Notes under the pieces: model-generated
Database searches by the model: none
Seen by the model: the letters and a program-made list of their open reading frames with translations, nothing else
Told to the model about the DNA's origin: nothing
Shown here: positions 1 to 64,000 of the stretch, in pieces
How positions within the stretch are numbered: the stretch's first letter is position 1
Layout of the letters: the number at the start of each line of letters is the position of its first letter
Origin: Planctomycetota bacterium
Lineage (GTDB): Bacteria > Planctomycetota > JAJSAM01 > JAJVHW01
DNA: 64,000 bases
NCBI GenBank assembly: GCA_021414065.1
Contig: JAIOPE010000004.1
Location: 38,636-102,635 of the forward strand
Direction of reading: 5' to 3'
Program-made: the position numbers and the translations under genes

Positions 1-456
1 GGGCTCCGCCGCTGGACGCTCGTCTGGCCGCCGCGCGCGAGCTGGGACGAGACCGACCGGACGGGCGCTGCGCAACGGGACCCAGAGCTTCGCGACGGCG
101 AGCAGAAGCTGGCACCGGCGGAACAGAGCGACACTCCGCTGCTCGCAGTCCCGGGACCGGTCCTGGGGATCACATGGGGCGACGTCCCGGACGTCCTTCG
201 CGATCAGCTCGATCTGCCCGTCGGCGGTCTGGTCGTCACGGGCGTTGCAGCCGACTCGGTTGCGGCAAGGCTGGGCGTGCGTCGAAACGACGTGCTGGTC
301 TCGCTCGGAGGCCGTCCGATCGCAAGTCCGGCCGACATTCGGAAGACGCTCGAGTCGGCGCGCGCCCCTGGAGAGGTTTCGAAGCCGCTCGCCGCGGAGG
401 TGCTCCGGAAGGGGAAGCGCGAGACGTTGACCGAGGCGCGGACGGAGACGCGCTGA
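1..456 (+). CDS. PDZ domain-containing protein, C-terminal fragment (5' end outside the window)
   Basis: Frame 1 is open from base 1 to TGA at 454-456. The translation ...LPVGGLVVTGVAADSVAARLGVRRNDVLVSLGGRPIASPADIRKTLE is a typical PDZ fold signature (GLxV..V...S.A...G....D.I..v.g..i). It is absent from the ORF track because no start codon lies in the window. Confidence 0.6.
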   Translation, partial: GLRRWTLVWPPRASWDETDRTGAAQRDPELRDGEQKLAPAEQSDTPLLAVPGPVLGITWGDVPDVLRDQLDLPVGGLVVTGVAADSVAARLGVRRNDVLVSLGGRPIASPADIRKTLESARAPGEVSKPLAAEVLRKGKRETLTEARTETR

Positions 457-474
457 AAGAGACGCTTCGCCGCG

Positions 475-801
475 CTACTTCGGCGCGCCGGTCTCACAAT
501 CGACCGGCAGCTTCACTTCGGCGTACCCCTGCGCGGTCATCGTCGCTCGCACGGCCGCGATCCGGCGGCGGACGAGTTCGTTCGCGGCGGCGGCTTCGGC
601 CGCGTCCCGCGGGGGCGACGCCGGCGCCGGGATGTCGCGCGCAGCGGCGTCCATGGCGTTCACGAGCGCGGATCGGCCCTCCTCGGGAGACGCCCCGGAA
701 CGCTCGTATCCGATTCGCCAGCACTGGGGGCCGCCGCACGCGGCCAGTGCGATCAGCGTGAGTGGCACCGTCATCCGGAGAACCGACTGAGTGCGCGTCA
801 T
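475..801 (-). CDS. small hypothetical lipoprotein
   Basis: 108-aa ORF. The N-terminus MTRTQSVLRMTVPLTLIALAACGG has a signal peptide and a lipobox-like LAAC. No family recognised. Confidence 0.45.
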   Translation of the reverse strand: MTRTQSVLRMTVPLTLIALAACGGPQCWRIGYERSGASPEEGRSALVNAMDAAARDIPAPASPPRDAAEAAAANELVRRRIAAVRATMTAQGYAEVKLPVDCETGAPK

Positions 802-827
802 GGTTGGACTCCCTGCGATCGCGGAAA

Positions 828-2213
<1,386 letters not shown>

Positions 2214-2225
2214 GTGTCGCTCCCG

Positions 2226-2834
2226 TCAAACCTTCTTCGGCACCTTCAGCGTCTCGACCACATCGTCCACGAGCCCGTAGTCCTTGGCTGCGCGGGCGTC
2301 CATGAAGCGGTCGCGGTCGGTGTCCCGCTCGACCTCGCTCTCCGGTCGTCCGCAGTGACGCGAGACGATCGTGGTGAGCGTCTTCTTGAGCTTCAAGATC
2401 TCCTCTGCCTGGATCTCGATGTCCGCAGCGGTGCCGCGTGCGCCGCCCCAGGGCTGGTGGATCATGATCCGCGAGTTCGGCAGGGCGAACCGCTTGCCGC
2501 GGGCGCCGGCCGCGAGCAGGACTGCGCCCATCGACGCCGCCTGTCCGATGCAGTAGGTCGCGACGTCACACTGGACGAACTGCATCGTGTCGTAGATCGC
2601 GAGACCTGCCGTGACGAGGCCGCCCGGCGAGTTGATGTAGAGGTTGATGTCCTGGTGCTTGTTCTCCTTCTGGAGGAACAAGAGCTGTGCGATCACCACG
2701 TTGGCGACGTGGTCGTCGATTGCCGAGCCGATGAACACGATGCGGTCTTCGAGGAGACGGGAGTAGATGTCGTAGGCGCGCTCGCCGCGCCCCGTCTTCT
2801 CGATGACCATCGGGATGATGAAGTCGCTCGTCAT
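2226..2834 (-). CDS. clpP: ATP-dependent Clp protease proteolytic subunit ClpP
   Basis: 202 aa. Motifs [25 protein letters not shown] and the catalytic Ser context GQAASMG. The start overlaps the tig stop (TGATG). Confidence 0.97.
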
Positions 2835-4168
2835 CAGATCTTCGCCTCCGGTTCGACGACCTTGACGACACCGCGCAGATCGGCCACGGTCTTCTTCTCC
2901 CGCAGCTCGGAGCGGAGCGCGGCGAGGATTCCCTGGCTCTCCAGTGTCGCCTCCATCTGGGCGAGGCTCCGATCGTACCGCTGCGCCATTCGAGCGATCT
3001 CCTGGCGGATCTCGCTCTCTGTGACGAACACCTTGCGCTCCGCGGCGACCTTGTCGAGCAGGAAGCTCGCGCGGAGGTCGCGCTTGACGCGCTCGGCCGC
3101 TGCGCCGACGAGCTGCCGCAACTGCGCCTCGATGTCCGCGTCGGCGATGCCCTGGCGGCGGAACTGGGCCTCGTAGCGGCGCAGCATTCGCTCGGTCTCC
3201 GACGCGATGAGCGACGGCGGCACGTCGAACGGCACGGCCTGGAGAAGTGCTTCGACGATCGCGCCGTCGAGGGCTGCGTCGCGGTTGCCTTCCGCCTGGC
3301 GCTCCAGCTTCTTGCGAAGCTCCGCGCGCATGTCTGCGACGTCGTCGTAGTCCATGTCCTTCGCGAACGCGTCGTCGGCCTCGGGCAGGTCCACGTGCTG
3401 CAACGTCTGGATCGTGAGGGCGATCTTCGCGTCCTGTCCGCGGTGGGCTTCGTCACGGAAGTCGTCGGGGAGCTTCTGCGTGAACTCGGACGTCTCGCCC
3501 TTCCGCTTCCCGAGGAGGCCGGCCGAGAGGCCGTCGATCTGCATTCCGCCGAGCACGTCGGGGCCGTGCTGCCACTCGACGTCAGCCGCTTCGACGATGG
3601 TCTCCTCGCCGACCTGGACCTTCACCTGGAGCGAAACGATGCCCTTCTCGCGGAGGCCGTCGTCACCGCCGTCGCGGACCGTGGCGCGCTCCTCACGCAG
3701 GCGCTGGACGTCGGCGTCCACGTGCGCCTCGGTGACCGTGAGATCGGGGCGGGTGACGCTCAGCTCCGCGAGATTCGGGAGCTCGAACGTCGGCCGCACG
3801 TCGATGCCGATGTCGAACGCGAAGTCCCGGCCGCGCGCCAGTTCGACCTTGCCCCACTCGATGCGCGGGCTGCCGACCGCGAGGAGCTTCTTCTCGTCGA
3901 TCACCTCGTCCACGGCCGACTGCACGAGGCGTTCCTTCACCTCTTCGAGGACCTTCGCGCCGAGTTTCGCCTCGACGAGCTTCCTGGGCGCCTTGCCCTG
4001 GCGGAAGCCGGGGAACTGGACGGTCTTCTCCACGTTGCGGAAGGTGCTCTCGATCTCGGCGTCCACGCGGGCCTGTGGGACGCTGATCTTGATCAGGCGC
4101 GAGCAGGGGCCGGTCTCCTCGATCTGGGCCTCGACGGGGTGTGCGGCGGGGGACGACTGGGAAGACAT
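2834..4168 (-). CDS. tig: trigger factor
   Basis: 444 aa. The N-terminal ribosome-binding signature [15 protein letters not shown], the length and the position upstream of clpP-clpX all fit trigger factor. Confidence 0.92.
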
Positions 4169-4348
4169 GCAGTTCTCCGTTCGGATTTCTGGTGGGACGC
4201 GCGTTGGACGGTTTCGGGACGGTTTCCGGGACTACGGGTGCCGCGCGCCAATCTCTTGGCGTCGGCTCGGCCCGGGCACAAACCTCGGATGCTAACCCCC
4301 GGGGCGCCCCGGTCGATTCTTGGTCAGCCGGTTTCGGCGGAACGGGGG

Positions 4349-5143
4349 TCAGTTCCCAGCGTCCACCTTGAAGGTGTCCTTCAGCAACTCGCCATACTCC
4401 TTCTCGAGCACCGGCCGATGAGGCTTCGCGAGGAACTCGCCCGCGCGCTCCTTGCCGAGTACTCCCTCGACCTTCTTCTTCGTCCGCATCTCGAGCGTCA
4501 TCAGTTTGCCGACGTTCTGGAAGCCACGCCCGATCGTGTCGGTGACCAGTTGCTGCATCTTGTCCGGGTCGTCGCGCGCGGCGGCGACTTCGTCTCGGAT
4601 TTCGGTCAGCGGGCGGTCTCCGAAGAGGCTCTTCAGCGCCTCCTCCTCGCTGTCGCGCAGCACCTGCCGGACTCCGGCTTCGTCGCTCGCCGACATGCCC
4701 ATCTCCTGCGCGATCTCCTCGAGTGTCTTCGCCTCCACGGGCTTCGTGAAGACGCCGGCGGGCCGACCGGCGGCGCCCGCCTTTGCAATCGCCGCTTCGA
4801 GTTCCGCGCGGGAGACGTACGGGGTGCCGTCGGTGGCGGTGGTTCCCGAAGGGGTGCCTTCGCCGGCCGGTGCTGCATTCCGTTGCGCGACAGCCTCCTC
4901 GATCCGCGCCAGCGCGCGTGCCTGTTCCCGCGAGATCGCGTCGAACCGCTTCTGCAGGAGGTCAGCGCGCTTTGCGGCCACGTCCGACTTCTCGTCGGAC
5001 GTCCGGACCTGAGCCTCGGCTTGCGTGAGCCGGGCGTCCATCTCCGCCTTGCGATCGCCGGTGAGGAGAGACGCACAAAGGAAGAACGTCAGGATCGCGG
5101 AAACGATCCCTCCGAAGAGTGCTGCGAACAGGAGCTTGCCCAT
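4349..5143 (-). CDS. hypothetical membrane-anchored coiled-coil protein
   Basis: The ORF is listed as 4349..5173 with a GTG start. An in-frame ATG at 5143 gives MGKLLFAALFGGIVSAILTFFLCASLL (N-terminal TM helix) followed by a charged, helical region. No family recognised. Confidence 0.55.
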   Translation of the reverse strand: MGKLLFAALFGGIVSAILTFFLCASLLTGDRKAEMDARLTQAEAQVRTSDEKSDVAAKRADLLQKRFDAISREQARALARIEEAVAQRNAAPAGEGTPSGTTATDGTPYVSRAELEAAIAKAGAAGRPAGVFTKPVEAKTLEEIAQEMGMSASDEAGVRQVLRDSEEEALKSLFGDRPLTEIRDEVAAARDDPDKMQQLVTDTIGRGFQNVGKLMTLEMRTKKKVEGVLGKERAGEFLAKPHRPVLEKEYGELLKDTFKVDAGN

Positions 5144-5228
5144 GGTGTTGTCGTGTTCCTCTGGTCCGTGCACCGCATCCTACGCGCTCCGGGTACACTC
5201 GTCCCCGCTCCTCGGGTGGACCGACCGC

Positions 5229-5312
5229 GGGAGAGTGGCGAAATGGCAGACGCGCGGGTCTTAGGAGCCCGTGGAGCAATCCTTGCGGGTTCGAGTCCCG
5301 CCTCTCCCACCA
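5229..5312 (+). tRNA. tRNA-Leu (anticodon TAG), CCA encoded
   Basis: Cloverleaf folded by hand. The acceptor stem is GGGAGAG / CTCTCCC and the anticodon loop is cTTAGga. There is a long variable arm (class II tRNA), a T arm GCGGG-TTCGAGT-CCCGC, discriminator A and a 3' CCA. Confidence 0.9.
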
Positions 5313-5335
5313 GCACACCAGGAGCGACGACACCC

Positions 5336-5959
5336 ATGGACGCCCGCCGCCGTACCGCGCTCGCCGTGCTGCTCGTCGTGAGCGGCGTGCTCGCAGGCGT
5401 GTTCTTCCGCGTGCCGATCCTCCGCGCGCTGTCAGGGGTCGTGTCTGCGACTGTGCCGATGACGGCGGCGGCCTGGGACGAGCAGGTCCGGCTCGACGCC
5501 GTGTCTCTTCTGGCCGTCGTCGCCCCCGATCCCAAGCTCCCGGAAAGCCTCGACGACCCCGCCATGGCCGAGTTCAACGCCAAGTGGGCCGAGCGCCGCG
5601 CGAAGTACTCTCCCGAGAGACTCGACGACCTCCGGACCCGTCTTCACGACTACCTCGACTTCCTCCAAGCCGAACACGCGGACTGCGCGGAGATCTACCG
5701 GTCCGGGCGCCGACCCGAGACGCGGTCCGACGCGGCCGAAGAGGCGAGGCGCCGCATGCACACAGGGTTCGGCGTGTTCGCCGACACACTCACGAAGCAA
5801 GCCGACGACCTCCGCGAGGATGCGTTTCGGGCGTCCCCGAAGGTCGCCCGGGGCGAGGACCCCGACGTCACCGATTTCCGGCAGGAGTACGACGACCTCC
5901 GGGCGTGGCTCCCCCGAGCGCACCGCCGGGTGGACGAGTTGACGAAGCCGGTCGAGTGA
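5336..5959 (+). CDS. hypothetical membrane-anchored protein
   Basis: ATG at 5336 is preceded by AGGAG. MDARRRTALAVLLVVSGVLAGVFF is a single N-terminal TM helix, followed by a charged helical domain. It is the 3' part of the long track ORF 3395..5959. Confidence 0.55.
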   Translation: MDARRRTALAVLLVVSGVLAGVFFRVPILRALSGVVSATVPMTAAAWDEQVRLDAVSLLAVVAPDPKLPESLDDPAMAEFNAKWAERRAKYSPERLDDLRTRLHDYLDFLQAEHADCAEIYRSGRRPETRSDAAEEARRRMHTGFGVFADTLTKQADDLREDAFRASPKVARGEDPDVTDFRQEYDDLRAWLPRAHRRVDELTKPVE

Positions 5960-6107
5960 CTGGCGACGCGGTCGGCGTGGGACCGCGATCCGTGACGAAC
6001 TCGCGACGGGCACAGCGTAGGTTTGCGGTACCGGGCGGAGCGGCCTTTCCTGCCGCGTTCACCAGTCGCTCGGGAATACTCCCGAACGATTCGGCACGGA
6101 CCCACGG

Positions 6108-9100
6108 ATGCGCCCGACCGGCGCCCGACCCGAGCGTGGGCGCGACCGAGAACGCGAGCACTGCCTGAGCGACACGACCGCGGACGAGAGCCGCACCGAG
6201 CGAGTCTGGACCGCGGCACTCGTCGCGGCGCTGGTGGCACTTGCGATTTACGTGCCCCGGGTCTGGGGGCACGGGTTCGTCAACTACGACGATCCGTACG
6301 TTCTGGCGCCGGAGAACCCGGCCATCGGCAAGGGACTCCTCGCGGGGCTGCCCGACCTGCTCCAGTTCTGGAAGACGCCGCAGTTCATGAACGCATGGCT
6401 GCCGCTCTACTACTGGAGCCTTGGCATCGACCACGCGCTCTTCGGCGGCGCGCCGCTCGGGTGGCACCTGCACTCCGTCATGATCCACGCGGGGTGCGCG
6501 GCGATGGTGGCCGTGCTCGCGCGCCGACTCGGCCTCGGTTGGGCAGGCGCAGCCGTCGCGGGTGTCGTGTTCGCGGTGCATCCGGCCGCGGTCGAGAACG
6601 TCGCGTGGGTCGCCGGCCGTAAGGACGTCCTGTCGTTCCTCTGGATGTCGTTCGCCGCGTACGCGTATCTCGAAGCGATCCGCCGCGCGAAGCCGGGGCT
6701 CCACGTGGTCGGCGCGTTCTGCCTGTTCGTCTCGCTCGTCACGAAGGGCACCACGCTCGTCCTCCCGTTGCTGCTCCTCGTCCACGCAACGATCCTGCGC
6801 GACGCCGCGACACCGCGACGCGAGCGACTCCGCGCGGTGCTGCCGTACGGCGTCGTCGCGTTCGTGATGACCGCGTTCCACTTCTGGGTCGCGCAGCGCG
6901 AAGGCACTGCGGGCGGCGTCGTCGCGTCGTTCGGCGCAATCGCGATCGCGGACTTCGATGTCGTCGGCAGGTACGCGGGCCTGCTGCTGGCGCCGTTCGC
7001 GCCGATCTTCCGTCAGAGCGTGGAGCACGGGATCGATCCCGACGCGCCCAACTTCGGACGCGTCGCGGTCGGCGCGGTCGTGATTGCCGCGTGGGGCGGC
7101 GCCCTCTGGCGCACCAGGGTTCGACACCCGCGTGTCGCCGCGCTGCTGCTCTGCGTGCCGCTGGCGCTCGCGCCGTTCAACAACCTGCTCCCTCGCACGA
7201 GCGTTCTGTTCGCGGAGCGCTACGCGTACATCGCAATCGTGCCGGTCGCGTTCGCGATCGGCGCGCTCGTGCACGCCGGCGGCAACCGGCAGATCATCGC
7301 AGCCGTTGCGACGACGGCGTTCGCCGCGTTCGCGTGGCTCCGGATTCCGGTCTGGCACGACTCCGTCACGCTCTGGGCGGACGCCGCGGACGCGGCGCCG
7401 GCGTCGGCGATCGTGCGGATGCAACTCGCGGACGCGTACGCGACGACGGCGCGAGAACGTCCCGCCGAATCCGACGAGTGGAACGCGAAGGCGGAGTCGG
7501 CGTGGCGCGAGTCCGTGGTGCTCGCCGCATCTGCGACGTCCGCGTTCACCGCCGCCGAGTTGGCCCGCATGCGGGCAGAGACTGGTCTCGGCACGCTTCT
7601 CCTCACGACCGGGCCCGGCGGTACGAACACCGAGGAACGCGTTCGGGAGTCGGTCGCGCTCTTCGAATCGGCGGAGCGCCGCCTCGCGGGGATCGACGCG
7701 CCGGGCGCGCAGAACTCGGCGCTGGCGACGATCCTGAGCAATCGTGCGGCTGCACGGGAGACGCTCGGCGACGTGGAGAAAGCGCTCGCCGACTGGACTG
7801 CTGCGGTGCGGGCCGACGAGACGAGCCCGACCGCATGGAGCGGCCTGGCTCGCCTCAGTTTCGCCATGGGGCACGCGAAGGAAGGCTCCGAGGCGCTTGC
7901 GAGGTCTGCGGCGCTTGCGCCGCGCGACACCGCCGCGGCCCGCGACCGTTCGAAGCTGCGTCTTGCGGTCGGCGACGTCTCCGGCGCGAAAATGGAACTC
8001 GAGACGGCGCTCGGTGTCCGCCCCGACGACTACGACCTCGTCATGGACCTGGCGCGGCTCGACGCGTCGCTCCAGCGGCCGCTCGACGCCGAGAAGCGCT
8101 TCCGCCGTGCGCTCGAGTTGCGCGCCGACGACGCTGCCGCAAAGCAGGGCGTCGCGGCGGCACTTCTCGATCATGCGCAGGCGCAGTGCGCGCGCGACGA
8201 CGTGGAGTCGGCGCGCAAGGCTGCGTTGGCCGCCGCCGAGATCGCACCGGATTCCTCCGCGCCGCAGCAGATCCTCGGGATCGTCGCCCGCAGGGCCGGC
8301 GACCTCGAAGAGGCAACGTTGCGATTCCGCAGGGCGCGGGACCTCTATCCCGAGGGAGTCCGCATTCGAGAGGCGCTTGCCGCGGTTCTACTCGAACGGT
8401 CGGCACTCGCCTTCGACGCGAAGAGCGACACGATCGGGACGCTGCTCGCCGAGGAAGCAGTCGCCGCGGATCCGCCGACGATCGCCACCCGAAGCGCGCG
8501 CATCGAGACAGGCACCTCGGGCTGGCCGAAGCCCCCGCTGGCCCCCGACGAGCGCGCCACGGTCACCAGGCAGGCGGCTCTCCGCGGCCTCGCACTGCTC
8601 GCCGCGGGGAGAGCGGCCGACGCCCTGCCCGAACTCGTGGTGGCCGAGCGCGGAAGCCGCGACGCCGAGCCTGCGCTGCGTCGCAACGTGCTGCGACTCC
8701 TGGTCCGCGCACGTTTCCTTGCGGGCCGGATCGACGATGCAGTCGCCGCGGCCGAAGAGCTTCCGGCGCTCTGCACGCCGGAACTTCCATGGCAGGGCTG
8801 GGCGGACCTCGCGTCGGCTCTCATCGAGCGCGGCATCGCGCGACGGGGATCGAAGGACGCCGGTGGCTCCGCAGCGGACTTCGACCGCGCGCGGAGCACG
8901 CTCGACGCCGCTGCGTCGCACGGAATGCCGATCGCACGGTGGCACCTGCGCCGCGGAGAGATCCTCTTCTCCGAGGAGCGGTTCGTCGATGCGACCCGGG
9001 AGTTCGATCTCGCGTCCGACAGCGACCCGAAGGACCCCGAGCCCTACCTCGACCGCGCGTCCGTCTGGCGCGCGCACTACCTGATGGAGGAGGACAAGTC

Positions 9101-10076
9101 GTTCCTCGACGGCGCGGAGAAGGACCTCCGCCGCGCGCTGCTCCTGGCTCCGAGCGATCCGCGGGCGATGGCCGCTCTCGGCGAGGTGCTCGTGTTCACT
9201 GCGAAGCCGAGCGAGGCCTACCCGTGGTTGCAGCGTGCGCTGCTCGCCGATCCATCGCAGGCGGGAAGCCGTCGCCTGCTCGCGGAACTGGCCGTGCGCG
9301 CCGGGCGTTCTCACCTCGAGAAGAAGGAACTGAAGGAGGCCAAGGAGACCGCCGACCGTGCGGTCGGACTCGACGCTCTGACACCGGAGCCCTTGATCTT
9401 CCTCGGCGACGTCCTGCGCGCGCAGGGTGAGTGGGACCGTGCACTGGCGAGTTACGAGGCGGCGGCGGCGCGGTGGCCCGAGAGCGTCGAGCCGCGCGCG
9501 GCGCTCGCAAAGTACTACTTCGACGCAGGTCACGTGTACCTCCTCGACGACAAGCGTCGTGCGGCGGCACGCGCGTTCCGCCGCTGCAAGACGTACGACC
9601 AATCGAAGTTCGACGTGTCGGCGGCGGACGATCGTCTGCACCAGATCGCTGTCGGTGCCTTCCAGGACGGCATACGCCTTCAGAGGGCGGCGAAGTCGAA
9701 GTCCGACGCCGGCACGGCGGCCGAAGCCGCGAAGTTGATCGAGGAGTCCGCGAGTTCGTTCGAGACCTCGGTGATCGCGGAGCCGACGCCCGAGGGGCGG
9801 TTCAACCTGGGGCTCGTGCTGACGGAGGCCGGGCGGCTCGACGACGCGCTCGCGGCGTACACGGCTGCGTCCGAGGAATCGCCCGGCGACGCTGCGATCC
9901 GCATCAACCGAGCCGCCGTCCTGCTGCGCCTCGGCCGCTGGGACGAGTCCGAGCGCGACTATCGATGGATCGTGGAGCATCGGCCCGCCGGCGATGCCGA
10001 CCGCGCTGCGGCGACGCGCCAACTCGCATGGATCGACGCGCAGCGGAAGGAACTCGACGGGGGGCCGAAGAAGTGA
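6108..10076 (+). CDS. TMTC/PMT-like multi-pass membrane protein fused to a long TPR array
   Basis: 1322 aa. The N-terminal ~400 aa hold many TM helices and the motif VNYDDPYVL typical of the TPR-linked glycosyltransferase-C-like (DUF1736/TMTC-type) family. The remainder consists of repeated TPR-like 34-aa units (A..Y..A......P....A...LG). Confidence 0.75.
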   Translation: MRPTGARPERGRDREREHCLSDTTADESRTERVWTAALVAALVALAIYVPRVWGHGFVNYDDPYVLAPENPAIGKGLLAGLPDLLQFWKTPQFMNAWLPLYYWSLGIDHALFGGAPLGWHLHSVMIHAGCAAMVAVLARRLGLGWAGAAVAGVVFAVHPAAVENVAWVAGRKDVLSFLWMSFAAYAYLEAIRRAKPGLHVVGAFCLFVSLVTKGTTLVLPLLLLVHATILRDAATPRRERLRAVLPYGVVAFVMTAFHFWVAQREGTAGGVVASFGAIAIADFDVVGRYAGLLLAPFAPIFRQSVEHGIDPDAPNFGRVAVGAVVIAAWGGALWRTRVRHPRVAALLLCVPLALAPFNNLLPRTSVLFAERYAYIAIVPVAFAIGALVHAGGNRQIIAAVATTAFAAFAWLRIPVWHDSVTLWADAADAAPASAIVRMQLADAYATTARERPAESDEWNAKAESAWRESVVLAASATSAFTAAELARMRAETGLGTLLLTTGPGGTNTEERVRESVALFESAERRLAGIDAPGAQNSALATILSNRAAARETLGDVEKALADWTAAVRADETSPTAWSGLARLSFAMGHAKEGSEALARSAALAPRDTAAARDRSKLRLAVGDVSGAKMELETALGVRPDDYDLVMDLARLDASLQRPLDAEKRFRRALELRADDAAAKQGVAAALLDHAQAQCARDDVESARKAALAAAEIAPDSSAPQQILGIVARRAGDLEEATLRFRRARDLYPEGVRIREALAAVLLERSALAFDAKSDTIGTLLAEEAVAADPPTIATRSARIETGTSGWPKPPLAPDERATVTRQAALRGLALLAAGRAADALPELVVAERGSRDAEPALRRNVLRLLVRARFLAGRIDDAVAAAEELPALCTPELPWQGWADLASALIERGIARRGSKDAGGSAADFDRARSTLDAAASHGMPIARWHLRRGEILFSEERFVDATREFDLASDSDPKDPEPYLDRASVWRAHYLMEEDKSFLDGAEKDLRRALLLAPSDPRAMAALGEVLVFTAKPSEAYPWLQRALLADPSQAGSRRLLAELAVRAGRSHLEKKELKEAKETADRAVGLDALTPEPLIFLGDVLRAQGEWDRALASYEAAAARWPESVEPRAALAKYYFDAGHVYLLDDKRRAAARAFRRCKTYDQSKFDVSAADDRLHQIAVGAFQDGIRLQRAAKSKSDAGTAAEAAKLIEESASSFETSVIAEPTPEGRFNLGLVLTEAGRLDDALAAYTAASEESPGDAAIRINRAAVLLRLGRWDESERDYRWIVEHRPAGDADRAAATRQLAWIDAQRKELDGGPKK

Positions 10077-10092
10077 CGCCCGGCGGCGGGGA

Positions 10093-10800
10093 ATGAGGCG
10101 GTTCCACCACAAGGATCTCCCGTCGGCCGGGTCGTTCACGTTGGACGGCGAGGAGGGCACGCACCTGACACGCGTGCTGCGCGCTCGGCCCGGCGACGAA
10201 GTCCTCGTCTTCGACGGCGCTGGGCGCGAGGCCCTGTGCCGCGTGGTGGACGCGCGCAAGGACGTGGCACTGCTCGACGTCGTCGCGGCGACTTCGCCGC
10301 GCCGCCCGACGCGCGACATCACGCTCTGCACCGCCGCCCCGAAGGGCGACCGAATGGAGTGGTTGATCGAGAAGTGCGTCGAAGCAGGCGTCTCCTCCAT
10401 CGTCCCCTGGGCGGCGGAACGCAGCGTCCGCGATCGTGCGGGCGAGGGCACGCTCCGGCGTTGGCGGCGGTCTGCGCTCGAAGCTTGCAAGCAGTGCGGT
10501 CGCGCCGATCTTCCGACCGTGTTCGACGTCCTCCCGCTTGCGGATGCCCTGGTCAGCGCCGGCGTGGTCGATCGTGCGCTCTGCGTTGCGACCCCTGGCT
10601 GCCCCGACATGGTCGAAGCGGTCGCCGGCCCCGCCGATGCTGTGCAGGCGATTGCGATCGTCATCGGGCCGGAGGGCGGGTTCACGCCGGGCGAGACCGG
10701 ACTGCTCGGCGCCGCGGGCGCCCGCCCGTTCGGTCTCGGCCCGATGGTCCTTCGCATCGAGACGGCGGCCGTGATCGCCGTGCATCGCGCCGCGTTCTGA
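10093..10800 (+). CDS. rsmE: 16S rRNA (uracil1498-N3)-methyltransferase RsmE
   Basis: MRRFHH... start at 10093. Motifs TLCTAAPKGDRMEWLIEKCVEAGV and IVIGPEGGFTPGE are characteristic of RsmE. Confidence 0.85.
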   Translation: MRRFHHKDLPSAGSFTLDGEEGTHLTRVLRARPGDEVLVFDGAGREALCRVVDARKDVALLDVVAATSPRRPTRDITLCTAAPKGDRMEWLIEKCVEAGVSSIVPWAAERSVRDRAGEGTLRRWRRSALEACKQCGRADLPTVFDVLPLADALVSAGVVDRALCVATPGCPDMVEAVAGPADAVQAIAIVIGPEGGFTPGETGLLGAAGARPFGLGPMVLRIETAAVIAVHRAAF

Positions 10801-10877
10801 GTCCGACCTCACACGCGACGGCGCGGTGTTGCGCCCGCCGCGAGCCACTTGGGGCCAAGCGACGCTACATTGCCACG

Positions 10878-12614
10878 ATGGACACGACGGCCGTCGGCGG
10901 CGCTGGCGGTCCCGGGAGTTCGCCCCCGGGCCGTCCGCGAATCGTTCTCGAGGATCTCGCGGCGGAAGCCCTCGACGAGTTGCCCGACGTCGCGCGAGAG
11001 ATCCGCGCCCTGCGTCGCATCCTCGAGCTCGGGAAACGGCTCACGCGCATCGACGAGGAAGGCGCGTTCCTCGACGCGTTCCTGGAGGGCGCGAACTCGG
11101 TCGCCGGGAGCGAGCGCGCCTTCCTGGTGGCGCCGGACGGCGCAGGCGGTGCCCACGTCGTACGGTCCCGCGATCTTGCGGGCGAGAGTCGCGAGCCTCG
11201 GACGATCGCCACGCCAGCGGCGATGCGCGCGCTCCAGTCGCGCGAAGCGACCCTCCTTCCCCGGGCGCACGAACCCGGAGTTCCGGGCGAGGACCCTCCC
11301 CCCGGAGTGCGCGCAGTGCTTTGCGTGCCGGTCCCCGGGTCGGAGCCGCGCGCGCTCTATGTAGACGGGCGAAGCGACCGCGACTTGTTCGCAGCGTCGG
11401 ACGCGGACCTTCTCGCGCTCTATGCAGAGCAGGCGGCAGCCGGCCTCGAACGGGTGCGTCTCACGGCGCAGAATCGCCGTCAGCGAGACGAACTGGTCGC
11501 GGCGGGCGAACATGCGGAGAGGCTGAACCGCCGTCTCGCCGAGCTCCTCGAACGCAGGACGCTGGAGCTTCGTGACGTTCGGGAGGACCTGGAGCGGGCG
11601 GGCGTGGACGATGCGTTCCGCTCCCGCTACCCGGAGATCGTCGGGCGCGGCGCCGCCATGTCTGCGGTGCTCCGGATGCTCGACCGCGTGGCCGACACCG
11701 GCGTTCCGGTGCTGTTCGAGGGAGAGAGCGGGACCGGCAAGGAGCTGATGGCGCGGGCGCTCCACGCGTCGAGTCGTCGTTCGGCGGGGCGGTTCGTCGC
11801 GGAGAACTGCGCGGCCCTCCCTGAGACACTCCTTGAGAACGAACTCTTCGGTCACGAACGCGGCGCATTCACCGGCGCCGACCACGCGGCGCCCGGCCTG
11901 TTCGAACGCGCGGACGGCGGAACGCTCTTCCTCGACGAAGTGGGGGACACGAGCGTCGCCCTCCAGAAGAGACTCCTGCGCGTGCTGCAGGAAGGCGAGG
12001 TTCGGCGCGTTGGCGGTTCGTCCGTCCGGAAGGTGGACGTCCGGATCGTGACCGCCACGAATCGCGACCTGCGGAAGCTCGTGGACGATGGCCGTTTCCG
12101 CGAGGACCTCTACTACCGCCTCGCGGTGGTGAAGCTCCGGGTCCCGCCGCTCCGCGAGCGACGCGAGGATCTGGCGGCTCTCGTCCATCACTTTCTCGTG
12201 CGAGCTGCCGGGGGTGGTGCCGCCACGCTTGCGGCCGGGGCGCGGCCGGAGGTCCCGTCGATCGCCGCCGACGCCATGGACGCCTTCGTGGCGTACGACT
12301 GGCCCGGCAACGTGCGGCAGCTTGAGAACGAAGTCCGCCGGGCGGTGGCGCTCTGCCGAGGCGGGGTGATCGATCGGGCGGCCCTGTCGAAGGATCTGCT
12401 CGACGGGCCGCGCGACGCGACGGCGGCGGCGGCCGGCGCCTCCCTGACCGCCGGCCGGTCACTCCGGGACCTCGTCGAGGACCTCGAGACACGCGTCGTG
12501 CGCGAGGTCATCGAGCGCGAGCACGGGAACATCACCCGTGCGGCGGAGGCCCTCGGCTTGTCCCGCCTCGGACTCCGGAAGAAGCTGCGGCGGTACGGCC
12601 TCGTCCGGGATTAG
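10878..12614 (+). CDS. sigma-54-dependent transcriptional activator (GAF sensor, AAA+ domain, Fis-type HTH; no receiver domain)
   Basis: ATG at 10878. The AAA+ core carries [10 protein letters not shown] (Walker A), GAFTGA (the sigma-54 contact loop), TLFLDEVGD (Walker B) and FREDLYYRL. The C-terminal [26 protein letters not shown] is a Fis-type HTH. The N-terminal ~200 aa look GAF-like. Confidence 0.9.
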
Positions 12615-12738
12615 CGACGCGAACACCCGGCAGGACGGGGCAGGCGCCCCGCAGTTCTTGCTGCAAGTAACGTTCAGAACGCGGTTTGTGATGATCGAGA
12701 GCCTGCTTGCACCGATGCGCGACGGTGGGATTTCGTGC

Positions 12739-12768
12739 TTGGGCGCCCTTCCGGCCAGGCTCTATACT
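12739..12768 (+). promoter_or_regulatory. candidate sigma-70-type promoter (TTGGGC-N18-TATACT)
   Basis: TATACT at 12763-12768 matches TATAAT at 5 of 6 positions. TTGGGC lies 18 nt upstream. The element sits in the 488-bp non-coding gap upstream of the FHA gene. This is sequence-pattern evidence only. Confidence 0.2.
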
Positions 12769-13102
12769 CCGCGGGCTCCGCGTCCCTTCGTATCGGGACG
12801 TGGTGGCAGCTTCGTTCGCTGGGCAGTCTGGCTGGGCTCCGTTTCCGGCATCCGTTTCAGACATCCACTGACATCGGTTTCGCACGACCGCTCACGCGGG
12901 CTCCGCGACGCCGTGTCCGAGGGCGTCGGTACGCTGGCCGGAGGCGGCGTGGTCGCGCGAGCGGCCGCCGAGCCCGGCGAGAACGAGGCGACTTGGGCTG
13001 ACCGGATCGAAGTGCGTGGTCGTCTGACGCCCTCCAGCTTGACGCAGGCTGGGGGCACCTGTTGGTGAAACGATCTCCAGACGTTCGGGAGGAAGGCAAG
13101 GC

Positions 13103-15586
13103 ATGCCGAAGCTGACCTACACGGTCGCGGGTGCGAAGAAGACGGTCGATGTGACCGATTCGTGCTCGATCGGTCGCATGGCCGGAAACACGATCGCCAT
13201 CGAGGACGAGGTCGGCGCGTCGCGGCGCCACTGTCAGATCCTGAAGATCTCGTCCGGGTTCGAGTTGTCCGACCTCGGATCCACGAACGGGACGAAGGTC
13301 AACGGGCAGGCCGTCAAGCGGCACAAGCTCAAGGACGGCGACGAGATCCGCATCGGCGAGACCGCCTTCATCTGGTCCGACGGCACGGGTGCCGCGCCGG
13401 AGGACGAGGTCCTCCTTGAGGGCGACGTCGAGCTCGAGGAGCCGGCCGGCGCGGCGCCGAAGCGCGGCGCGGTGACCGCCGCAGCGGCCACCAGCGAGCA
13501 GTGCTACTTGGTCTTCGCCGGCGGCCCGAAGGACGGGCAGAAGATCACGCTCGAGAAGAAGCGCGTGACCTTCGGTCGCAACGCCAAGAACACGAACGTG
13601 TTCGCAGACGACGCCGGCGTCTCGGGCTATCACTGCGAGGTCGCGCGCGAGGGCGGCGCGTACGTCCTGCGAGATCTCGGCAGCACGAACGGCACACTGC
13701 TCGACGGCGAGGCCGTCAGCGAGACGGCGCTGCAGCACGGCAATCGCATTCGCATTGGCGGGCAGCGCCTCGTGTTCGTGGACCCGACGGTGTCGGATTT
13801 CGAGAAGGCGATGTCGGCGGTGGACGACCTCGGATCGGAGTGGGGCCTCCTCCGCGCCGAGATGGACATGTCACGCGTCCAGCAGGCGAAGCGCAGCCAG
13901 ATGGTCGGCGTGGGCGCGGCCATTGTTCTGCTCGGCGGCGCGGGCTTCGTTGCGATCGCCCACCCGGAGTGGATCTCGGGCGGCGCGAAGGCCCCGGAGA
14001 ACGTGCCCGGCAACCAGGTTGCCGACTTCTCCTTCGAGGGTGGCTCGGGGACGTGGAGCGTGGTGCCCGGCTCACCTTCGACGGGCAGGCCTGCAGCCGC
14101 AGCCGATGGCCCGGCGAAGCAGGGCAAGGCGTTCTACTCCGTGTCGCGCGACGGCCCAGCTGGACGCGGCGCTGCCGTGATGGCCGGCGAGCAAGAGCGC
14201 ATCCGCGTGGATCCGTCCAAGTCCTACGCGTTCGGCGCGTCGGTTCGCACGAAGGGCGACGCCCAGGCGTGTGTGCGGGTCACATGGCTCGCCGCCGACA
14301 AGTCCACCGTCGTCGGTGAATCGGCCACGGATCTGGCGTCCGGCGACTCCTGGACCGACGTTCGCCAGTCGGTGGCACAGCCCCCGCGCGATGCGGCGTC
14401 GGCCCGTATCGAGTTGGTGAACGCGCGTTCCGGCACGGCGTTCTTCGATGACGTGTTCTTCGCGCCCGCCGAGTCGAAGCCGGTCGCCCCGGATCTGAAG
14501 GGTGGCGACCTGATGTGCTCCGTCACGGCGGACGGCCAGGCGACGCTGCGTCGCGGCACGACGACGCTCTTCACCGATCTGACAGTCGTGGGCGGGGCCC
14601 TCCACAAGGAGTACGTGGACGGGGTGAGCCGCACGGACCGGGTCGGAGCGCACAAGGCGAGTTCTGTGACGAGCGCCGGCAAGGTTGTCGGCCAGGCGAT
14701 GGACGCGGTGAGCGGGAAAGTGGCGGCTTACTCGGTGCAACCCGCCATCGCCGAAGACCGCTATCTCGACATCGACGCGGACCTGGGCGACGACGCCGCT
14801 CTCGTCGGACTGCTCGAGAAGGAGTCGGTCGAGGAGGGGCTTGGGGTGAGGACCGACTCCGGGTTCTTCCGCATGAGCGACATCCGCTCGGTCGAGAAGG
14901 TCCGCAGTGTCACGTTTGGCGAGCGGAACCGGTTCGAGGTGCTCGGCCGCGACGGGGCCGTGTTCCGCTTCGCGCTCACCAAGCTCGGCGACCGCTGGGC
15001 GTTCGCGATCGGCGGCGCACCGGGTCTCAAACTCCGGGTGGACACCGACAAGGAAGCACTGAAGAAGGCACTGAACGACATCGACACGAAGGCGAAGGAT
15101 GCGGTGGCGTCGCGCCGTTACGGTCTCGCGATCCAGTTGCTCGGTCAGCTAGCTGCCGGCTTGCCGCAGGGCACGCCGGCCGCCGCCGAAGCCGCGACGA
15201 AAGCCGAGGGCCTCGAGTCTGCGGGTCGCGACGAGATCGCACGCATCCACGCCGGCCGCGTTGCTGCGGTCGAGTTCCAGGACGACTCGGAGCTGGCGGC
15301 GATCGCTGAGCGGTCGAAGACGCTTGTGCAGCAGTACGAAGGCCACGAGGTGTGCGATCAGGCGAAAGCGGAGATCGCAGCCGTGGAGACTGCGAAGGCG
15401 CAGCGCAAGCTGGTCCTCGACGAACGCGCAGCGGCGCCGTTGATCGCGAAAGCGGACGACTATGCGAGCCGCGACGACTGGGCGGTCGCCGGCGCGATCT
15501 ACCGAGGTGTGGTGGCGGCGTATCCGGGTACTGAAACTGCCAAGAAGGCCAAGCAGGCCCTCGAATCCGCTCCGGCGGGGAAGTAG
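13103..15586 (+). CDS. dual-FHA-domain transmembrane protein with a periplasmic beta-sandwich (CBM-like) domain and a helical-repeat region
   Basis: There are two FHA domains. The first is GR...N.I.I.D..ASRRHCQI...GFELSDLGSTNGTKVNG and the second is GRNAKNT..FADDAGVSGYHCEV..EGGAYVLRDLGSTNGTLLDG. A TM helix (MVGVGAAIVLLGGAGFVAIA) follows. Next is NQVADFSFEGGSGTWSV...AFFDDVFFAP, which resembles a CBM4/9-type sandwich. The C-terminus is TPR-like. SD GGGAGGA lies upstream. Confidence 0.85.
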   Translation: MPKLTYTVAGAKKTVDVTDSCSIGRMAGNTIAIEDEVGASRRHCQILKISSGFELSDLGSTNGTKVNGQAVKRHKLKDGDEIRIGETAFIWSDGTGAAPEDEVLLEGDVELEEPAGAAPKRGAVTAAAATSEQCYLVFAGGPKDGQKITLEKKRVTFGRNAKNTNVFADDAGVSGYHCEVAREGGAYVLRDLGSTNGTLLDGEAVSETALQHGNRIRIGGQRLVFVDPTVSDFEKAMSAVDDLGSEWGLLRAEMDMSRVQQAKRSQMVGVGAAIVLLGGAGFVAIAHPEWISGGAKAPENVPGNQVADFSFEGGSGTWSVVPGSPSTGRPAAAADGPAKQGKAFYSVSRDGPAGRGAAVMAGEQERIRVDPSKSYAFGASVRTKGDAQACVRVTWLAADKSTVVGESATDLASGDSWTDVRQSVAQPPRDAASARIELVNARSGTAFFDDVFFAPAESKPVAPDLKGGDLMCSVTADGQATLRRGTTTLFTDLTVVGGALHKEYVDGVSRTDRVGAHKASSVTSAGKVVGQAMDAVSGKVAAYSVQPAIAEDRYLDIDADLGDDAALVGLLEKESVEEGLGVRTDSGFFRMSDIRSVEKVRSVTFGERNRFEVLGRDGAVFRFALTKLGDRWAFAIGGAPGLKLRVDTDKEALKKALNDIDTKAKDAVASRRYGLAIQLLGQLAAGLPQGTPAAAEAATKAEGLESAGRDEIARIHAGRVAAVEFQDDSELAAIAERSKTLVQQYEGHEVCDQAKAEIAAVETAKAQRKLVLDERAAAPLIAKADDYASRDDWAVAGAIYRGVVAAYPGTETAKKAKQALESAPAGK

Positions 15587-15594
15587 GAGGGGCC

Positions 15595-17361
15595 ATGGCC
15601 GCGACCGGTACCGGCGTCTCGATCGGCGGGAGGAACGTCCGCGTCCTCCAGGTGAGAAAGACCAAAGAGGGTGGGTGGCAGGTGCTGCGCGGCCTCGTCG
15701 CGCCGCACACCCAGGCCGAGCCCACGGAGGCGGCGCGTCTGTCGGAGGCGAAGTCCGCCGTCGCCAGCGCGCAGGCCAAGGGCCCGGCGCTCGTCGGCGC
15801 TTCGGGACGCGACCTGATCGTGCGCTACACCCACGTGCCGCCGGTCCCCGACTGGCGGCTCGAGATGCTCATGAACTTCGAGATCCAGGAGGTCGCGGAG
15901 CAGTCCGGAGGGGACGTCTCCGCGGCCTACGCGCAACTCGAAGTCGATGACGCCGCGAGCGGGGACAACGTCGTTCTCGTCGCGCTCGCGAAGAACACCT
16001 ATCTGAAGCCGCGCCTCGACGCGCTGCGGCAGACCGGCTTGGATATGCTCGGCGCGTGCCCGAAGGCCGTCGCCGCGTACTGGTGCTACCGCGAGAATGG
16101 GAAGGTCCGGCTCGACGAGACCGTCCTCCTGCTCAACATCGGTCACGAGAACACCGATGTCGCGATCATCCGCAAGGGCACGCTGCTCTTCGGGCGCAAC
16201 GTCGCGGGCGGCAGCAAGTTGCTCACCGACGCGATCCAGCAGAACGTGCGTGTGGACTTCGCCACCGCCGAGAAGCTGAAGATCACGAAGGGCAACCTCA
16301 CGCCCAAGGGTAAGGCGAAGTACCGCGACTCGATGGAGGAGAAGATCGCCAACGCGATGGCCGGCGCCGCCGGTCACTTCGTCTCGGCGGTCAACTCGTC
16401 GGTCATGTTTGCGAAGGCGCAGACGAAGGTCCCGGAGTGCAGCATCAGCCGCGTCGTCGTGACCGGCGGCGGGTCGCTTCTGAAGGGACTCGCTGACTAC
16501 CTTGAGTCGAGCCTCAACCTGCCCGTCGAGGTCTTCGACCCGATGGACTCTGTGGACCTCTCTGCGCTCACGGCGGAGGCTCAGGCCGCGCTGAAGCAGG
16601 ATCAGGGCGGCATGACGGTCGCGCTGGGTCTCGCGCAGATGGCGGCCGACGACGATGCGTTCCGTGTCGCCGTGGTGCCCGAGGAAGACAAGCGGAAGCG
16701 TCGCTTCAAGGAGCGGACGCTCTTCTCGATCGGCGCAGCGGCGGTGCTCGTCCTCGGGCTCGGCGCTGCATGGTCGATGCAGAGCAAGGCGTTCGACGCG
16801 GCGACCGTGGAGAAGGCGGAGCTGGCGAAGCGCAAGGCCATGTTCGAGACCAACCGGTCCGCGTTCGACAAGGCACAGGAGCGCGTCGCGGTCGTGACGA
16901 CGCGGAAGAACGAGCTGCGCACGCTCGTGGCCCTCGGACCCGCGTTCCAGATCATCACTGACGCCGTCCACTCCGTGATCAACCAGGGCGACGGGTACCA
17001 GGAAGTCAATGTTCTGAAGTGCACGTCGAAGATGTCCGACCACACGGTCAAGGACGCCCAGGACAACGCAGTGACGACCCGTGTGCCGTCCGTGGAGTTC
17101 GAGGCGAAGATCCAGGAAATCGGCGGGCGACCGATCTCGGTGGTCGAAGCGCAGTTCAAGTCGGACCTGCGATTGAAGCTGAAGCAGGTCGGCGGCTCGG
17201 TCGGCGGCAAGGATGCGATCGAGTACCAGGACGTCGGTTCGCTCGACGTCCAGAACGGTACCTTCAAGTTCCGCGTTCGCCAGATGGCGTTCCCGGAGAA
17301 GGTCATCCTGGAGGCGCAGTCGCCCTCGGACGACGCGGCGCCCAAGAAGGAGAAGCCCTAG
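15595..17361 (+). CDS. PilM-like actin-fold ATPase domain fused to a TM segment and PilN-like periplasmic domain (GspL-like topology)
   Basis: 588 aa. The N-terminal ~350 aa match PilM features (IGGRNVRVLQV..., LLLNIGHENTDVAIIRKGTLLFGRNVAGGSKLLTDAI, VVVTGGGSLLKGLADYLE). A TM helix (LFSIGAAAVLVLGLGAAW) follows, then a coiled-coil and an alpha/beta region. Confidence 0.8.
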   Translation: MAATGTGVSIGGRNVRVLQVRKTKEGGWQVLRGLVAPHTQAEPTEAARLSEAKSAVASAQAKGPALVGASGRDLIVRYTHVPPVPDWRLEMLMNFEIQEVAEQSGGDVSAAYAQLEVDDAASGDNVVLVALAKNTYLKPRLDALRQTGLDMLGACPKAVAAYWCYRENGKVRLDETVLLLNIGHENTDVAIIRKGTLLFGRNVAGGSKLLTDAIQQNVRVDFATAEKLKITKGNLTPKGKAKYRDSMEEKIANAMAGAAGHFVSAVNSSVMFAKAQTKVPECSISRVVVTGGGSLLKGLADYLESSLNLPVEVFDPMDSVDLSALTAEAQAALKQDQGGMTVALGLAQMAADDDAFRVAVVPEEDKRKRRFKERTLFSIGAAAVLVLGLGAAWSMQSKAFDAATVEKAELAKRKAMFETNRSAFDKAQERVAVVTTRKNELRTLVALGPAFQIITDAVHSVINQGDGYQEVNVLKCTSKMSDHTVKDAQDNAVTTRVPSVEFEAKIQEIGGRPISVVEAQFKSDLRLKLKQVGGSVGGKDAIEYQDVGSLDVQNGTFKFRVRQMAFPEKVILEAQSPSDDAAPKKEKP

Positions 17362-18207
17362 ATGGACGAGATCTGGCAGCGCCACAAGACGTTCATCCTC
17401 CAGTGCATCATTGGGGGCCTCGCCTTCCTCATCGCCCTCGTCGTGATGAGCAATTCGTACTCCGGCACGAAGGAGATCAAGGATCTCAACGTTTCGGGGA
17501 AGCGTGACCTCGACAAGCGCATCGCCGACGGCACTGCGCCGTCGGCCAAGTCGATCGCCGCCCAGAAGCAGAAGGCGGAAGATGCGAAGAACCAGATCCG
17601 CGACATGAGCGCGAAGGTCGCGTCGCTCGCGCAGGACGAGGACTACGTACGCGAGAACATCGTGTGGATCTTGAGCACGATCGAGAAGCCGGCGGTCGAG
17701 GCGGAGCGGTTCCTGACGCTGTACAAACAGCTTCCGCAGACCTGTCTCACGAGCGTCCGAGAAGAGGCCAGGTCGGTGCTGGTTGGTCGCGCTGCCCAGA
17801 AGGGGCGGCAGATCGACGAGAGCTTCGGCCTATCCGCGGGCGTGGACGAGACCGAAGTTCCGGGCGCCCTGCACGCGCTGGCGATCGTCTGCGACGTCAT
17901 GCGAAGGGCGCTCGACAAGGACGGCATCCAGGCTGTGAGCGACATCCGCGTCAACCCCCGCAACGCGGTCGGCTCCGACCTCTCGTGGATTTCGGGTGTG
18001 GACGTTCGCGTCTCGCTGGTCGGCGACCCGGACGACGTGATGAGCGTCATCCGGAGCTTCAACCAACTCGACCCCAAGATGAACCGCATGACCGTCGTTC
18101 GTGAGGTGGAGTCGATCCTCCGCCGCAGTCCCGACGAGGACACTGTGAAGGCGTCCATCGCGCTCTACGGGCTGCAGCAGAAGGGCGCCCAGGGAGAGGA
18201 CCGTTGA
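17362..18207 (+). CDS. PilO/GspM-like bitopic membrane protein
   Basis: The ATG directly abuts the upstream TAG. There is an N-terminal TM helix (FILQCIIGGLAFLIALVV) and a coiled-coil. The C-terminal VRVSLVGDPDDVMSVIRSFNQL pattern is typical of the ferredoxin-like PilO/GspM domain. The assignment rests on architecture and context, not strong motif identity. Confidence 0.55.
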   Translation: MDEIWQRHKTFILQCIIGGLAFLIALVVMSNSYSGTKEIKDLNVSGKRDLDKRIADGTAPSAKSIAAQKQKAEDAKNQIRDMSAKVASLAQDEDYVRENIVWILSTIEKPAVEAERFLTLYKQLPQTCLTSVREEARSVLVGRAAQKGRQIDESFGLSAGVDETEVPGALHALAIVCDVMRRALDKDGIQAVSDIRVNPRNAVGSDLSWISGVDVRVSLVGDPDDVMSVIRSFNQLDPKMNRMTVVREVESILRRSPDEDTVKASIALYGLQQKGAQGEDR

Positions 18208-20990
18208 AGAAAGAACAGATACTGCTCGTCGTGGCGGTCGGAGTCGTCGGACTGCTCGTCTGGTCGAGCACCGGCCTCTACGAATCGGTCGGAACACTCC
18301 CGGGCGACGGTCGCGACGTGGACGTGAAGCAGACCGTTCCGGCGAATCCCCAGGAGGGGGTCAAGTCCGATCCGCCGCTCGGCCGGAGCTTCCTGCGTCA
18401 GAAGCGCGTCGAACATCGCAAGGCGGCTCCTGAGCTCGATCTTCCGCCGGGCGTCGGCGTCCCGTGGATACGGCCGCTTCCCGTGCCGGAACTTCCCGCG
18501 GCCTTCTGGGGCGTGCTGCGCGAACCCATGGCTCCGGTGGCGAGGGCTGCCGCGGCGGCAACCGACGACGCGGCGGCCGCCGGTGCCGGTTCCACGGAGG
18601 AGGAGGATCCTGCCGTCATCGCGGCGCGCGACGCCGCCGCAGAGAAAGCGAAAGAGGAGACGCTCGGTCGCGAGCGCATCGCCAACGCAGCGAAGCTCGT
18701 TGGCAAGGACGGCAAGGAGTTGGCCGTCCGTCTGATCCCCCTCGGTGATCTCGCCGGAGCCGAGGTCTGGCGCCTGCTCGAGCGCTGGCCGAACTGCCGC
18801 TTCATGGTGGAGGAGTTGAACGCCGACGGGAAGTCGGTCCGCGGTCGCTACGAGGCCGACCCGGCCAAGTTCACGACCGTCCATCTCGAGAAGACTCTCG
18901 ACAACGAGTACAACGAAGAGCGAATCCGCCGCGGCGTGCGCGACAGCGATCGGCAGACGAACGTCGAGTTCGCCCAGTGGGTGCGTACGGCGCTGACTCC
19001 GAAGTACGGCGTGCCTGCGATTCGTTTTGCGCTGAAGCACCTCGCCGTCGCCAAGGCCGTTCAGTTCGATGCGGCTCTCGTGTCGCTGATCGGCGACACC
19101 TGCCGTGACGCGTACGACATCGACGAGGAGATCAAGGCGTATCTCGAGTACCTCCAGGGCACGCGCGCATCGGAGACTCCGATCGTCGTGCGCCTGGGCG
19201 ACGCCTACGAGCGCGCCGGCGCTGTGCAGGCGGCGCTCGACACGTATGATCGCGCTGCGAAGATGGGGGACAACGAGGGGCGACTTCGCCACGCCCTGGT
19301 CACCCTCATGCTCGCCCGCGGTACGTCGGATCTTCAGGCCGCATACGACGAGTTCGAGAAGTCGCAGTCCGGTTCGCAGCGCGGTCGTGCATTGGCCGGC
19401 ATGGCACGGGTCCGTCTCCGCCAGGGCAACCTGGCCGCTGCGGCGCAACTTGCGCAGCAGGCGCGCGATCTCGAGCCGTCGTCGTTCGACGCCGGAATGG
19501 TGCTGGGTGCTGCGCTGTACGCGACCGGCCAGTTCCCGCAGGCAGAGGCCGCCTTCGCCGCAGCAGCGGGTTCGGAGGCCCGTGGAAGCACGCGGTCGAA
19601 ATCGAACCGAGCCATGGCGCTGCTCGCGCAGGACAAGCTCGTGGACGCGATGGCGGAGGCCGACGCGTGTCTCGCGACGGATGCGCTCAACTACTTCGAC
19701 CCGCTCGTCGTCGCCGGCGAGGCGCAGCAGCGCTGGGGCGATCTGAACAAGAGCAACGACACCTTCCAGACGGCGCTGCAGCGGAACCCCCGCAACGCTT
19801 GGGCTCTGCTCCGCCTTGCGGCGATCCGCCTCCGCGACGGTCTGCCGAAGCCTGCCCTCGACCTCTGCCAGGGCGGCGAGGGTGTCACCGGACTCCTCCA
19901 ACTCGCGCCTGAGTCCGTGGACGCGCTCCACGTCGCCGGTCTCGCGTGTGCCGCCCAGGAGCGGCCGGACTGGGCGAACGCCGTGAAGTACCTGCGCCGG
20001 GCACTTGAGAAGGACCCGAAGAACTCGGAGCTGGTCTACGACCTCGGCAAGGTCCTACACCTCGCCGGTAAGACCGACGACGCCGTCCAGCTCCTTGAGA
20101 AGCTGACCGACGCGAACACCGGATCGTCGAAGAACGACGCACGAATGCTCGCGCTGCTTGCCTACATCTACTTCGACGGCAGCAAGCCGGTGGATCAGGT
20201 GTTCGCCACGTTCGACCGCGCCCGGCGCGCACCGCAGGCTTCCTGGACCAAGGAGTACATCGACAAGGCGTACGCCAAGGTCGTGGAGTGGAACAACACG
20301 CGCATCTGGGAGGACGACTGCAATCGCGCCCCCGGGAACCGCGTGGGCAACGGCTGGGACGAGACCGAGGCGCTCGGCGTGAACATCGGGCTGAGCGGTT
20401 CGGCGATCGTCTTCAGCGGTCGTGCGACGCCGGCTCCGGACCGGCCGAAGATGACCGGGATCTTCCGGCCCGAGGAGTTGGCGCCGTTGCAGGCGGTCGA
20501 GTTCTCCGTGAAGGCCGATCCTGGGTACGAGATGGTCCTGCATCTCTATCAGGGTGAACTCGCCTCGACGGATCCGACCAATCCGGCGGCAGGTGGCTCG
20601 CGCGGCGGACGCCGCACGGGCGGCGGCACGGAGCTCGGCTTCGGCCGTGCCCGGGACGGCCGGATGATGCTCTGGATCTATGGCGGGGCTGAGAACAAGA
20701 TGTTCAACATCCCCGTGAAGGACGACAAGGGCGCCGACCGCCAGTGGCCGCAGGACGACCAGTTCCACCGCGTGTCGTTCCGCCGCATCGGATTGCCGCA
20801 GAAGGGCGAGTTCGAGATCTACTTCGACGACGAGAAGGTGCCTACGCCGCTCACCGTCGAAATCGGTGGCCTCTCGGCCGCCTTCGGGAAGTCCGCCACC
20901 CTCGGCGTCCACGTGGACGCCGACCAGCAGGCCATGGTGAGCCTGCAGATCGACTCCGTGCAGATCGAGAAGATCCTCGGAAGAAGGTAA
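18204..20990 (+). CDS. membrane-anchored TPR-repeat protein with a C-terminal beta-sandwich (LamG/ConA-like) region
   Basis: The TTG start overlaps the upstream stop (TTGA). The N-terminal TM helix is ILLVVAVGVVGLLVW. The central part holds multiple TPR units. The C-terminal ~230 aa (FHRVSFRRIGLPQKGEFEIYFDDEKV...) are beta-rich. Confidence 0.7.
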   Translation: MKKEQILLVVAVGVVGLLVWSSTGLYESVGTLPGDGRDVDVKQTVPANPQEGVKSDPPLGRSFLRQKRVEHRKAAPELDLPPGVGVPWIRPLPVPELPAAFWGVLREPMAPVARAAAAATDDAAAAGAGSTEEEDPAVIAARDAAAEKAKEETLGRERIANAAKLVGKDGKELAVRLIPLGDLAGAEVWRLLERWPNCRFMVEELNADGKSVRGRYEADPAKFTTVHLEKTLDNEYNEERIRRGVRDSDRQTNVEFAQWVRTALTPKYGVPAIRFALKHLAVAKAVQFDAALVSLIGDTCRDAYDIDEEIKAYLEYLQGTRASETPIVVRLGDAYERAGAVQAALDTYDRAAKMGDNEGRLRHALVTLMLARGTSDLQAAYDEFEKSQSGSQRGRALAGMARVRLRQGNLAAAAQLAQQARDLEPSSFDAGMVLGAALYATGQFPQAEAAFAAAAGSEARGSTRSKSNRAMALLAQDKLVDAMAEADACLATDALNYFDPLVVAGEAQQRWGDLNKSNDTFQTALQRNPRNAWALLRLAAIRLRDGLPKPALDLCQGGEGVTGLLQLAPESVDALHVAGLACAAQERPDWANAVKYLRRALEKDPKNSELVYDLGKVLHLAGKTDDAVQLLEKLTDANTGSSKNDARMLALLAYIYFDGSKPVDQVFATFDRARRAPQASWTKEYIDKAYAKVVEWNNTRIWEDDCNRAPGNRVGNGWDETEALGVNIGLSGSAIVFSGRATPAPDRPKMTGIFRPEELAPLQAVEFSVKADPGYEMVLHLYQGELASTDPTNPAAGGSRGGRRTGGGTELGFGRARDGRMMLWIYGGAENKMFNIPVKDDKGADRQWPQDDQFHRVSFRRIGLPQKGEFEIYFDDEKVPTPLTVEIGGLSAAFGKSATLGVHVDADQQAMVSLQIDSVQIEKILGRR

Positions 20991-20999
20991 GGAGTCCGC

Positions 21000-21656
21000 A
21001 TGCGCCGCAACGCAGGGTTCACGTTGATCGAGATCCTCGTCGTCATCGCGATCATCGCAGCCATCCTGGGCGGGGTCTCGATCATGATCCGGAAGGCCTC
21101 GGGCGTCCAGCAGACGCTCAAGGCAACGAATCGTGTGAACGGGCTCGGGGCTGCCATCGACATGCTCCACGCTCCCGACAACCTCGGGATGTATCCGCCG
21201 TCTCGGATGGACCAACTGATCGGACCGGGCGCCACCGGACCGGTGGGCAAGAAGCTGGGGACGCCGCCGAACGACGTCAACTGCGGCATCGAGTCCGTGT
21301 ACGTCGCGGTCCGCCTGAAGGGCGTGAAGGCCGACGTGAGCGGGTTCGAGTCCGACGACTCGATCGCCAACCTGGACGATGACCGCGCCACGGCGATGGT
21401 CCCGGACATGATGTCCGGCGATCTCTTCGAGTACATCGACCCGTGGGGCAACCCGCTGGTGTACATCAGCTCACGGGACTACAAGGACCCGAAGAAGGTG
21501 GAACGGTACGTGCTTGGGGACAAGCAAGAGGTGAAGGTCGCGCCCGCCAAGCGGCCGAACGGCGAGTTCGTCCGACCGGACAGTTTCCAGCTCTTCAGCA
21601 TGGGCCCGGACGGCGTGCCCGGCACGGACGACGATATCCAGTACGGAAGCAACTGA
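21000..21656 (+). CDS. type II secretion GspG-like major pseudopilin
   Basis: Prepilin N-terminus MRRNAGFTLIEILVVIAIIAAILGG (G|FTLIE cleavage/methylation motif with Glu+5). GspG-type C-terminal signatures are present: DPWGNPLVY and FQLFSMGPDGVPGTDDDIQYG. Confidence 0.85.
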   Translation: MRRNAGFTLIEILVVIAIIAAILGGVSIMIRKASGVQQTLKATNRVNGLGAAIDMLHAPDNLGMYPPSRMDQLIGPGATGPVGKKLGTPPNDVNCGIESVYVAVRLKGVKADVSGFESDDSIANLDDDRATAMVPDMMSGDLFEYIDPWGNPLVYISSRDYKDPKKVERYVLGDKQEVKVAPAKRPNGEFVRPDSFQLFSMGPDGVPGTDDDIQYGSN

Positions 21657-21705
21657 TCCCCATCTGCGACCGGAACCAGCGGGACGACCTTCCGAGGAGG
21701 ACTTC

Positions 21706-22824
21706 TTGAAGACGATGCCCCGCGTGCGGCCCTGCGGCCGCTCTCTGAACCTGCACAGCTCGGGCTTCTCGTTGCTCGAGCTGATGGTCACGATGGGACT
21801 CGCGACGCTCCTGCTCGCCATGGGGGCAGGCGTGTACGTCAAGATGGGGCGACGGACGGCCGCCGTCCAGGCGATGGCGTCGGTGAACCAGCTCGTGACG
21901 CAAGCACGGAACGCATCCACTCGCTTCCCCGCGACCATCGTCGCCGACGCGAAGGAGATGGAGATCCGGGCCTACACCGACGAGGTGGTCCAGGAACTCC
22001 ACTTCGAGACCAGGATCACTGAGAACGGCGACTACGTACCCCAGGGCATCGAAGGGCGAGACTGCAGCTTCGTCGGCTCGCACGTCGAGCCCACGGCCGG
22101 CAGACTCGGCGGCGCTCTGAAGGTCGAGGGCGGCAGCGTCACCTGCGGGACCTTCGCGGCGTACGACGTGGACCAGGGGATCAACGCAGAGGTCTGGATC
22201 AAGCCGGTCTCTGCCCCGAAGTGCGACCTCGTCACGAAGGGGCGCACGTTCAAGGTCAAGCTGGACTCGTTCCCCAATCGGTCGGCGCGGGTCACGGTCA
22301 CCATCCAGCTCCAGGATGACGCAGGCGCGCAGGACGCCGTCTCTCGCACCGTGGACCTCCCAGCCGTGCGCCTGAACGAGTGGCTGGGTTTCCGCATCAG
22401 CTACGACCGCTCCGAGCTCGTCACGTCCACGAATGACGGCGGGTACGGGTGGGTCTCTCGGGACCGATGGAAGGAGAGCCGCCGGCTTGCCGTCGATCCG
22501 GACGCTCCGCTCGTCATCGCCGCCGGACTGCAGGGCTGGCTGGACGATGTTCGGATCGGCGGCATCCGCGCCGCGGAGCCGCTCCGGCTCCCGGCGGGTG
22601 TCGAACTCGTGGGACTCAACCCGCCGATCCGGTTCGTGGATGGGCGCCTGGACCCCGCGGTCCACTCGGGTCCGGCGAGGCTCGCGATCAACTCCGAAGG
22701 CAAGACGTCGGTGTTTGAGATTGGCCAGAGCGGGGCCGTGCTCTCGATCCACGACGGCGAGGCCGTCACCACGCCCAATCTGGGGCCGAAGCCGGTCCCG
22801 GTTCCCGTCCCGAAGAAGGAGTGA
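21706..22824 (+). CDS. prepilin-type minor pseudopilin with a LamG/ConA-like domain
   Basis: TTG start lies 5 nt after GAGGAGG. The N-terminus is ...SSGFSLLELMVTMGLATLLLAMG. The body has LamG-like hallmarks, ending in GLQGWLDDVRIGG. Confidence 0.75.
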   Translation: MKTMPRVRPCGRSLNLHSSGFSLLELMVTMGLATLLLAMGAGVYVKMGRRTAAVQAMASVNQLVTQARNASTRFPATIVADAKEMEIRAYTDEVVQELHFETRITENGDYVPQGIEGRDCSFVGSHVEPTAGRLGGALKVEGGSVTCGTFAAYDVDQGINAEVWIKPVSAPKCDLVTKGRTFKVKLDSFPNRSARVTVTIQLQDDAGAQDAVSRTVDLPAVRLNEWLGFRISYDRSELVTSTNDGGYGWVSRDRWKESRRLAVDPDAPLVIAAGLQGWLDDVRIGGIRAAEPLRLPAGVELVGLNPPIRFVDGRLDPAVHSGPARLAINSEGKTSVFEIGQSGAVLSIHDGEAVTTPNLGPKPVPVPVPKKE

Positions 22825-22933
22825 CACTCCCCGCTGGCCCGGGGTTTGTGCGTGCGGTTCGGCCTAGTTCAACCGCTCGCTGCAACCGCCTCTCGCGGTT
22901 CGTGGCGGCCCCGGTTGCTCAGGGAGCTCGAAC

Positions 22934-25900
22934 GTGCTGACTTCGGACGGAGCAATTGCCGCAGGCAAGACTCTGAACGAGATCGTGACCAAGACGGTGA
23001 CCAAGATGATGATAACTAAGTATCCGATCGGTGGTAACCAAGTGATCACTCCTCCGTCGCATTCGGCTGCGCGCGCTTCGAGATCCCGCCGGCACTCCGG
23101 GCGGCGCCCGTTCGGGCGCATCTCGCGCGGGGTCGCGCTCGTCTCGGTCGTCTCGGTGCTCGTGCTGCTGATGATCGTTGCCACGCCCTTCCTGCTGTCG
23201 ATGCGCGACAGCGCGAAGCGTGGCGAGAAGTTCCTCTCGAACGAGCGTGCCGACGCCGAGGCCGAGAGTCTCTTTGAGCGCGTGCGGTCGGTACTCACCT
23301 CCGGCTTGCAGCACATCGAACGGCGCAAGCTCGACGCTGGTGCGGCAGCCTCTGGTGGGAGTCGCCCAGCGAACGACGCGACCCCCACGAGCGACACGCC
23401 CGCAGAGTTCCAGCTCCCCGCGGAGATGCTCGCCGAGTTCAACCAGATGTCCGGGAAGGAGCACCGGGTCTGGAGCGTCGAGATCGTCGATGCGCAGTCG
23501 AAGTTCAACCTGAACACCTGCAGCGTCGGCGTTCTCGCGAACCTCCTCGGGCACGGCGAGCTCGGAGATGACATCACCTCGGGAGACGACCGCATCTCCG
23601 TGGGTGCGGGGCTTCCGCTGCCGGAGAAGGACGGAGTCGTTCGCATCGGCTCGGAAGTGATCAAGTACGAGACGTACGACAAGGGCGGCGTGCTGCTCGG
23701 GTGCAAGCGCGGTTTCGCGGCCGACAAGGGCGGAAACAGCGGCGCGGCCGACCACAAGAAGGGTTCGTCGATCATTGCGGAGGCTGCGTTCCAGCTCGCC
23801 GTCCGCCCCTTCCAGGCGCGACCGGGCTCGTGGGTCCGCTACACGAACGTGTACGAGGCCCGCTCGATCTCCGACATGGGAGTCACGACGCTTCGAGCCG
23901 AGGACTTCGATCGCGTCCGTCGCTATCTCACCGCTTGGAGCGGCAACGTCGTCGGTGACGGGTGGTCGAACCCCCAGCTCGTCCGAAACGCGATCTCCGC
24001 CGGTTCGCAGGACCTGTACGCCCAGATCAAGAACGTGCGTTACTTCGGCCCGGGCACGATCGTCCGGATCACCGACGGTGTGAACAACGACTATGCGGTT
24101 GTCACCGACGTACGCGGCACGAACAGCGTGGCGCTGGTCGGGAACATCCAGCACGAGTACCAGGCCGATCAGACACGCATCTACACGCTCGCGCGGGCCG
24201 CCGTGAACGTGAACACCGCCGACGCGCAGACGCTTGCGCTCGTCTTCGAGGGACTGCAACTCGATGGCAAGGAGGCGAAGATCAGCCGGGAGCAGGCGCA
24301 GACGCTTGCGCAGTTCCTTAAGGACTGGAAGAACTCTCTCAACCCGGACGACAAAAACCCCGAGGTGGGAACGTTCCGAAGCTGGCAGGACTTCGTGAAG
24401 GCGCTCGAGGACGCCCGCGACGTGAAGAGCATCCTGAACGGCGACGACTTCGAGGCGGTCCTGCGGAACTGCCTGAATGCCGCCGACGCGCGACTCTCCT
24501 TTTCGACCGTGCCCATCTGCTTCGCGAGCTTCGACGTCTACGAAGCTCGGGTCACGGCCGCGCTCATGGGAGTGCAGGGCCAGGAGAACGCGCGCCGCGA
24601 ACTGCGTCGCGTGTTCGACGTCTCCACGGCCCGTTCCTCCACGTTCGTCATCGAGACGCAGGCGGATTTCCAGGAGCAGATCCGGATCTCGCGCGACGCG
24701 AAGTGGTTCGTCACCTACCCGACGAACGTGAACGCCTTCTACGACGGCGTGAACGAGCCGCCGTCTGAGTACCGGGCCTACGCGAACAAGAACCGGTTCC
24801 CCGACACGGACCGCGCCGCGTCGGCGGGCCACCTCCAGTTGCGAGAAGCCGCCTTCCGCCTCGCAGGTCGCACGGACCGGACGAACCACTTCGACGAGGA
24901 GGACTCCCCGGAGGGCGTGGATCTCTCCAAGCAGGCGCTTGAGATCTCCATCGACGCGCCCTACGACGCCAAGGCACGCAAGGCGGATCTGGCGAAGTTC
25001 GTGCAGGTCCCGCAGCGCTCCACCGACACCGAAGTCGGCCTGGCGCCGTTCGCGTGTTCCTTCTGGTACAAGCCCGGCTGGAGCCTCGACTCCTCGGAGC
25101 ACATCATCTTCGACTACGGTCGCGACGAGGCATTCCTCAACCGCGTCTCGCTGCGCTACGACCCGGCCCGCAATGGACTCGTGCTCGCCGTGGCAGACGC
25201 CACCCGCGAGCAGAGAGCCTGCGAGATCGAGCACCTGTTCGACAAGGACAAGGGCATCAAATGGGAGCAGGACACGTGGTATCACATCGCCTGCACCGTT
25301 TACGGGTGCTCGCCGTCGATGATGGAGTTGTTCGTCGACGGTGAGCAGGTCGGCCGCAATCCGCTGCAGACGCGTCTCTCGAACCAGGTCCAGCCCCTCG
25401 GAGACATCAACTCGCTCGAGGTGGAGGACGCATCCGGGTTCCCCGACTCCGGCGTGCTCATCGTGCGCGGAGTTGACGGCGTCGAGTTGTTCGAGTACTC
25501 GCAGCACAGCAACACCGGTTTCACGATCATCCGCCGGAAGGCGCGGACGCTGGACCACCAACTCGACCAGAACCAGGAGAAGCAGCGCGCACACGCCGCC
25601 GGTGAAGTGGTCGAACTCTACGGCTTCGCGGCGCCGCTCCTCTCCGACGTGAAGCGCGGCGGCGGCACGCTGCCGACGGCGATCGGGCCGTGGCGGGTGT
25701 TCCGCGTCCACGGCACCGACACGATCTCGTACACGCTCACCGCAGGCGGCACGTTCAACGTGACCAACGGCGTGGCGTTCAACCCGAACGCGACGTCGAG
25801 CACGCCGACGACGGTCACGCTCACCGAGTGGGTGAACGGTGACCCCACCGACACGAACACGCTCGACGATCTCGGGCCGCAGAACTCCGAGGGGATCGCG

Positions 25901-28375
25901 CTCATCGTCTCGCCGACCATCACGGTGAACGGCGTGAGCGGCAACCAGGGCGTGGTCACCACCCTCGGCGGCGTCACGAACAGCGACGTCATCGGCGGTG
26001 TGGACGTGGTGCACTACAAGGTCACGACCACCGGCAGCGGCGGACTGACCGTCGAGCTCACCAACCGCGGGCTGAACCTGAAGCACTGGCAGGCGAGCGA
26101 CTACATCCGCAACGCGGAGGGACGGTCCGGGATCGGGCGCTTCTTCCCCGGGTACGACTACGGCAATCCGGCCTCCGTGTGGCCCCCCTACACGGTCAAT
26201 GGCGTGTCGCTTCCGGACCGCGGCGTGCCGTGCGCCTTCATTCCGATCGGTGTGCTGCTCAACGGGACCGGCTCCAGCTATCTCGACCCGGCGAACCAGG
26301 AGCCTCAGCTCGGCTACACGGATGCACAGGGCAACTACGCGCCCAGTGCCGCGTTCGTTCAGGTGGACTCCGAGTGGTTCAAGTACGACGCGTTCGACAA
26401 CCAGCTCATTCCCGGGAAGACCGCCCTTTACCGCGACTTGTCGCTGTGGCTCTCTCCGCAGCCAAGCGCGACGCAGGGTGCGTCAACGCCGAGCATCCAG
26501 TCCGTGTTCCGCGCGGGCGCTACGCAGTTGGTGGGACCGATCGTTCAGAACTCCACCGGGCAGGGCGGCGGGTCCGGCGGCGCATCGACGAACACGGAGC
26601 CTTCGTTCGCCTCGGATCGAAACGTCGAGACGCGGCAGCTTGACGTGCCGAAGACGTCCGGTACGCAGCCGAACAACGAGAAGTCGCCCCCGGAAGTCGC
26701 GGGCGTGCTCGACCTGAGCATGTTGAACATCTCTCGCTCGGTGGACTACCGGAGCTGGGAGGACCGCACGAACAATCGGATCCACCGGATCGCCAACACG
26801 ATTGCGGACTCGCATGCGGCGAACGCGCCCGTGATCCCCTGCTTCGCCCTGTACTCCGGCAACGAGTGGGACGTGACCGAGATGGGACGCCGGGCCAACG
26901 GCGGGTTCAACGATCTGATCACGTTGCGCGACCAGCGCGGCTCGGACGAGCAGATCCGTCTGCAGTGGGGCTATCTCGACCGCTCGCGCACCGGGCTCGG
27001 CGCTCAGGTGCCCTCGGTGAACTGGGTCGCGCCGACGCAGCAGACGATTCAGACCTGGCAGTGGGATCGGCCGACCGACGTGAACGACATGCGCCGCTAC
27101 CCGTCGCAGGCCTTCACCCGCGCGATTAAGTTCCCGAGTGGTGAGATGCCGGACCAGATCCTGACGGCGAACGTCGAGAAAGTGCGTTTCGGCGCGCGGT
27201 ACGACAACGCGGGCGGGACCACGCCGGCGATCGTTGACGAACTGACATTCCCTCTCCTGCAGGTCCCGCCGGACGACCGCCGCGACTGGGTGTTCCTGGG
27301 CCAGGTCCCGGCGCAGATCTTCACGGCGCCGACGACGAGCACAACGACCACAACGACCGCGTTGAAGTTCGTCGGCATCGACGAGAAGACCGACTCGATC
27401 CCGATCTTCATGCCGTTCTACGACCCGAACATCCGGGGGATCGTCCAGCAGGGCCTGCCGATCCCCGCCGAGGTGTTCCGCGCAGACGGTGGGATCGTCC
27501 GGATCGACGAGGAACTCATCCTCTACTCCTCGATCGACACCGAGGCCGGCACGCTGCAGGGCTGCGTCCGTGGTCGCTTCGGCACCCCGGCCAAGTCGCA
27601 CGAGTACGGCGCGATCATCATCCCGGTCGAGACGTTCCCGACGTCGATCCTGATGGCCGGCGTGGATGAGAGTTCCGCGTCGTACGAGATCTCGGACCCG
27701 AGCGACTTCCCCGACGACGGTTGCCTGCGCATCGGCGACGGACTCGAACTGATCGGCTACACCGAGATCTCCGGGAACCAGTTGACCGGACCGCTCGGTC
27801 GCATCGACTCCAACGCCGCGGGCACGCAGGTCAAGCCGGGGCAGGAGGACAAGCGGGTCGGCGGCGCGCTCTTCCGCGGCCGCTTCGGAACGACGCCGGC
27901 CGGGTACCAGCAGGGCGACGTCGTCCTCGCCATGCCGTGGCGACACTACGACCGCTACGCGGAACGCTCCGACGATCCGGAGAACGCGTACTCGCAGTTC
28001 TCGTGGACCAAGTCGAACGCGATCTGGAAGCGGGTCACCTGGGACGAGAATCCCGTGAAGAACGTCGAGGTCATCGCGCTCGTTCGCTTCTCCGGCGGTC
28101 CGGCGTGGGACGCCGACAAGATCATCCGCGTCGGTCAGGAAGAGATCCCGAAGTCGAACCGAAACGCGTTCCTGTACGAGATCACCGACCCGAAGGCTGA
28201 GAACCTGCTCAACGTCGAAGCGGATCGGATCGAGGTGCGCCTGATGGTGCGCTTCGCGAAGGGTGCGTACGATCGCAACATGACGCCGCGGCCCAACGAG
28301 TGGAAGCAGACGCCTTGGGTACAGAAGGTCGTCGTCGAGTACGTGGCGCCGTCGTCGGTGATGTCGCAGGAGTGA
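22934..28375 (+). CDS. giant GspK-like minor pseudopilin with an internal LamG domain (start uncertain: 22934, 23006 or GTG 23042)
   Basis: 1813-aa ORF. The GspK-type N-terminus is RGVALVSVVSVLVLLMIVATPFLL (hydrophobic segment, no Glu+5). The GspK/ComEA-type helix-hairpin-helix motif AAVNVNTADAQTLALVF is at 24203-24220. A LamG-like block FACSFWYKPGW...WYHIACTV...MELFVDGEQVG lies at about 25045-25420. Frame-consistent GC3 bias runs throughout. Confidence 0.8.
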   Translation: MLTSDGAIAAGKTLNEIVTKTVTKMMITKYPIGGNQVITPPSHSAARASRSRRHSGRRPFGRISRGVALVSVVSVLVLLMIVATPFLLSMRDSAKRGEKFLSNERADAEAESLFERVRSVLTSGLQHIERRKLDAGAAASGGSRPANDATPTSDTPAEFQLPAEMLAEFNQMSGKEHRVWSVEIVDAQSKFNLNTCSVGVLANLLGHGELGDDITSGDDRISVGAGLPLPEKDGVVRIGSEVIKYETYDKGGVLLGCKRGFAADKGGNSGAADHKKGSSIIAEAAFQLAVRPFQARPGSWVRYTNVYEARSISDMGVTTLRAEDFDRVRRYLTAWSGNVVGDGWSNPQLVRNAISAGSQDLYAQIKNVRYFGPGTIVRITDGVNNDYAVVTDVRGTNSVALVGNIQHEYQADQTRIYTLARAAVNVNTADAQTLALVFEGLQLDGKEAKISREQAQTLAQFLKDWKNSLNPDDKNPEVGTFRSWQDFVKALEDARDVKSILNGDDFEAVLRNCLNAADARLSFSTVPICFASFDVYEARVTAALMGVQGQENARRELRRVFDVSTARSSTFVIETQADFQEQIRISRDAKWFVTYPTNVNAFYDGVNEPPSEYRAYANKNRFPDTDRAASAGHLQLREAAFRLAGRTDRTNHFDEEDSPEGVDLSKQALEISIDAPYDAKARKADLAKFVQVPQRSTDTEVGLAPFACSFWYKPGWSLDSSEHIIFDYGRDEAFLNRVSLRYDPARNGLVLAVADATREQRACEIEHLFDKDKGIKWEQDTWYHIACTVYGCSPSMMELFVDGEQVGRNPLQTRLSNQVQPLGDINSLEVEDASGFPDSGVLIVRGVDGVELFEYSQHSNTGFTIIRRKARTLDHQLDQNQEKQRAHAAGEVVELYGFAAPLLSDVKRGGGTLPTAIGPWRVFRVHGTDTISYTLTAGGTFNVTNGVAFNPNATSSTPTTVTLTEWVNGDPTDTNTLDDLGPQNSEGIALIVSPTITVNGVSGNQGVVTTLGGVTNSDVIGGVDVVHYKVTTTGSGGLTVELTNRGLNLKHWQASDYIRNAEGRSGIGRFFPGYDYGNPASVWPPYTVNGVSLPDRGVPCAFIPIGVLLNGTGSSYLDPANQEPQLGYTDAQGNYAPSAAFVQVDSEWFKYDAFDNQLIPGKTALYRDLSLWLSPQPSATQGASTPSIQSVFRAGATQLVGPIVQNSTGQGGGSGGASTNTEPSFASDRNVETRQLDVPKTSGTQPNNEKSPPEVAGVLDLSMLNISRSVDYRSWEDRTNNRIHRIANTIADSHAANAPVIPCFALYSGNEWDVTEMGRRANGGFNDLITLRDQRGSDEQIRLQWGYLDRSRTGLGAQVPSVNWVAPTQQTIQTWQWDRPTDVNDMRRYPSQAFTRAIKFPSGEMPDQILTANVEKVRFGARYDNAGGTTPAIVDELTFPLLQVPPDDRRDWVFLGQVPAQIFTAPTTSTTTTTTALKFVGIDEKTDSIPIFMPFYDPNIRGIVQQGLPIPAEVFRADGGIVRIDEELILYSSIDTEAGTLQGCVRGRFGTPAKSHEYGAIIIPVETFPTSILMAGVDESSASYEISDPSDFPDDGCLRIGDGLELIGYTEISGNQLTGPLGRIDSNAAGTQVKPGQEDKRVGGALFRGRFGTTPAGYQQGDVVLAMPWRHYDRYAERSDDPENAYSQFSWTKSNAIWKRVTWDENPVKNVEVIALVRFSGGPAWDADKIIRVGQEEIPKSNRNAFLYEITDPKAENLLNVEADRIEVRLMVRFAKGAYDRNMTPRPNEWKQTPWVQKVVVEYVAPSSVMSQE
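22985..23006 (+). promoter_or_regulatory. direct repeat GTGACCAAGA-N2-GTGACCAAGA inside an atypically AT-rich stretch
   Basis: GTGACCAAGA occurs at 22985-22994 and 22997-23006. It is followed by TGATGATAACTAAGTATCC. This is the most AT-rich stretch I noticed in the window and lies at the very 5' end of the giant ORF. A regulatory role is inference only. Confidence 0.25.
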
Positions 28376-29619
28376 TGACCATGGAACTCCAACAACGCTC
28401 CCGCGGACCGTCAGGCTTCTCGCTCATCGAGTTGATGGTGGCGATGGGCATCTTCTCCGTGATCGGAATCGCGATCGTCTCGCTGCTGACGCGGGCGACC
28501 GAGTTCAGTCGCGCGGGTACGTCCACGACCGAGGTGCTCGACACTCTCCAGTCGTTCACGGAGACGTTCGGCGCGGACGCCGGTGCGATCTACTCGCGGT
28601 CGGACTCGGACGACGGGGCGCCGGTCGTTCGGCTCTACTCCGACGTCGTGAAAACCGACGTGGACGGGGACCAACGCCCGGACGCTCAGGTCCGGCGGTT
28701 GATGTTCGTCCGCATGATCCCCGGCGAGGCGACCGGATCCGTGACACGTACCGCCGGGTCCAACGTCGGCGCCACTGCCGTCATGGACCAGAACCTGGAC
28801 TTGGAGAAGGCCGCAAAGGGGTCGCTCCGCCCGACCGGCGGGCTCATGGAGGTCTTCTGGACCGCGGTGCCCGAGAACAAGGACGATCTCGCGCTCCTGA
28901 CCGCCTACCGCGGCGTACTCGCGCCTCCGGGGGTTGCGGGCAAGACGTTCTTCCCGACGAAATGGGCAGCGGACCCGACGGCCCGCGGGCCGGTGGACCG
29001 TGGCCCGGTTGACCTGAAGGACGTCCAGGCCGTCGCGCGCCCGGTACTCGCCGGCATCCTGTACTTCGGCGTGGATTTCTGGTCCCGTCGCACCGAGACG
29101 TGGGATGCGACGATCGTCCCGCCGAAGGGGCCGCTCCAGGTCTGGGACTCGACGCGCGGGATCATCCCGAAGGGCAAGGGCATCGACGGTTTCTGGTTTG
29201 CCAAACCGAACGTCGTCAACGAGACGCCGACGCTGCTCGACTCCGGTGACGACACGTTCCCACGCCGGATGCGCGTCACGCTCGTCGCGGAAGAGGCGGG
29301 CCAGACCGCGCGAACCGGCCTCCTGATGTCGGAGCTCAGCGCCGACGCTGCCGTGATCGATGTGTCGGACGTGCGGTTCATCCCTGCGACCGACACGACG
29401 CAGCGTTTCGTGAAGATCGGGCCCGAGTGGATCGAGTTCGGCGGCGTCGAGGGGAACCGGATCACCGGCTGCAAGCGCGGCGTGCGCGGCACCACGGCTG
29501 TCGCCCACGAGTACGGATCACGCGTGCACTACGGCAGGACTGTGGTGCGTGAGATCGCCATCGCCACGTATCGAGACGCGTACCGGGACGAACTGCCCTC
29601 CATCAGCGGGCGGAAGTAG
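28375..29619 (+). CDS. prepilin-type minor pseudopilin (PilW/GspJ-like size)
   Basis: The ATG at 28375 overlaps the upstream stop (TGATG). The N-terminus is MTMELQQRSRGPSGFSLIELMVAMGIFSVIGIAIVSLL, a G|FSLIE prepilin motif. 414 aa. Confidence 0.8.
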   Translation: MTMELQQRSRGPSGFSLIELMVAMGIFSVIGIAIVSLLTRATEFSRAGTSTTEVLDTLQSFTETFGADAGAIYSRSDSDDGAPVVRLYSDVVKTDVDGDQRPDAQVRRLMFVRMIPGEATGSVTRTAGSNVGATAVMDQNLDLEKAAKGSLRPTGGLMEVFWTAVPENKDDLALLTAYRGVLAPPGVAGKTFFPTKWAADPTARGPVDRGPVDLKDVQAVARPVLAGILYFGVDFWSRRTETWDATIVPPKGPLQVWDSTRGIIPKGKGIDGFWFAKPNVVNETPTLLDSGDDTFPRRMRVTLVAEEAGQTARTGLLMSELSADAAVIDVSDVRFIPATDTTQRFVKIGPEWIEFGGVEGNRITGCKRGVRGTTAVAHEYGSRVHYGRTVVREIAIATYRDAYRDELPSISGRK

Positions 29620-29624
29620 GTATC

Positions 29625-30176
29625 ATGATCCCACGCATGCGTCGCGCCCGAGGGTTCACGTTGCTCGAGGTCATGATGGCCACCGCCGTCCTGGCCGTAG
29701 GCACGATCTCGGTGCTCATGGTGTTCGGCACTGCTCTCTCGTTCGCCCATCGGCGCCAGGGGCAGCAGCAGTTGACTCAGGTGCTGCAGGAGGCGAGATC
29801 CGACGCGCGTGCGCTCGTGAACTCGTACCGCCCCTCGAAGTCCGGGGCGTCGCAGTCGGGCTCCGCGGCGAAGGATCGGGCGGCCAACACGACCGGCGTC
29901 GCCTCCCCGGCGGGGCAGGACCCCGAGACGCAGCCGAAGAACAGCACCGTGTTCGCGGCCTACACCTACAAACTGCGGTTCGAGCCTGTCCGTCGCGACG
30001 TGCCCGAGTCAGGCTGGCGCACGACCGTCACGGTGAACTGGGGTGACGGGCAGGAGTACGCTGAGGCGATCGTCATCACATCCGACGTGATTCCCGACGA
30101 GGAGTTCGCCTCCTCGAAGACGTACGAAGAAGAGCGCGCCGGCATCGACGCCGCGAAGTCGCGCGAGAAGCGCTGA
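29625..30176 (+). CDS. prepilin-type minor pseudopilin (GspI/GspH-like size)
   Basis: N-terminus MIPRMRRARGFTLLEVMMATAVLAVGTISVLMVFG, a G|FTLLE prepilin motif. 183 aa. Starts 5 nt after the preceding stop. Confidence 0.8.
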   Translation: MIPRMRRARGFTLLEVMMATAVLAVGTISVLMVFGTALSFAHRRQGQQQLTQVLQEARSDARALVNSYRPSKSGASQSGSAAKDRAANTTGVASPAGQDPETQPKNSTVFAAYTYKLRFEPVRRDVPESGWRTTVTVNWGDGQEYAEAIVITSDVIPDEEFASSKTYEEERAGIDAAKSREKR

Positions 30177-30181
30177 AGGAG

Positions 30182-31672
30182 ATGCAGATGCGAAAGACGT
30201 GGGGCTGGCTCCTTGGACTTCTCGTGATCACCGGGATCGGCGCGATCGCGCAGGCGGATGTCGTCGAGTTGGTCGGCGGTCGCGCCGTGCAGGGCCGCAT
30301 TCTCTCCGGGCAGACGTCCGAAGAGGCTCTCGCCCTGGAGTTGTACGACACCGGCGGCACGATCTTGGTCAAGTGGGACCACATCGTCCCGGCGCGTGCG
30401 AAGGAACTCCGCGTCCAGACCGGAATCGAGGTCTCCGAGGACGAGGCACCTACGGTCGCCGGTCACCGGGTGCTTCTCGTGACGGGCCAGGTTCTCGAGG
30501 GCTTGGTCCTCAACCCGGACGCGAAGGACGGTCCGGTCCAGCTCAAGACGCGGACCTCGGTGCAGAACATCGACCGCTCGCAGTGGGTGCGCACGGACCC
30601 CACGGAGCTCGACGGCCTCCTCGTCTACAAGCCCGAGGAGTGGTACCAGATCCGCCGCGACCAGAGCCCGCCGGACACGCCGTTTGCCCACAAGTTGATG
30701 GCGCTCTTCTGCATGAAGATCGGCGCGCTCTCCCAGGCGTCCACGCACCTCGAAGCCGCGATGGCTGACGGCCCCTTCTCCGAGACACCCGAAGGCAAGG
30801 TACTGCCGGCGCTCAAGAAGCAACTTGACGTGCTCATGAAGTCTCAGGGCGCGCAGGACCTGGTGGCGCAGATCAACGCCGCGATGCGGTCGAACCGTTG
30901 GAACCTCGCGCTCAGCACGCTGAACCAGCTCGACGCACAGTACAAGGACGAACAGGTTCGGAAACTCGTGCACTTCGAACTGCTTGAGAGTCGCGTCGTG
31001 CGCGGTCGCGACGGTTACTTCGGCAAGGAGGTCCAGCGCCGCGTCTATGCGACCATGGGCCGCCTGATCGAGGGGAAGTCCCGCGAGAAGAAGCCGCTGC
31101 GCGCGGATGAGAACGCGCCGCGTGGCGTGGCGACCCCGGGGACGCTCGCGGCGGCCCGTCAGTGGCTGGCGCGCGACCTGCCGACGCAGCTCTGGGAGAA
31201 GGTCGCCGCCGAGCTCGAGTTGAAGCCCGAAGAGATGGACCGCTACTGGAAGGCCCGCAGCGGCAAGAACTACCAGTCTTCGTCGTACGGCACCGGCTCG
31301 TTCATCGTGATCAAGCGAGCTGCCGCAGCTGGCGGGTCCGACCCGAATCGGCAGCGTCGGCCTGCGGGCTCGACGCGCGACTCCGGTGGTCAGCAGGGCG
31401 GTCCTCAGCGACAGAGCAAGGAAGACAAGCCGAAGACCGAAGAGGAGTGGTGGGATGAGCGCAGCCCCGGCGATCGCGCCCGCTGGCTCACGGCGTTCTT
31501 CGGTGAGTCGAGCGGGATCTTCGAGGTCATCCGCGCCGACGAGTCGGAATCCTGCGACTCGTGTGGCGGACGCGGCGTTCTCGTGTCGAACGGCACGGAC
31601 GGATCGACCCAGAGCACCGTCTGCCCGAAGTGCAACGGCTCGACCAAGTTCCGCAAGGTCGTCTTCAAGTGA
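30182..31672 (+). CDS. secreted hypothetical protein with a C-terminal CxxCxGxG / CxxCxG zinc-finger-like motif
   Basis: Signal peptide MQMRKTWGWLLGLLVITGIGAIAQA. There is a Gly/Gln/Arg-rich low-complexity linker. The C-terminus is SCDSCGGRGVLVSNGTDGSTQSTVCPKCNGSTKF (DnaJ-type zinc-finger pattern). Starts 5 nt after the preceding gene. Confidence 0.7.
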   Translation: MQMRKTWGWLLGLLVITGIGAIAQADVVELVGGRAVQGRILSGQTSEEALALELYDTGGTILVKWDHIVPARAKELRVQTGIEVSEDEAPTVAGHRVLLVTGQVLEGLVLNPDAKDGPVQLKTRTSVQNIDRSQWVRTDPTELDGLLVYKPEEWYQIRRDQSPPDTPFAHKLMALFCMKIGALSQASTHLEAAMADGPFSETPEGKVLPALKKQLDVLMKSQGAQDLVAQINAAMRSNRWNLALSTLNQLDAQYKDEQVRKLVHFELLESRVVRGRDGYFGKEVQRRVYATMGRLIEGKSREKKPLRADENAPRGVATPGTLAAARQWLARDLPTQLWEKVAAELELKPEEMDRYWKARSGKNYQSSSYGTGSFIVIKRAAAAGGSDPNRQRRPAGSTRDSGGQQGGPQRQSKEDKPKTEEEWWDERSPGDRARWLTAFFGESSGIFEVIRADESESCDSCGGRGVLVSNGTDGSTQSTVCPKCNGSTKFRKVVFK

Positions 31673-31686
31673 AAGCTGGTCGTCAC

Positions 31687-32298
31687 GTGACATCTCACCC
31701 AATTCGCACGACCCACTCGGCTTCGACCACGACGAAGAACGTCGTCGGCATCGCGCTGGCGGTCTCGTTCGTACTGACCGCGTGCCAGCTCGCACACGCG
31801 AAGGCGCCGCTCAGCGGCCCGACGCTCGTGGAGATTCAGGAGCGCGCGAAGCAGGCCGAGGCAGACGCCCGTGCGAAGGCGGTTGAGGCCCAGAAGGACC
31901 CGAACAAGGAAGCGATCGACGCCTTCGCCGTTCGCGGCAAGACCGAACTCAAGGACTTCGGCAAACTTACGCTGATGATCCTCGACGCCGACACGGCCGG
32001 CCTCCAGAGCTATCGCATGCCTGCTGCGGAGGCGCTCGTGAAGCGCTTCCAGCAGGAGAACTGGGACGGCGACGCGAACGTGCGGCAGATCCGACTGGAT
32101 GTCGCGGTGGAGCTGTGCGAGTTGCTCAAAGCCCCGGCCAAGGACGACGTCGGGCTCGCGATTGCAGAGTACGTCTTCGGCACCTGGTATCGCCCCCCCC
32201 TCGTGAACAACCACTGGCGCAAGGATGCGAAGCAGGGCGACCGCCAGAAGGCGTACATCAAGATCAAGAAGTTCCTGAAGGACTCGCAGAAGAAGTAG
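31687..32298 (+). CDS. hypothetical lipoprotein (start uncertain)
   Basis: An in-frame GTG at 31687 avoids overlap with the upstream gene. ...KNVVGIALAVSFVLTACQLAHA contains the lipobox-like LTAC. The rest is Lys-rich and helical. It is the last gene of the co-directional block. Confidence 0.5.
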   Translation: MTSHPIRTTHSASTTTKNVVGIALAVSFVLTACQLAHAKAPLSGPTLVEIQERAKQAEADARAKAVEAQKDPNKEAIDAFAVRGKTELKDFGKLTLMILDADTAGLQSYRMPAAEALVKRFQQENWDGDANVRQIRLDVAVELCELLKAPAKDDVGLAIAEYVFGTWYRPPLVNNHWRKDAKQGDRQKAYIKIKKFLKDSQKK

Positions 32299-32617
32299 TT
32301 CGCCGCCCGGCTGTCCCGTCGGCGTCACGCCGAAGGTCGAGTGGACCGATCTCGTCGCGGCTCCTGCGAGCGGCGGTGTTCGGCTCTCGATGGGTCTGCG
32401 CCCCGAACACGTCGGCCGCCTGAAGCGGATTGGCCATGGACCGGCCCGCCTGCCCGAACGACGATGCGCACCAGGCCACTGACGACTTCGGGCGGCGCGC
32501 TCCATCGATCAGTGACTGCGGGAACGAACTGCGGCGGACCGCAGATCGCCACCGCCGAGGCGATTCACTCGTCCCACACGCGACGTCGTCCGTCGCGGGC
32601 CGCGAGGACCCGAACCC

Positions 32618-33727
32618 GTGACACAGCCCGGTTGCCCGCGCCCGTCCAGCCTCCGAGCGATCGCCCTGACGATGCTCGTCGCTGCGTGTGCACACCCGGT
32701 CGCATCACATCGGCCGGCTGCTCCGGATCCGGCGGACGCCGGAGCCGTGCGACCGGCTGAATCCGCGGCGTCGCGGACGCCGGCCGCACCACCGTTGACG
32801 CGGGTCGTCCCGCTGCCAGCGCCTGCGGCGCTCCCGTCGCGCGGTTCGCCGGAGACCGGTCTCGCCGGGCCGGGTGGCGAGCTAGTCCGTGCGGGAACTC
32901 ACGTGGTGACGACCGCTGACCTCGGCGATTTCGTCCTGCGATGGCAACCCGACGTTGCGTCCGTCGCGGTGCGCCGACTCACGCTCGCGGCGATGGTGGA
33001 CGCCGAGGCCTCCCGCGAAGGCGCGGAGATCGCTCCGGGCGCCGTCGAGGCCGCCGCGGGCGCCGCGTTGGGCGAGCGTGTACGTCGCCTCCGCATCGAG
33101 CACGGATCGGGCGCGGACATCGACGAGTTGCTCCGCAGCACCTACGGCCGCACGCTCGACGGCCTCCGGGATGACTTCCGCAGGGCGGTTCGCACGGACC
33201 TGCTCCGTGAGCGGCTCGCACGTCTCGATGGCCTTCGACGCGACGGAGTCGAGTTGCGCGTGGTCGTCGCCCCTGACGAACGGACGGCGCGCGCGATCGC
33301 AAGCCAGTGGCGCGACGGAGCGGACGCCGCACTCTTCGTCGCCCGGCTCGGGCTGCGCCCGCCGGCGGCGCCGCCGCCGGTTGCGATCGAGGACATCCCG
33401 GAGCGGCCGCTCCGGGAACGGCTGGCGAGCGCGCCGTCCGGCTCGGTTCTCGACCCGGTTCCGTTCGAGGCCGAGGACCCGGAGCGTCCAGGTGACGTGA
33501 CGACCTGGTGGCAGGTGTTCAAGGTCATCCGCGCGTGGAAGGCATCATCGGACCCGTGGTCGGTTGTCGCGGCGCAGGTTGAGGCGTCGATCCGCGAGTC
33601 GCCGCCCTCGGACGAAGAGACGGCTGCCTGGGAACAGCGCGCCGCGCGGCGCCTGCGGCTGGCGCGTTGGACGCCGGCGAGCGGATTTGGAGCGTCACCC
33701 CCTGACGGAACAATCAGGCGGCCATGA
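32618..33727 (+). CDS. hypothetical lipoprotein, SurA-N-terminal-like helical chaperone region
   Basis: GTG start. MTQPGCPRPSSLRAIALTMLVAACAH carries the lipobox VAAC. The Arg/Ala-rich helical body is weakly reminiscent of SurA/PpiD N-domains. Its stop overlaps the scpB start (ATGA). Confidence 0.55.
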   Translation: MTQPGCPRPSSLRAIALTMLVAACAHPVASHRPAAPDPADAGAVRPAESAASRTPAAPPLTRVVPLPAPAALPSRGSPETGLAGPGGELVRAGTHVVTTADLGDFVLRWQPDVASVAVRRLTLAAMVDAEASREGAEIAPGAVEAAAGAALGERVRRLRIEHGSGADIDELLRSTYGRTLDGLRDDFRRAVRTDLLRERLARLDGLRRDGVELRVVVAPDERTARAIASQWRDGADAALFVARLGLRPPAAPPPVAIEDIPERPLRERLASAPSGSVLDPVPFEAEDPERPGDVTTWWQVFKVIRAWKASSDPWSVVAAQVEASIRESPPSDEETAAWEQRAARRLRLARWTPASGFGASPPDGTIRRP

Positions 33728-34563
33728 ACCCAGAACCGACGACCGAGCCCGAACCAGAGTCCGCCAGGCCGAGCGACGCCGGGAGCGAACGCGAGCCCGC
33801 GCGACCGGAGCTTGCGCCGGGAGTCCTGGAGGCCGCGATGAACGCGACCTCCTCCGGCGCACCTGCTGCGCCCGCGCTTTCCGACGACCCCAAACCGGCG
33901 ACGACCGACGCGGTGGTCGATCAGGAGGCGGGCGTCCGAGAGCCTGACGCTGCGGCTCCGGACAGCACCAGTTCATCCGACGCCGCGGAACCGTTGACGG
34001 TAGACCTCGCAGACCCGGACGCGGAGGCGCTCGCAGCGATCCCCCTCACGACGCGAGTGGAGGCGCTGCTGTTCGCTGCGACCGAGCCGATCCCGTTGAA
34101 ACGGCTGCGCGAACTGACCGGTTGCCCCGACGCGAAGACGGTCCGCGAGGCGATCGAGTCGCTCGGTCGCGGCTACACGGAATCGGCCCGGGCGTTCCGC
34201 GTCGAGGAGATCGTTCAGGGGTTCCAGCTTCGTACGATCGACGCCGTCGGCCCCGTGGTCGCCCGCCTCGGACGGCGGCCCGCGGACGACCGCATCTCGA
34301 CCGCGGCGCTCGAAACGCTGGCGGTCGTCGCGTACCGTCAGCCCGTGCTGCGGGCCGACATCGAGAAGATCCGCGGCGTCGCCTGCGGCGAAGTGCTGCG
34401 CGCCCTGCAGGAGAGGGGACTCGTGCGCATCGTGGGCCGGGCCGACCTGCCGGGCTCACCGCTCCTCTACGGCACGACGCAGCGGTTCCTCGAGATCTTT
34501 GGTCTTCGGGACCTGCAGGAGTTGCCGAAGGACCGTGACCTCCTCCGGCCCCGCCCGGAGTAG
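33724..34563 (+). CDS. scpB: segregation and condensation protein B
   Basis: After an acidic, low-complexity N-terminus comes the conserved ScpB core. It reads VEALLFAATEPIPLKRL...FRVEEIVQGFQLRT...STAALETLAVVAYRQPVLRADIEKIRGV...LQERGLVRIVGRADLPGSPLLYGTTQRFLEIFGL. Confidence 0.85.
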   Translation: MNPEPTTEPEPESARPSDAGSEREPARPELAPGVLEAAMNATSSGAPAAPALSDDPKPATTDAVVDQEAGVREPDAAAPDSTSSSDAAEPLTVDLADPDAEALAAIPLTTRVEALLFAATEPIPLKRLRELTGCPDAKTVREAIESLGRGYTESARAFRVEEIVQGFQLRTIDAVGPVVARLGRRPADDRISTAALETLAVVAYRQPVLRADIEKIRGVACGEVLRALQERGLVRIVGRADLPGSPLLYGTTQRFLEIFGLRDLQELPKDRDLLRPRPE

Positions 34564-34637
34564 GCGTTCCCTGCATCGGCCCGCTCGCGCAGCGGAATCG
34601 AGCCCGCGGCGGCAGCGTCAGGTACAGTCGGCGGAGC

Positions 34638-36677
34638 ATGGCCAACGACAAGCACCACCTGGATGAGAAGCCCCTGGACCTCGAGGTCCACGAGGGCGAG
34701 ACACCGTTTGCCGTCTGGTCGCGGCGTCTGATGTTCCTCCTGCTGATCGTGCTCTGCGTGTCGTTCGCGGCGCCGGCGGTCGGCAGTTGCAGCGGCGCCC
34801 TGGGCAGCGGCGGTTCCAAGCTCTGGGGCACGTTCGAAGTCGCGGGGCAGAAGTTCGACGTACACGAGGCCGAGTTCCAGCGCCTCCACGCACGGTACGC
34901 CGCAGTCTTCCGTCTCTTCGACCCGCAGGGGCAGCGCAGCCTCTCGAACGACGAGGTCTGGAGTCAGGTCATCCTCGACGAGGTGGCGAAGGCCGAAGGC
35001 ATTCACGTCTCGGACGACCAAATCGCCAAGTTCATCGCGATGCACCCCGCGTTCCAGAGCGGCGGCAAGTTCGCCGAGGACAAGTACCGCGCCGAGATGA
35101 AGAACCTCGCACGCTACGCGGGCGTGGATCACGAAGGTTTCACGTCGGGTTTGAAGTCGATCCTCCGAACCGAGATCTACCGCGGCATCTATGCGTCTGC
35201 GTTCACGCTGCCGCAGTCGCGCGAGGCATACGACGAGTGGAAGAAGACGAACACCAAGATCACCGTGGACTACGTCGTCCAGCCGTTCTCCGCGCTCCGC
35301 GAGAAGGCTCGCACGCTGCCCGTGACCGACGAGGACCTGCGTCGCGCGGCAATTCTCCCCGACATCGTGGAGATGCGCACCACGCCGGCGCGTCGCGGGA
35401 TCGAGGCGGCGTACGTCCGCGTCCACGAAGTCACGCCCGAGCAGCGCGCGGCGATGCAGTTGTTCGTCGAGTCCGCGGGGCTGCTCCCGAAAGACCAGTC
35501 GCTCGAAGCGGTCGCCTGGCGAGAGTACTTCAGCAACAAGCAGGAAGGCGGCCCGTACACGCGCCAGACGTGGATCGCTGCCCACCGTCCGGCGTACGAG
35601 AAGGAACTCGCGGCGTGGACCGCGTTGCCCGAGCCGCGACCCGAGGCGTCGAAGCCCGTGGATCCTTCCACCGTGGCGTGGCCGGAGAAGCCGTCGGACG
35701 TCTTTTACAAGCAGTGGCGCGGCGCGGTGGAGATCGAGGTGCTTGGGCGTGAGGTCCTGCGGAACATGGCATCGCGGGCCGAACGCGAGGGCAAGGCGTT
35801 CGCGGACCTCCTCCCCGAGTTCGCCGCGATGGGGGTTCGCGTCACGAGTACGCCTGAGCCGCTCACCGACGCAGAGCTGGTCACCAAGTTCCCCGAGGGG
35901 CTGGGGCGCGAGTCCGAGCTCGAGCAGGCGGTTCGCACGCGCTTCCGTCTCCCGGAGGGCGGCGCCAAGTTCGCGCCCACCGCGCTTCCGGATCCCGTGC
36001 CCGCGTGTCGCGTGTCGGACAAGCCGCTGGAGCGCGGCTGGATCGCGCTGCGTTGGACTTCGTACGAGCCGGCGCGCGAGCGCGACGTTCTTGAGATCCG
36101 TGAGAAGGCGACCGACGCCTACCGCGCGTACCGCGCGACGGAATTGGCGCGCGACACGCTGGTGGAGATTCGCAAGAAGGTCGAAGATGCCGGCGGCGAC
36201 GTGGCTGCGAAACGGGCCGCACTCCGGAAGCTTGCGGGCGAGGCCGGTCTGTCGGTCCAGGAGATCCGTCGCTTCAACGCTCGCACCGAGAAGCCGCGGC
36301 CCCAGTTGCTCGCAGAGGACGCCACGCAGGATGCTCGCGAAGCGGCGGATCGGGCCGTGCACCGGAGCCGCATCCAGGACGATTACCCGCTTCTCTCCAA
36401 GCAGGAGGCCGGCAAGATCCGCGACCCGATCCTGCTCGACGAGCGCACGCTTGCTGCGTACCTCATTCTGCTCGTGGACAAGTCGGAACCTGGTCCGATC
36501 GAGATGGACGCAGCCACGCTTCGGAACGAGCGGATGATGCGCTCGTACCAGAGCCGCACGCTCATGGGGAGTGCGCTGGGAGCGAAGGAACTCAAGAGTC
36601 GTTACCGGATGGTGCTGACGCCCGACGGCAAGGCAGCGACCGAGAAGGACTCCGAGAAGAGCACCGAGTCGAACTGA
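34638..36677 (+). CDS. membrane-anchored periplasmic chaperone-like protein (PpiD/SurA-N-like)
   Basis: 679 aa. The N-terminal TM helix is LMFLLLIVLCVSFAAPAV. The long helical ectodomain has the general PpiD layout. I could not see a clear parvulin PPIase motif, so the function is tentative. Confidence 0.5.
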   Translation: MANDKHHLDEKPLDLEVHEGETPFAVWSRRLMFLLLIVLCVSFAAPAVGSCSGALGSGGSKLWGTFEVAGQKFDVHEAEFQRLHARYAAVFRLFDPQGQRSLSNDEVWSQVILDEVAKAEGIHVSDDQIAKFIAMHPAFQSGGKFAEDKYRAEMKNLARYAGVDHEGFTSGLKSILRTEIYRGIYASAFTLPQSREAYDEWKKTNTKITVDYVVQPFSALREKARTLPVTDEDLRRAAILPDIVEMRTTPARRGIEAAYVRVHEVTPEQRAAMQLFVESAGLLPKDQSLEAVAWREYFSNKQEGGPYTRQTWIAAHRPAYEKELAAWTALPEPRPEASKPVDPSTVAWPEKPSDVFYKQWRGAVEIEVLGREVLRNMASRAEREGKAFADLLPEFAAMGVRVTSTPEPLTDAELVTKFPEGLGRESELEQAVRTRFRLPEGGAKFAPTALPDPVPACRVSDKPLERGWIALRWTSYEPARERDVLEIREKATDAYRAYRATELARDTLVEIRKKVEDAGGDVAAKRAALRKLAGEAGLSVQEIRRFNARTEKPRPQLLAEDATQDAREAADRAVHRSRIQDDYPLLSKQEAGKIRDPILLDERTLAAYLILLVDKSEPGPIEMDAATLRNERMMRSYQSRTLMGSALGAKELKSRYRMVLTPDGKAATEKDSEKSTESN

Positions 36678-36804
36678 CGCGAGCAAGGCCGTCGGGCACG
36701 TCCGCGGCTGCACCGGGAACCGCTGCAGCGAGAGCTGTCACGCGCAGCTCCGCGACATTTGAGCGGCCCACCGCGACCGAAGAACCACACGTGGGCGTAC
36801 TGCT

Positions 36805-37095
36805 TCAGTCCTGGCCCGGACAGGAGTCCGGCGTATCAGGCGGCAGCGGCACCGGGTCGTAACCGCCCGGACACCCGGGTCGGCAGCGCGCGAGACGCTT
36901 CACCGCAAGTGTGACCCCGCGCCACGCGCCGTATCTCGTGACGGCTTCGGCGGCGTACACCGAACAGGTCGGCTCGAACCGGCACGCCCTGGGCAGCAGC
37001 GGGGAGATCCAACGCTTGTAGGTCCGCACCGCGACGAGAAGCACCCGCGCGACAGGGCTCACGTCGCGGGCGCTCCAGCCGGGTTCTCGCCGCAT
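36805..37095 (-). CDS. yidD: membrane protein insertion efficiency factor YidD
   Basis: An internal ATG at 37095 gives a 96-aa protein with the YidD signature YKRWISPLLPRACRFEPTCSVYAAEAV..YG. It overlaps the rnpA 3' end. Confidence 0.85.
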   Translation of the reverse strand: MRREPGWSARDVSPVARVLLVAVRTYKRWISPLLPRACRFEPTCSVYAAEAVTRYGAWRGVTLAVKRLARCRPGCPGGYDPVPLPPDTPDSCPGQD

Positions 37096-37544
37096 CGAGT
37101 CTCCACCGACTCCGGCGGCGCTGCGGGAGCGACGGACGCCGCGGTCGTGGCTGGGATCACGGGCACCACAACTGCTTTTGCGCACTCGACGGCGTACCGC
37201 CTCGCAGCGCCGTGCGCGGCGCGGACGAGCATCTCCCGCACGGCTTCCATCTTGCGCCCGTGGATTCGGCCACGGGGAAGGAGCAGGAAGTCGAACCCGA
37301 CCGGCAACGTCGGCCGTGCCGTGCGGAACGACTCGCGCAGCAGGCGGCGCGCCCGGTTGCGCCTCACCGCATCGCCCCACTTGCGGCCGACGACGAGGCC
37401 GAAGCGCGGCGGCTGACCGTCGGCGCGATCGAACGCATAGACGACGACGTCGGCCGAAGCCGAGGATCGCCCTCGGTCAAACACGCGCCGCACGTCGGAA
37501 TCCCGACGAACGTGCGATCCGTGGGGCAGGCGGAGCCCGGTCAT
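37059..37544 (-). CDS. rnpA: ribonuclease P protein component
   Basis: MTGLRLPHGSHVRRDSDVRRVFDRGRS....VVVY.....PRFGLVVGRKWGDAVRRNRARRLLRESFR matches the RnpA RNR-motif region. It sits immediately upstream of yidD, as is usual. Confidence 0.8.
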   Translation of the reverse strand: MTGLRLPHGSHVRRDSDVRRVFDRGRSSASADVVVYAFDRADGQPPRFGLVVGRKWGDAVRRNRARRLLRESFRTARPTLPVGFDFLLLPRGRIHGRKMEAVREMLVRAAHGAARRYAVECAKAVVVPVIPATTAASVAPAAPPESVETRCGENPAGAPAT

Positions 37545-37894
37545 GGGGCCGCCAAGCCCGTCGCGGCAAAACGCGGCGTGCGACGCCACCGACGCGCCGA
37601 TCCTGCGGTGGCCCGCATCGCGGTCACGATCGAAACACCGCTGGTGTGAGCATGCGCCCGACGATGCAGGACCGACGCGTGCAGCCTCGTGAGCCCAGCG
37701 GATCGTGCCGCGTCACTCCGACGGCGGGAGCTGATCGAGGTGTGTGCATGTGGTCCGGCGCATCGTAGCGCGGCGAGGGCGCGGGGCATCCGGGCAAGCA
37801 TCCGCACCCGATCCGCCGGCGTCTCCGCAACGCCCCGCGTGGACATTCGTAGCGGATTCCTGCTGGACCCTGTCGCCGGGGGGTGTTAGTCTTT

Positions 37895-37917
37895 GGTTCG
37901 CTTACGGAGGACGAACC
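37895..37917. promoter_or_regulatory. inverted repeat GGTTCG-N11-CGAACC upstream of lexA (candidate operator or RNA hairpin)
   Basis: GGTTCG at 37895-37900 and CGAACC at 37912-37917 are exact reverse complements. The loop contains the GGAGG Shine-Dalgarno of the small ORF. The GTTCG/CGAAC half-sites resemble those of several known LexA boxes, but the spacing does not match any motif I know. Confidence 0.3.
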
Positions 37918-37995
37918 ATGACCATGCTTCTGAGAACTGAACTGCCCGTGCTGGTGGCGCTCGCGTCGATCGTTGCCGGAGCACTCCTGCTGTGA
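37918..37995 (+). CDS. candidate 25-aa hydrophobic leader peptide, translationally coupled to lexA
   Basis: The ATG lies 7 nt after GGAGG. It encodes MTMLLRTELPVLVALASIVAGALLL. Its TGA overlaps the lexA GTG start (GTGA). Confidence 0.3.
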   Translation: MTMLLRTELPVLVALASIVAGALLL

Positions 37996-38588
37996 AGGCC
38001 TACACCAAGAAGCAGCGGGCGATTCTGGAGTTCATCGCCGCGTACCAGGCGAGCCACAGTGTCTCGCCGACGCTTGAGGAGATCGGGACCGAGTTCGGCG
38101 TCCACCGGGTGACGATCTTCCAGCACGTCAGCGCTCTGGAGCGGCGCGGCGCGATCCGCCGCGGGACCCAGCTCGCCAGGGGGCTTGAGATTCTCGACGC
38201 GGACTTCCTGCCTCAGCACCCGGTGCAAATCGTCGGCACGATTGCGGCGGGCCGTCCGCTCGCCGCGATCGAGACGCCAGAGGCGCTCGACATCGACGAG
38301 TACGTCCCGCAGGACGGCGATCACTATGCTCTTCGTGTCCGTGGCGACTCCATGGTCGAAGACGGCATCTGCGACGGCGACCTGGTGATCTGCCGCAAGG
38401 CGACCGGTGCTCGCAACGGCCAGGTCGTCGTGGCGATCGTCGGCGACGAGGAAGCGACGCTCAAGCGGTTCTACAAGCTGGCGAACGGGCGCGTGCGACT
38501 CGAGCCGGCGAACGCACGGCTGCGCCCGGTGGTCGTGGAGAAGTGCGAGGTTCGCGGCGTCGTGGTGAGCGTCATCCGCCGTGTCTGA
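37992..38588 (+). CDS. lexA: LexA repressor
   Basis: Winged-helix N-domain (LEEIGTEFGVHRVTIFQHVSALERRGAI). The Ala-Gly cleavage site lies in TIAAGRP. Catalytic Ser is in VRGDSM and Lys in EATLKRF. Confidence 0.92.
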   Translation: MKAYTKKQRAILEFIAAYQASHSVSPTLEEIGTEFGVHRVTIFQHVSALERRGAIRRGTQLARGLEILDADFLPQHPVQIVGTIAAGRPLAAIETPEALDIDEYVPQDGDHYALRVRGDSMVEDGICDGDLVICRKATGARNGQVVVAIVGDEEATLKRFYKLANGRVRLEPANARLRPVVVEKCEVRGVVVSVIRRV

Positions 38589-38591
38589 AAG

Positions 38592-38885
38592 CGTGTAGCG
38601 AGCCGACCGGGCCCCGGTACCGTTCGCGCCTCGTGCCTACCTCGTCGGGGACGTCGCCACGAGCGCCCGGTCACATGCTCCTCGGTCCGGCCCGGCCGCG
38701 CTGGGCGCGGATGCTCTACGAGCAGGGCGAACGTGTGTCGAGCCTCCTGTACCGTTCGCGACTCGTGCCTACCTCGTCGGGACCGCCGCCACGAGCGCCG
38801 GGTCACCAGCTCCTCGGTCCGGCCCGGCCGCTCTACTCAGCGAGTGCGCGTCGCGTAGAAACGCGTGCGTCGAGCCCCCCGGTTG
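38592..38885 (+). repeat. family-B repeat, about 2.1 tandem units (period 131 bp)
   Basis: GTACCGTTCGCGnCTCGTGCCTACCTCGTCGGG...CACGAGCGCC...GCTCCTCGGTCCGGCCCGGCCGC occurs at 38618 and again at 38749. A third unit starts at about 38866. The same cores recur at 46486 and 51175. Confidence 0.8.
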
Positions 38886-39060
38886 ATCTTGCGACATCCT
38901 CTGAGGGCGCGGGCGCGTAGGCCCTCGACGCGTGCGCCTCGCGTGGCCGCCGTGTTCCGACACGATTCGCCGCGCGTGGTTTCACCCGCGGGACCGACCA
39001 CCGATTAGCCCGGGTCGATCTCCACGTTCGTCGCGATCTGAGGGCGGTAGAGTCGTCTTC

Positions 39061-41550
39061 GTGACGATCCGTCGGCTGGGTTCCTCGACGCACGCGGCGC
39101 GTCCCGACGAAGGGACGGCGCCGAAGCGTCGGTCAGGTGTTCGCGGGACGCCAGGCGACGATCGGCCCGGCGGGGCTTGTTGCCGCGGTGGCGCGGCGCC
39201 ATCGGCCGCCGCCGCACATCCGCGGCGCTGCGCTCGGCTCGCTCGTGCCCTGCTGCTCGTCGTGTCGATCGGACTGGCGTCGTGCGCCTCCGGCGTTCCT
39301 GCCGCGCCCGACCCGGCGCTCGGGCCGACGTTCGCCGACATCGACGTGCGGCCTCGCCCGCGAATCGAGGAAGGGGCGGCGCGCGGGATCGCTGCGGCGC
39401 GGCGACTCGCTGCCCTTGGGCGACGTGGCGAAGCGTTCTCGCGTCTGACGCAGGTCCTGTCGGCGTACCCCGGGGCGCTGGAGGCGGAGCGCGCGCTGCA
39501 GGACGTGCTGGCTGGATCCCGTTCGGATGCGTGGCTTCGGCGCCGCGCGGAGCGCCGACTCCGCGCCGAGCCGGGGAGCGCCGACGCGAACTACCTGGCC
39601 GCCCGCATCGAGCCGAGCCGAGTGAGGCAGGCCATGCTGTTCGATCGCGCGCTCGCGGTTGACCCGGGGCACCCGTGGGCACGCCTCGGTCGGGCGATCA
39701 CGCTCGACCGCACCGGGCGTTTCGATGCTGCGATCGGTGAGGCGTGGCGGGTTGCGGCGGGGGCCCCGTGGCTTGATCTCCCGTGGACATATCTCGGCCA
39801 GACCGCTCTCTCTCGTGGCGCCCCGGATGCCGCGGAGCGGTTCCTCCTGGAGGCCGTCGCACGCGGCGCAGACGATCCGCGCCCGTGGATCGCGCTGGCC
39901 TCGGTCTACGACGACCTCGACCAGGGGGCCGACGCCTCGCGGGCTGCTCTCGAGGCGTTTCGTCGCGCGCCGGGCGACGCCGGGATCACCTGGGGGCTCG
40001 GCCGCATCTTGGAGCGCCTCGGGACCGGCCCCGATGTCGAGGCGGTGCTTCGCGCCGCAGACGACGTGCGATCGGAGTGCGCTCGCACCGCTGCTCTCGA
40101 CGTCTTCCGAGGGCGAATCCTCGTTTCGGTCGGCAGATTCGAGGAGGCACGATCGGCTCTCCTGGACGCCCAGCGGGACGGCGCGTCGCCCGGCGATGTG
40201 GCGGTTCCGCTCCGCCGGGCGCGGATCGGCGCCGCTCGCGTGCAGGAGGCGGTGGACTGCTACCTGGCGGATCTCCCCGGGGACGTGACCGACGTGGCCG
40301 ACACGCGGGCGCCCGCATGGTCGGAGCTGGTCGCTGCCGGTTCAGCGTGGCGCGACAACGACGCCGCAGCCGCCGTGCGCCTCGCCGCGGCGCTCAGGTC
40401 GGTCGGATGGCTCGACGAACTGCGAATCGTGCTGACGAGGGCTCGGTCGCAGTTCCCGGAGGACGCCGAACTGGCGCAACTTTCGGCGGAGTCCGACGCA
40501 TTTGCGCTGTTCCTGGAGGAACTCGGCGCCTACGCCCGCGAGTTGCGCCGCCTGCACCGGCGCGGAGTGACGGTGCCGCTCGACGACTTGGTCGGACGTA
40601 TCCGCGAGATCTCGATCGCGCGGCTCGGCCGAGACGTGTCCGATGGGATCCGCGTCACGTCGTACCCATTCATCGGTGCATTTGCGTCGTCGGACACGTC
40701 TGCCGGGGCGTTCCACGACGTGTTCGTCGAGCACGGACTCCTCGCCGTGGCCGGCGAGCGCTCGGGACGCGGTGCGGAACTGCTGCTCGGCCGCGTGGTC
40801 TCGGACCGCCCTGACCGGCAGGCGGTGGTGCTCGGCGAGCCCGTCGTCTGCGACGAGCACTGGATCGAGAGCGACGGCCTCCCGGACGGGCTCGCGGGGC
40901 TGCGCTCCGGGATGGCGGGTCTCACGCTCGACCGGTTGGTCCTGCTCCAGCTCGACGTCATCCGCCACCTTCCCCCGGAAGACGACCCGGACATCCCGTA
41001 CCTCGCGCTCGACGCCGGCGCAGACGGTCCTGGCGAGGCCGACGTCGACGACGCGCTTCGGTCGGTCGCCACGCCGTCCGGCGTGGCGGTCCGCATCGAC
41101 CGCGCGGTCGCCGCGCGGGACCCGACCGGTGCGCTCGCGCTCGACGCGGTTCTTCGTCATGAACTTGTGCACGTACTCGACGCGGCGCGCATGCTGCCGC
41201 CCTGGCGACACATGTTCCGGGTGCTCGCATTCGTCGCCGGGCACGGATTCGACGGCGCCGCCATCGAGAGTGCGCTCGAAGCGCACGCGGCCGTGGGTTC
41301 CATCGTGGACGCCGACGAACCGCGCGCGGCGCTCGAGTCGCTCCTGGCGTTCCTCCCTGCCGAGGCGGGGGACACTGCCCACGTCTCGGGCTACCACCGG
41401 GCGGTCGCGGTGGCCATCGACGAGATCGTCAGCGACCCCTTGAGCTTCCAGTCGATCGACCTGCGCTGGAATGTGCTCCAGCAGATGGACCGTCTCACGG
41501 CCGACGAGGTTCGTGAACTGGGGCGCCGCGTTCTCCGTCGCATCCAGTGA
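39061..41550 (+). CDS. TPR-repeat lipoprotein with a C-terminal HExxH (putative zinc-peptidase-like) domain; start uncertain
   Basis: The track ORF runs 38932..41550. The first in-frame plausible start I found is GTG 39061. The lipobox is LLLVVSIGLASCASG. The N-terminal half holds TPR-like units. The C-terminal region carries LDAVLRHELVHVLDAARML (HExxH). Confidence 0.6.
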   Translation: MTIRRLGSSTHAARPDEGTAPKRRSGVRGTPGDDRPGGACCRGGAAPSAAAAHPRRCARLARALLLVVSIGLASCASGVPAAPDPALGPTFADIDVRPRPRIEEGAARGIAAARRLAALGRRGEAFSRLTQVLSAYPGALEAERALQDVLAGSRSDAWLRRRAERRLRAEPGSADANYLAARIEPSRVRQAMLFDRALAVDPGHPWARLGRAITLDRTGRFDAAIGEAWRVAAGAPWLDLPWTYLGQTALSRGAPDAAERFLLEAVARGADDPRPWIALASVYDDLDQGADASRAALEAFRRAPGDAGITWGLGRILERLGTGPDVEAVLRAADDVRSECARTAALDVFRGRILVSVGRFEEARSALLDAQRDGASPGDVAVPLRRARIGAARVQEAVDCYLADLPGDVTDVADTRAPAWSELVAAGSAWRDNDAAAAVRLAAALRSVGWLDELRIVLTRARSQFPEDAELAQLSAESDAFALFLEELGAYARELRRLHRRGVTVPLDDLVGRIREISIARLGRDVSDGIRVTSYPFIGAFASSDTSAGAFHDVFVEHGLLAVAGERSGRGAELLLGRVVSDRPDRQAVVLGEPVVCDEHWIESDGLPDGLAGLRSGMAGLTLDRLVLLQLDVIRHLPPEDDPDIPYLALDAGADGPGEADVDDALRSVATPSGVAVRIDRAVAARDPTGALALDAVLRHELVHVLDAARMLPPWRHMFRVLAFVAGHGFDGAAIESALEAHAAVGSIVDADEPRAALESLLAFLPAEAGDTAHVSGYHRAVAVAIDEIVSDPLSFQSIDLRWNVLQQMDRLTADEVRELGRRVLRRIQ

Positions 41551-41682
41551 TGCGCCGCTTCCGCGGAGTTGTCGTGTTCCCGTTGCAACGGCGCCGCCGA
41601 TCCGACGCAGCCCCCGTGCGTTGCTGACGCACGCGGCGCTACGAGACGTTCCCCAGCGAGCCTCATGGACGACTTGGACCAC

Positions 41683-43440
41683 CTACCGCAGCATTCCGGC
41701 CGGCAGGTCCTCCGCCATGAGCGCCTCGACGCCCGCACGCGACTTCGGGAGCGAGCTTGAGAGCACTTCGCAGCCGGTCTCCGTGACGAGCACCGTGTCC
41801 TCGATCCGGACGCCGAGATTGCGAGCCGGATCGTAGACCCCAGGCTCCACCGTGATCACGCACCCGGGCCGGAGGACGGCGTCCGCGTGCCACGAGTCGT
41901 GCACGTCCAGCCCGACCGTGTGGCACGTGCCGTGGATGAACCACTTGTCGAGTCCGTGCTTCGCGAGGACGCCCCGCGCGACCTCGTGGACCTGACGCAG
42001 CGTTGCTCCGGGCCGGACGGCGGCGAGCCCTGCCTCCTGCGCTTCCAGCACGGCGTCGTACACGACCGACTGCTCCGGCGTGAATCGGCCGGAGACCGGA
42101 AACGTCCGGGTCACGTCGCACGCGTAGCCCTCGAACTCGCCCCCGGCGTCGAGCACCACGAGATCCCCGTCCGCGAGGCGCCGCTCGTTCCGATCGTAGT
42201 GGAGTACACACGACCACGGGCCCGACCCGACGATCGACGGATACGCCTGACGCCGGCATCCTCCCGCCTTGCACCTGAACTCAACGAGTCCGGCGAGGTG
42301 GAACTCGAAGAGCCCGGCGCGCGCGGCGCGCATCGCGTCGGCGTGGCCCTCGACCGTCGCCGCCACCGCGCGGCGGATCCGCTCGACCTCGGTCGGCGAC
42401 TTCACCTCGCGTAATGCGCCGATGATCCCAGTCGCTGGCCGGACGTCGATGGGCGTCAGCTTGGAGATCGCGCCCACGGGGTCGCCAACTGCAACCCGCT
42501 CGGGGAGTGCCTGGCGCAGGGACTCGATCAGATCGTCCTTCCCGGCGCCGGGCACGCCGACAAGACGCACCCAGTGCGTCGGGAGCTTCTCGCGCAGTTG
42601 GGCGACCAGCTTCGCCAGTGCCGGAGTTCCGGTCGCCGCAGGCCCGGCGCTCACCAGCAGGGTCGTGCGACCACGCAGGACGAGCGCCAGGTCGTCGGCC
42701 AGCGCGTCGAGCGGGCGCGCGTCCGCGAAGCCCGCGAGCGAAGCGGTGGGCGCGTCGGCGGCCGGTTCGGGACCCGTCCAACGCTCCATCGCGGGATTGC
42801 GGAGCGGAAGGTAGACGCGGTCGAGCGCGCGCGCCGACACCGTGGTCGCGTCGTCCGGACCGGGCTGCCCGGACGTACCCGGCGCGGGTGCGGCGTCGGC
42901 GGGCGGCTGCGCGGCGGGCGGCTGCGATCCGCCCGGCGGGGGAGATGGAGCCCGCGGTGACGACGACGTTGCGGGAGACGACGGTGTCAACGGCGGCGGT
43001 GACTTCGCTGGAGAACTCGGCGCACGAGCCATGGCGATCAGTAGTGCAGCCGAACGGGGTGCGAGCGGGCACAGGTATGCGAAGTCCGAGTTGCGATTCG
43101 TGTCGGCGATCCCATCGGCGGTGCCGGGGAGCAGCACGAGCACGACGGAGTCGTCACCCGCGGCTTCCGCTGCGCGGCGCCGACGGTCGGCCGCCTCCGG
43201 CGCAGCGCGCAGCGCCGAGTTTCGCGCCGCGACGACCGACTCGTCGGCGGGAGGTGCGGGTGTTGGCGAAGGCCCGGACGTCGGAGGAGGTGCGGACGTC
43301 GGAGGAGGTGCGGCGGGCGCCTCCTGCCCCAACGAGACCGACTGCGCGCCTGCCACGAAACCGAGGAGCAGCGCCGTACGGAGCGCGGAGTGGCGCACTC
43401 CGAGACAGCGGCGCGCACGAACGGTCGACTGGCTGAGCAT
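41683..43440 (-). CDS. Xaa-Pro aminopeptidase-like M24 family peptidase with signal peptide and Pro-rich linker
   Basis: C-terminal M24 pita-bread motifs are present: VVLDAGGEFEGYACDVTRTF, HGTCHTVGLDVHD and ITVEPGVY...GVRIEDTVLVTE. The N-terminus has a signal-like hydrophobic stretch followed by PPPTSAPPPTSGPSPTPAPP. Confidence 0.85.
   Translation of the reverse strand: MLSQSTVRARRCLGVRHSALRTALLLGFVAGAQSVSLGQEAPAAPPPTSAPPPTSGPSPTPAPPADESVVAARNSALRAAPEAADRRRRAAEAAGDDSVVLVLLPGTADGIADTNRNSDFAYLCPLAPRSAALLIAMARAPSSPAKSPPPLTPSSPATSSSPRAPSPPPGGSQPPAAQPPADAAPAPGTSGQPGPDDATTVSARALDRVYLPLRNPAMERWTGPEPAADAPTASLAGFADARPLDALADDLALVLRGRTTLLVSAGPAATGTPALAKLVAQLREKLPTHWVRLVGVPGAGKDDLIESLRQALPERVAVGDPVGAISKLTPIDVRPATGIIGALREVKSPTEVERIRRAVAATVEGHADAMRAARAGLFEFHLAGLVEFRCKAGGCRRQAYPSIVGSGPWSCVLHYDRNERRLADGDLVVLDAGGEFEGYACDVTRTFPVSGRFTPEQSVVYDAVLEAQEAGLAAVRPGATLRQVHEVARGVLAKHGLDKWFIHGTCHTVGLDVHDSWHADAVLRPGCVITVEPGVYDPARNLGVRIEDTVLVTETGCEVLSSSLPKSRAGVEALMAEDLPAGMLR
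43276..43311. repeat. perfect 18-bp tandem duplication inside the M24 peptidase gene
   Basis: GGACGTCGGAGGAGGTGC occurs at 43276-43293 and 43294-43311. It encodes the duplicated APPPTS hexapeptide on the minus strand. Confidence 0.9.
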
Positions 43441-43557
43441 CCGCGAGATGGTAGCAGCCCGTCGGAGTAGACGGCCGCCACGGCGCAGTGAGGGGGGTGC
43501 AGGCTCGAGGTCGCGCGACGCTGACCGGCGCGGGCGAATACTCCGACAGGCTGCTCG

Positions 43558-43694
43558 CCGGGATCATCCACGAAGCTCCGCGCCTGGACGAGGCCCCTCG
43601 TCGCCGACTGGCCGACCGCTGCGTTGGGACCCTTGCGTGGCTTGACAAAGCCGACGCTGCGGGTCCCGCCTTGCGGTCAGCTCCGCGGATCTCG
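43558..43694 (+). repeat. family-A repeat, truncated copy (first ~137 bp of the 232-bp unit)
   Basis: CCGGGATCATCCACGAAGCTCCGCGCCTGGACGAGG...GACCGCTGCGTTGGGACCCTTGCGTGGCTTGACAAAGCCGACGCTGCGGGTCCCGCCTTGCGGTCAGCTCCGCGGATCTCG aligns with the full copies at 59679 (same strand) and 50905 (opposite strand). No second terminus is present. Confidence 0.75.
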
Positions 43695-43713
43695 TTCGCA
43701 CGGCGACACACGC

Positions 43714-44166
43714 TCACGACGCAGCAGCGAGTATCCGGTGCAGGTCCGCGGGCGCAGCGGCGTGCTCGAGGTCGCGGCGGAAGTCCGACTTCTTCATCGC
43801 GTTCATCACCGAAGCGAGGAACTGGAGGTAGCGCGGCTGACGCTCCTGCGGGCCGACGATCAGCACGATGTGGTGCACCGGGCGTCCGTCGATCGACCCG
43901 AAGTCGATGCCGTCTCGCGACCGTCCGTACGCGAGGACGAACTCCGTGACGCCCACCAGCTTCGCGTGGGGGACTGCAACGCCGAGTCCGATGCCGGTCG
44001 ACAGCACGTTCTCGCGGGCCGTGACCGCCTCGAGCACCGCGTCGGCGTCGGGGACTTCGGGCACGCCGCGGAGCGTGTCGACCATCTCGCGCAGCGCCGT
44101 CTCTTTCGTCCGGCTCGCCAAGTCGATCACGCGCGCCGGAGCGAGATACTCACCGAGATGGATCAT
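43714..44166 (-). CDS. PTS EIIA-type (PtsN-like) regulatory protein
   Basis: 150 aa. Shows the EIIA(Ntr/Fru) pattern: ...RENVLSTGIGLGVAVPHAKL (phospho-His context) ...VHHIVLIVGP. Confidence 0.8.
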   Translation of the reverse strand: MIHLGEYLAPARVIDLASRTKETALREMVDTLRGVPEVPDADAVLEAVTARENVLSTGIGLGVAVPHAKLVGVTEFVLAYGRSRDGIDFGSIDGRPVHHIVLIVGPQERQPRYLQFLASVMNAMKKSDFRRDLEHAAAPADLHRILAAAS

Positions 44167-44534
44167 CGGATCTCCTCGACGGGCACGATCCGGATGTCGC
44201 CCGGCGCGCCGTCGTCCTCAAGCGTCACCGCAATCCCGAGGAACTCGCGCCGCGCTCCTTCGAGCCCGCGCGTCCGGAGCACGTGCTCCGCAGCCCGGCC
44301 GACACGACGCAGCTTCGCCGGGGTCAGCGCGTCTTCGCCCGTCCCGGCGGAGCCGTCGCGCCGCCGGGCCTTGACTTCCACGAACGCGATCCGGCCGGAC
44401 TTCTTGGCGACGAGATCGAGCTCACCGAACGGCGTCCGCAGGTTGCGCGCGAGGATGCCGTACCCAGCGCGCTCCAGCGCGCGGGCGGCGGCATCCTCCG
44501 CGACACGTCCTGCGATCGGGTCTGCGCGACCCAC
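44163..44534 (-). CDS. yraN: YraN family (UPF0102) endonuclease-like protein
   Basis: AEDAAARALERAGYGILARNLRTPFGELDLVAKKSGRIAFVEVKARR matches the YraN signature. Its stop overlaps the downstream start (ATGA). Confidence 0.85.
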   Translation of the reverse strand: MGRADPIAGRVAEDAAARALERAGYGILARNLRTPFGELDLVAKKSGRIAFVEVKARRRDGSAGTGEDALTPAKLRRVGRAAEHVLRTRGLEGARREFLGIAVTLEDDGAPGDIRIVPVEEIR

Positions 44535-44549
44535 GTACGGGGCGCCCGA

Positions 44550-44969
44550 CTACTTGGTCGCAGCCGCGTCGGGGGCCGTTGCGGCTTCGTTTGCGGCCGA
44601 CGGTGCGTTGATCTTCTCGCGCAGGCGCGTCGCCTTGCCCTTGCGGTCGCGAAGGTAGTAGAGCTTCGCGCGGCGGACGTGCGACGAGCGGACGACCTCG
44701 ACGTGCGAGACCTTGGGGGAGTGGAGCGGGAAGACGCGCTCGACGCCCTCGCCGGCGACGATGCGACGGACGGTGAACGTCTCCGTCACGCCGCCGCCGT
44801 TCTTGGCGATGACGCGCCCGGTGAAGAGCTGGACGCGCTCCTTCTCCTCGAGCTTGCCCTTCTTCTCGATCGTCTCCGTGATGACCACGCCGACGTTGAC
44901 CTCGTCGCCGACCGCGAACGGCTTGCGCTTCTTGAGGTAGGGGGTCTCGACATCCTTCAGCTTGCTCAT
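44550..44969 (-). CDS. rplS: 50S ribosomal protein L19
   Basis: FAVGDEVNVGVVITE...ERVQLFTGRVIAKNGGGVTETFTVRRI..GEGVERVFPLHSPKV..VEVVR...VRRAKLYYLR is the L19 core. I chose the second ATG (44969) because GGGAG sits 9 nt upstream of it. Confidence 0.95.
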   Translation of the reverse strand: MSKLKDVETPYLKKRKPFAVGDEVNVGVVITETIEKKGKLEEKERVQLFTGRVIAKNGGGVTETFTVRRIVAGEGVERVFPLHSPKVSHVEVVRSSHVRRAKLYYLRDRKGKATRLREKINAPSAANEAATAPDAAATK

Positions 44970-44970
44970 C

Positions 44971-45660
44971 TCACGCATCTCCCTGGTCGGCGTCGGCCCT
45001 GCGGCGCGACTCTGTCCTCTTCCGGGCTTCCTCCGAGCGCCACCGCGCGATCCGCGCGTGGTCTCCCGACGTCAGCGCCTCGGGCACCGCGAGTCCGCGC
45101 CACACGGGGGGGCGCGTCCATTGCGGGGCTTCGAGGTCGTCGCCGTCGGTGTACGACTCGAGCGCGGCCGATTCGGCGTCGCCGAGCGCCCCCGGGAGGA
45201 GGCGCACGACCGCGTCGATCACCGACATCGCAGCAATCTCGCCGCCGGACAGCACGTAGGGCCCGATCGACAGCTCGTCCGGCCGGAGAACCTGCCGGAT
45301 GCGCGCGTCGAAGCCCTCGTAGCGTCCGCAGACGAGAACAAGATGGTCCATCTGAGCGAATTCGCGAGCCACCGCCTGCGTGAACGTACGGCCGCCCGGC
45401 GTCAGGAGCACCACGTGCCCCGGACCCCGTTCTGCGAGGATCGTCTCCACGCAGGCGACGACGGGTTCGGGCCTGAGGAGCATGCCCGGTCCGCCGCCGT
45501 AGGGCCGGTCGTCCACCGTACGGTGGCGATCGGAGGAAAAGTCCCGGATGTCATAGAGCCCGGCGTCCAAGATCCCCTTGCCCCGAGCCCGACCGAGGAT
45601 GCTGGAGCCCAGCACCTCGTCGAACATTCCTGGGAAGAGGGTCGCGACGTCGATCTTCAC
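44971..45660 (-). CDS. trmD: tRNA (guanine37-N1)-methyltransferase
   Basis: [14 protein letters not shown]...[13 protein letters not shown]...[14 protein letters not shown]...[17 protein letters not shown] are TrmD hallmarks. It lies upstream of rplS, as is usual. Confidence 0.95.
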
Positions 45661-45862
45661 GGTCTCGTCCTCGCGGTCGCGTCTTCACGGTCTCGGTTGG
45701 ACGATGGCGATCAGAACTGCGTCGGTCGGAACAGCCGTCCGAAGCGGTTCGCTGGCTGTTTCTCCGCCACCCGCATCGGCAAACCTCGAAAGATGCCCTG
45801 ACACCGCAGCGGAGGCCCGAAAAAAGCCCCCGCTCCGGGCTCCAGAGCCTCGAATTGTCGGC

Positions 45863-46666
45863 ATGTTCGGAGGCATCGTCGCCGGCCTGGGTCGAATCGT
45901 CTCGGTGAAGCCGACGGCGGGGGCTGCGCTCCGCCTCGACGTGGACGTGTCCGTACTCCGCCGCAGGCTCGTTCCCGGCGCGTCGGTTTCGGTCTCCGGC
46001 GTGTGTCTGACGGTCGTTCGGGCTGCGCCGGCGGGTCGGGTCTCCCGTCGGGCGTCGTTCGACGTCGTCGGGGAGACGGTCCGGAGGAGTACGCTCGGCG
46101 GGCTCGCGCCGGCCGATGTCGTCAACCTTGAGGGCGCTCTGCGCGGCGGCGACGAGGTCGGCGGACACCAGGTCTCGGGGCACGTGGACGGTGTCGGCGA
46201 GGTTGTCGCGGTGGACCGGCGAGCCGACGAAACCTGGATGACCATCCGCGCGCCGCGCGACGTCCACGACACCCTCGTGCCGAAGGGCTGGGTCGCCGTG
46301 GACGGTTGCAGCCTGACTGTCGCCGAGCTTGGCCCCGCCAGTCGGACGCACGGCACGTTCTCCGTCGCGCTCATTCCGACGACGCTGGCCATCACGACGC
46401 TCGGCCGCGCCGAACCCGGTGCACACGTCAACCTCGAGGGCGACCCGCTCGGCAAGCACGTGGCGAAGTGGATGGCGGCGCGGGCGGTACTTTCCGCGAC
46501 TCGGGCCTACCTCGTCGGGGACGACTTTGCGAGTGCCGAGTCGGAGGCTCCTCGGTCCGGCCCGGCCGCTCTGCGGAGTGAGAGCGCGTCGGAGAGGCAA
46601 TCCGGCGTCGCGCCTGCCCCCGCGGCCCGCAAGTCGCGCCGCCGGCCGCCTGTCAGAAGCCGCTGA
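45863..46666 (+). CDS. ribE: riboflavin synthase alpha chain, with about 60 extra C-terminal codons that run through a family-B repeat
   Basis: MFGGIVAGLGRIV...GASVSVSGVCLTV...GGHQVSGHVDGVG...KGWVAVDGCSLTV...ALIPTTLAITTLG...VNLEGDPLGK is the duplicated lumazine-binding barrel. After ...KHVAKWMAARAV the ORF continues through repeat sequence to the stop at 46664-46666. Confidence 0.85.
   Translation: MFGGIVAGLGRIVSVKPTAGAALRLDVDVSVLRRRLVPGASVSVSGVCLTVVRAAPAGRVSRRASFDVVGETVRRSTLGGLAPADVVNLEGALRGGDEVGGHQVSGHVDGVGEVVAVDRRADETWMTIRAPRDVHDTLVPKGWVAVDGCSLTVAELGPASRTHGTFSVALIPTTLAITTLGRAEPGAHVNLEGDPLGKHVAKWMAARAVLSATRAYLVGDDFASAESEAPRSGPAALRSESASERQSGVAPAPAARKSRRRPPVRSR
46486..46615 (+). repeat. family-B repeat, single unit inside the ribE 3' extension
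   Basis: GGTACTTTCCGCGACTCGGGCCTACCTCGTCGGGGAC...GCTCCTCGGTCCGGCCCGGCCGCTCTGCGGAGTGAGAGCGCGTCGGAGAGGCAA aligns with 51175-51310 and, more distantly, with 38618-38870. Confidence 0.8.
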
Positions 46667-47777
46667 ACAGGAAACCGGCGAACGTCAGGATCGGCGCGTT
46701 CTCGCGGACGTCGTCGGTGCCGGCGCGGAGCGACCGAAGCGCCGATTTGAGGTCCGTGTAGACGGAGTCGTCGTTCACGAGTTTGCCGAGCGTGCCCTCG
46801 CCGCGGCGGATCTTCCCCGTGATCTGGGCGACGTCGTCGGTGATGGAGTCGAGCCGTCGCCCGAACTGCTCGTCGTAGATGAGCTTGCCGAGGGCCCCCT
46901 TGCCCGACCGCGCGTCGGTCGCGAGCTGGCGCATGTCGGCGGTGGCGGACGCGAGGTCGTCGAACGGCTTGCGGTCGTTCAGCAGACGGCCGAGCGTGCC
47001 GTCACCCGAGTCGAGCTTCGACGCGACCGACTTGATGCTCGAGACCGACTCCTTGAGATCGGTCGCGAGTTTCTGATCGTGCAGGAGGATGTCGAGGGTG
47101 CCGCCGCCGGACCGCGCTTCGTCGCCGATCTTCTTGAGCGAGGCAACCGCTTCCTCGAGGTCCCGGTGCAGCGTGTCGTCCTTCAGCAGCTTGCCGAGCG
47201 AGCCGCGGCCGGCCGCCAGATCCTCGGAGACCTGCTTGGCGTTCTTCGCGAACGCATCGAGGTTGTCGGTGATCGACTGACTCTTGCCCGCGAGGTCGCT
47301 TGAGATCCGCTCCGCGTTCTCGATCGTCTTCCGCAAGGGGCCCTTCAACTCCGCGGCGAGGTTCGCGATCTCCTGGAATGGATCGGTGACCGACTGCCCG
47401 TCGAAAATGCCGCCCTTCCAGGCGGGCTTGTCCGTCGTGCCGGGGTGGATGGCGACGACCGATCCGCCGAGCGCGGAACGCGGCTTGATCATGACCGTCG
47501 CGTTCTCCCGCATGTTCGGATCGCGATCGAGGAGAAGGTCCACCTCGACCTCGCCCTTTTCGTCCGGTCGAATCACTTTCACGCGTCCGCCGGGAGTTCC
47601 GTAGACCCAGACATCGGCGCCCACGGCAAGTCCGGAGACGTCGTGGAACCGAGCGGTCAGCGCGAACGTACCGTCCCGCTTCTTGAAGAAGCCGGGGTCG
47701 TTCACGTACAGCGTCGTGGCCAGCAGCAGTGCCAGGAGAGCTGCGAACAGGGCACCCACGAAGAGCTCGCGCTTCAT
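46653..47777 (-). CDS. mlaD: MCE/MlaD family protein with C-terminal repeat array
   Basis: The ATG at 47777 lies 8 nt after GGAGG. After the TM helix, the MCE domain reads FALTARFHDVSGLAVGADVWVYGTPGGRVKVI...MIKPRSALGG. Five to six copies of a G(T/S)LGKLLxDxxLxxDL motif follow. Confidence 0.8.
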   Translation of the reverse strand: MKRELFVGALFAALLALLLATTLYVNDPGFFKKRDGTFALTARFHDVSGLAVGADVWVYGTPGGRVKVIRPDEKGEVEVDLLLDRDPNMRENATVMIKPRSALGGSVVAIHPGTTDKPAWKGGIFDGQSVTDPFQEIANLAAELKGPLRKTIENAERISSDLAGKSQSITDNLDAFAKNAKQVSEDLAAGRGSLGKLLKDDTLHRDLEEAVASLKKIGDEARSGGGTLDILLHDQKLATDLKESVSSIKSVASKLDSGDGTLGRLLNDRKPFDDLASATADMRQLATDARSGKGALGKLIYDEQFGRRLDSITDDVAQITGKIRRGEGTLGKLVNDDSVYTDLKSALRSLRAGTDDVRENAPILTFAGFLFSGF

Positions 47778-47778
47778 C

Positions 47779-48591
47779 TCACTTACCTCCGGCGGCACCG
47801 CCGTCGTCGCGCACGAACTCGCGGACGATCGGATGGTCGCACTTGATGAACTCGCGCGGCGGGAGAACGACTGCGATCCGGCCCTCGTAGAGGAGCGCGA
47901 TCAGGTCGCCCGTCCGCATTGCGCCGCGCAGGTCGTGCGACACGATCACGCCCGTCGCGCCGAACTTGTCGCGGCCGTGCACGATCAGATCGTCGATCGT
48001 GCGCTTGGTGATCGGGTCCAGCCCGGTCGTCGGTTCGTCGTAGAGCAGGATCGCAGGGTTGGCGATCGTCGCGCGGCAGAACCCGACACGCTTCGCCATG
48101 CCGCCGCTCATTTCGTCGGGGCGCTTGTTGGCGGAGTCGCCGAGTCCGACCTCGTCGAGGCGTTTTCTGGCACGGGCGTCGGCCTCGGCGCGTGGGACGC
48201 CGTTCTCGACGAGCGGAAGCGCGACGTTCTCGAGTGCTGTCATCCACCGGATGAGCGCGCCGCTCTGGAACAGGAACCCGAGCTTCGAACGGACGGATGT
48301 GAGCGCCGCGCGGCGCGCGTTCTCGACGTGCACGCCGGCGACGACGATCTCACCCGCGTTCACTTTCTGGAGACCGGCCACGGCCTTCAACGTGACGCTC
48401 TTCCCGGTGCCGGAGAGACCCATGATGACAACGTTCTTCCCGCGCGGGACGACCAGGTCGAGATGGTCGAGCACGACGCGATCGCCGAACGCCACGCGCA
48501 CGCCGGACAGCCGGATCGGAGCGTCCGCGGTGTCCGCCGCTGCGAGCGGCGCGACCGGGGCTGGTGCGGGGGCTGCTGCGGGTGTGCTCAT
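47779..48591 (-). CDS. mlaF: ABC transporter ATP-binding protein, MlaF-like
   Basis: The internal ATG at 48591 overlaps the mlaE stop (ATGA). Walker A is GLSGTGKS, the signature motif is MSGGMAKRV and Walker B is ILLYDEPTTGLD. Confidence 0.88.
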   Translation of the reverse strand: MSTPAAAPAPAPVAPLAAADTADAPIRLSGVRVAFGDRVVLDHLDLVVPRGKNVVIMGLSGTGKSVTLKAVAGLQKVNAGEIVVAGVHVENARRAALTSVRSKLGFLFQSGALIRWMTALENVALPLVENGVPRAEADARARKRLDEVGLGDSANKRPDEMSGGMAKRVGFCRATIANPAILLYDEPTTGLDPITKRTIDDLIVHGRDKFGATGVIVSHDLRGAMRTGDLIALLYEGRIAVVLPPREFIKCDHPIVREFVRDDGGAAGGK

Positions 48592-49403
48592 GCCCAGAAG
48601 AACCAGGTGAGGATGTATCCGACGATCAGCGTGAGCACCACCGAAGCGGTCACCGCGGTGCGGACCGCGCGGCCCACGCCGAGTGCGCCGCCCGACGCGT
48701 TCAAGCCCGACGCGCAGGAGAGTCCGCCGATGATCACCCCGAAGCACCACGCCTTCACGAGTCCCGAGAACAGCGCCTTGGAAAGTACGCCGAAGATGCG
48801 GTCGGCCGACAGCGTCTCTCGCGCACCGTAGAAGAAGTCGCTGTAGAGCGTGCCGGTCTGCGAGTGAGCGACGACCGCCGCTCCGATGATGCCGACGAAG
48901 TTGACCCAGACCGTGAGGATCAGGCACGACAGGCCCATCGAGACGATCCGCGGCGAGACGAGGAACGCGATCGGATCCACGTTCATCAGCTCGAGGGCGT
49001 CGATCTCCTCGCTCACCTTCATCGTGCCGAGCTCTGCGGCGATCGCCGCTCCCGCCGTTGCCGCGAGGATGATGCCCGTGATGAACGGTCCCATCTCGCG
49101 CGAGAGCGAGGCCGCCACGATCTTCGAGAGTTGGTCCTCGACTCCCAGGTTCTTCAGTTCAGCCCCGGTCTGGAGCGCCAGCACCATGCCGGTGAACGTG
49201 CCTACGACCGTCACAACGAGGAGGCTCTTCACCGCGTGGACGTAGAGTTGCTCCACGAGCCGACGGAACAGACGGATCGGATGGCGGTGCGTGAACAGGC
49301 GCGAGAATGCGCCGAAGATCAGCTCGATCATGTAGCCCGTCTGCTCGATCGAGTCTGCGAAGACTCCGAGCGGCGAGCGTTCGGGTGTGACCGGCGCACT
49401 CAT
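48588..49403 (-). CDS. mlaE: ABC transporter permease, MlaE-like
   Basis: 271 aa from the ATG at 49403. LSREMGPFITGIILAATAGAAIAAELGTMKVSEEIDALE is the conserved MlaE motif. It is the C-terminal part of the long track ORF 48588..50810. Confidence 0.88.
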   Translation of the reverse strand: MSAPVTPERSPLGVFADSIEQTGYMIELIFGAFSRLFTHRHPIRLFRRLVEQLYVHAVKSLLVVTVVGTFTGMVLALQTGAELKNLGVEDQLSKIVAASLSREMGPFITGIILAATAGAAIAAELGTMKVSEEIDALELMNVDPIAFLVSPRIVSMGLSCLILTVWVNFVGIIGAAVVAHSQTGTLYSDFFYGARETLSADRIFGVLSKALFSGLVKAWCFGVIIGGLSCASGLNASGGALGVGRAVRTAVTASVVLTLIVGYILTWFFWA

Positions 49404-50800
49404 CGCGCGGCCTCCGCGACCGGCTGTACCGGAGCGACTGAAGGACCGACGTTCGGCGCGGCTTCGTCGAACGGGATGTCGATCCACCAGAGAAGCGTCA
49501 GCTTCGACGCGCCGGTCTCGCTGCGTCGCCACCGGACGATCCCCAACGGGCCGTCCCACGCGACGCGCCCTTCCGTGTCGGAACGGTGGTGGAAGAGCGT
49601 GACGAGGTCGGCCCAAGCGGTCTCGCCTGCGCGCCAACCGAAGACGGGGATGATCTCTGGCACGCGGAGAGTCTCCTCGCCCGACGCCTTGTGTTCGAAC
49701 GAGAAGAGAGGCCACGACCGAACCTCGCGCTGGTCGGACGGGCCGCTCTTGGGACCGCTTTCCCGTTCCATCCAGAACGGGACCACCAACGTGTGCCGCG
49801 AGGTGCGCTTGTCGCCGCGGTACTCGCCGGTCCACACGATGGGCCATGCGTAGAACGCAGACGTCTCGGTGTCGGACGTGTAGGTGCCGTAGGCCGGCCA
49901 CCACCAGCGCGACGACTCGTGCGCCTCGGGGCGGTCCATCGCTCGGTAGAACGGGAACAGGATCGACCGGAATCGGTCGCCGGACCTGGCGTCGTCGCTC
50001 CACTCGAAGAACGGCCAGAGCGCTGTCCACTCCTCGAACGTGCCGTCGCGCGACGTGCGGTGACCGACGGCGGGGAACACGAACCAGCCGTCGAAGGTCC
50101 GGTCGCCGCGTGTCTCGGTGTTCCAGTGCACGATGGGCCACAGCGCCGTGCGCCTCGACCCGTTCGGGCCGTCGCTCTGCGACCAGAACGGAAGCACGCG
50201 ACGGTGCGATCGACCGTTCCCGTCGCCCCAGGCGATGAGCGGCCAGAGCAGGTGCGTCGACTGCCAGTCGCCGTCCCGCGTGTGCGCCCAGATCGGGAAT
50301 GCGGCGAACTCGATCTCGTCGGAGAAGAGCTTCTGACGCAGGTGTCCGTAGAAGGGGAACGCCATCCACCAGGGGTCCTGCCCGGGCTCCTGCCCCCATC
50401 CGACGAATGGGAGCAGCATCGTGTCGTCGTCGGTCTGCCCCGCGGCGCGTTCGGCGTCGTCGCCGACCGAGTCCGTGCCGAACAACGGCCAGACGCGCAC
50501 GCGACGGCGGATGTCGGACTCGGTCTGGACCGCGATCGGCGGCAGGAACTCCCGAACGTGCGTCGCGCCGGGGGCGCTCCGTTCGACGACGAGCGGACGG
50601 ATCGCCGACTCCAGCGCGCCGCCTGGATAGCTCCGCCGTACGAGCAGTCCGAACGCGCCGCGCTCCTCGGTCAGTCCTCCCGGAAGGCCCGTCTCGATCT
50701 CGTGCAGCGGCGGAACGTTTCCGAGCGCGGCGCACCCACCGAGAGACGCCGACGCGACGGCGATCGTGATCCACGCCGCGCGACGGCGGTGGGTCGGCAT
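49400..50800 (-). CDS. hypothetical lipoprotein built of about 13 Trp/Pro-containing short repeats, first gene of the mla operon
   Basis: The ATG at 50800 gives MPTHRRRAAWITIAVASASLGGCAALG (lipobox LGGC). The body shows recurring motifs: VWPLFG, LLPFVGW, AFPFYGH, AFPIWAH, LWPLIAW, VLPFWSQ, LWPIVHW, LWPFFEW, LFPFYRA, AWPIVWT, VVPFWME and SWPLFSF. The stop overlaps the mlaE start (ATGA). Confidence 0.6.
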   Translation of the reverse strand: MPTHRRRAAWITIAVASASLGGCAALGNVPPLHEIETGLPGGLTEERGAFGLLVRRSYPGGALESAIRPLVVERSAPGATHVREFLPPIAVQTESDIRRRVRVWPLFGTDSVGDDAERAAGQTDDDTMLLPFVGWGQEPGQDPWWMAFPFYGHLRQKLFSDEIEFAAFPIWAHTRDGDWQSTHLLWPLIAWGDGNGRSHRRVLPFWSQSDGPNGSRRTALWPIVHWNTETRGDRTFDGWFVFPAVGHRTSRDGTFEEWTALWPFFEWSDDARSGDRFRSILFPFYRAMDRPEAHESSRWWWPAYGTYTSDTETSAFYAWPIVWTGEYRGDKRTSRHTLVVPFWMERESGPKSGPSDQREVRSWPLFSFEHKASGEETLRVPEIIPVFGWRAGETAWADLVTLFHHRSDTEGRVAWDGPLGIVRWRRSETGASKLTLLWWIDIPFDEAAPNVGPSVAPVQPVAEAAR

Positions 50801-50903
50801 GCGGTCGCACGGCGCGTCAGCTCGCGCGTGGGCGGCTCGTGTGTGTCGTCCCAACTCGTTCACAGTTCCGTGCGCCTCCTGGGGGTGCGGCCGCGGGATC
50901 TTA

Positions 50904-51137
50904 ACCCGGATCACTCACGAAGCTCCGCGGGAGAACGGCGTGCAGCGCATGAACAGCTTGCGATGTACGCCGATCCGAGGCTCGCTCGCGCGACGACAGA
51001 CCGCCCTGGGCGAGATCCGCGGAGCCGACCGCAAGGCGGGACCCGCAGCGTCGGCTTGGTCAAGCCACGCAAGGGTCCCAACGCAGCGGGCGGCTCGCGG
51101 GCTCGTCCAGGCGCGGAGCTTCGTGAGTGATCCGGGT
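50904..51137 (-). repeat. family-A repeat, full 232-bp unit with perfect 25-26-bp terminal inverted repeats (MITE-like or structured RNA)
   Basis: CCCGGATCACTCACGAAGCTCCGCG at 50905-50929 is the exact reverse complement of CGCGGAGCTTCGTGAGTGATCCGGG at 51112-51136. The interior aligns base-for-base (in reverse orientation) with 59679-59910. Confidence 0.85.
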
Positions 51138-51174
51138 CCAACAACCACGCTTGACGTCATCCTGTTCCCTGGCA

Positions 51175-51355
51175 GGCGCTTTCGTCCGCGACTCGGGCCT
51201 ACCTCGTCGGGGACGCCCCTGCGAGTGCCGCGTCTCCTTCTCCTCGGTCCGGCCCAGCCGCTCTGCTCCGCGGAAGCGCGTCGGGTGAGGCAACGTCCGT
51301 CGGTCCTCCGCGTTCTCGTCCGCGGCTCGGGCCTACCTCCTCGGGGGCGTCCGGG
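51175..51355 (+). repeat. family-B repeat, about 1.4 tandem units (period 134 bp)
   Basis: TCGTCCGCGACTCGGGCCTACCTCGTCGGGGAC...CTCCTCGGTCCGGCCCAGCCGCTCT occurs at 51182. The restart TCGTCCGCGGCTCGGGCCTACCTCCTCGGGGGC is at 51316 and abuts the stop of the HEAT gene. Confidence 0.8.
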
Positions 51356-53116
51356 CTAGTAGATCGACAGCACCTCGTTCAGCGGGTCGTTCGTGAGCGA
51401 GTAGTCGCCGTCGATTGCGAACTGCGCGAGCTTCGGCGGGTCGGACGGATCGGCGAGCACACCCAGCGCGACCACTGCATAGGCCCGCATGATGTCCTGC
51501 TCTTTTCGGTTCTGCCACACGCCGACCAGCAGCGGGACCGATTCATTGACCCGCAGGAGGCCGAGAGCCATGGCTGCGCCGCCGCGCTCGTAGATCGTCC
51601 CGCCGCCTCGGAGCGTCGCGAAAAACCAGTCCCTCGCCTTCGCGTCGTGCAGCAGGCCGAGTCCGACGGCCAGGTTCGCCCGAAGTCGCGGATCGTTCGT
51701 CGCTTCGAGCTCCTTCCGCAGCGTCGGCGCGGACTCCGCGATGCGAGCCATTCCGATCGCCAGCGCGCCGTAGCCCTGCGCCCAGATCTTGCCGCGGTCC
51801 TTGACCTGCGCTTCGAGCACGGACCGCGCGCCCGTGTCACCGATCATCCCGAGCGCGATGGAGATCGCACCGCGCCGACTTTCGCTCGTCTCCGCTTCGA
51901 GCGCCTTGCGCAGGATCGGACCCGCCGCCTCGTCGCGACCGATGCCGAGCGCGAGTGCGACGAACGGTCGGTCCTGGTCGTCGGCTCCGGGAAACAGCTT
52001 TCGCAGTTGCGCGAGGATCGGCGCGTCGGCGAGGCCGCCGATCGCAACGGCCGCGTAGTGCCGCACCAGCGGGTCATCGCTCGTGTGGAGCGCCTGGAAC
52101 AGCATCGCCAGGGCGTCGTTGTCCTTCGTCGTCGCGGTGCGGCCGAGTGCGACGGTCGCCGCGCGCCGGAGCGACACTCGCGCCGCGGCGTCTCCGATCA
52201 CGGAGATGAACGCCGGGATCGACGCGCGGTCGGCCGCCCGACCCAGCCCCAGGATCGCGAATGCGCGAACCTGATCGTCGTACGCACGGTCCTCCGACGC
52301 CCGGCGGAGCACCGGCAGAACGTCGGCCTCGCCGGTGAAGCCCATCGCGACCAGGCACGAAGCGAGGAGCTGCGGGTCCTCGCGATGGCGCAGTTCGTCG
52401 CCGATTCGCATGTAGTCGATCAGCGACGTGGCGGAGGCCTTTCCGCCGATCAATCCCAGCGAGAATGCGGCGAACGAGCGGTGGCGGGTCGTCGCCTGTT
52501 CGTCGGCGAGAACCGTCCGCAGCGCCGGGATCGCGTCGGCACGGCCGAGCAGACCGAGCCCCAGGATCGCCGCGTCGCGGACGTCCTGGTGCTCGTCCGA
52601 CGCGAATGCCTTCCGGAGCGGCTCGAGCCCCGACGCATCGCCTGACTTCCCGAGCGCGACCGCCGCGGCCGTGCGGACCTCGAAGCTCGGATCCGAGAGC
52701 GCCTCGATGAACAGTGGTACGACGGCCTCGCGCACGAGCAGATCCTGCGCGTCGCGGACCGCGGTAGGGTCCTCCGGCTTCGCGCCGGCGGAGTCCGGCT
52801 GCGCACCGGGTGCGGCACCGCCCGGAGTGACCGGGCCCGCGGACTCGCGCATGCCGGGCCCGAGCCCGAGGTGGAGGTACTTGTTGTTCGCCCACCACGT
52901 TTCCCACGCGGTGATCGGAGAAGGCCCGTCGGATGGTCCCGGCGGCGGCCCGCCCGGCCCGCCGCCGGTCGTCCCCCGGCCCGGCGGCCCCCGGTACGCC
53001 CCGCCGTGCGCGAGTGCCTCGTTGCCTGTTGCGGCGGACGTGACGAGTGCTGACGCGACGAGCAACGCACGGCAGATGGCGCGTCGGACCGACGGGTGGG
53101 CCGAGTGTGTGAACAT
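51356..53116 (-). CDS. exported HEAT-repeat protein
   Basis: Signal peptide (ICRALLVASALVTSAATGNEALA). A Gly/Pro-rich stretch and the WETWWANNKY motif follow. After that come at least 10 HEAT/PBS-lyase-type units (D..VR..AA.ALG..G...A...L). Confidence 0.75.
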   Translation of the reverse strand: MFTHSAHPSVRRAICRALLVASALVTSAATGNEALAHGGAYRGPPGRGTTGGGPGGPPPGPSDGPSPITAWETWWANNKYLHLGLGPGMRESAGPVTPGGAAPGAQPDSAGAKPEDPTAVRDAQDLLVREAVVPLFIEALSDPSFEVRTAAAVALGKSGDASGLEPLRKAFASDEHQDVRDAAILGLGLLGRADAIPALRTVLADEQATTRHRSFAAFSLGLIGGKASATSLIDYMRIGDELRHREDPQLLASCLVAMGFTGEADVLPVLRRASEDRAYDDQVRAFAILGLGRAADRASIPAFISVIGDAAARVSLRRAATVALGRTATTKDNDALAMLFQALHTSDDPLVRHYAAVAIGGLADAPILAQLRKLFPGADDQDRPFVALALGIGRDEAAGPILRKALEAETSESRRGAISIALGMIGDTGARSVLEAQVKDRGKIWAQGYGALAIGMARIAESAPTLRKELEATNDPRLRANLAVGLGLLHDAKARDWFFATLRGGGTIYERGGAAMALGLLRVNESVPLLVGVWQNRKEQDIMRAYAVVALGVLADPSDPPKLAQFAIDGDYSLTNDPLNEVLSIY

Positions 53117-53223
53117 CCAGACGCCAGGCTACGCCGCTCCGCCGCGGCGACAAGGGGCACTGTCGCAATCGCGTCGCTCGCGAGGCCGACGGCGCCCGGC
53201 ACGATCCCTGCTAGTCTCGCGCT

Positions 53224-54675
53224 GTGCGAGTCCCCGAAACCACCACCGGCCGACTCATCGCGACCGTCCTCGTGTCGCTCGGACTCGTCGCGGCGTCTCC
53301 TGCCGGGGACACGCCCCACGCCCAGTGCGGCGGCGCCTCCGCATTCGCCGAAGGCTCTTCCGACGCGCGGCGCGACGTCCAGCGTGCGCTCTCCACGAAG
53401 GACGTTCGTGAGCGGACGAACGCGCTCGACGCAGCGCTCCGTGGCGCCGACTCCGCAGAGGCGGCCGATGCCGTGATCGAGTTGGTTTTCGCCACGGAGA
53501 CGCCGCAGATGGTGCTCGACGTCGGTGTCCGGGCGCTCGGGCGGATGACGTCGGTGGCGGCACAGGAGGCGGTCGGCCGCGCGCTTGAGAGACCGATCCG
53601 GGTGCGGAGGGTGCTCATCGCGGAAGCGCTCGGGCGTTCGTCGGAGGCGTCGGCGCGGATCCGGCTGACCGCGCTCGCGAGGAACCCCGACGTTCGGGTG
53701 CGCGCCGCGGCGGTCACCGCGCTCGCCGAGCACCGGAGCCCTGCCGCGCTGGACGAGTTCGCTGCGGCTTTGGACGACCCGGAGTGGACCGTTCGCTCGG
53801 CCGCAGTACGCGGCATCGCGCTCATCGGCGAGCCGAAGTCGGCACCTCTCCTTGTCGCCCGGCTTCGGAAGGAGGACGGGCGTTTGCTCGACGATCTGTC
53901 CGACGCTCTTGCGACGCTCACCGGAAAGCGGTACGGACCCGACGCTGACGCGTACGACCGACTCTCCGGAAAGTCGGACGCGAAATCAGACGGGAAATCG
54001 GACGCGAAGTCAGACGCGAAGCTCGGTGCGCAGGTCCCGCCGCCGACGTTCACCACCGGGCTGTTCGAGACGAGATCCCGCCGCATCCTCTTCGTGCTGT
54101 CGGTCGCCGAGACCATGAAGGACCCGGTCCATCGCGCGGGCTCCGAAGGCGCCGTCGTGGCCGGCGTTGCGAAGGCGGGGGCAGACCTGGCCGACCTGCT
54201 CATCGACGCGAAGACCAAGATGGACGTGGCCCGCACACATCTGCGCGGCATGCTCCGCACGCTCGGGGACGGCGTGGAGTTCGACGTCATGACGTACGCC
54301 GGATCGCCCACCTTCGCCTTCGGACAGTTCACGCGCGCCGACGACGCCGCTCGGCGCAAGGCCGAGAGTCGCATCGCTCGACTGACGGCGGGCGGCCCGC
54401 CCGACCTGTACGACGCGTTCGAGCGCATCCTCGACCCGCGAGCCAAGGACCCGCTCGACGTCGCGGACGGGCCGGACACCGTTGTCCTCGTCACCGACGG
54501 CGCGTTGCCGTCGCAGGGGATGAACGATCGGACGGAGATCGGTCCGCGCGAGGCCCGGTGGAACCGCGCGCGGCAGATCCGCTACATCGTGGTCGCGGTC
54601 GGACAGGCGGAGCCGGGGCCGATCGGATACCTCGCCGGCGGGCCTCCGGCGGGGATCACAGTGTCTGTCCCGTAG
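53224..54675 (+). CDS. exported HEAT-repeat protein with a C-terminal VWA-like domain
   Basis: GTG start and a signal-like N-terminus (LIATVLVSLGLVAASPAG). HEAT units are present (NPDVRVRAAAVTALAEH...DPEWTVRSAAVRGIALIG). A (KSDA)n linker follows. The C-terminal alpha/beta region begins RRILFVLSVAETM and includes TVVLVTDGAL (degenerate VWA/MIDAS layout). Confidence 0.7.
   Translation: MRVPETTTGRLIATVLVSLGLVAASPAGDTPHAQCGGASAFAEGSSDARRDVQRALSTKDVRERTNALDAALRGADSAEAADAVIELVFATETPQMVLDVGVRALGRMTSVAAQEAVGRALERPIRVRRVLIAEALGRSSEASARIRLTALARNPDVRVRAAAVTALAEHRSPAALDEFAAALDDPEWTVRSAAVRGIALIGEPKSAPLLVARLRKEDGRLLDDLSDALATLTGKRYGPDADAYDRLSGKSDAKSDGKSDAKSDAKLGAQVPPPTFTTGLFETRSRRILFVLSVAETMKDPVHRAGSEGAVVAGVAKAGADLADLLIDAKTKMDVARTHLRGMLRTLGDGVEFDVMTYAGSPTFAFGQFTRADDAARRKAESRIARLTAGGPPDLYDAFERILDPRAKDPLDVADGPDTVVLVTDGALPSQGMNDRTEIGPREARWNRARQIRYIVVAVGQAEPGPIGYLAGGPPAGITVSVP
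53971..54018 (+). repeat. 12-bp tandem repeat x4 (encodes KSDA/KSDG)
   Basis: The units are AAGTCGGACGCG, AAATCAGACGGG, AAATCGGACGCG and AAGTCAGACGCG, in frame within the HEAT/VWA gene. Confidence 0.9.
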
Positions 54676-54695
54676 ACTCGCGACGGAGGAAACAC

Positions 54696-55334
54696 ATGCT
54701 CCGACACGGTCTGACCGCGGTCTCCGCCGCGTTTCTCGTCGCTGCTCTGGCGCAGATCGGCTGCTCCGGTACCCAACCTGGGAGCGGGGACCGCCAGCAG
54801 GGACCATGGCTCCCGCCGCGCGAGGACCGCGAGGGCCAAGTCTCGATCCGGTCGTCCACTGTCGCGGAGTTGGACGCGTGGCTCGCGCAGGAGACGACAG
54901 TGATCGGCGACGTCGTCGAGATCGAGGCCACGCGTGTCCCGTTCGCGTCGGATCTGTCGATCCAGGCGACGACCGAGACCGACGGAGCCGGGCACCGGAT
55001 CGTCGAGCGCACGGAGACCACCGATCCCGCGACGGGCGTCGTGACCATCACCATCTCCAACAAGTCGAGCGTCAAGACGAACCTGAAGTTGCTGCCTCAG
55101 GTGCGCTCGGGCGGTCGGCAGTTCGTCGCCACCGATCGCATCCTCCTGCGCTGGATCCCGTCCCCGAGCACCGAACACCCGGTCACGTTCACCGCGGTCG
55201 CCCGTGGCCGGGTCACGTTGCTTGAGTCCTCCCCGCTCCGAAAGGTCAAGGGGGCTGAGATCGTACTTCGCGCCGACGTGCAGCGGAACGGCGCGGACTA
55301 CGAGTTCCGTCCCGGCGAGACGAGTCGGCCGTGA
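54696..55334 (+). CDS. hypothetical lipoprotein
   Basis: The ATG lies 5 nt after GGAGGA. MLRHGLTAVSAAFLVAALAQIGCSG carries the lipobox IGCS. The body is beta-rich. No family recognised. Confidence 0.6.
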   Translation: MLRHGLTAVSAAFLVAALAQIGCSGTQPGSGDRQQGPWLPPREDREGQVSIRSSTVAELDAWLAQETTVIGDVVEIEATRVPFASDLSIQATTETDGAGHRIVERTETTDPATGVVTITISNKSSVKTNLKLLPQVRSGGRQFVATDRILLRWIPSPSTEHPVTFTAVARGRVTLLESSPLRKVKGAEIVLRADVQRNGADYEFRPGETSRP

Positions 55335-56137
55335 CGCCGCGGCCCGCGCTCTATGCGGCGGCGATCGGGGCGTGCTGCGGCATCGTCGGCGGCGCACTCG
55401 GCGGGTGGCTTGCGACACGCGACCCCGGACGGGGGCGCGGTGCGCCCGAGACGATCCGCGGAGACATTGACCGACTGGAGGCGGGCACGCTCTCAGCGCG
55501 GGCGGACACCGCAGATGCGTTGCAGGCTGTCGTGGCGCGTCTGGAGACCCTGGAACGGGCCGCCGCCAATGGAGACCCGGCGGGCGACATCGTGGGGACC
55601 GCGAAGGCACTCGCGGCCGACATCCGCGCGCTACGCGACGGAACCGCGCGCGACCTCCGCGCCGCCGACGCTCGGATCGCGGGACTGGAACGACGCGTGG
55701 ACGAACTGATGTCGCTCGTCGCACTCTCGCCGCTCTCCGCGCCGTCCACACGCGAGGCGACGCCCACCGCCGAGGAGGAGGCGGTTTGGGTCAACTTGGC
55801 TCAAGACGCCGACCCGATGCGGCGGTTCTCGGCCCTCGCCATGCTCGGCCGCGGGCGCTCCGATCGGAGCATCCGCGCGTCGCTCGAGGCGCTGAAGGAC
55901 CCCTCGGAACTCGTGGCGTGGCAGGCCGCACAGAATCTGGGACGGTTCGGCGAGCACAGCGCGGTGCGTGACCTCGCAGCACTGCTGCGTCACGACGCGG
56001 TTCTGGTCCGACACGCAGCGCATGAGGCGCTTCGCAGGCTCGGTGCGCCCGACACCGGCTTCGATGCGAGCGCGCTGCCGGCAGAGCGGAAGGCCGCCGT
56101 CGAGGCCATCGAACGATGGGTCGTGGAGACGCAGTAG
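55331..56137 (+). CDS. membrane-anchored coiled-coil / HEAT-repeat protein
   Basis: The GTG start overlaps the upstream stop (GTGA). The TM helix is LYAAAIGACCGIVGGALGGWL. A coiled-coil region follows. The C-terminal HEAT units read DPMRRFSALAMLGR...PSELVAWQAAQNLGRFG...DAVLVRHAAHEALRRLG. Confidence 0.65.
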   Translation: MTPRPALYAAAIGACCGIVGGALGGWLATRDPGRGRGAPETIRGDIDRLEAGTLSARADTADALQAVVARLETLERAAANGDPAGDIVGTAKALAADIRALRDGTARDLRAADARIAGLERRVDELMSLVALSPLSAPSTREATPTAEEEAVWVNLAQDADPMRRFSALAMLGRGRSDRSIRASLEALKDPSELVAWQAAQNLGRFGEHSAVRDLAALLRHDAVLVRHAAHEALRRLGAPDTGFDASALPAERKAAVEAIERWVVETQ

Positions 56138-56363
56138 TCGGCGCCCGGACGCAGTAGCGACTTTCGGCACACGTTGGGGTTGCGTTCCGTGGGCGGAAGC
56201 CGGACGCATCGCCAAACGTGGGACCGCCACCGCGCCCTTCGCTAGGATCGGCCCTTTCCACTCCGCTGCGGACGCCGAAAGTCCGCGGATGTGCCGCAGA
56301 ACTGCCTCGCCGAGCGACCGGGCCACCGGGTTGCGAACGCCGGGCGCACGCGAAGGAACAGGC

Positions 56364-57527
<1,164 letters not shown>

Positions 57528-57529
57528 CC

Positions 57530-58435
57530 ATGTCGGTTCTCGTCAACAAGGACTCCCGGATCATCGTCCAGGGCCTCACGGGCTCGGCGGGCGCGTTCCA
57601 CGCGGCGCAGTGCAAGGCCTACGGCACGAAGGTCGTCGGCGGCGCAGTGCCCGGCAAGGGCGGCACGATTCACGAGGGCATTCCGGTCTTCGACACGGTC
57701 GAGCAGGCCGTGCGCGAAACCGGCGCCGACGTCTCGATGGTGTTCGTGCCGCCGCCGTTCGCGGCCGACGCGGTCATCGAGGCGGCGTACGCGGGCGTCA
57801 AGCTCGTCGTCTGCATCACCGAGGGAATCCCGGCGATGGACGAGGTGCGGATCAAGTGCGCGCTGGAACGCACCCAGACGCGCCTGATCGGGCCGAACTG
57901 CCCCGGCATCATCACGCCGGGCGAGTGCAAGGTCGGGATCATGCCCGGCTACATCCACAAGCCGGGTCGCGTCGGACTCGTCTCCCGCTCCGGCACGCTG
58001 ACGTACGAGGGCGTGTGGCAGCTCAGCAACCGCGGCATCGGCCAGAGCACGTGCATCGGTATCGGCGGCGACCCGGTGATCGGCACGACGCACACCGACG
58101 CGATGAAGCTCTTCATCGCCGACCCCGACACCGACGCGATCCTGCTCATGGGCGAGATCGGCGGGACGAGCGAGGAAGAGGCGGCCGCGTACTACAAGGC
58201 CTCCGGCACGAAGAAGCCCTGCGCGGCGTTCATCGCCGGTGCCACGGCGCCCCCGGGCAAGCGAATGGGACACGCCGGCGCGATCATCTCCGGCGGCAAG
58301 GGCACGGCGGCCGAGAAGAAGGCCGCGCTGCTCGCGGCCGGGATCGCCGTCGCCGACTCGCCGGCGGACATGGGAATCACCATGATCCGGCTGATGGTCG
58401 AGCGCGGTCTCGCGCCGTCGTCGGCGCTCGGGTAG
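57530..58435 (+). CDS. sucD: succinyl-CoA synthetase alpha subunit
   Basis: [22 protein letters not shown]...[10 protein letters not shown]...GIGGDP...MGHAGAII (phospho-His loop). Starts 2 nt after sucC. Confidence 0.97.
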
Positions 58436-58446
58436 GACGCACCGCA

Positions 58447-58620
58447 ATGCGCGGCGCGGGCCGGGCGCTTCAGGCGGTCGGCCTCTTCGCGATGCTCGGT
58501 GCTTTGATCTACGGCGTCCAGACGGACGATCTCGGCGGCGAACTGCTCGGCGCGCTGTTCGGGCTGGCGTTCGTCCTCATCGGGCGCAACCTGCAGGCGC
58601 GCGCGGACGCTCGCGGGTAG
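58447..58620 (+). CDS. candidate small two-helix membrane protein
   Basis: 57 aa: MRGAGRALQAVGLFAMLGALIYGVQTDDLGGELLGALFGLAFVLIGRNL... with two hydrophobic helices. It lies in the sucD-downstream gap. There is no homology evidence. Confidence 0.35.
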   Translation: MRGAGRALQAVGLFAMLGALIYGVQTDDLGGELLGALFGLAFVLIGRNLQARADARG

Positions 58621-58631
58621 TCTCGTACGCC

Positions 58632-59096
58632 ATGGAGAAGAAGGACCTCAGCGCGACGAGTTGGATGTCCACACGCCTCAGCGTGTTCGTGTTCGCGCTG
58701 ATCGGCGTGTTCTTCGTGCTGCGTCCGCCGTGGCTCGGCTGGGACGCGCTCGCGTCGTGGCTCGGCGGCGAGGTCCGCCTGGTGTCGGTCGGCGTGGGGA
58801 TTGCGTTCGTCCTGATCGCGTCGCTCACCTGGGAGAAGGACCAGCTCCGCGTGCAGTCGGCCGAGTTGATGGAGGCACTCAACCAGCTCCTCTACGGCGA
58901 GAACTACCAGCACCAGCGTGAAGCGATCGAGATCCTGCTGAACGCGCTCGACGCAAAGGACCCGGTCGCCCGCCGGGCAGCGCACGAGAACCTGGTGCGT
59001 CTCACGGGCCAGAACTTCGCCGACGACGCCGCCGTCTGGCGGGCATGGTGGGAGGCGAACAAGAAGTCGTGGGCCGCCCGGCGCCGGGACGCCTGA
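58632..59096 (+). CDS. hypothetical membrane protein with a HEAT-like C-terminal helix pair
   Basis: 154 aa. There are two TM helices, then ...REAIEILLNALDAKDPVARRAAHENLVRLTGQNF...WRAWWEANK. Confidence 0.55.
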   Translation: MEKKDLSATSWMSTRLSVFVFALIGVFFVLRPPWLGWDALASWLGGEVRLVSVGVGIAFVLIASLTWEKDQLRVQSAELMEALNQLLYGENYQHQREAIEILLNALDAKDPVARRAAHENLVRLTGQNFADDAAVWRAWWEANKKSWAARRRDA

Positions 59097-59100
59097 TCCG

Positions 59101-59541
59101 ATGCACGACACCGCGCGACGTGGGCTCGTCCGGCTGATCGGGGGCGTAGCCGGGGTCGCGGGAATCGTCTTCCTCGTCCTCCTGATTCTGCGCAGCTGCC
59201 GATCGGACGAGGAACGCCTGCGCGAAACCGTGGACGACGCGCGCGACGCTCTGGTCGAGCACCGCGCCGACGACTTCCTCGCGTTCTTCGCCGAGGACGT
59301 CACCTACCGGCACAAGCAAGCGCGGAAGGACCTGGAGCGAGACCTCGCGCGCTGGAACGAGTTCAAGCTTCTGCGCATCACCATTCAGGAGGCCGCGATC
59401 GACGTGACCGGCCGCGAGGCGTCGATCCGACTGCGCTGCGACGCGGGCGACATCTTTCGCACGTACCAGACGGTCGCCGTGGAGCTTCACGCCGAGAAGC
59501 GCGAGGGAGCCTGGCTCGTGACGTCCTTCGACTGGAAGTGA
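59101..59541 (+). CDS. hypothetical membrane-anchored NTF2/SnoaL-like protein
   Basis: 146 aa. The TM helix is LIGGVAGVAGIVFLVLLIL. Then ...ADDFLAFFAEDVTY...ITIQEAAIDVTGREASIRLRC...WLVTSFDW suggests an NTF2-like cone fold. Assigned by pattern only. Confidence 0.5.
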   Translation: MHDTARRGLVRLIGGVAGVAGIVFLVLLILRSCRSDEERLRETVDDARDALVEHRADDFLAFFAEDVTYRHKQARKDLERDLARWNEFKLLRITIQEAAIDVTGREASIRLRCDAGDIFRTYQTVAVELHAEKREGAWLVTSFDWK

Positions 59542-59626
59542 CGAGGGGGTCCCGTTCGCTCGGCGAGGAACGTGCACGAGACGCCGCGCTCGGACGAGCT
59601 TCCACCCGGCGCGTATCGCAAGCAGA

Positions 59627-59673
59627 TCCCGCGACGCACGCCGGTTTCCCGCGGACCCTCGCGCATGATCCGG
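59627..59673 (+). repeat. family-A repeat, solo 3'-terminal fragment (47 bp) abutting a full copy
   Basis: TCCCGCGACGCACGCCGGTTTCCCGCGGACCCTCGCGCATGATCCGGG equals the last 47 bp of the full unit (59864-59910) apart from one mismatch. It is separated from the next unit by only CGAG. Confidence 0.75.
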
Positions 59674-59676
59674 GCG

Positions 59677-59912
59677 AGCCCGGATCATGCGTGAGGGCCC
59701 GCGCCTGGGCGAGCCTGCGGGCCGACCGCTGCGTTGGGACCCTGGCGTGGCTTGACGAAGCCGACGCTGCGGGTCCCGCCTTGCGGTCAGCTCCGCAGAT
59801 CTCGCCCAGGACGGTGTGTCGCAGCTCGCACGTGCCTCGCCTCGGCGTCCGATGCACGGGACTCCCGCGACGCACGCCGGTTTCCCGCGGACCCTCGCGC
59901 ACGATCCGGGCT
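59677..59912 (+). repeat. family-A repeat, full 232-bp unit with imperfect 25-bp terminal inverted repeats
   Basis: The left end is CCCGGATCATGCGTGAGGGCCCGCG (59679-59703). The reverse complement of the right end is CCCGGATCGTGCGCGAGGGTCCGCG (59886-59910), matching at 22 of 25 positions. The unit has the same length and interior as 50905-51136. Confidence 0.85.
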
Positions 59913-59942
59913 AGTCTCCGCCGTTCCCAGGAGGACGTCCGC

Positions 59943-60941
59943 TTGAGCGCCACAGGAAGCAACAAAGCCGCCATGGAACTGCTCCTCGCCGAGATCGCGC
60001 CCGACGTGGCGAAGGTCGAAGCGGCGATCGAGCTCGTGGCCGACGCGCCCGCCGGCTACGTGCGGGAACTCGTCGAGCACGTCCGCGGGTTCGGCGGCAA
60101 GCGACTGCGCCCTGCGATGGTGCTCCTGGCCGGGCGCGCGGTGAACCCGGAGAAGACGGGCGACCAACACGCCCGGCTCGGCGCCGTCGTGGAACTGATC
60201 CACACGGCGACGCTCGTCCACGACGACATCCTCGACGGCGCGCTCATGCGCCGCGGTCGCCCGACGCTTCACAAGATGGAGGGCCAGGAGGTCGCGGTTC
60301 TCCTCGGCGACTTCCTGCTCGCGAGCGCCTACGCCGAGGCGGCGTCGATCTCCGGCGGCGCAGCGCACTACCTGGCGCACGTCACCCGGCAGGTCTGTCA
60401 GGGCGAGGTGCTCCAGGTCCACGAGCGCGGCAACCTCGACCTCGAGGAGAAGACGTACCTCGAGATCATCGAGAAGAAGACCGCGATTCTCTACGCGGCT
60501 TCCTGCCGGGTCGGTGCCGAGTACGCGGGCGGCACGGCGGAGGAGATCGCAGCGCTCGACGCCTTCGGGCTCGGGATCGGCATGGCATTCCAGGTGATCG
60601 ACGACGTGCTCGACCTGGTCGGCGACGAGCAGGTCGTCGGCAAGTCGCTCGGCACCGACCTGCAGCGGCAGAAGATGACGCTTCCGCTCATCCACTTCAT
60701 GCGGACCGCCGACAGCGCGATCGTGGCGAGCGTTCGCGACGCGCTCTCGTCTGGTCGCGGGTTCGAGATGGCGTCCGTGATCCGCGACGCGGTCGTTGCC
60801 AACGGGTCGGTGGACGCCGCCCGCGATCGCGCCGAGAAGATGGTCGTGGACGCCAGCGCGCGGCTCGACGTGCTCCGGCCGTCGCGCGAGCGAGAGACGC
60901 TTCGTCGCATCGCTGACTACGTCCTCGAACGCAAGCGCTGA
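59943..60941 (+). CDS. trans-polyprenyl diphosphate synthase (IspB/HepT-like; chain length not determinable)
   Basis: Both Asp-rich motifs are present (LVHDDILDGALMRRG and FQVIDDVLDL). The TTG at 59943 lies 7 nt after AGGAGGA. The alternative start is the ATG at 59973. Confidence 0.88.
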   Translation: MSATGSNKAAMELLLAEIAPDVAKVEAAIELVADAPAGYVRELVEHVRGFGGKRLRPAMVLLAGRAVNPEKTGDQHARLGAVVELIHTATLVHDDILDGALMRRGRPTLHKMEGQEVAVLLGDFLLASAYAEAASISGGAAHYLAHVTRQVCQGEVLQVHERGNLDLEEKTYLEIIEKKTAILYAASCRVGAEYAGGTAEEIAALDAFGLGIGMAFQVIDDVLDLVGDEQVVGKSLGTDLQRQKMTLPLIHFMRTADSAIVASVRDALSSGRGFEMASVIRDAVVANGSVDAARDRAEKMVVDASARLDVLRPSRERETLRRIADYVLERKR

Positions 60942-61553
60942 TCACGCGCCGGGACGCGGAGCTCTCGCGATGACGCGGACCGCGGACGACGCGCAGTAGG
61001 TCTCGCCGCCGAGGCGTCCCGTGGCGTCGAGCTTGACGGGGTCAGGGCGGCCGTCGGCGTCGAGCACGTCGTCGGACAGGTGGAACCGGACGATCCGGAG
61101 CAGGAAAACGTCGGCGGGGCCGTCACCGACCTCGAGATGCTGCGAGACACGCGCTTCCATCGCGAGAGGGGCGCCGTCGATCCGCGGCGGGCGGACGTCC
61201 ACCGAGGGCAACTTCGCGAGGTGCGCGAGATCGAACTCGTCCACGCCGTGCGGCACGTCGGCGGACGTCGCGACCATCGCCTCGGCCAATCGTTGCGGCG
61301 GGATGTGCACGACCGCCTCGCCGGTCTCAAGCAGATTGAGCGCCGTGTCCTTCCGGCGCCCGCGGCTCCGTCCGACCGAGATCAGCACCGTCGGCGGTGT
61401 CGCGGTGATCCCGGCGAAGAAGCTGAACGGTGCGAGGTTGGCGCGGCCGAGAGCGTCCACGGTGCTGACCCACGCAATCGGGCGCGGCACGACGCAGGCG
61501 ATCAGTAGGCGATAGGCGTCTGCGGCTGCGAGGGAAGAGGCGACGATCTGCAT
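60942..61553 (-). CDS. flavin reductase-like FMN-binding protein
   Basis: MQIVASS... from the ATG at 61553. AYRLLIACVVPRPIAWVSTVDALGRANLAPFSFF...TPPTVLISV matches the flavin_reduct (DIM6/NTAB) family pattern. Confidence 0.8.
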   Translation of the reverse strand: MQIVASSLAAADAYRLLIACVVPRPIAWVSTVDALGRANLAPFSFFAGITATPPTVLISVGRSRGRRKDTALNLLETGEAVVHIPPQRLAEAMVATSADVPHGVDEFDLAHLAKLPSVDVRPPRIDGAPLAMEARVSQHLEVGDGPADVFLLRIVRFHLSDDVLDADGRPDPVKLDATGRLGGETYCASSAVRVIARAPRPGA

Positions 61554-61575
61554 GGGACCTCCGGGGCGACTCGAG

Positions 61576-61938
61576 TCAGAGACGGTCGTATTTGTCTGCA
61601 CGCCCGCGAGCCTTCTCGACCGGGTACTTCAGGGCGTTCTCCTCGATCTTCCGGAGCGTCGTCTCGTAGAGGTCCACGCCCATGACATCCGAGGCCGACA
61701 GCAGGAGGATCAGCACGTCGGCCATCTCGCGTGCCACGGCGGCCTTCTTGGCCGGGTCGGCCAGATCCGCCCGCGTCTCGTCGTCCGTCCGCCACTGAAA
61801 GTGCTCGAGCAACTCCGCCGCTTCGATCGCGACCGACGCCGCGAGATCTTTCGGCGTGTGGAACTTCCGCCAGTCGCGGTCGTCGCGGAAGCGCCGCACG
61901 TTTTCCTCGAGGACGCCGAAGTCGCGTGGTGCGGTCAT
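61576..61938 (-). CDS. MazG-type nucleotide pyrophosphohydrolase
   Basis: 120 aa. FRDDRDWRKFHTPKDLAASVAIEAAELLEHFQW...EMADVLILLL...LRKIEENALKYP is the small MazG/dCTPase-like family pattern. Confidence 0.85.
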   Translation of the reverse strand: MTAPRDFGVLEENVRRFRDDRDWRKFHTPKDLAASVAIEAAELLEHFQWRTDDETRADLADPAKKAAVAREMADVLILLLSASDVMGVDLYETTLRKIEENALKYPVEKARGRADKYDRL

Positions 61939-62003
61939 CCGGTCCAGTATCGTCTCCGCGCAGGCGCGCCTCGAACTTGGCCGCGCCCAGCCCGGAGGGT
62001 TCG

Positions 62004-62657
62004 ATGTCCGTCGAAGGCTCGCGCGTCACCGATCGTCACTTCCGCTACATCGAAGAACGCACCACCCCGGAGGACGCCTTCCTGCGCGACCTTCGCGAGT
62101 CGGCGGTGCGAGAGGGTATCCCCGCGATTTCGATCGGACCGGCGCAGGGCGCATTCCTGCAGATCCTGCTGCAACTGCGCGGCGCGCGCGACGTGGTCGA
62201 GGTCGGCACACTCGCCGGCTACTCGGCGATCTGGATGGCCCGCGCGCTTCCGGCGGGCGGGAAGGTCCGCACGATCGAGTTCAACCCGCGCCACGCGGCG
62301 TTCGCATCCCGGTGGGCCGCCCGGTCGGACGTTGCCGACAGGGTGGAGGTCCACGTCGGACGTGGCATCGACGTGCTCCGGACGTTCGCCGACGCATCCG
62401 CCGACGCGGCGTTCCTCGACGCCGACAAGGCGAGCTACCCGCTCTACCTCGAAGAGAGCCTGCGCGTACTCCGTCCGCACGGGCTGGTCATGGTGGACAA
62501 CGCGTTTGCGTTCGGCCAACTGTTCGATGAGCGCCCGACGGACCGCGAGGCGCCGGCGGTTCAAGCGTTCAACGAGGTCATGGCGCGCGAGAGCCGCGTG
62601 CTGAGCGTCATCGTTCCGCTCGGCGACGGCGTGTGGGTCGGCGTGAAGCGCGACTGA
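62004..62657 (+). CDS. class I SAM-dependent O-methyltransferase (caffeoyl-CoA OMT-like, family 3)
   Basis: The SAM-binding motif is VVEVGTLAGYSAIWMA. ...AAFLDADKASYPLYLEESLRVLRPHGLVMVDN follows. Confidence 0.85.
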   Translation: MSVEGSRVTDRHFRYIEERTTPEDAFLRDLRESAVREGIPAISIGPAQGAFLQILLQLRGARDVVEVGTLAGYSAIWMARALPAGGKVRTIEFNPRHAAFASRWAARSDVADRVEVHVGRGIDVLRTFADASADAAFLDADKASYPLYLEESLRVLRPHGLVMVDNAFAFGQLFDERPTDREAPAVQAFNEVMARESRVLSVIVPLGDGVWVGVKRD

Positions 62658-64000
62658 TCACGGATCGTCCGGCCCCGGCCGTCGCCAAGGGAAGACGTCG
62701 GGCGTTCGTCCAGCCCGGAAGCGGATTGCACCGGTCGTGCCCGTGACCCAGGCGCCCGGCATGGTGACGGTGGACGCGTCGGAACTGCTCGCCACGCTCA
62801 CGCGCGCAGCAATCGCGAGCGCAAGTCGTTGCTGCGCCTCGCCGTCGCCGCGACCGTGGTGCGGCAGGACGAGTACGTCGGCCCGCAGCAGGTCGGTCCG
62901 GGCGGCCAGTGCGGTCAGCGGAGGCCCCTCGAGGTCGCCGGTGAGGAGGACCGAGAGTCCGGCGCCGCCCGCGATGCGTGCGTCGCTGACGACGGCGTGG
63001 AGTACGAGTGAGTCGACGTTCTCGGCGCCGCTGGCTGCGGGTGCCGACGGGTGGAGCGCGATCGCCTCGATTCCCGCGACGGAGATCCGATCTCCCGCGA
63101 GGGCCGCCGCGACGGGGATAGCGGCCTCGCGGCATGCATCGAGTACCGACATCGCAAGTGGCGACGCACCGAAGCCCGCCGAGACGACGACGCGCCCGAC
63201 GGCGACCTCGCGCAGTACGTCTGCCGCAGCGCCGCAGTGGTCGGAGTCCTCGTGCGACAGGCAGAGCACGTCGATCTGGCGGACACCCAGTTCGCGAAGT
63301 GCGGGCACGATGACGCGATCGCCTACGCCCGGCGATCGCCCGCCGGCGTCGTAGAGGATCGTGCCGCCGGCGGGCGACCGGAGAACGACGGCCAGGCCGT
63401 GGCCGACGTCCAGGGCAACGACTTCCGCAGCGCTGTCGCGTGGTTGGATCGCCGCGGCGAATCCGGGCAACGTCGCGGCGCCGACGAGCAGCCAGAGGTC
63501 CCGGCGGCGCCACGTCCGGAGCATCGCGGCGCTCACCAGGATCGCCACGCTTGCAGCGGTGGCCCACGGCGGTGGCCGGCCGAGCGCGAAGTGTCCGAGG
63601 GGAGCCGCCGCCGCCACGTCCACGGATCCGACGAACACGGCGCATGCGAAGTCCGCGAGTCGCGTCGTCAGCGTCGCGCACGCGCCGCCCACCATCGCCA
63701 GCGCAGCCGCCAGGGGGAGAACGACTGCGAAGATCGGCACGGCAAACAGATTCGCCACGATCCCTGCGGGCTGCGCCGATCCGAACGCCGCGGCGACGAT
63801 CGGCGCAGTTGCGGCCTGCGCGGCGAGCGTGGTGGCGAAGCTCGTCGCCAGCGCGCGCATCCACCGAAGCCTGCGCGCCGGGATCGCACCCGGGAACTTC
63901 GCCAGCAGCAGCAGTCTTGGGAAGAGCGTGTCGCGAATCCGCGTCGCGAAGAGCGAGATCCCGGCCACCGCCGCGAACGAGAGCTGGAACCCGGGGTCCG
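62658..64000 (-). CDS. comEC: DNA internalization-related competence protein ComEC/Rec2, C-terminal part (continues past the window edge)
   Basis: The frame stays open to base 64000. The competence-domain helices read FQLSFAAVAGISL.... The metallo-beta-lactamase domain reads VVALDVGHGLAVVLRSP...ILYDAGG...DVLCLSHEDSDHCGG-like...VLVLPHHG. Confidence 0.85.
   Translation of the reverse strand, partial: DPGFQLSFAAVAGISLFATRIRDTLFPRLLLLAKFPGAIPARRLRWMRALATSFATTLAAQAATAPIVAAAFGSAQPAGIVANLFAVPIFAVVLPLAAALAMVGGACATLTTRLADFACAVFVGSVDVAAAAPLGHFALGRPPPWATAASVAILVSAAMLRTWRRRDLWLLVGAATLPGFAAAIQPRDSAAEVVALDVGHGLAVVLRSPAGGTILYDAGGRSPGVGDRVIVPALRELGVRQIDVLCLSHEDSDHCGAAADVLREVAVGRVVVSAGFGASPLAMSVLDACREAAIPVAAALAGDRISVAGIEAIALHPSAPAASGAENVDSLVLHAVVSDARIAGGAGLSVLLTGDLEGPPLTALAARTDLLRADVLVLPHHGRGDGEAQQRLALAIAARVSVASSSDASTVTMPGAWVTGTTGAIRFRAGRTPDVFPWRRPGPDDP

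Follow-up and report, generated by a model that had tools for sequence, protein, structure and literature searches.

A Planctomycetota gene block predicted to encode type IV filament subunits and their assembly scaffold

Genes for type IVa pili are classically scattered over several loci; in Pseudomonas these are pilMNOPQ, pilBCD and fimU-pilVWXY1E. Among studied systems, the one closest to the block described here is a "pilus" module of Akkermansia, a gut bacterium; this Amuc_1100/Amuc_1101 module lies in the MUL2 locus (amuc_1099-1102), and Amuc_1101 is a PilM protein (PMC13174399). Mucin accumulation in Akkermansia requires MUL genes for pili and periplasmic complexes (PMC12418764). The function of MUL2 reportedly rests on transposon mutants and predictions. 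Planctomycetes bear pili-like fibres that bind gold-labelled dextran, and their macromolecule uptake system is uncharacterised (PMC5394234).

The window that we analysed is a 64-kb stretch of DNA from a Planctomycetota bacterium, in which ORF calls and domain searches delineate an operon-like block of twelve genes (g1-g12, Table 1), all on the + strand at 10878-32298. By their coordinates, the gap between g1 and g2 is 488 bp and those that follow are 8, 0, -4, 9, 49, 109, -1, 5, 5 and ~14 bp. All twelve reading frames are intact, with GC3 values of 0.79-0.90 that are of the coding type. The co-directionality, spacing and domain content are as an earlier note on this DNA had described them (ORFs, coordinates and Pfam). 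Pfam scans place clpX/tig on one side of the block and scpB/lexA on the other, and the block is therefore not a mobile island; outside it, only housekeeping genes were found among the candidates at 0.8-55 kb (Pfam scans) and the ORFs at 55-64 kb (read through).

Table 1. Predicted features of the block and its upstream surroundings, with positions in the window.
Feature	Position	Strand	Description
Possible accessory gene outside the block	6108..10076	+	1322 aa; multi-TM N-terminal domain fused to long TPR arrays
g1	10878..12614	+	Sigma-54-dependent activator: GAF sensor, AAA+ domain, Fis-type HTH
Intergenic region g1-g2	12615..13102	+	488 bp; presumed promoter region
g2	13103..15586	+	Bitopic; two cytoplasmic FHA domains, one TM segment, periplasmic CBM-like beta-sandwich, C-terminal helical/TPR-like region
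g3	15595..17361	+	PilM-PilN fusion, kin of the Amuc_1101 family
g4	17362..18207	+	Bitopic PilO-like protein, Amuc_1100-like fold
g5	18204..20990	+	Membrane-anchored TPR protein; beta-rich C-terminal domain of ~240 aa
g6	21000..21656	+	GspG-type major (pseudo)pilin
g7	21706..22824	+	Modular minor pilin: prepilin N-terminus and ConA/LamG lectin-type domain; possibly GspH-related
g8	22934..28375	+	GspK-like minor pilin of giant size (1813 aa as called), bearing a LamG lectin-type module and other beta-rich domains
g9	28375..29619	+	414-aa minor pilin; start overlaps stop codon of g8
g10	29625..30176	+	183-aa minor pilin
g11	30182..31672	+	Exported 496-aa protein; C-terminal CxxCxGxG...CxxCxG zinc-ribbon-like motif
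g12	31687..32298	+	Putative lipoprotein of ~200 aa; lipobox LTAC by eye

Nowhere in the 64 kb is there a gene for a secretin, a GspE/PilB ATPase, a GspF/PilC platform protein or a prepilin peptidase. ClpX was the sole match when E. coli GspC-O served as tblastn queries (even at E<=10) and Walker-A motifs were scanned for, and Pfam and the ORFs likewise bear out the absence, which the earlier note had reported for what it called a non-canonical block. Such an absence is not unusual, given the scattered loci of classical type IVa pili, and motor, secretin and peptidase genes are likewise absent within 10 kb on either side of the PilM-PilN gene in 80 related loci, the sole exception being one (L078) that adjoins a Tad cluster. 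In our view, the block supplies the filament and the scaffold of a type IV filament machine but not its motor; a motor encoded elsewhere, as already suggested, is the only workable reading of this window and is ordinary for type IV pili. (Note that the motor is purely a matter of inference, because no ATPase, platform, peptidase or secretin gene lies in the window or in those flanks.)

The 80 related loci used for the neighbourhood comparison were taken from 203 species genomes with matches, and nearly all of the related genomes are labelled Planctomycetota. In essentially all 80 loci the genes come in the order FHA, PilM-PilN fusion, PilO-like, TPR, GspG-like and minor pilins, with the core g2-g3-g4-g5-g6-g7 common to them, and the block is thus more than a chance assemblage. 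Two loci (L084 and L085) show full g2-g12 synteny, with 43-55% protein identity for g3, g4 and g8. Moreover, order and frames are preserved in ~80 species-level genomes at protein identities down to ~20-35%, and the family alignments contain many invariant columns. The block is conserved as a unit across the phylum Planctomycetota.

The link to Akkermansia is through g3 and g4, which correspond to the Amuc_1101-Amuc_1100 pair. We identify g3 as a predicted PilM-PilN fusion (Pfam PilM_2, 1.2e-18; TM segment at 374-392): against the PDB it matches PilM (3jc8, 3.7e-35) and its C-terminal profile matches PilN (3jc8_Na, 4.3e-7). Among named families it fits Akkermansia Amuc_1101 best (residues 8-505, NCBIfam Amuc_1101_fam, 7.7e-43, versus 1.7e-21 for TIGR01175 pilM), at a score of 147 bits where the family cut-off is 650. 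For g4, which has no Pfam match, an AlphaFold2 model (pLDDT 89) retrieved Amuc_1100 structures as all of the top 10 Foldseek matches (6kny, 6lad, 6laf; E 1e-6 to 2.5e-5; TM on target 0.57-0.69), with PilO next, and the family profile matches PilO (1.5e-5) and Amuc_1100 (0.025) in the PDB. We take g4 to be a PilO homologue with a modelled Amuc_1100 fold, a likeness confined to the fold (8-13% identity). The earlier note had read the fusion as having the logic of GspL, and g4 as PilO/GspM-like; the fusion and the PilO assignment stand, but E. coli GspL and GspM queries found no match in the window by tblastn and the PDB matches of g3 are to PilM and PilN, so that GspL homology of g3 was rejected.

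A common origin of the block and the Amuc_1101/1100 module is probable. (Note that the bit score of g3, and the profile E value and identity of g4 relative to Amuc_1100, count against that kinship.) Two absences also count against it: the block contains no Amuc_1102-like pilin, and no Amuc_1098-type secretin adjoins it. The earlier note could name no subtype; the g3-g4 pair does have a named relative, whereas for the whole block (FHA, TPR, giant GspK-like protein, g11 and g12) we found no description in the literature searched, Planctomycetes included.

The g2 protein (Pfam FHA, 3.6e-36; Yop-YscD_cpl, 1.5e-24; single TM segment at 265-283) is predicted to couple two phosphothreonine-reader (FHA) domains in the cytoplasm to a CBM-like domain in the periplasm: its family profile at 276-464 matches the carbohydrate-binding modules 4d0q (8.5e-7) and 2w5f (1.3e-6), and Pfam CBM_4_9 is found in 9/61 orthologs (best 5.3e-7). 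In one locus (L046) a Ser/Thr kinase adjoins the FHA gene. The g5 protein has a TM segment at 1-19, TPR_19 (2.7e-19) and other Pfam TPR families, no secretin domain by Pfam, NCBIfam or tblastn, and a C-terminal domain with no relatives by sequence in Pfam or the PDB. Upstream, g1 is of the NtrC/AtoC type in NCBIfam (Pfam Sigma54_activat, 2.9e-68; HTH_8, 2e-11; GAF_3, 2.6e-5, weak and below cut-off), and in many related loci the FHA gene is preceded by an activator homologue, in either orientation (co-directional or divergent). The g1-g2 gap contains no Rfam family and, even when two mismatches are allowed, no -24/-12 sigma-54 consensus, the best core-anchored score being 6/11; the lack of such a promoter counts against the explanation preferred below.

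Five proteins of the block, g6-g10, are of the prepilin type. Consistent with the earlier calls, Pfam N_methyl scores above threshold in g6 (2.1e-8), g7 (1.2e-4), g9 (1.8e-6) and g10 (3.8e-7), with the signature G|F(T/S)L(I/L)E; for g8, however, NCBIfam T2SS_GspK (residues 65-195, 9.8e-12) is below cut-off. We assign g6 as the predicted GspG-type major subunit: TIGR01710 GspG is matched at 8.8e-10, below cut-off, the family profile matches PulG/GspG in the PDB (5wda, 2e-15), and a C-terminal SxGxDGxxGTxDDI motif matches the GspG entries 3g20, 1t92 and 2kep. By their G|FxLxE signatures g7, g9 and g10 are assigned as prepilins, and g7 and g8 are predicted to carry ConA/LamG lectin-type modules. 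Among 43 members of the g7 family, N_methyl is found in 41, Laminin_G_3 in 33 (best 5.7e-16) and GspH in two; in g8, Laminin_G_3 (6.4e-8) lies at 699-816 and recurs in 12/28 relatives. The g8 N-terminus is GspK-like, Glu5 being missing, and alignment with orthologs suggests that the true start is M25/M26 (23006/23009), giving ~1,788 aa. An AlphaFold2 model of g8 residues 1-1200 (pLDDT 68.6) has a long N-terminal helix at 69-122; in Foldseek it weakly resembles receptor-binding domains of botulinum toxin. Of the labels proposed earlier, J-like for g9 and I-like for g10 reach no further than the N-terminal pilin helix: g9 matches E. coli GspJ over the N-terminus (tblastn, 4.7e-5), with no PDB relatives past that helix, and g10 has weak, N-terminal matches to PilV, GspI, GspH and GspJ. 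A motif of ~45 aa is common to g9 and g8.

Of the terminal genes, g11 has a signal peptide as read from its sequence and a weak Pfam DnaJ_CXXCXGXG match (7.3e-4), its cysteine motif recurring in 11/13 orthologs with the C-terminus covered. Domain and NCBIfam searches found no family for g12; in L084 and L085 its orthologs are found at the equivalent place.

That the block is a type IV filament sub-assembly we hold with high confidence, and the earlier description as type IV filament/T2SS-like is borne out by five prepilin-type proteins, a PilM-based platform, FHA and TPR proteins and a sigma-54 activator; overall, the earlier interpretation is partly supported. The explanation that we favour, with a little better than even confidence, is that these are the filament subunits and inner-membrane/periplasmic scaffold of a Planctomycetota type IV filament of the Akkermansia MUL2 lineage. 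Here g2, g3, g4 and g5 would form a trans-membrane platform, and a peptidase, a GspE/PilB-type ATPase, a GspF/PilC-type protein and an outer-membrane conduit from elsewhere in the genome would process and polymerise g6. The fibre would display lectin-type modules for glycans or other polymers, because g7-g10 would be the priming complex where polymerisation begins and the giant g8 would cap the tip, like GspK/PilX-type subunits. By extending and retracting, the fibre would catch substrate and draw it to the envelope, as has been proposed for Akkermansia MUL2; the sigma-54 activator probably gates activity at transcription, and the FHA domains may do so post-translationally via Ser/Thr phosphorylation, control at which the kinase gene in L046 and the activator homologues beside FHA genes hint. 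The lectin-type and CBM-like modules, the mucin role of the Akkermansia MUL genes and the dextran-binding fibres of Planctomycetes speak for this explanation. A glycan-capturing fibre is a tentative assignment, to which we give somewhat less than an even chance. Counting against it, GspG-type subunits normally form short periplasmic pseudopili for secretion rather than long fibres, LamG and CBM-like folds bind proteins too, and the MUL2 role itself reportedly rests on mutants and predictions.

An unlikely alternative is that the block is the pseudopilus and assembly-platform operon of a type II secretion system of divergent type, with its secretin encoded elsewhere. A short periplasmic GspG pseudopilus capped by g7-g10 would then push folded exoproteins (e.g. 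CAZymes) out, and it would be cargo, glycosylated or specific, and not external polymers, that the lectin-type modules recognise. The profile of g6, nearest PulG/GspG down to the GspG-specific C-terminal motif, and the N-terminus of g8 fit this proposal, as do five pilin-like genes, the same number as gspGHIJK. However, the platform is of the PilM/PilN/PilO type rather than GspL/GspM/GspC, lectin-bearing minor subunits of 372-1813 aa would fit a secretin vestibule poorly, and the closest characterised relatives, Amuc_1101/Amuc_1100, lie in a locus linked to uptake or attachment, not to export. In other planctomycetes, type II secretion proteins rise on fucoidan in a marine species (PMC11685898), and an essential operon of P. 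limnophila comprises GspE, PilT, GspE, GspF and six planctomycete-only genes (PMC10632474), both of which speak for secretion.

More improbable is that the block builds a structural complex across the envelope, for instance the crateriform structures of Planctomycetes, "press-studs" that fasten the outer membrane to the cytoplasmic one, with envelope architecture or essential housekeeping as the main role and filament formation or ligand binding secondary. Phylum-wide conservation and housekeeping surroundings agree with it, and the FHA/YscD-like and TPR proteins resemble ring formers of other trans-envelope machines, in which proteins of the YscD/PrgH kind form rings. Crateriform structures join both membranes and bear fibres (PMC5394234), and in P. 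limnophila the planctomycete-restricted PilM gene Plim_0076 and two neighbouring genes are essential, as is the T2SS-like operon (PMC10632474), which may favour the same reading. The neighbourhood of those essential genes, however, looks unlike the block, which itself lacks an outer-membrane component, and nothing ties its proteins directly to crateriform structures. Finally, the 64 kb without motor, secretin and peptidase genes might suggest that a type IV pilus or type II secretion locus has lost its motor genes and survives here in incomplete, decaying or non-functional form; given twelve of twelve intact ORFs with coding-type GC3, and the order, frames and invariant columns kept across the related genomes, we regard this as very improbable.

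The favoured filament system may also include the gene at 6108..10076, which we consider a possible accessory. Its product has at least seven hydrophobic segments in residues 31-414 (TM scan), a weak GT-C/protein O-mannosyltransferase-like match (NCBIfam PMT, 2.8e-5, residues 106-193), Pfam TPR families and an NCBIfam PilW-type TPR match (5.1e-24), and in ~20 related loci the activator gene is preceded by a full-length homologue.

The twelve ORFs of the block (g1 to g12) have the third-position GC of coding sequence in a window whose G+C content is ~69%, and the domain calls made for them in an earlier note were borne out by Pfam and NCBIfam searches, so that the twelve-gene block stands. In particular, the pseudopilin calls held up for g6, g7, g9, and g10, all of which pass the N_methyl prepilin model (signatures G/FTLIE, G/FSLLE, G/FSLIE, and G/FTLLE, respectively). 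That note had also claimed that the 64 kb lacks a secretin, an assembly ATPase, a platform protein, and a prepilin peptidase, and tblastn searches together with a scan for Walker A motifs confirmed this. Even with matches allowed up to E<=10, E. coli GspC-O queries detected no GspC, GspD, GspE, GspF, GspL, GspM, or GspO homologue in the window, and the GspD query likewise detected nothing in 82 loci. No block protein had a secretin match in Pfam or NCBIfam, no GspE ATPase or GspF platform protein was matched within the 64-kb window, and the sole GxTGSGK[ST] Walker A motif in the window is that of ClpX. Moreover, PilB/PilT, PilC, PilD, PilQ, and PilP were found neither in the window nor within 10 kb on either side of the PilM-PilN gene in the related loci, and block proteins had no Pfam match to Flp pilin, TadE/F, CpaF, or TadB/C. 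The rest of the window consists of housekeeping genes.

Coordinates of the block and of other features in the window and in related loci from other genomes (handles beginning with L)
Feature	Position	Strand	Description
Block g1-g12	10878-32298	+	12 ORFs; third-position GC 0.79-0.90; gaps from coordinates 488 bp after g1, then 8, 0, -4, 9, 49, 109, -1, 5, 5, and ~14 bp
Motif shared by g8 and g9, copy in g8	~27460-27615		g8 residues ~1510-1560
Motif shared by g8 and g9, copy in g9	~29375-29530		g9 residues ~335-385
Degenerate copies of that motif in g8			near residues 232-275 and 1595-1625
TPR-array membrane protein	6108-10076	+	1322 aa; multi-TM N-terminal domain (residues 31-414 hold 7 or more hydrophobic segments); long TPR arrays
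g13	32618-33727	+	conserved 369-aa ORF between g12 and scpB; stop overlaps scpB start
HEAT-repeat proteins	51356-54675		two divergently oriented proteins, one with a VWA_3 domain
ComEC-type gene	62658-63998	-	784 aa; DUF4131, Competence, Lactamase_B; crosses window 3' end; continues in L081/L082
Window genes outside the block			clpP, clpX, tig, tRNA-Leu, scpB, SurA-like gene, lexA, M24 peptidase gene, rplS, trmD, MlaD-domain gene, HEAT-repeat proteins, sucCD, polyprenyl synthase, comEC
Locus without giant GspK-like gene	L017:16090-20669		example of the L016-L037 subgroup
Ser/Thr protein kinase gene	L046:3588-7142		1184 aa; just upstream of the FHA gene
Tad/Flp cluster	L078:763-6821		complete-looking; directly upstream of the FHA gene; TadE/G-like, TadZ-like AAA_31, CpaF-type T2SSE ATPase, two T2SSF proteins

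The block encodes a platform of the PilM-PilN/PilO type. The g3 protein has a PilM domain and a TM segment at residues 374-392; its N-terminal domain matches Myxococcus xanthus PilM (3jc8) at 3.7e-35, and also Thermus PilM in the PDB, and a profile of its last 230 residues made from 61 orthologs matches M. xanthus PilN at 4.3e-7. Thus, as judged from its sequence, g3 is a PilM-PilN fusion rather than GspL. The earlier note had described it as a PilM-PilN fusion with the logic of GspL; the fusion stands, whereas the GspL part does not, tblastn with E. coli queries having given no match to a GspL, GspM, or GspC platform. The block proteins instead resemble PilM, PilN, and PilO, and all three of these alignment proteins are represented, the former two in fused form. 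The best named family for g3 is the NCBIfam "Amuc_1101 family PilM-like pilus complex protein" (NF045709, 7.7e-43), and since the alignment covers residues 8-505 the match reaches beyond the PilM domain. Note that the score of 147 bits, although about twice that of the generic pilM model, lies far below the cut-off of 650, which argues that g3 belongs to a related family and is not an equivalog of Amuc_1101.

The g4 protein has no Pfam match, and its AlphaFold2 model (38 homologues, pLDDT 89) comprises a TM helix, a helical stalk, and an alpha-beta-beta-alpha-beta-beta domain. When this model was compared with the PDB using Foldseek, the top 10 matches were all crystal structures of Amuc_1100 (E from 1e-6 to 2.5e-5; TM score on target 0.57-0.69), and PilO ranked next. 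The g4 family is small, with 173 representatives among 1.84 billion, and a profile of 131 of them matches PilO at 1.5e-5 and 0.004 and Amuc_1100 marginally, at 0.025. The g5 gene encodes a membrane-anchored TPR protein whose C-terminal domain has no relatives in Pfam or the PDB. (The idea that this domain hides a secretin was rejected, as no secretin domain was found in it.)

The bitopic g2 protein carries two FHA domains (3.6e-36) and a single TM segment. The profile of its family matches phosphothreonine-binding FHA domains of the GarA/OdhI type, and profile positions 276-464, past the TM segment, match carbohydrate-binding modules (CBMs) of hyaluronate lyase (8.5e-7) and xylanase (1.3e-6), with Pfam CBM_4_9 found in 9 of 61 family members. 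Matches to Yop-YscD_cpl in Pfam (1.5e-24) and to TagH and GltG in NCBIfam (8e-19 and 7.5e-15) all fall below the family cut-offs. Like YscD/PrgH of type III secretion, Fha/TagH of type VI secretion, and Myxococcus GltG, g2 crosses the membrane once, with FHA in the cytoplasm and a large part of the protein in the periplasm; it differs from them in having two FHA domains, in its association with a type IV filament platform, and in a periplasmic part that is CBM-like and helical instead of having the ring-building motifs of YscD.

Five pilin-like proteins follow, namely a GspG-type polymerising subunit (g6) and four others (g7 to g10), one of which is GspK-like and two of which bear lectin-type modules. 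A profile of 50 g6 orthologs finds the PulG/GspG pseudopilin (5wda) as its closest PDB match, at 2e-15, and the C-terminal SxGxDGxxGTxDDI motif of g6 matches GspG entries only. With 38.7 bits against the TIGR01710 GspG model (cut-off 88.85), g6 is GspG-like rather than an equivalog. T4a pilins align with its N-terminal helix only, and g6 was rejected as a T4a-type major pilin because both its best match and its C-terminal motif are of the GspG type. In the g7 family, the prepilin motif is present in 41 of 43 members and a ConA-like lectin domain (Laminin_G_3) in 33 of 43 (best 5.7e-16), with GspH Pfam matches in 2 of the 43. The 1813-aa g8 protein, the probable true start of which was placed at M25/M26 by alignment with relatives, matches the NCBIfam GspK model (NF037980) over residues 65-195 at 9.8e-12 and 45 bits (cut-off 130, N-terminal third only) and, like GspK, is without Glu5. 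It carries a Laminin_G_3 domain at residues 699-816, which is found in 12 of 28 relatives. In a medium-confidence model of g8 residues 1-1200, a long N-terminal helix of the pilin type is accompanied by many beta-rich domains, and in a fold search with this multi-domain model the beta-rich domains weakly resembled the lectin-type receptor-binding domains of clostridial neurotoxins.

For g9 and g10, similarity to GspJ and GspI extends over the N-terminal helix only, and PDB profile searches for their globular parts likewise match that helix alone. Of the five-pseudopilin set proposed previously, the row of prepilin-type proteins, the GspG-like subunit, and the GspK-like N-terminus are retained; the I-like and J-like assignments are supported over the N-terminal helix only. 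Conserved in the g8 as well as the g9 family, a motif of ~45 aa, (V/I)RIGxExIxY...LxGCxRGxxGTxxxxHxYG, is common to these two proteins; no Pfam family matches it, and it may constitute a small linking domain between the two subunits. As for the last two genes, g11 encodes a protein with a signal peptide and a C-terminal CxxCxGxG...CxxCxG motif (present in 11 of the 13 orthologs with the C-terminus covered), and g12 encodes a protein with an LTAC lipobox that could be assigned to no family.

Several known systems were considered and set aside for the block as a whole: a canonical type II secretion system (no D, E, F, L, M, C, or O), a type IVa pilus (no B, C, D, T, Q, or P, and no T4a pilin), a Tad/Flp (type IVc) pilus (no Tad Pfam matches in the block), and the Verru_Chthon cassette (TIGR02596-TIGR02600), for which only g6 gave a match, to protein D (TIGR02596; 2.1e-4, 21 bits, cut-off 70), g8 having no match to protein A. 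The likeness to a type II secretion pseudopilus lies in the GspG-type subunit with its DGxxGTxDDI motif, the GspK-like N-terminus without Glu5, and five consecutive pilin-like genes with prepilin-peptidase signatures; the gene order (G, H-like, K-like, then two others) differs, and the minor subunits, with their LamG modules, are larger by a factor of 2-6. Compared with the PilM-PilN-PilO(-PilP) platform of type IVa pili (M. xanthus, 3jc8), the block has PilM, a PilN-like region, and a PilO-like protein, but a single protein combines its PilM and PilN, the place of PilP/PilQ is taken by a TPR protein and pseudopilin genes, and its major subunit is of the GspG type. Platform genes of type IVa pili, like those of the block, are separate from the ATPase and peptidase genes, and because such split loci are normal, the missing motor is not anomalous in itself. 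Adhesive modules grafted onto type IV pilins are known from the PilB and PilC minor pilins of the monoderm pili of Streptococcus sanguinis. That system is unrelated, and one of the carriers in the block is GspK-like and far larger, but the fusion of a pilin N-terminus to a lectin-type (ConA/LamG) module is shared and provides a direct route for a filament to bind ligands. Since no description of this gene set in Planctomycetes was found in the literature searched, we place the block in the type IV filament superfamily as a branch of the PVC type.

The earlier note had proposed a comparison of gene neighbourhoods across related genomes, and this comparison indicated that the block is kept as a unit. 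With one genome taken per species, 203 genomes encode a relative, and we examined the best 80 of these 203 loci by tblastn and iterative profile searches. The 80 are labelled Planctomycetota, Planctomycetia, Planctomycetales, Phycisphaeraceae, or unclassified, and include the cultured Saltatorellus ferox Poly30, in whose complete genome (NZ_CP036434.1) the block lies at ~2.69 Mb. The g3 homologues are all ~570 aa long and are named PilM or FtsA where the source gives a name; the few names that include an organism read "Planctomycetes/Planctomycetota bacterium". Essentially every locus that is long enough has the order FHA, PilM-PilN, g4, TPR, GspG-like, g7, and in most of them the giant g8 comes next. 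In a subgroup of loci (L016-L037), g7 is followed directly by g9, g10, and g11, which suggests that part of the phylum either does without the giant subunit or encodes it at another site. Two relatives (L084 and L085; 43-55% protein identity for g3, g4, and g8) keep the complete g2-g12 series, downstream of which lie the same g13-type gene, scpB, a SurA-like gene, and lexA. It is very unlikely that the block is a decaying remnant, because the ORFs are intact and conserved across ~80 species. GspD, GspF, and GspO were found within 10 kb of the PilM-PilN gene in none of the 80 loci. The one GspE-like match, in L078, was rejected as the cognate motor, as it belongs to a neighbouring CpaF/TadBC Tad cluster that is present in 1 of the 80 loci.

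Regulation of the block by its GAF/sigma-54 activator (g1; Sigma54_activat 2.9e-68, HTH_8, weak GAF) is supported by adjacency: in many loci an activator homologue adjoins the FHA gene, either co-directional with it or divergent. No recognisable -24/-12 promoter is present in the window, the g1-g2 gap having no match to the sigma-54 consensus when as many as 2 mismatches were allowed. Of 60 upstream regions taken across loci, 6 reached a promoter score of at least 9/11, compared with 0 of 80 control segments inside g3, a sequence signal that is suggestive only. Control by Ser/Thr phosphorylation is a possibility suggested by the FHA domains and by the kinase gene that adjoins the FHA gene in one related locus (L046).

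The block shares a homologous two-gene core, g3-g4, with the MUL2 locus of Akkermansia muciniphila, and all else differs. The MUL2 cluster is reported to comprise a pilin-like protein (Amuc_1102), PilM (Amuc_1101), Amuc_1100, and Amuc_1099, with the secretin Amuc_1098 adjacent (PMC13174399). In both cases the PilM-like protein has a TM segment and extends into the periplasm, and next comes an Amuc_1100-fold/PilO-like protein, whose gene lies directly downstream of the PilM gene (for g4, at the level of the fold; profile E=0.025). Both hosts belong to the PVC superphylum, both loci lie beside pilin-like genes, and both have TPR elements, which are N-terminal in Amuc_1098 and form a separate 928-aa protein (g5) in the block. 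Unlike MUL2, the block has neither an adjacent secretin nor an Amuc_1102-type pilin; Amuc_1102 (7DSZ) is absent from the PDB matches of the g6, g9, and g10 profiles. Conversely, the block additionally has the double-FHA/CBM protein, the sigma-54 activator, the GspG-type major subunit, four minor pilins that include the 1.8-kaa GspK-like protein, and g11 and g12.

Type IV filaments require a PilD-type peptidase for their pilins and a GspE/PilB-type ATPase together with a GspF/PilC-type membrane protein for assembly, and crossing the outer membrane requires a conduit. We propose that the block specifies the filament and its assembly scaffold, in which case the peptidase, the ATPase, the GspF/PilC-type protein, and the outer-membrane conduit would all be encoded elsewhere in the genome. 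Because minor pilins prime assembly and remain at the tip, the LamG modules of g7 and g8 would be displayed at the filament end, and the fibre might then bind glycans or polymers and feed them to the envelope.

We tentatively favour such a glycan- or polymer-capturing function on account of the lectin and CBM modules in the block, the g3-g4 core homologous with that of MUL2, and the binding of gold-labelled dextran by planctomycetal pili-like fibres. Boedeker et al. (PMC5394234) found this dextran bound to pili-like fibres on crateriform structures, the uptake machinery being unknown. In Akkermansia, MUL genes for pili and periplasmic complexes are reported to be needed in mucin accumulation (PMC12418764), and attachment to fucose-rich glycans has been proposed as the role of MUL2 (PMC13174399; PMC12418764). 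That the block is instead a divergent type II secretion pseudopilus operon is somewhat unlikely. The GspG affinity of g6 and the GspK affinity of g8 are in keeping with it, as is the induction of type II secretion on fucoidan in a marine planctomycete (PMC11685898), whereas a platform of the PilMNO type speaks against it, as do the affinity to MUL2 and minor subunits that are very large and bear lectin modules. A further point in its favour is an essential run of genes in Planctopirus limnophila that comprises GspE, PilT, GspE, and GspF genes and six hypotheticals; in the Tn-seq data (PMC10632474, supplementary file 3), the GspE, GspE, and GspF genes and six planctomycete-only hypotheticals of Plim_0401-0410 are listed as essential and the PilT-like gene is scored "unclear". 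The same entries list as essential a planctomycete-restricted PilM (Plim_0076) and its two neighbours (Plim_0076-0078), and the rows listed include no clear orthologue of the FHA-PilM neighbourhood (PMC10632474). Note that essentiality of type IV-filament-like genes is unusual. A structural, possibly essential, envelope complex, such as the crateriform "press studs", is an improbable identity for the block.

A bolder form of the capture-fibre reading, which we regard as unlikely, is that the block is the genetic basis of macromolecule capture by planctomycetal fibres and crateriform structures and represents, with MUL2, an ancestral PVC machine. A lectin-tipped, GspG-based retractile filament would then pull whole polysaccharides into the periplasm, a "selfish" uptake without SusCD, and control by Ser/Thr phosphorylation would be coupled to the sensing of glycans in the periplasm through the double-FHA/CBM protein.

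How Planctomycetes and Verrucomicrobia bring whole polysaccharides into their enlarged periplasm has yet to be explained, and the sole genetic handle in the PVC superphylum is the Akkermansia MUL locus. Our analysis sets the Amuc_1101/Amuc_1100 core within a much larger, phylum-wide planctomycetal gene set, in which the major subunit is defined, minor pilins bear lectin modules, and the FHA protein bears a CBM, and thus provides concrete candidate genes for genetics in planctomycetes amenable to it, for example P. limnophila. The analysis further supplies a structural context, that of a PilO-type platform protein, for Amuc_1100, which is a much-studied host-active molecule as well. Should the function prove to be secretion or envelope architecture, the type IV filament superfamily would still have in the block an uncharacterised branch that is widely conserved.

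Two related loci carry labels that call for comment. L046, which seems to end after the TPR gene and a 167-aa ORF, without large minor pilins, is recorded as "Candidatus Kuenenia stuttgartiensis", a label that looks wrong given a G+C content of 64%. L073, a 6.2-kb contig with the FHA, PilM-PilN, g4, and TPR genes, was binned in a MAG labelled Paracoccaceae; its presence there most likely reflects contamination of the bin, not transfer of the genes beyond Planctomycetota. Within the window, g13 occupies the position expected of scpA, as do its orthologs in L084 and L085; searches of Pfam, NCBIfam, and the PDB gave no match for it, a simple GC3 heuristic prefers the opposite strand in its region, and it was left out as a member of the system. 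The only pilin genes visible in the same genome as the ComEC-type DNA-uptake channel gene are those of the block itself. Finally, the TPR-array membrane protein encoded upstream of the block has a weak protein O-mannosyltransferase (GT-C) match and a TMTC-like architecture; a full-length homologue is encoded upstream of the activator gene in ~20 related loci, and the protein might glycosylate components of the system.

Follow-up and report, generated by a model that had tools for sequence, protein, structure and literature searches.

What a type-4 filament binds or secretes is determined by the minor pilins at its tip. In the canonical T2SS, the K-I-J tip contacts both the substrates and the secretin. 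PilY1, which does not belong to the pilins, has a C-terminal beta-propeller as its defining feature. The Verru_Chthon cassette of Verrucomicrobia (TIGR02596-TIGR02600) encodes three small proteins with prepilin-type N-termini alongside a very large one, protein A; our literature search found no paper on this cassette. GspK (also XcpX or PulK) is the tip minor pseudopilin of the T2SS, and structures are available for its GspI-J-K and XcpVWX complexes; the tip complex has been described (PMC6211770). Some minor pilins carry a grafted lectin module, with which they bind glycans at the tip of the pilus. PilC (ConA-like) and PilB (vWA) of Streptococcus sanguinis are such modular minor pilins, and the largest modular pilin in a published survey has 860 aa (PMC8179133, PMC9934059).

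We analyzed a stretch of 64,000 nucleotides of Planctomycetota DNA (the window), which contains a gene for a giant GspK-like protein (Table 1). Like GspK, this protein has a prepilin helix with Gly-1 and no Glu+5, a beta-hairpin followed by D.Q..FNLN, a second helix-hairpin-helix motif (VNVNTA), and closing strands, and its gene is found together with those of G-, H-, I-, and J-like pseudopilins. Unlike GspK, it carries two barrels in the alpha-domain region, a C-terminal head of ~1240 aa, and a 42-aa leader, and it scores below the family cut-offs. It is ~5.5 times longer than the 31 canonical GspKs recovered for comparison (286-393 aa), in line with a first-pass annotation that had called it several-fold larger than a textbook GspK. 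The locus also differs in its order (G-H-K-J-I), in having no linked gspC/D/E/F/O, and in belonging to Planctomycetota rather than Proteobacteria.

Modular minor pilins also join a pilin module to a ConA/LamG-type module for display at the filament tip. However, they belong to T4P, are a few hundred residues long, and carry a single extra module, whereas the giant protein is a GspK-like carrier with a compact, multi-domain add-on of 1240 aa. It has the two parts by which a modular pilin is defined, an N-terminal pilin module (GspK-like) and a domain that is not specific to type-4 filaments (LamG, PF13385). The published survey relied on the IPR012902/N_methyl signature, which was not detected in the giant protein. 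Its family would be by far the largest pilin-type subunit that we found described. With PilY1/PilC of type IVa pili, the giant protein shares the proposed role of a large (>1000-aa) ligand binder on a minor-pilin tip complex, but its adhesin-sized body is covalently fused to a K-type pilin. Membership in PilY1/PilC was rejected, as no propeller was found by Pfam or among the Foldseek matches of the head. The Verru_Chthon cassette comes from a sister PVC phylum, and the neighbours of the giant gene weakly matched its B, C, and D models via their N-termini. Identity with its protein A (TIGR02600) was rejected: the giant protein matched no cassette model at E ≤ 0.1, and GspK was its sole NCBIfam family at that threshold. 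GspK was also the sole NCBIfam family in 24 family members at E ≤ 0.01.

Table 1. Predicted features of the giant gene and the surrounding block (window positions; a slash marks a cleavage site)
Feature	Position	Strand	Basis
827-aa protein, two FHA / YscD-cytoplasmic-like domains; opens the conserved block	13103..15586	+	domain search; synteny
PilM-like actin fold, then transmembrane segment and periplasmic part (PilM-PilN fusion)	15595..17361	+	Pfam PilM_2; sequence
281-aa bitopic coiled-coil protein, PilO/GspM-like by architecture only	17362..18207	+	sequence
928-aa TPR protein, conserved in the block	18204..20990	+	domain search; synteny
GspG-like major pseudopilin, G/FTLIE, motifs IDPWGNPLVY and GPDG..GTDDDI	21000..21656	+	family search; sequence
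372-aa minor pseudopilin, tentatively GspH-like, G/FSLLE	21706..22824	+	family search; sequence
Giant GspK-like minor pseudopilin, 1789 aa from ATG 23006	23006..28375	+	homologue N-termini and lengths
Predicted 42-aa leader, ending at predicted prepilin-peptidase site ISRG/VALVS (G42/V43)	23006..23131	+	
GspK-like part 1: alpha1 helix (aa 43-98), beta-hairpin, first DAQSKFNLN motif	23084..23527	+	hhalign 98.2%; NCBIfam GspK profile positions 2-105
Small beta-barrel insert 1 (aa 183-258), motif GVVRIGSEVIKY...CKRG...H..G	23552..23779	+	AF2 strands; Foldseek small-barrel matches; weak PHROG matches
Small beta-barrel insert 2 (aa 320-395, GTIVRITDGVNNDYAVV...)	23963..24190	+	AF2 model; conserved in family alignment
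GspK-like part 2: VNVNTADAQTL helix-hairpin-helix, next helices, closing pilin-fold beta-strands (aa ~373-525)	24122..24580	+	hhalign 86.6%; NCBIfam profile 189-247
LamG / concanavalin-A-like jelly-roll domain (aa 675-792)	25028..25381	+	Pfam PF13385; profile match to PDB 4qvs; Foldseek
Rest of head (aa 793-1789), beta-rich	25382..28372	+	compact AF2 body together with LamG
414-aa minor pseudopilin, tentatively GspJ-like, G/FSLIE	28375..29619	+	family search; sequence
183-aa minor pseudopilin, GspI/PilV-like, G/FTLLE	29625..30176	+	family search; sequence
496-aa protein, signal-peptide-like N-terminus, C-terminal CxxC zinc ribbon	30182..31672	+	sequence; synteny, conserved 3' of the pseudopilin genes

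The giant gene and its family

An uninterrupted ORF of 1813 codons runs from GTG 22934 to 28375 on the forward strand. The real start of the gene is likely ATG 23006 or ATG 23009 (1788 aa), because homologues share the N-terminus M-TK-P--GN. The length of 1813 aa given at first thus holds for the open frame; the start does not, and 1789 aa from ATG 23006 is the probable length. All strings quoted in the first-pass annotation were found in the translation (RGVALVSVVSVLVLLMIVATPFLL, VNVNTADAQTL, FACSFWYKPGW...MELFVDGEQVG, TVTLTEWVNGDPTDTNTLDDLG, and VTTTGSGGLTVELTNRG). A sigma-54 promoter search gave 16 matches against 14.2 expected, and scans for sigma-70 promoters and terminators were at chance level.

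The G+C content across the window is 65-72%, and long spurious antisense ORFs occur in it, for example one of 1055 aa at 22919..26086 on the reverse strand. Both would suit an artefact, either a chance open frame in high-GC DNA or several genes joined by a frameshift or an assembly error, but this explanation is almost certainly wrong. Forty full-length homologues (24-63% identity) spanned the entire ORF; judged from these sequences, it is a real conserved protein and not a chance high-GC frame. Collinear homologues of 1700-1900 aa were present in dozens of independent assemblies and covered 97-100% of the query. Conserved residues were spread along the full length of the protein, and confident AF2 models spanned the proposed junctions. 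Fusion of several genes, a concern raised in the first-pass annotation, is ruled out by the full-length homologues and the conserved length of the family.

An exhaustive search returned 389 representative clusters of homologues, whose full-length members were almost all 1550-2040 aa, and a further profile search added zero family members. All named members sampled came from Planctomycetota metagenome-assembled genomes (MAGs). The family is unstudied, and within the sampling it was restricted to uncultured Planctomycetota. A related-locus search with a closer alignment of the family turned up just 6 GTDB species.

The GspK-like core and its barrel inserts

The hydrophobic N-terminus of the giant protein reads ISRG/VALVSVVSVLVLLMIVATPFLL. 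As in GspK, a Gly-ending leader is followed by a hydrophobic alpha1 without Glu+5. The residue at +5 is Ser, both here and in the family consensus RGIALISV, so the absence of Glu+5 reported at first was correct. G42, A44, and L45 were nearly invariant in the homologue alignment, and hhalign aligned this N-terminus with the GspK consensus QRGVAL. The leader was disordered in the AF2 model. At 42 aa it is unusually long for GspK, which counts against reading the protein as a GspK tip subunit.

In the comparison with the 31 canonical GspKs, hhalign matched GspK positions 3-112 with 98.2% probability (E 4e-14) and positions 184-292 with 86.6% probability (E 4e-6). The two matches were collinear, and GspK positions 113-183 were unaligned. 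Because hhalign matched two collinear pieces, residues ~25-545 are, at the level of profile alignment, a GspK core with homology to most of the canonical GspK sequence. The core includes both NxN helix-hairpin-helix motifs in addition to the helix, beta-hairpin, and closing strands. The alignment of 31 GspKs was required for hhalign to reach beyond the N-terminal helix; with the single GspK of E. coli K-12 as the partner, only this helix was aligned (43%). These matches bear out the GspK-type N-terminus proposed at first. The GspK part had been put at ~350 aa, and here the homology holds and the extent does not: the core has ~545 aa, as two inserted beta-barrel domains lengthen it.

The NCBIfam GspK model NF037980 gave 45 bits (E 1e-11) against an equivalog cut-off of 130 bits. 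The score rose to 60 bits (E 2.7e-16) once both barrels were removed, still below 130. Profile positions 189-247 were matched by part 2 with E 1.3e-6. The model matched 22 of 24 family members. Pfam T2SSK (PF03934) scored 13.5-15.4 bits, below its gathering score of 24.2, and was matched in eight of the 24; the Pfam HHH_3 match in part 2 was also below threshold, and PF21687 had no match in the Pfam scan of the giant protein. None of the curated GspK thresholds (NF037980, PF03934, PF21687) was therefore reached by the giant protein.

The AF2 model of the N-terminal part had a pLDDT of 80.4 and a pTM of 0.77, and its order of secondary structures was compatible with GspK. A Foldseek search of PDB with the 690-aa N-terminal model gave nothing at E ≤ 0.001, and the 50 matches listed did not include GspK. 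They were small barrels only, for example from phage baseplate proteins and the N-terminal barrel of V-ATPase. No GspK was found among PDB sequences by phmmer with the giant protein or an insert-free composite, or by hmmsearch with the family profile.

The two inserts in the GspK alpha-domain region are beta-barrels of ~75 residues each. Weak matches to PHROG baseplate and virion proteins were found at aa 178-239, in insert 1. Further barrel copies lie in the head at about aa 803-875, 1496-1541, and 1572-1643. A barrel of ~50 aa with the motif ..RIDDE.I.Y...G.L.G..RG..GT.A..H..G..V is common to the giant protein and phage tail/baseplate proteins. Phage tail proteins likewise showed weak similarity to the barrel module of the giant protein.

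The C-terminal head

LamG domains bind proteins as well as carbohydrates. Laminin_G_3 (PF13385) scored 33.3-35.5 bits against a cut-off of 27.6. The match was significant in the 1813-aa form and in the isolated segment, and no family was listed for the 1789-aa form scanned as an alignment member. The region also gave a profile match to PDB 4qvs, and the Foldseek jelly-roll matches of the head included clostridial neurotoxin Hc, the thrombospondin N-terminal domain, and CBM40. The LamG module described at first was thus confirmed. By Pfam score and modeled jelly-roll fold, the giant protein is a member of the LamG/ConA-like superfamily, with putative carbohydrate binding.

AF2 confidently modeled residues ~640-1789 as a single compact beta-rich head with LamG and barrel copies (pLDDT 85.9, pTM 0.84). 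The head makes up about two thirds of the giant protein. It contains a Gly/Pro-rich loop (about aa 1150-1240), and its C-terminal beta-sandwich (about aa 1663-1780) is highly conserved. For ~1000 aa of it, Pfam, NCBIfam, and PHROGs gave no family. The phage JBD30 J-like tip attachment protein (8rk3) and cyanophage LamG-rich structural proteins are built from the same kinds of blocks, barrels and LamG jelly-rolls. When the head was compared with viral models by Foldseek, LamG-rich phage structural proteins were found with TM-scores of 0.06-0.12, and therefore the likeness is one of shared domains and not of shared architecture. A common architecture was rejected on these scores; there was no phage context in the window.

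The gene block and the proposed role

The genes are in an operon-like order (FHA, PilM-N fusion, PilO-like, TPR, GspG-like, H-like, giant, J-like, I-like) and overlap or are closely spaced. The PilM-PilN fusion would, by analogy, share its architecture with GspL, and the 281-aa PilO-like protein matched no family. As implied at first, the giant gene lies among pseudopilin genes: the four flanking ones carry G/F..E+5 signals (class III signal peptides), and their H, J, and I assignments are tentative. GspG-, H-, I-, and J-type companions are also those of GspK, and the GspG-like one has the DPWGNP motif. The ATG of the J-like gene overlaps the stop codon of the giant gene, which suggests translational coupling.

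The block was conserved in nine of the 11 loci examined, down to ~25% identity, and is ancient and vertically conserved in this uncultured Planctomycetota lineage. At the other two loci, the homologues were distant orphan paralogues, located next to ECF sigma/anti-sigma genes and away from any pseudopilin cluster. The expectation that homologues always sit between pseudopilin genes thus held for the nine and failed for the two. Neither the window ORFs scanned nor the genes listed within 8-10 kb at the nine syntenic loci included a secretin, a GspE/PilB ATPase, a GspF/PilC platform protein, or a prepilin peptidase; in neither place does the gene lie in a T2SS locus with GspD, GspE, GspF, and GspO. 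Filament assembly therefore depends on unseen genes.

Our main reading, with a probability of about 0.6, is that the giant protein is a GspK-derived minor pseudopilin, the predicted tip subunit of a T2SS-like type-4 filament, with its head as an adhesin or capture device. After cleavage between G42 and V43, it would seed an inner-membrane tip complex of the K-I-J(-H) type, and GspG-like subunits would polymerise beneath it. Polymerisation would push the head, ~135 kDa as estimated from ~1240 residues, through the periplasm and possibly past the outer membrane, to where its LamG and beta-sandwich modules would bind a glycan or surface ligand. The tip subunit would then act as an adhesin or capture device and not as a bare piston cap. 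An adhesin or substrate-capture role for such a head is a reasonable inference. Several points count against this reading: the bulk of such a head may exceed what a secretin channel can pass, LamG domains also bind proteins, assembly genes were not found near the block, the GspK scores fall short of the curated cut-offs, the PDB searches gave no GspK, and two distant paralogues are orphans.

In a rival reading, the pseudopilus would stay in the periplasm as a classical T2SS piston, with the head as an exoprotein docking or loading platform or as an outer-membrane pore plug and not as a surface adhesin. The major subunit is indeed GspG-like and not PilA-like, the minor set is G/H/I/J/K-like, and the canonical tip touches substrates and secretin. 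We nevertheless consider such a cap unlikely, since the conserved block has no secretin or exoprotein genes, canonical T2SS function does not need such a head, and LamG and phage-tail-like barrels are typical of ligand-binding surface structures. The orphan paralogues, the long and atypical leader, and the lack of a nearby assembly ATPase would fit a bitopic inner-membrane protein whose pilin-like part serves as the anchor of a large periplasmic body, a glycan binder or scaffold, that is never polymerised into a filament. This is quite improbable: the entire GspK pilin fold is conserved and not the helix alone, the gene has long been tightly linked to four other pseudopilin genes and to PilM/N/O-like genes, and the overlap with the next pseudopilin gene points to coupled translation.

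The components of planctomycete fibres and macromolecule uptake are still unknown according to a 2025 review (PMC12673574), and such fibres have been described (PMC5394234). In the predicted tip subunit, a multi-domain lectin-like head is joined to a GspK-type part. Should a pseudopilus display that head, T2SS-type machinery would have been repurposed for adhesion or capture, and a concrete gene set would be at hand to test against these unexplained fibres and uptake. If the head stays periplasmic, the view of the GspK cap as a mere assembly primer would be challenged. A bolder proposal, which we regard as a long shot, is that the block (FHA, PilM-N, PilO-like, TPR, five pseudopilins, zinc-ribbon) encodes a Planctomycetota-specific type-4 filament machine whose ~135-kDa lectin tip harpoons polysaccharides or particles. 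If true, it would make the block a genetic candidate for planctomycete glycan-binding fibres and macromolecule uptake.

Modules of the giant protein also appeared in other pseudopilins. The H-like protein of the window gave no LamG match, and weak ones were present in its counterparts at three loci (L003-L005). One copy of the same beta-barrel motif lies near the C-terminus of the 414-aa J-like pseudopilin.

Reading frame and family of the giant protein

The + strand frame at window 22934..28375 was unbroken and contained 1813 codons from its first GTG. All peptide strings quoted in the first-pass annotation were found in its translation. The window had a G+C content of 65–72% and contained long spurious frames, so frame length alone was no proof of the giant gene. 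A 1055-aa ORF on the − strand (22919–26086), an antisense shadow of the giant gene, is a typical high-GC artefact, and none of the homology evidence supports it. The homologues had the N-terminal pattern 'M-TK-P--GN' in common, and the start was therefore set at ATG 23006 or 23009 (1789 or 1788 aa). Residues were numbered from ATG 23006.

A database search returned 40 proteins matching the giant protein at E ≤ 1e-3. Twenty-seven were 45–61% identical to it across 97–100% of the query and were 1718–1823 aa long, and 12 further ones were 24–30% identical and mostly 1560–1865 aa long. Conserved residues were distributed along the full length. An exhaustive HMMER search with residues 1–560 against 1.84 billion representative proteins gave 389 clusters at E ≤ 1e-3, of which 258 also passed a limit of 1e-10 and 57 one of 1e-30. 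Non-fragmentary matches were nearly all 1550–2040 aa, indicating that giant size is conserved across this sizeable and so far unstudied family. The reading as a fusion artefact was rejected on this ground. Twenty clusters were looked up. All organism-identifying names were Planctomycetota or Planctomycetia MAG, no member from a cultured species was among them, and the products were named hypothetical, 'LamG domain-containing' or 'pseudopilin PulG'. Close relatives were present in six GTDB species genomes, all of uncultured Planctomycetota.

GspK homology of the N-terminal part

In the cleavage region of the giant protein (...ISRG|VALVSVVSVLVLLMIVATPFLL), Gly at −1 is followed by a hydrophobic helix with Ser, not Glu, at +5. 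GspK shows the same features, whereas other pilins carry Glu+5. The sole NCBIfam match was T2SS_GspK (E 1e-11), with 45 bits versus an equivalog cut-off of 130. This profile was matched by 22 of 24 family members at E ≤ 0.01, and Pfam T2SSK by eight of 24 at E ≤ 0.1 (best 1.7e-5). The family was aligned by hhalign with 31 canonical GspKs of 286–393 aa. Family residues 27–174 matched GspK 3–112 with 98.2% probability (E 4e-14), spanning the helix, a beta-hairpin and the motif 'D.Q..FNLN'. The region beyond this match, entered as an alignment of eight sequences from eight loci, matched GspK 184–292 (86.6%, E 4e-6), spanning the 'VNVNTA' helix-hairpin-helix, subsequent helices and closing strands. 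When both barrel inserts were deleted, the NCBIfam score rose to 60 bits (E 2.7e-16), and the second half alone gave E 1.3e-6 on profile positions 189–247. Pairwise and profile searches did not find GspK among PDB sequences. Foldseek with the AF2 N-terminal model gave no match at E ≤ 0.001, and the matches listed did not include GspK.

Thus, the GspK-type N-terminus proposed in the first-pass annotation was upheld as profile homology and fell short of the curated threshold. Judged by these profiles, the giant protein is a divergent GspK homologue with the same linear topology, not an equivalog. Its identity as a giant GspK-derived minor pseudopilin is very probable.

Barrels and compact head

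3D structures of residues 1–690 (pLDDT 80.4, pTM 0.77) and of the head, residues 640–1789 (pLDDT 85.9, pTM 0.84), were modeled with AF2. A small barrel of about 50–75 aa with the motif 'G..RI.DE.I.Y...G.L.G..RG..GT.A..H..G..V' occurred in at least five or six copies in the giant protein. One copy was also present in the C-terminal part of the tentatively J-like pseudopilin. Pfam has no family dedicated to this barrel. The motif aligned weakly to the J-like tip attachment protein of phage JBD30 (8rk3_o, E 0.056), to phrog_7578 (E 8e-6), phrog_1101, baseplate and virion proteins, and to Rcc01698_C (E 0.024). YHYH-domain (PF14240) proteins of 2042–3440 aa matched the family profile with E values of 1e-15 to 1e-21 over a 3–4% stretch, probably through the common small barrel.

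A pTM of 0.84 across 1150 residues indicates that the modeled head is a single compact body, not beads on a string. The embedded LamG module that had been noticed was confirmed as a jelly-roll at the head start (Pfam PF13385, 35.5 bits versus a cut-off of 27.6). In this region, the family profile matched PDB 4qvs (E 8e-4), and Foldseek matched lectin-like subdomains of clostridial neurotoxin Hc, the thrombospondin N-terminal domain and CBM40. The other ~1000 head residues matched nothing in Pfam, NCBIfam or solved structures. Against viral models, Foldseek with the head found LamG-rich phage structural proteins at the domain level only (TM-scores 0.06–0.12). Pfam scans were discrepant: the 1789-aa form, scanned among aligned members, had no family, and the 1813-aa form and the isolated segment had significant Laminin_G_3.

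Features of the giant protein and of its gene block (H, J and I assignments tentative)
Feature	Residues	Window	Strand	Remarks
FHA x2 protein		13103 onward	+	First gene of block
PilM-like domain, transmembrane segment and periplasmic part, fused			+	Second; GspL-like architecture
Bitopic coiled-coil protein			+	Third; PilO/GspM-like by architecture only
928-aa TPR protein			+	Fourth
GspG-like pseudopilin			+	Fifth; G|FTLIE; DPWGNP and GPDG..DDD motifs
372-aa H-like pseudopilin		21706–22824	+	G|FSLLE
Leader	1–42		+	Disordered (AF2 model 1–690, as for rows to linker)
56-residue helix	43–98		+	
Hairpin, then first helix-hairpin-helix	147–162 (hairpin)		+	
Beta-barrel 1	183–258	23552–23779	+	
Three helices			+	Between barrels 1 and 2
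Beta-barrel 2	320–395	23963–24190	+	
Second helix-hairpin-helix with helices	407–490		+	
Closing strands	497–538		+	
Linker			+	After closing strands; poorly modelled
Further barrel copies		~25412–25630, ~27491–27628, ~27719–27934	+	
414-aa J-like pseudopilin		28375–29619	+	G|FSLIE; ATG overlaps giant-gene stop codon
183-aa GspI/PilV-like pseudopilin			+	After J-like gene; G|FTLLE
496-aa protein		to 31672	+	Block end; signal peptide, zinc ribbon

Gene block and possible role

The giant gene lies in a series of closely spaced or overlapping genes (13103–31672, +) that encodes G/H/J/I-type pseudopilins and PilM/N/O-type platform parts and is deeply conserved. Block order and similar gene sizes were repeated at nine loci (L001–L005 and L015–L018), where the giants were only 24–50% identical. 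A weak-PPIase-like gene, ScpB and a SurA-like (SurA-N domain) gene followed the block in the window (32618–36677), L001 and L016–L018; in L015 the trio was judged by size and position. In L001 and L016–L018, the giants share about 25–50% identity with the query. These results suggest that the block is old and vertically inherited and speak against a mobile island. The linkage points to synteny of great age or to a functional relationship, e.g. the trio supplying periplasmic chaperones to the giant protein. The scanned window ORFs and the listed flanks contained neither a secretin nor GspE/PilB, GspF/PilC or a prepilin peptidase.

Whether homologues always sit between two pseudopilin genes had been raised earlier. 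They did so in nine of the 11 loci compared. The exceptions were two distant orphans, L013 (10001–15757, 1918 aa) and L014 (10001–15430, 1809 aa), which lay outside any pseudopilin cluster. Upstream of them were a sigma-70 region-4 (ECF-like) gene and a 561–569-aa single-transmembrane protein that resembles an anti-sigma factor; EF-P was downstream. L013 and the clustered L015 copy share a sample of origin, and orphan and clustered members may thus coexist in one genome. The L015 homologue (8001–14129, 2042 aa) began to align with the query N-terminus only at its own residue 318, suggesting an H-like pseudopilin fused to the giant K-like gene or a gene call merging two overlapping genes. The upstream H-like pseudopilin had weak precomputed PF13385 hits in L003 (8964–10004), L004 (8997–10001) and L005 (6331–7311). 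The window copy had no LamG by Pfam, despite a sequence similar by eye.

The giant protein combines a GspK-type pilin module with a compact LamG-containing head. In the T2SS, GspK caps the GspI-J-K tip, which primes GspG polymerisation. By analogy, the giant protein would be cleaved at G42|V43 in the prepilin manner and join a tip complex, and the GspG-like subunit would extend the filament, raising the head across the periplasm. A T2SS cap that stays wholly periplasmic, with a head for docking exoproteins or plugging a pore, is an alternative that we consider unlikely. Slightly less likely still is a membrane-tethered periplasmic protein that never polymerises. The orphan paralogues make it plausible; the other nine loci keep the pseudopilin neighbors.

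We favor a ligand-capture or adhesion role. It is suggested by the lectin-type module and the phage-tail-like barrels, and there is a precedent in minor pilins whose lectin modules attach to glycans at the pilus tip (PMC8179133, PMC9934059). The overall reading, in which a GspK-derived minor pseudopilin of giant size has such a role, has a probability of roughly 60%. The giant protein can be likened to a PilY1-sized adhesin carried on a GspK cap and fits the published modular-pilin concept. It differs from GspK in scoring below curated thresholds and from PilY1 in having no propeller, its locus falls outside the definition of a T2SS locus, and it did not match Verrucomicrobia cassette models. 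Our literature search turned up no publication that deals with giant proteins of the GspK type or with the planctomycetal cluster described here. According to a 2025 review (PMC12673574), it is still unknown which players take part in fibre-mediated macromolecule uptake by planctomycetes. A link to these fibres is only a low-probability lead, because dextran-binding fibres were described from cultured species (PMC5394234), from which the sampled clusters had no member.

In the window, neither the scans for promoters and terminators nor a search for sigma-54 patterns rose above chance level. A sigma-54 activator (enhancer-binding protein with a GAF domain) was encoded just upstream of the block (10236–12614), and another sigma-54 enhancer-binding protein (L002 23086–24663), with a CHASE/PAS histidine kinase, adjoined the distant L002 cluster. 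Two large + strand ORFs upstream of the cluster (762–3176 and 3395–5959; 804 and 854 aa) had no Pfam family. MlaD-like (46653–47798) and MlaE-containing (48588–50810, a 740-aa ORF) genes were present on the − strand (46653–50810), indicating that the organism has Mla-type lipid transport, unrelated to the giant gene.

Follow-up and report, generated by a model that had tools for sequence, protein, structure and literature searches.

A Repeated Hairpin Element with Variable but Paired Termini in a Planctomycete Lineage, Probably a MITE-Type Transposon Inserting at CTAG and TTAA

Introduction

Bacterial MITEs, such as Correia/NEMIS, ERIC/YPAL, RUP, and Nezha, are noncoding elements of 70–300 bp bounded by terminal inverted repeats of 15–30 bp; they occur in many copies adjacent to genes, form robust stem-loops, and are cotranscribed with their neighbors, whereby they affect host mRNA (PMC3733652). 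Among insertion sequences with comparable target sites, IS5 has YTAR as its target and generates a 4-bp duplication there (PMC5009759), the related IS711 of the IS5 family has a YTAR target too (PMC2266754), and IS701 members, which share the terminal consensus ---YACT-Y--YR, leave duplications that are exactly 4 bp long and highly conserved (PMC2266710). REPINs, in turn, are high-copy extragenic hairpins in which compensatory changes are common and which are found in tandem clusters (PMC3116915). The literature on the targets of IS701/IS5 and IS1380, on planctomycete MITEs, and on CTAG offered supporting background or nothing relevant.

Here, we analyze a family of dispersed elements from the genome of an uncultured planctomycete that were found in a stretch of 64 kb, the whole of which is referred to below as the window. 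The window has a G+C content of 68.9% and carries housekeeping genes (clpXP, trigger factor, rplS, trmD, lexA, sucCD, and pilus genes). The element shares with MITEs its size (70–300 bp), inverted termini within the range of 15–30 bp, a target duplication, dispersed copies, and empty sites, and we put the probability at roughly three in four that it is a MITE-type nonautonomous DNA transposon with no coding role, a YTAR target, and 25-bp inverted termini that start with CCCGGA.

Results and Discussion

Full and Partial Copies in the Window

The first-pass annotation had described two full copies of equal length, and these are indeed present: copies A and B are each exactly 232 nt long and align without gaps at 80.2% identity (blastn E 1.7e-57). 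Its inventory was incomplete in that two truncated copies, C and B', had been overlooked. The copies and the spacer that joins two of them are as follows.

50905..51136, + strand: copy A, a full 232-nt element of the abundant A-type subfamily; metagenome contigs diverge at both edges
59679..59910, − strand: copy B, a full 232-nt element of the rare B-type terminus subfamily; arms 22/25 complementary
59587..59674, − strand: copy B', 5' part only (element positions 1–88); nhmmer E 2e-13
59675..59678, − strand: 4-nt spacer CTCG from copy B to the tandem copy B', at the place expected for a shared target-site duplication and one base from CTAG
43558..43694, − strand: copy C, 3' part only (element positions 107–232 plus an 11-nt insertion); nhmmer E 1.9e-38

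Copies B and B' form a head-to-tail tandem and are 97.9% identical over 48 nt. Copy C starts 19 nt past the stop codon of a PTS EIIA-type gene (43714–44166), and its 11-nt insertion recurs in other copies. The earlier statement that no transposase is encoded in the window holds for the 40 window ORFs that we scanned with Pfam, none of which has a transposase domain.

Boundaries, Target Sites, and Empty Sites

The edges of the element are sharp. In five metagenomes, the contigs with the element part from the window sequence precisely at 50905 and 51136, and flank-consensus agreement beyond these positions is ~0.5, the four bases next to the element excepted. In four metagenomes, the consensus of the flanks is CTAG both before 50905 and after 51136; a minority class with TTAA is found on both sides in a share that is similar within each run (~31–45% in runs X1 and X9, 7–16% in X13 and X4), and a single TTAG flank was also observed.

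Full copies outside the window have the same arrangement. We examined three such copies, one in an ENA planctomycete MAG (L004, whose SucC, found on L006 of the same assembly, is 87% identical to that of the window), one on an ENA metagenome contig (L005), and one in NCBI GCA_034680565.1 (L007, SucC 79% identical), and each has CTAG immediately on both sides. In L004, the element interrupts an ORF; removal of the element together with one CTAG restores the sequence ...VGEYLDCGRLENGFARLRCASCGAEHLLAFSCRTRNFCPSCQAKR..., across the junction of which a match to PF14319 (Zn_Tnp_IS91) runs unbroken (E 9.6e-21). In L005 and L007, the duplicated CTAGs provide the TAG stop codons of adjacent genes. The copy in L007 is an independent insertion, and the gene at whose stop codon it lies is orthologous to the window gene at 51356–53116. 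Empty sites are seen in a further relative, MAG GCA_022072415.1 (L002, SucC 81% identical), which is syntenic with the window over 21 kb and element-free: its spacers at the orthologous sites measure 16 and 48 bp, against 555 and 431 bp in the window.

The two full window copies retain the duplication on one side only (TTAA/TCCA for copy A and CTAG/CTCG for copy B), the right flank of copy A (TCCA, 51137–51140) being decayed or rearranged. The retained members are the following.

50901..50904, + strand: TTAA to the left of copy A, one half of its target-site duplication; TTAA occurs only three times in the window
59911..59914, no strand assigned: CTAG next to the 5' end of copy B, one half of its target-site duplication; one of only eight CTAG in the window

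Both tetranucleotides are 12- to 23-fold depleted in the 64-kb window, where base composition predicts 184 CTAG and 37.5 TTAA but only 8 and 3 are present, and they are frequently located at TAG or TAA stop codons. Given this rarity, chance cannot explain the presence of TTAA beside copy A and CTAG beside copy B. The earlier conclusion that there is no clear target-site duplication is wrong for the family, as the CTAG pairs of L004, L005, and L007 and the consensus of four metagenomes demonstrate; none had been noticed because the right flanks in the window, TCCA for copy A and CTCG for copy B, have decayed. For CTAG-flanked copies, a duplication of TA within CTAG (as in IS630 and the IS427 group) would look identical to one of 4 bp, and it is only the TTAA class that appears to favor 4 bp.

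These observations suggest that the element inserts at a palindromic CTAG (most copies) or TTAA (a minority) and that it duplicates the 4-bp target. Since such sites are rare and often coincide with stop codons, insertions fall at gene ends, between genes, and sometimes beside an earlier copy. Tandem copies are likewise expected if each insertion makes two new copies of a very rare target; tandem junctions with spacers of 4–5 nt are also present in X1, both as a joint from 51137 to 50901 and as a loose end with CGAG followed by CCCGGACC....

The first-pass annotation had proposed that clear target-site duplications together with a matching autonomous insertion sequence would mark the element as an ordinary MITE. 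The duplications have been found (three copies and the consensus of four metagenomes), and the interpretation as a MITE is further borne out by the sharp edges, the 4-bp CTAG/TTAA duplication, the reversible insertion in L004, the empty sites in L002, the high copy number, and the mixed orientation of the copies. Judging from the duplication alone, we infer that a DDE transposase that cuts YTAR with a 4-nt stagger would mobilize the element in trans; candidates are transposases of the IS5 family (IS5 subgroup) or, as a less specific match, of IS701, which would be encoded elsewhere in the genome.

Abundance and Distribution

The element is highly repeated. In X1, a freshwater metagenome that contains 81% of the window's sampled words, single-copy flanks have a depth of 8.3, element junctions reach ~700–830, and the core reaches 1,700–2,400 when summed. 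The summed depth is ~200–290 times that of the single-copy flank, which corresponds to some 200–290 copies if the junction contigs come from similarly abundant genomes; we put the number per genome at roughly 100–300. The same metagenome contains 46 left-junction and 36 right-junction contigs, all of them different. The density in the window, two full and two partial copies per 64 kb, agrees with the copy number based on depth.

Not all parts of the element are equally represented. At ≥80% identity, the depth of positions 41–90 in the metagenomes is 3–5 times below that of the termini and the core, and the core has the highest summed depth in all metagenomes. Termini of the B type amount to ~4–6 genome equivalents in the source metagenome and to near zero in three others. 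The invariant core was also found in bioreactor, biofloc, drinking-water, sediment, activated-sludge, and wastewater runs. Neither the core pattern GGGACCC-N8-GGCTT-N4-AAGCC-N6-GGGTCCC nor a looser version of it (drawn up after divergent copies had been seen) matched GTDB representative genomes, JGI metagenome contigs, or viral contigs, which are collections without this lineage or ones from which its short contigs, broken at repeats, are missing; a blastn comparison with plasmids and phages likewise gave no match to the element. Public MAGs that do contain it are GCA_034680565.1, the 'K8T90' Planctomycetes MAG, and ENA ERZ24842432.

Searches at the protein level, which ran a concatenated query of all six frames and a profile of a single frame against 5.8 and 1.8 billion sequences, returned only five informative proteins, two of which led to the full copies in L004 and L005. 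The public MAGs from which the proteins with element-derived sequence and the nearest named SucC relative (81%) come are labeled Planctomycetes or Planctomycetota. Apart from one marginal and unrelated plant match, the database proteins matched by ORFs through the element all proved to be read-throughs of the element or fusions with it. An ORF that spans the whole element was considered as a coding signal and rejected, such an ORF having a chance expectation of ~20% at this G+C.

Anatomy and Fold of the Element

When folded, the element is Y-shaped, with a closing helix (P1), a variable left branch, and a long right hairpin; this fold is common to the five full copies. Its parts in copy A are as follows.

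50905..50929, + strand: left terminal inverted repeat, 5' arm of the closing helix P1; 25/25 complementary to 51112–51136
50930..51004, + strand: variable left branch (element positions 26–100), with its own hairpin at 32–68; lowest between-copy identity
51005..51111, + strand: conserved core, a long imperfect hairpin (element positions 101–207) that holds GGGACCC/GGGTCCC and GGCTT-N4-AAGCC
51112..51136, + strand: right terminal inverted repeat, 3' arm of the closing helix P1

The element is 232–247 nt long, and the difference between the 232-nt and the ~243–247-nt variants is due to an insertion near position 195. The base of the right hairpin (CCTGGGCGAG / CTCGTCCAGG) and the inner stems are the most conserved part, and the core is almost unchanged among copies A, B, and C. 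Without positions 26–100, the element is a single hairpin of ~157 nt. Of the nested stems reported earlier, GGGACCC...GGGTCCC and GGCTT-N4-AAGCC are present in every copy, whereas GACCGC...GCGGTC is intact in copy B and copy A has GCGGGC as its 3' side. The combination of GGGACCC...GGGTCCC with GGCTT-N4-AAGCC has three matches in the window, compared with none in 100 shuffles.

The termini, for which the sequences quoted earlier proved accurate, read CCCGGATCACTCACGAAGCTCCGCG on both arms of copy A (25/25 complementary) and CCCGGATCGTGCGCGAGGGTCCGCG versus CCCGGATCATGCGTGAGGGCCCGCG in copy B (22/25 complementary). Variation spares only the terminal tip CCCG(G/C/A)A and a few inner positions; positions 7–21 of the termini are hypervariable, which would be unusual for a repeat recognized by a protein. 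We saw at least 10 variants of the termini, including at least 5 from loose ends and partial copies; the A and B types both occur in this one window, and copy A differs from L005 by one A-T to T-A exchange that is found on both arms.

Compensatory Pairing

The suggestion that the ends vary between copies and stay complementary within each is confirmed, and the same behavior extends into the internal helices. Within a copy, the two arms agree at 25, 22, 22, 25, and 20 of 25 positions in the five full copies, compared with ~18.5 of 25 for the same arm between copies (the near-identical pair A/L005 excluded). In 22 of the 87 pairs, at least one sequence has changed on both sides with pairing kept, a number reached by none of 500 column shuffles, and controls in which the partners were slid by 1–3 columns gave 1–6 compensated pairs; as the set consists of only five full copies from four or five genomes (SucC 79–87% identical), these figures are indicative. 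Of the 22 compensated pairs, 10 lie in P1 and the rest are spread across internal helices, helices 5–9 included. Compensation in internal helices is no requirement of a cut-and-paste transposon that moves as double-stranded DNA.

One explanation for such a pattern, which the first-pass annotation had also raised, is that the copies are structured noncoding RNA genes or cis-regulatory RNA motifs in which selection at the RNA level preserves the helices. The folding energies are very strong (−163 and −165 kcal/mol for copies A and B as single strands, with z-scores of −11.7 and −9.6 against shuffles), the covariation is significant, and element sequences are present in contigs from metatranscriptome libraries; in the four copies tested, the forward strand also folds 6–10 kcal/mol better than the reverse strand, a small effect. 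However, the element has no match in Rfam 15, either at the gathering score or at E ≤ 1, and a search of it for promoter-like and terminator-like sites found none. Its orientation relative to neighboring genes is mixed (n = 7), with two copies sense (C and L004) and five antisense (A, B, B', L005, and L001), and one copy lies within an ORF. The target duplication and the empty sites mark the sequence as an insertion, there are hundreds of copies per genome, and the contigs from RNA libraries continue into CTAG and unrelated flanks, as would be expected of read-through or DNA carry-over and not of discrete RNAs. We therefore regard a primary function as RNA as very improbable.

The types of mismatch point the same way. 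The structure predicted from the forward strand has an apparent excess of G·U (24 G·U vs. 8 A·C cells), which we rejected as an artifact of predicting from one strand: prediction from the reverse strand inverts the G·U to A·C ratio, and when the pairs from both strands are united, there are 25 G·T and 28 A·C cells (five sequences, a small sample). This balance, together with the mixed orientation, the lack of matches to Rfam and of promoter-like or terminator-like sites, and the RNA contigs that read into the flanks, counts against the proposal of a structured RNA, and because the mismatch types are symmetric between strands, we attribute the pairing to a process at the level of DNA and not to a functional RNA. 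By analogy with cotranscribed MITEs, the strong helix of the element must nevertheless influence host mRNA when it is cotranscribed, as a side effect and not as the reason for the element's existence.

How the Pairing May Be Maintained

Three processes could account for the paired termini of a MITE-type element. First, the arms may have to pair at some step of propagation, through a single-stranded or cruciform intermediate. Second, quasi-palindromes may be corrected by template switching or repair. Third, each terminus type may track its own transposase lineage. The strand symmetry fits the first process if it acts on DNA, and it also fits the second; the third alone is hard to reconcile with the compensated internal pairs and with how many variants there are.

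Under the second and third processes, the element would be an ordinary MITE with complementary ends that are a mere by-product, either of separate insertion sequence lineages or of template switching or mismatch repair. We consider this possible, although not the likelier case; it is a variant of our preferred explanation, the sole difference being what causes the covariation. The five full copies stem from four or five genomes, which makes different partner transposases plausible, and the abundant A type has perfect arms where the rarer or more diverged types have 20–22 of 25, as fits decay after insertion. Template-switch correction of quasi-palindromes is an established mutational process, and the strand-symmetric mismatch types are consistent with it. 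Against a by-product stand the many terminus variants, the presence of two types in this window, the exchange on both arms that separates copy A from L005, and the nine or ten internal pairs that no transposase needs and that are compensated nonetheless; moreover, template switching is inefficient across a spacer of 180 nt.

Under the first process, it is conceivable, if rather doubtful, that the ends of the element are recognized by shape, with the 25-nt arms and the palindromic CTAG/TTAA flanks pairing in a single-stranded intermediate and the core hairpin serving as a protein-binding site. If this were true, the element would be a structure-specified mobile element of MITE size, intermediate between inverted-repeat transposons and REPINs or attC sites, and would rely on a putative recombinase.

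A still less probable scheme dispenses with the DDE transposase altogether: the element would be a hairpin moved as folded single-stranded DNA by a tyrosine (HUH) transposase in the style of REPIN/RAYT or IS200/IS605. The enzyme would recognize the shape of the closing helix together with the short tip and cleave at CTAG on each side, and the apparent duplication would consist of the target CTAG and a CTAG borne by the element. This scheme accommodates ends that are conserved in structure and not in sequence, the compensation in all helices, and the single hairpin that is left when the left branch is missing; the palindromic CTAG and TTAA flanks would add 4 bp to the stem, and the empty site reconstructed from L004 is explained equally well if an element ending in CTAG inserted on the 3' side of a CTAG. 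Yet in known HUH elements each end forms a hairpin of its own and the two ends do not pair, and REPs are 20–40 nt long with GTAG or CGTC heads (PMC3733652). The presence of TTAA on both sides in matching proportions indicates a true duplication and makes an element-borne cleavage site contrived. Single-strand transposition is also strand-specific, whereas the mismatches favor neither strand (25 G·T vs. 28 A·C), and neither a RAYT nor a Y1 gene was seen among the scanned ORFs of the window.

A role as partner transposase was also considered for the IS91-type gene of L004, the only HUH-family gene nearby, and rejected, as it is interrupted by the element and is hence the victim of an insertion. 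Elements of the IS91 type are not known to have inverted repeats or duplications.

Consequences for Genomes and Annotation

A MITE-type element of this abundance has practical consequences. The family accounts for the fragmentation of contigs to 1.5–6 kb in assemblies of this planctomycete lineage. Spurious or chimeric proteins annotated in public MAGs can also be traced to it, among them P0001, a seryl-tRNA synthetase with an element-derived C-terminus, and the "hypothetical proteins" P0004, P0005, P0126, and P0127, which are read-throughs of the element. With respect to biology, the family presents a transposon that is restricted to a tetranucleotide nearly purged from the host genome, by which its insertions are steered to stop codons and to earlier copies. 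The hundreds of copies with hypervariable, paired termini constitute a natural data set for the question of whether end pairing is required for mobility or is a mutational by-product.

Comparison with Known Systems

A parallel to arms that vary and yet remain complementary is found in integrons. Their attC sites are imperfect palindromes with arms that differ but stay complementary, and they are recognized as a folded single strand. However, attC sites belong to cassette arrays with an integrase gene and a GTTRRRY core site, all of which are absent here, and the element is dispersed with target duplications.

REPINs have in common with the element the compensatory upkeep of the hairpin and the occurrence in tandem. 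They are nevertheless ~70–100 nt long and have conserved ends (the REP 16-mer) and a covarying spacer, whereas the element measures 232–247 nt and has variable ends and a conserved core; REPINs also have GTAG or CGTC heads (PMC3733652) and no described target duplication, whereas the element begins with CCCGGA and has its target duplicated. In size, head motif, and duplication, the element falls outside the definition of a REP or REPIN, and it has a structured interior of 180 nt.

Among insertion sequences, the IS5 family has YTAR flanks like those of the element (CTAG, TTAA, and one TTAG). However, neither a transposase nor a full-length insertion sequence with CCCGGA termini was found in the window, and the ends of the IS5 group begin with GG or GA. 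For IS701, the CCC tip of the element mismatches the terminal consensus ---YACT-Y--YR.

The hairpin MITEs (Correia/NEMIS of Neisseria, ERIC/YPAL of enterobacteria, RUP, and Nezha) share with the element their size, inverted termini, copy number, and short duplication. Correia elements target TA, whereas the target of the present element is CTAG or TTAA with a 4-bp duplication, and nothing similar in sequence to the element was found in plasmids, phages, the Rfam library, or the scanned collections. Known hairpin MITEs usually have conserved termini, and in the element this is reversed, the paired termini being the most variable part and the internal hairpin the most conserved. The element is a new family from a poorly sampled lineage, and its odd trait is that variable but paired termini enclose an invariant core.

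Scarcity of YTAR sites and variant junctions of the element

The YTAR tetranucleotides, which include both the main (CTAG) and the minor (TTAA) flanking duplication of the element, are extremely depleted across the whole window, with 8 occurrences of CTAG observed against 184 expected (TTAA, 3 vs 37.5; CTAA, 2 vs 83; TTAG, 4 vs 83); GATC shows the opposite behavior, with a 3.3-fold enrichment. Of the CTAGs that remain in the window, at least three coincide with the stop codons of ORFs (17358, 32882, and 51356), and CTAG likewise lies at a stop codon in two further loci with full copies (L005 and L007). In some of the flank consensus sequences, CCAG stands in place of the expected CTAG, which would fit short-patch repair turning CTAG into CCAG. 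Beside some copies, the adjoining 4 nt are CTCG/CGAG rather than CTAG, and this occurs in three independent places:

Junctions reading CTCG/CGAG
Window 59675-59678: spacer between copy B and partial copy B'
L001:1472-1475: junction in a Logan contig carrying a copy
Source freshwater metagenome: tandem junction, a loose end behind window position 51136

These junctions may represent either mutated CTAG or a distinct junction type.

Element copies within and beside coding sequences

In the MAG of a related planctomycete (L004), a copy splits the following gene within the N-terminal zinc-binding domain of its product:

L004:1896-2878: IS91-type (HUH, rolling-circle) transposase gene

The annotated product of the interrupted gene is 229 aa long, its reading frame crossing the element and ending at the TAG within the duplicated CTAG. 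Element-derived sequence has also entered public protein records: in a seryl-tRNA synthetase from a public MAG (NCBI MCE9634580.1), the final ~10 residues are swapped for a 44-residue stretch encoded by the reverse strand of a copy. The end of serS is normal in the related contig L001, where the element begins 34 nt past the stop codon:

L001:1441-1526: region with the element copy

Several "hypothetical proteins" (P0004, P0005, and P0126) are read-throughs of the element.

A second dispersed repeat and other window features

The window also holds another dispersed repeat, unrelated to the element, with a unit of ~125-130 nt and the core CGCGACTCGGGCCTACCTCGTCGGGGACG...GCTCCTCGGTCCGGCCCGGCCGC:

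Units of the second repeat (all + strand)
38614-38745
38746-38880
46484-46615
51176-51309
51310-51360

Tandem pairs are frequent (spacing 132-134 nt), and the repeat reaches a summed depth of 1,600-3,000 in the source metagenome and a sludge RNA library, more than the element does there. The interval from copy A to the gene at 51356-53116 contains two units; such units are missing at the site orthologous to the copy A-51356 interval in the syntenic relative's MAG (L002).

The sole Rfam match in the window is a tRNA gene:

5229-5309, + strand: tRNA gene, 81 nt, long variable arm (Rfam tRNA, 55.8 bits)

In the ORF containing sucC, 132 codons are open upstream of the conserved MKLHEYQ start (55968-56363); because no homology was found for this extension, the real sucC start is most likely at 56364.
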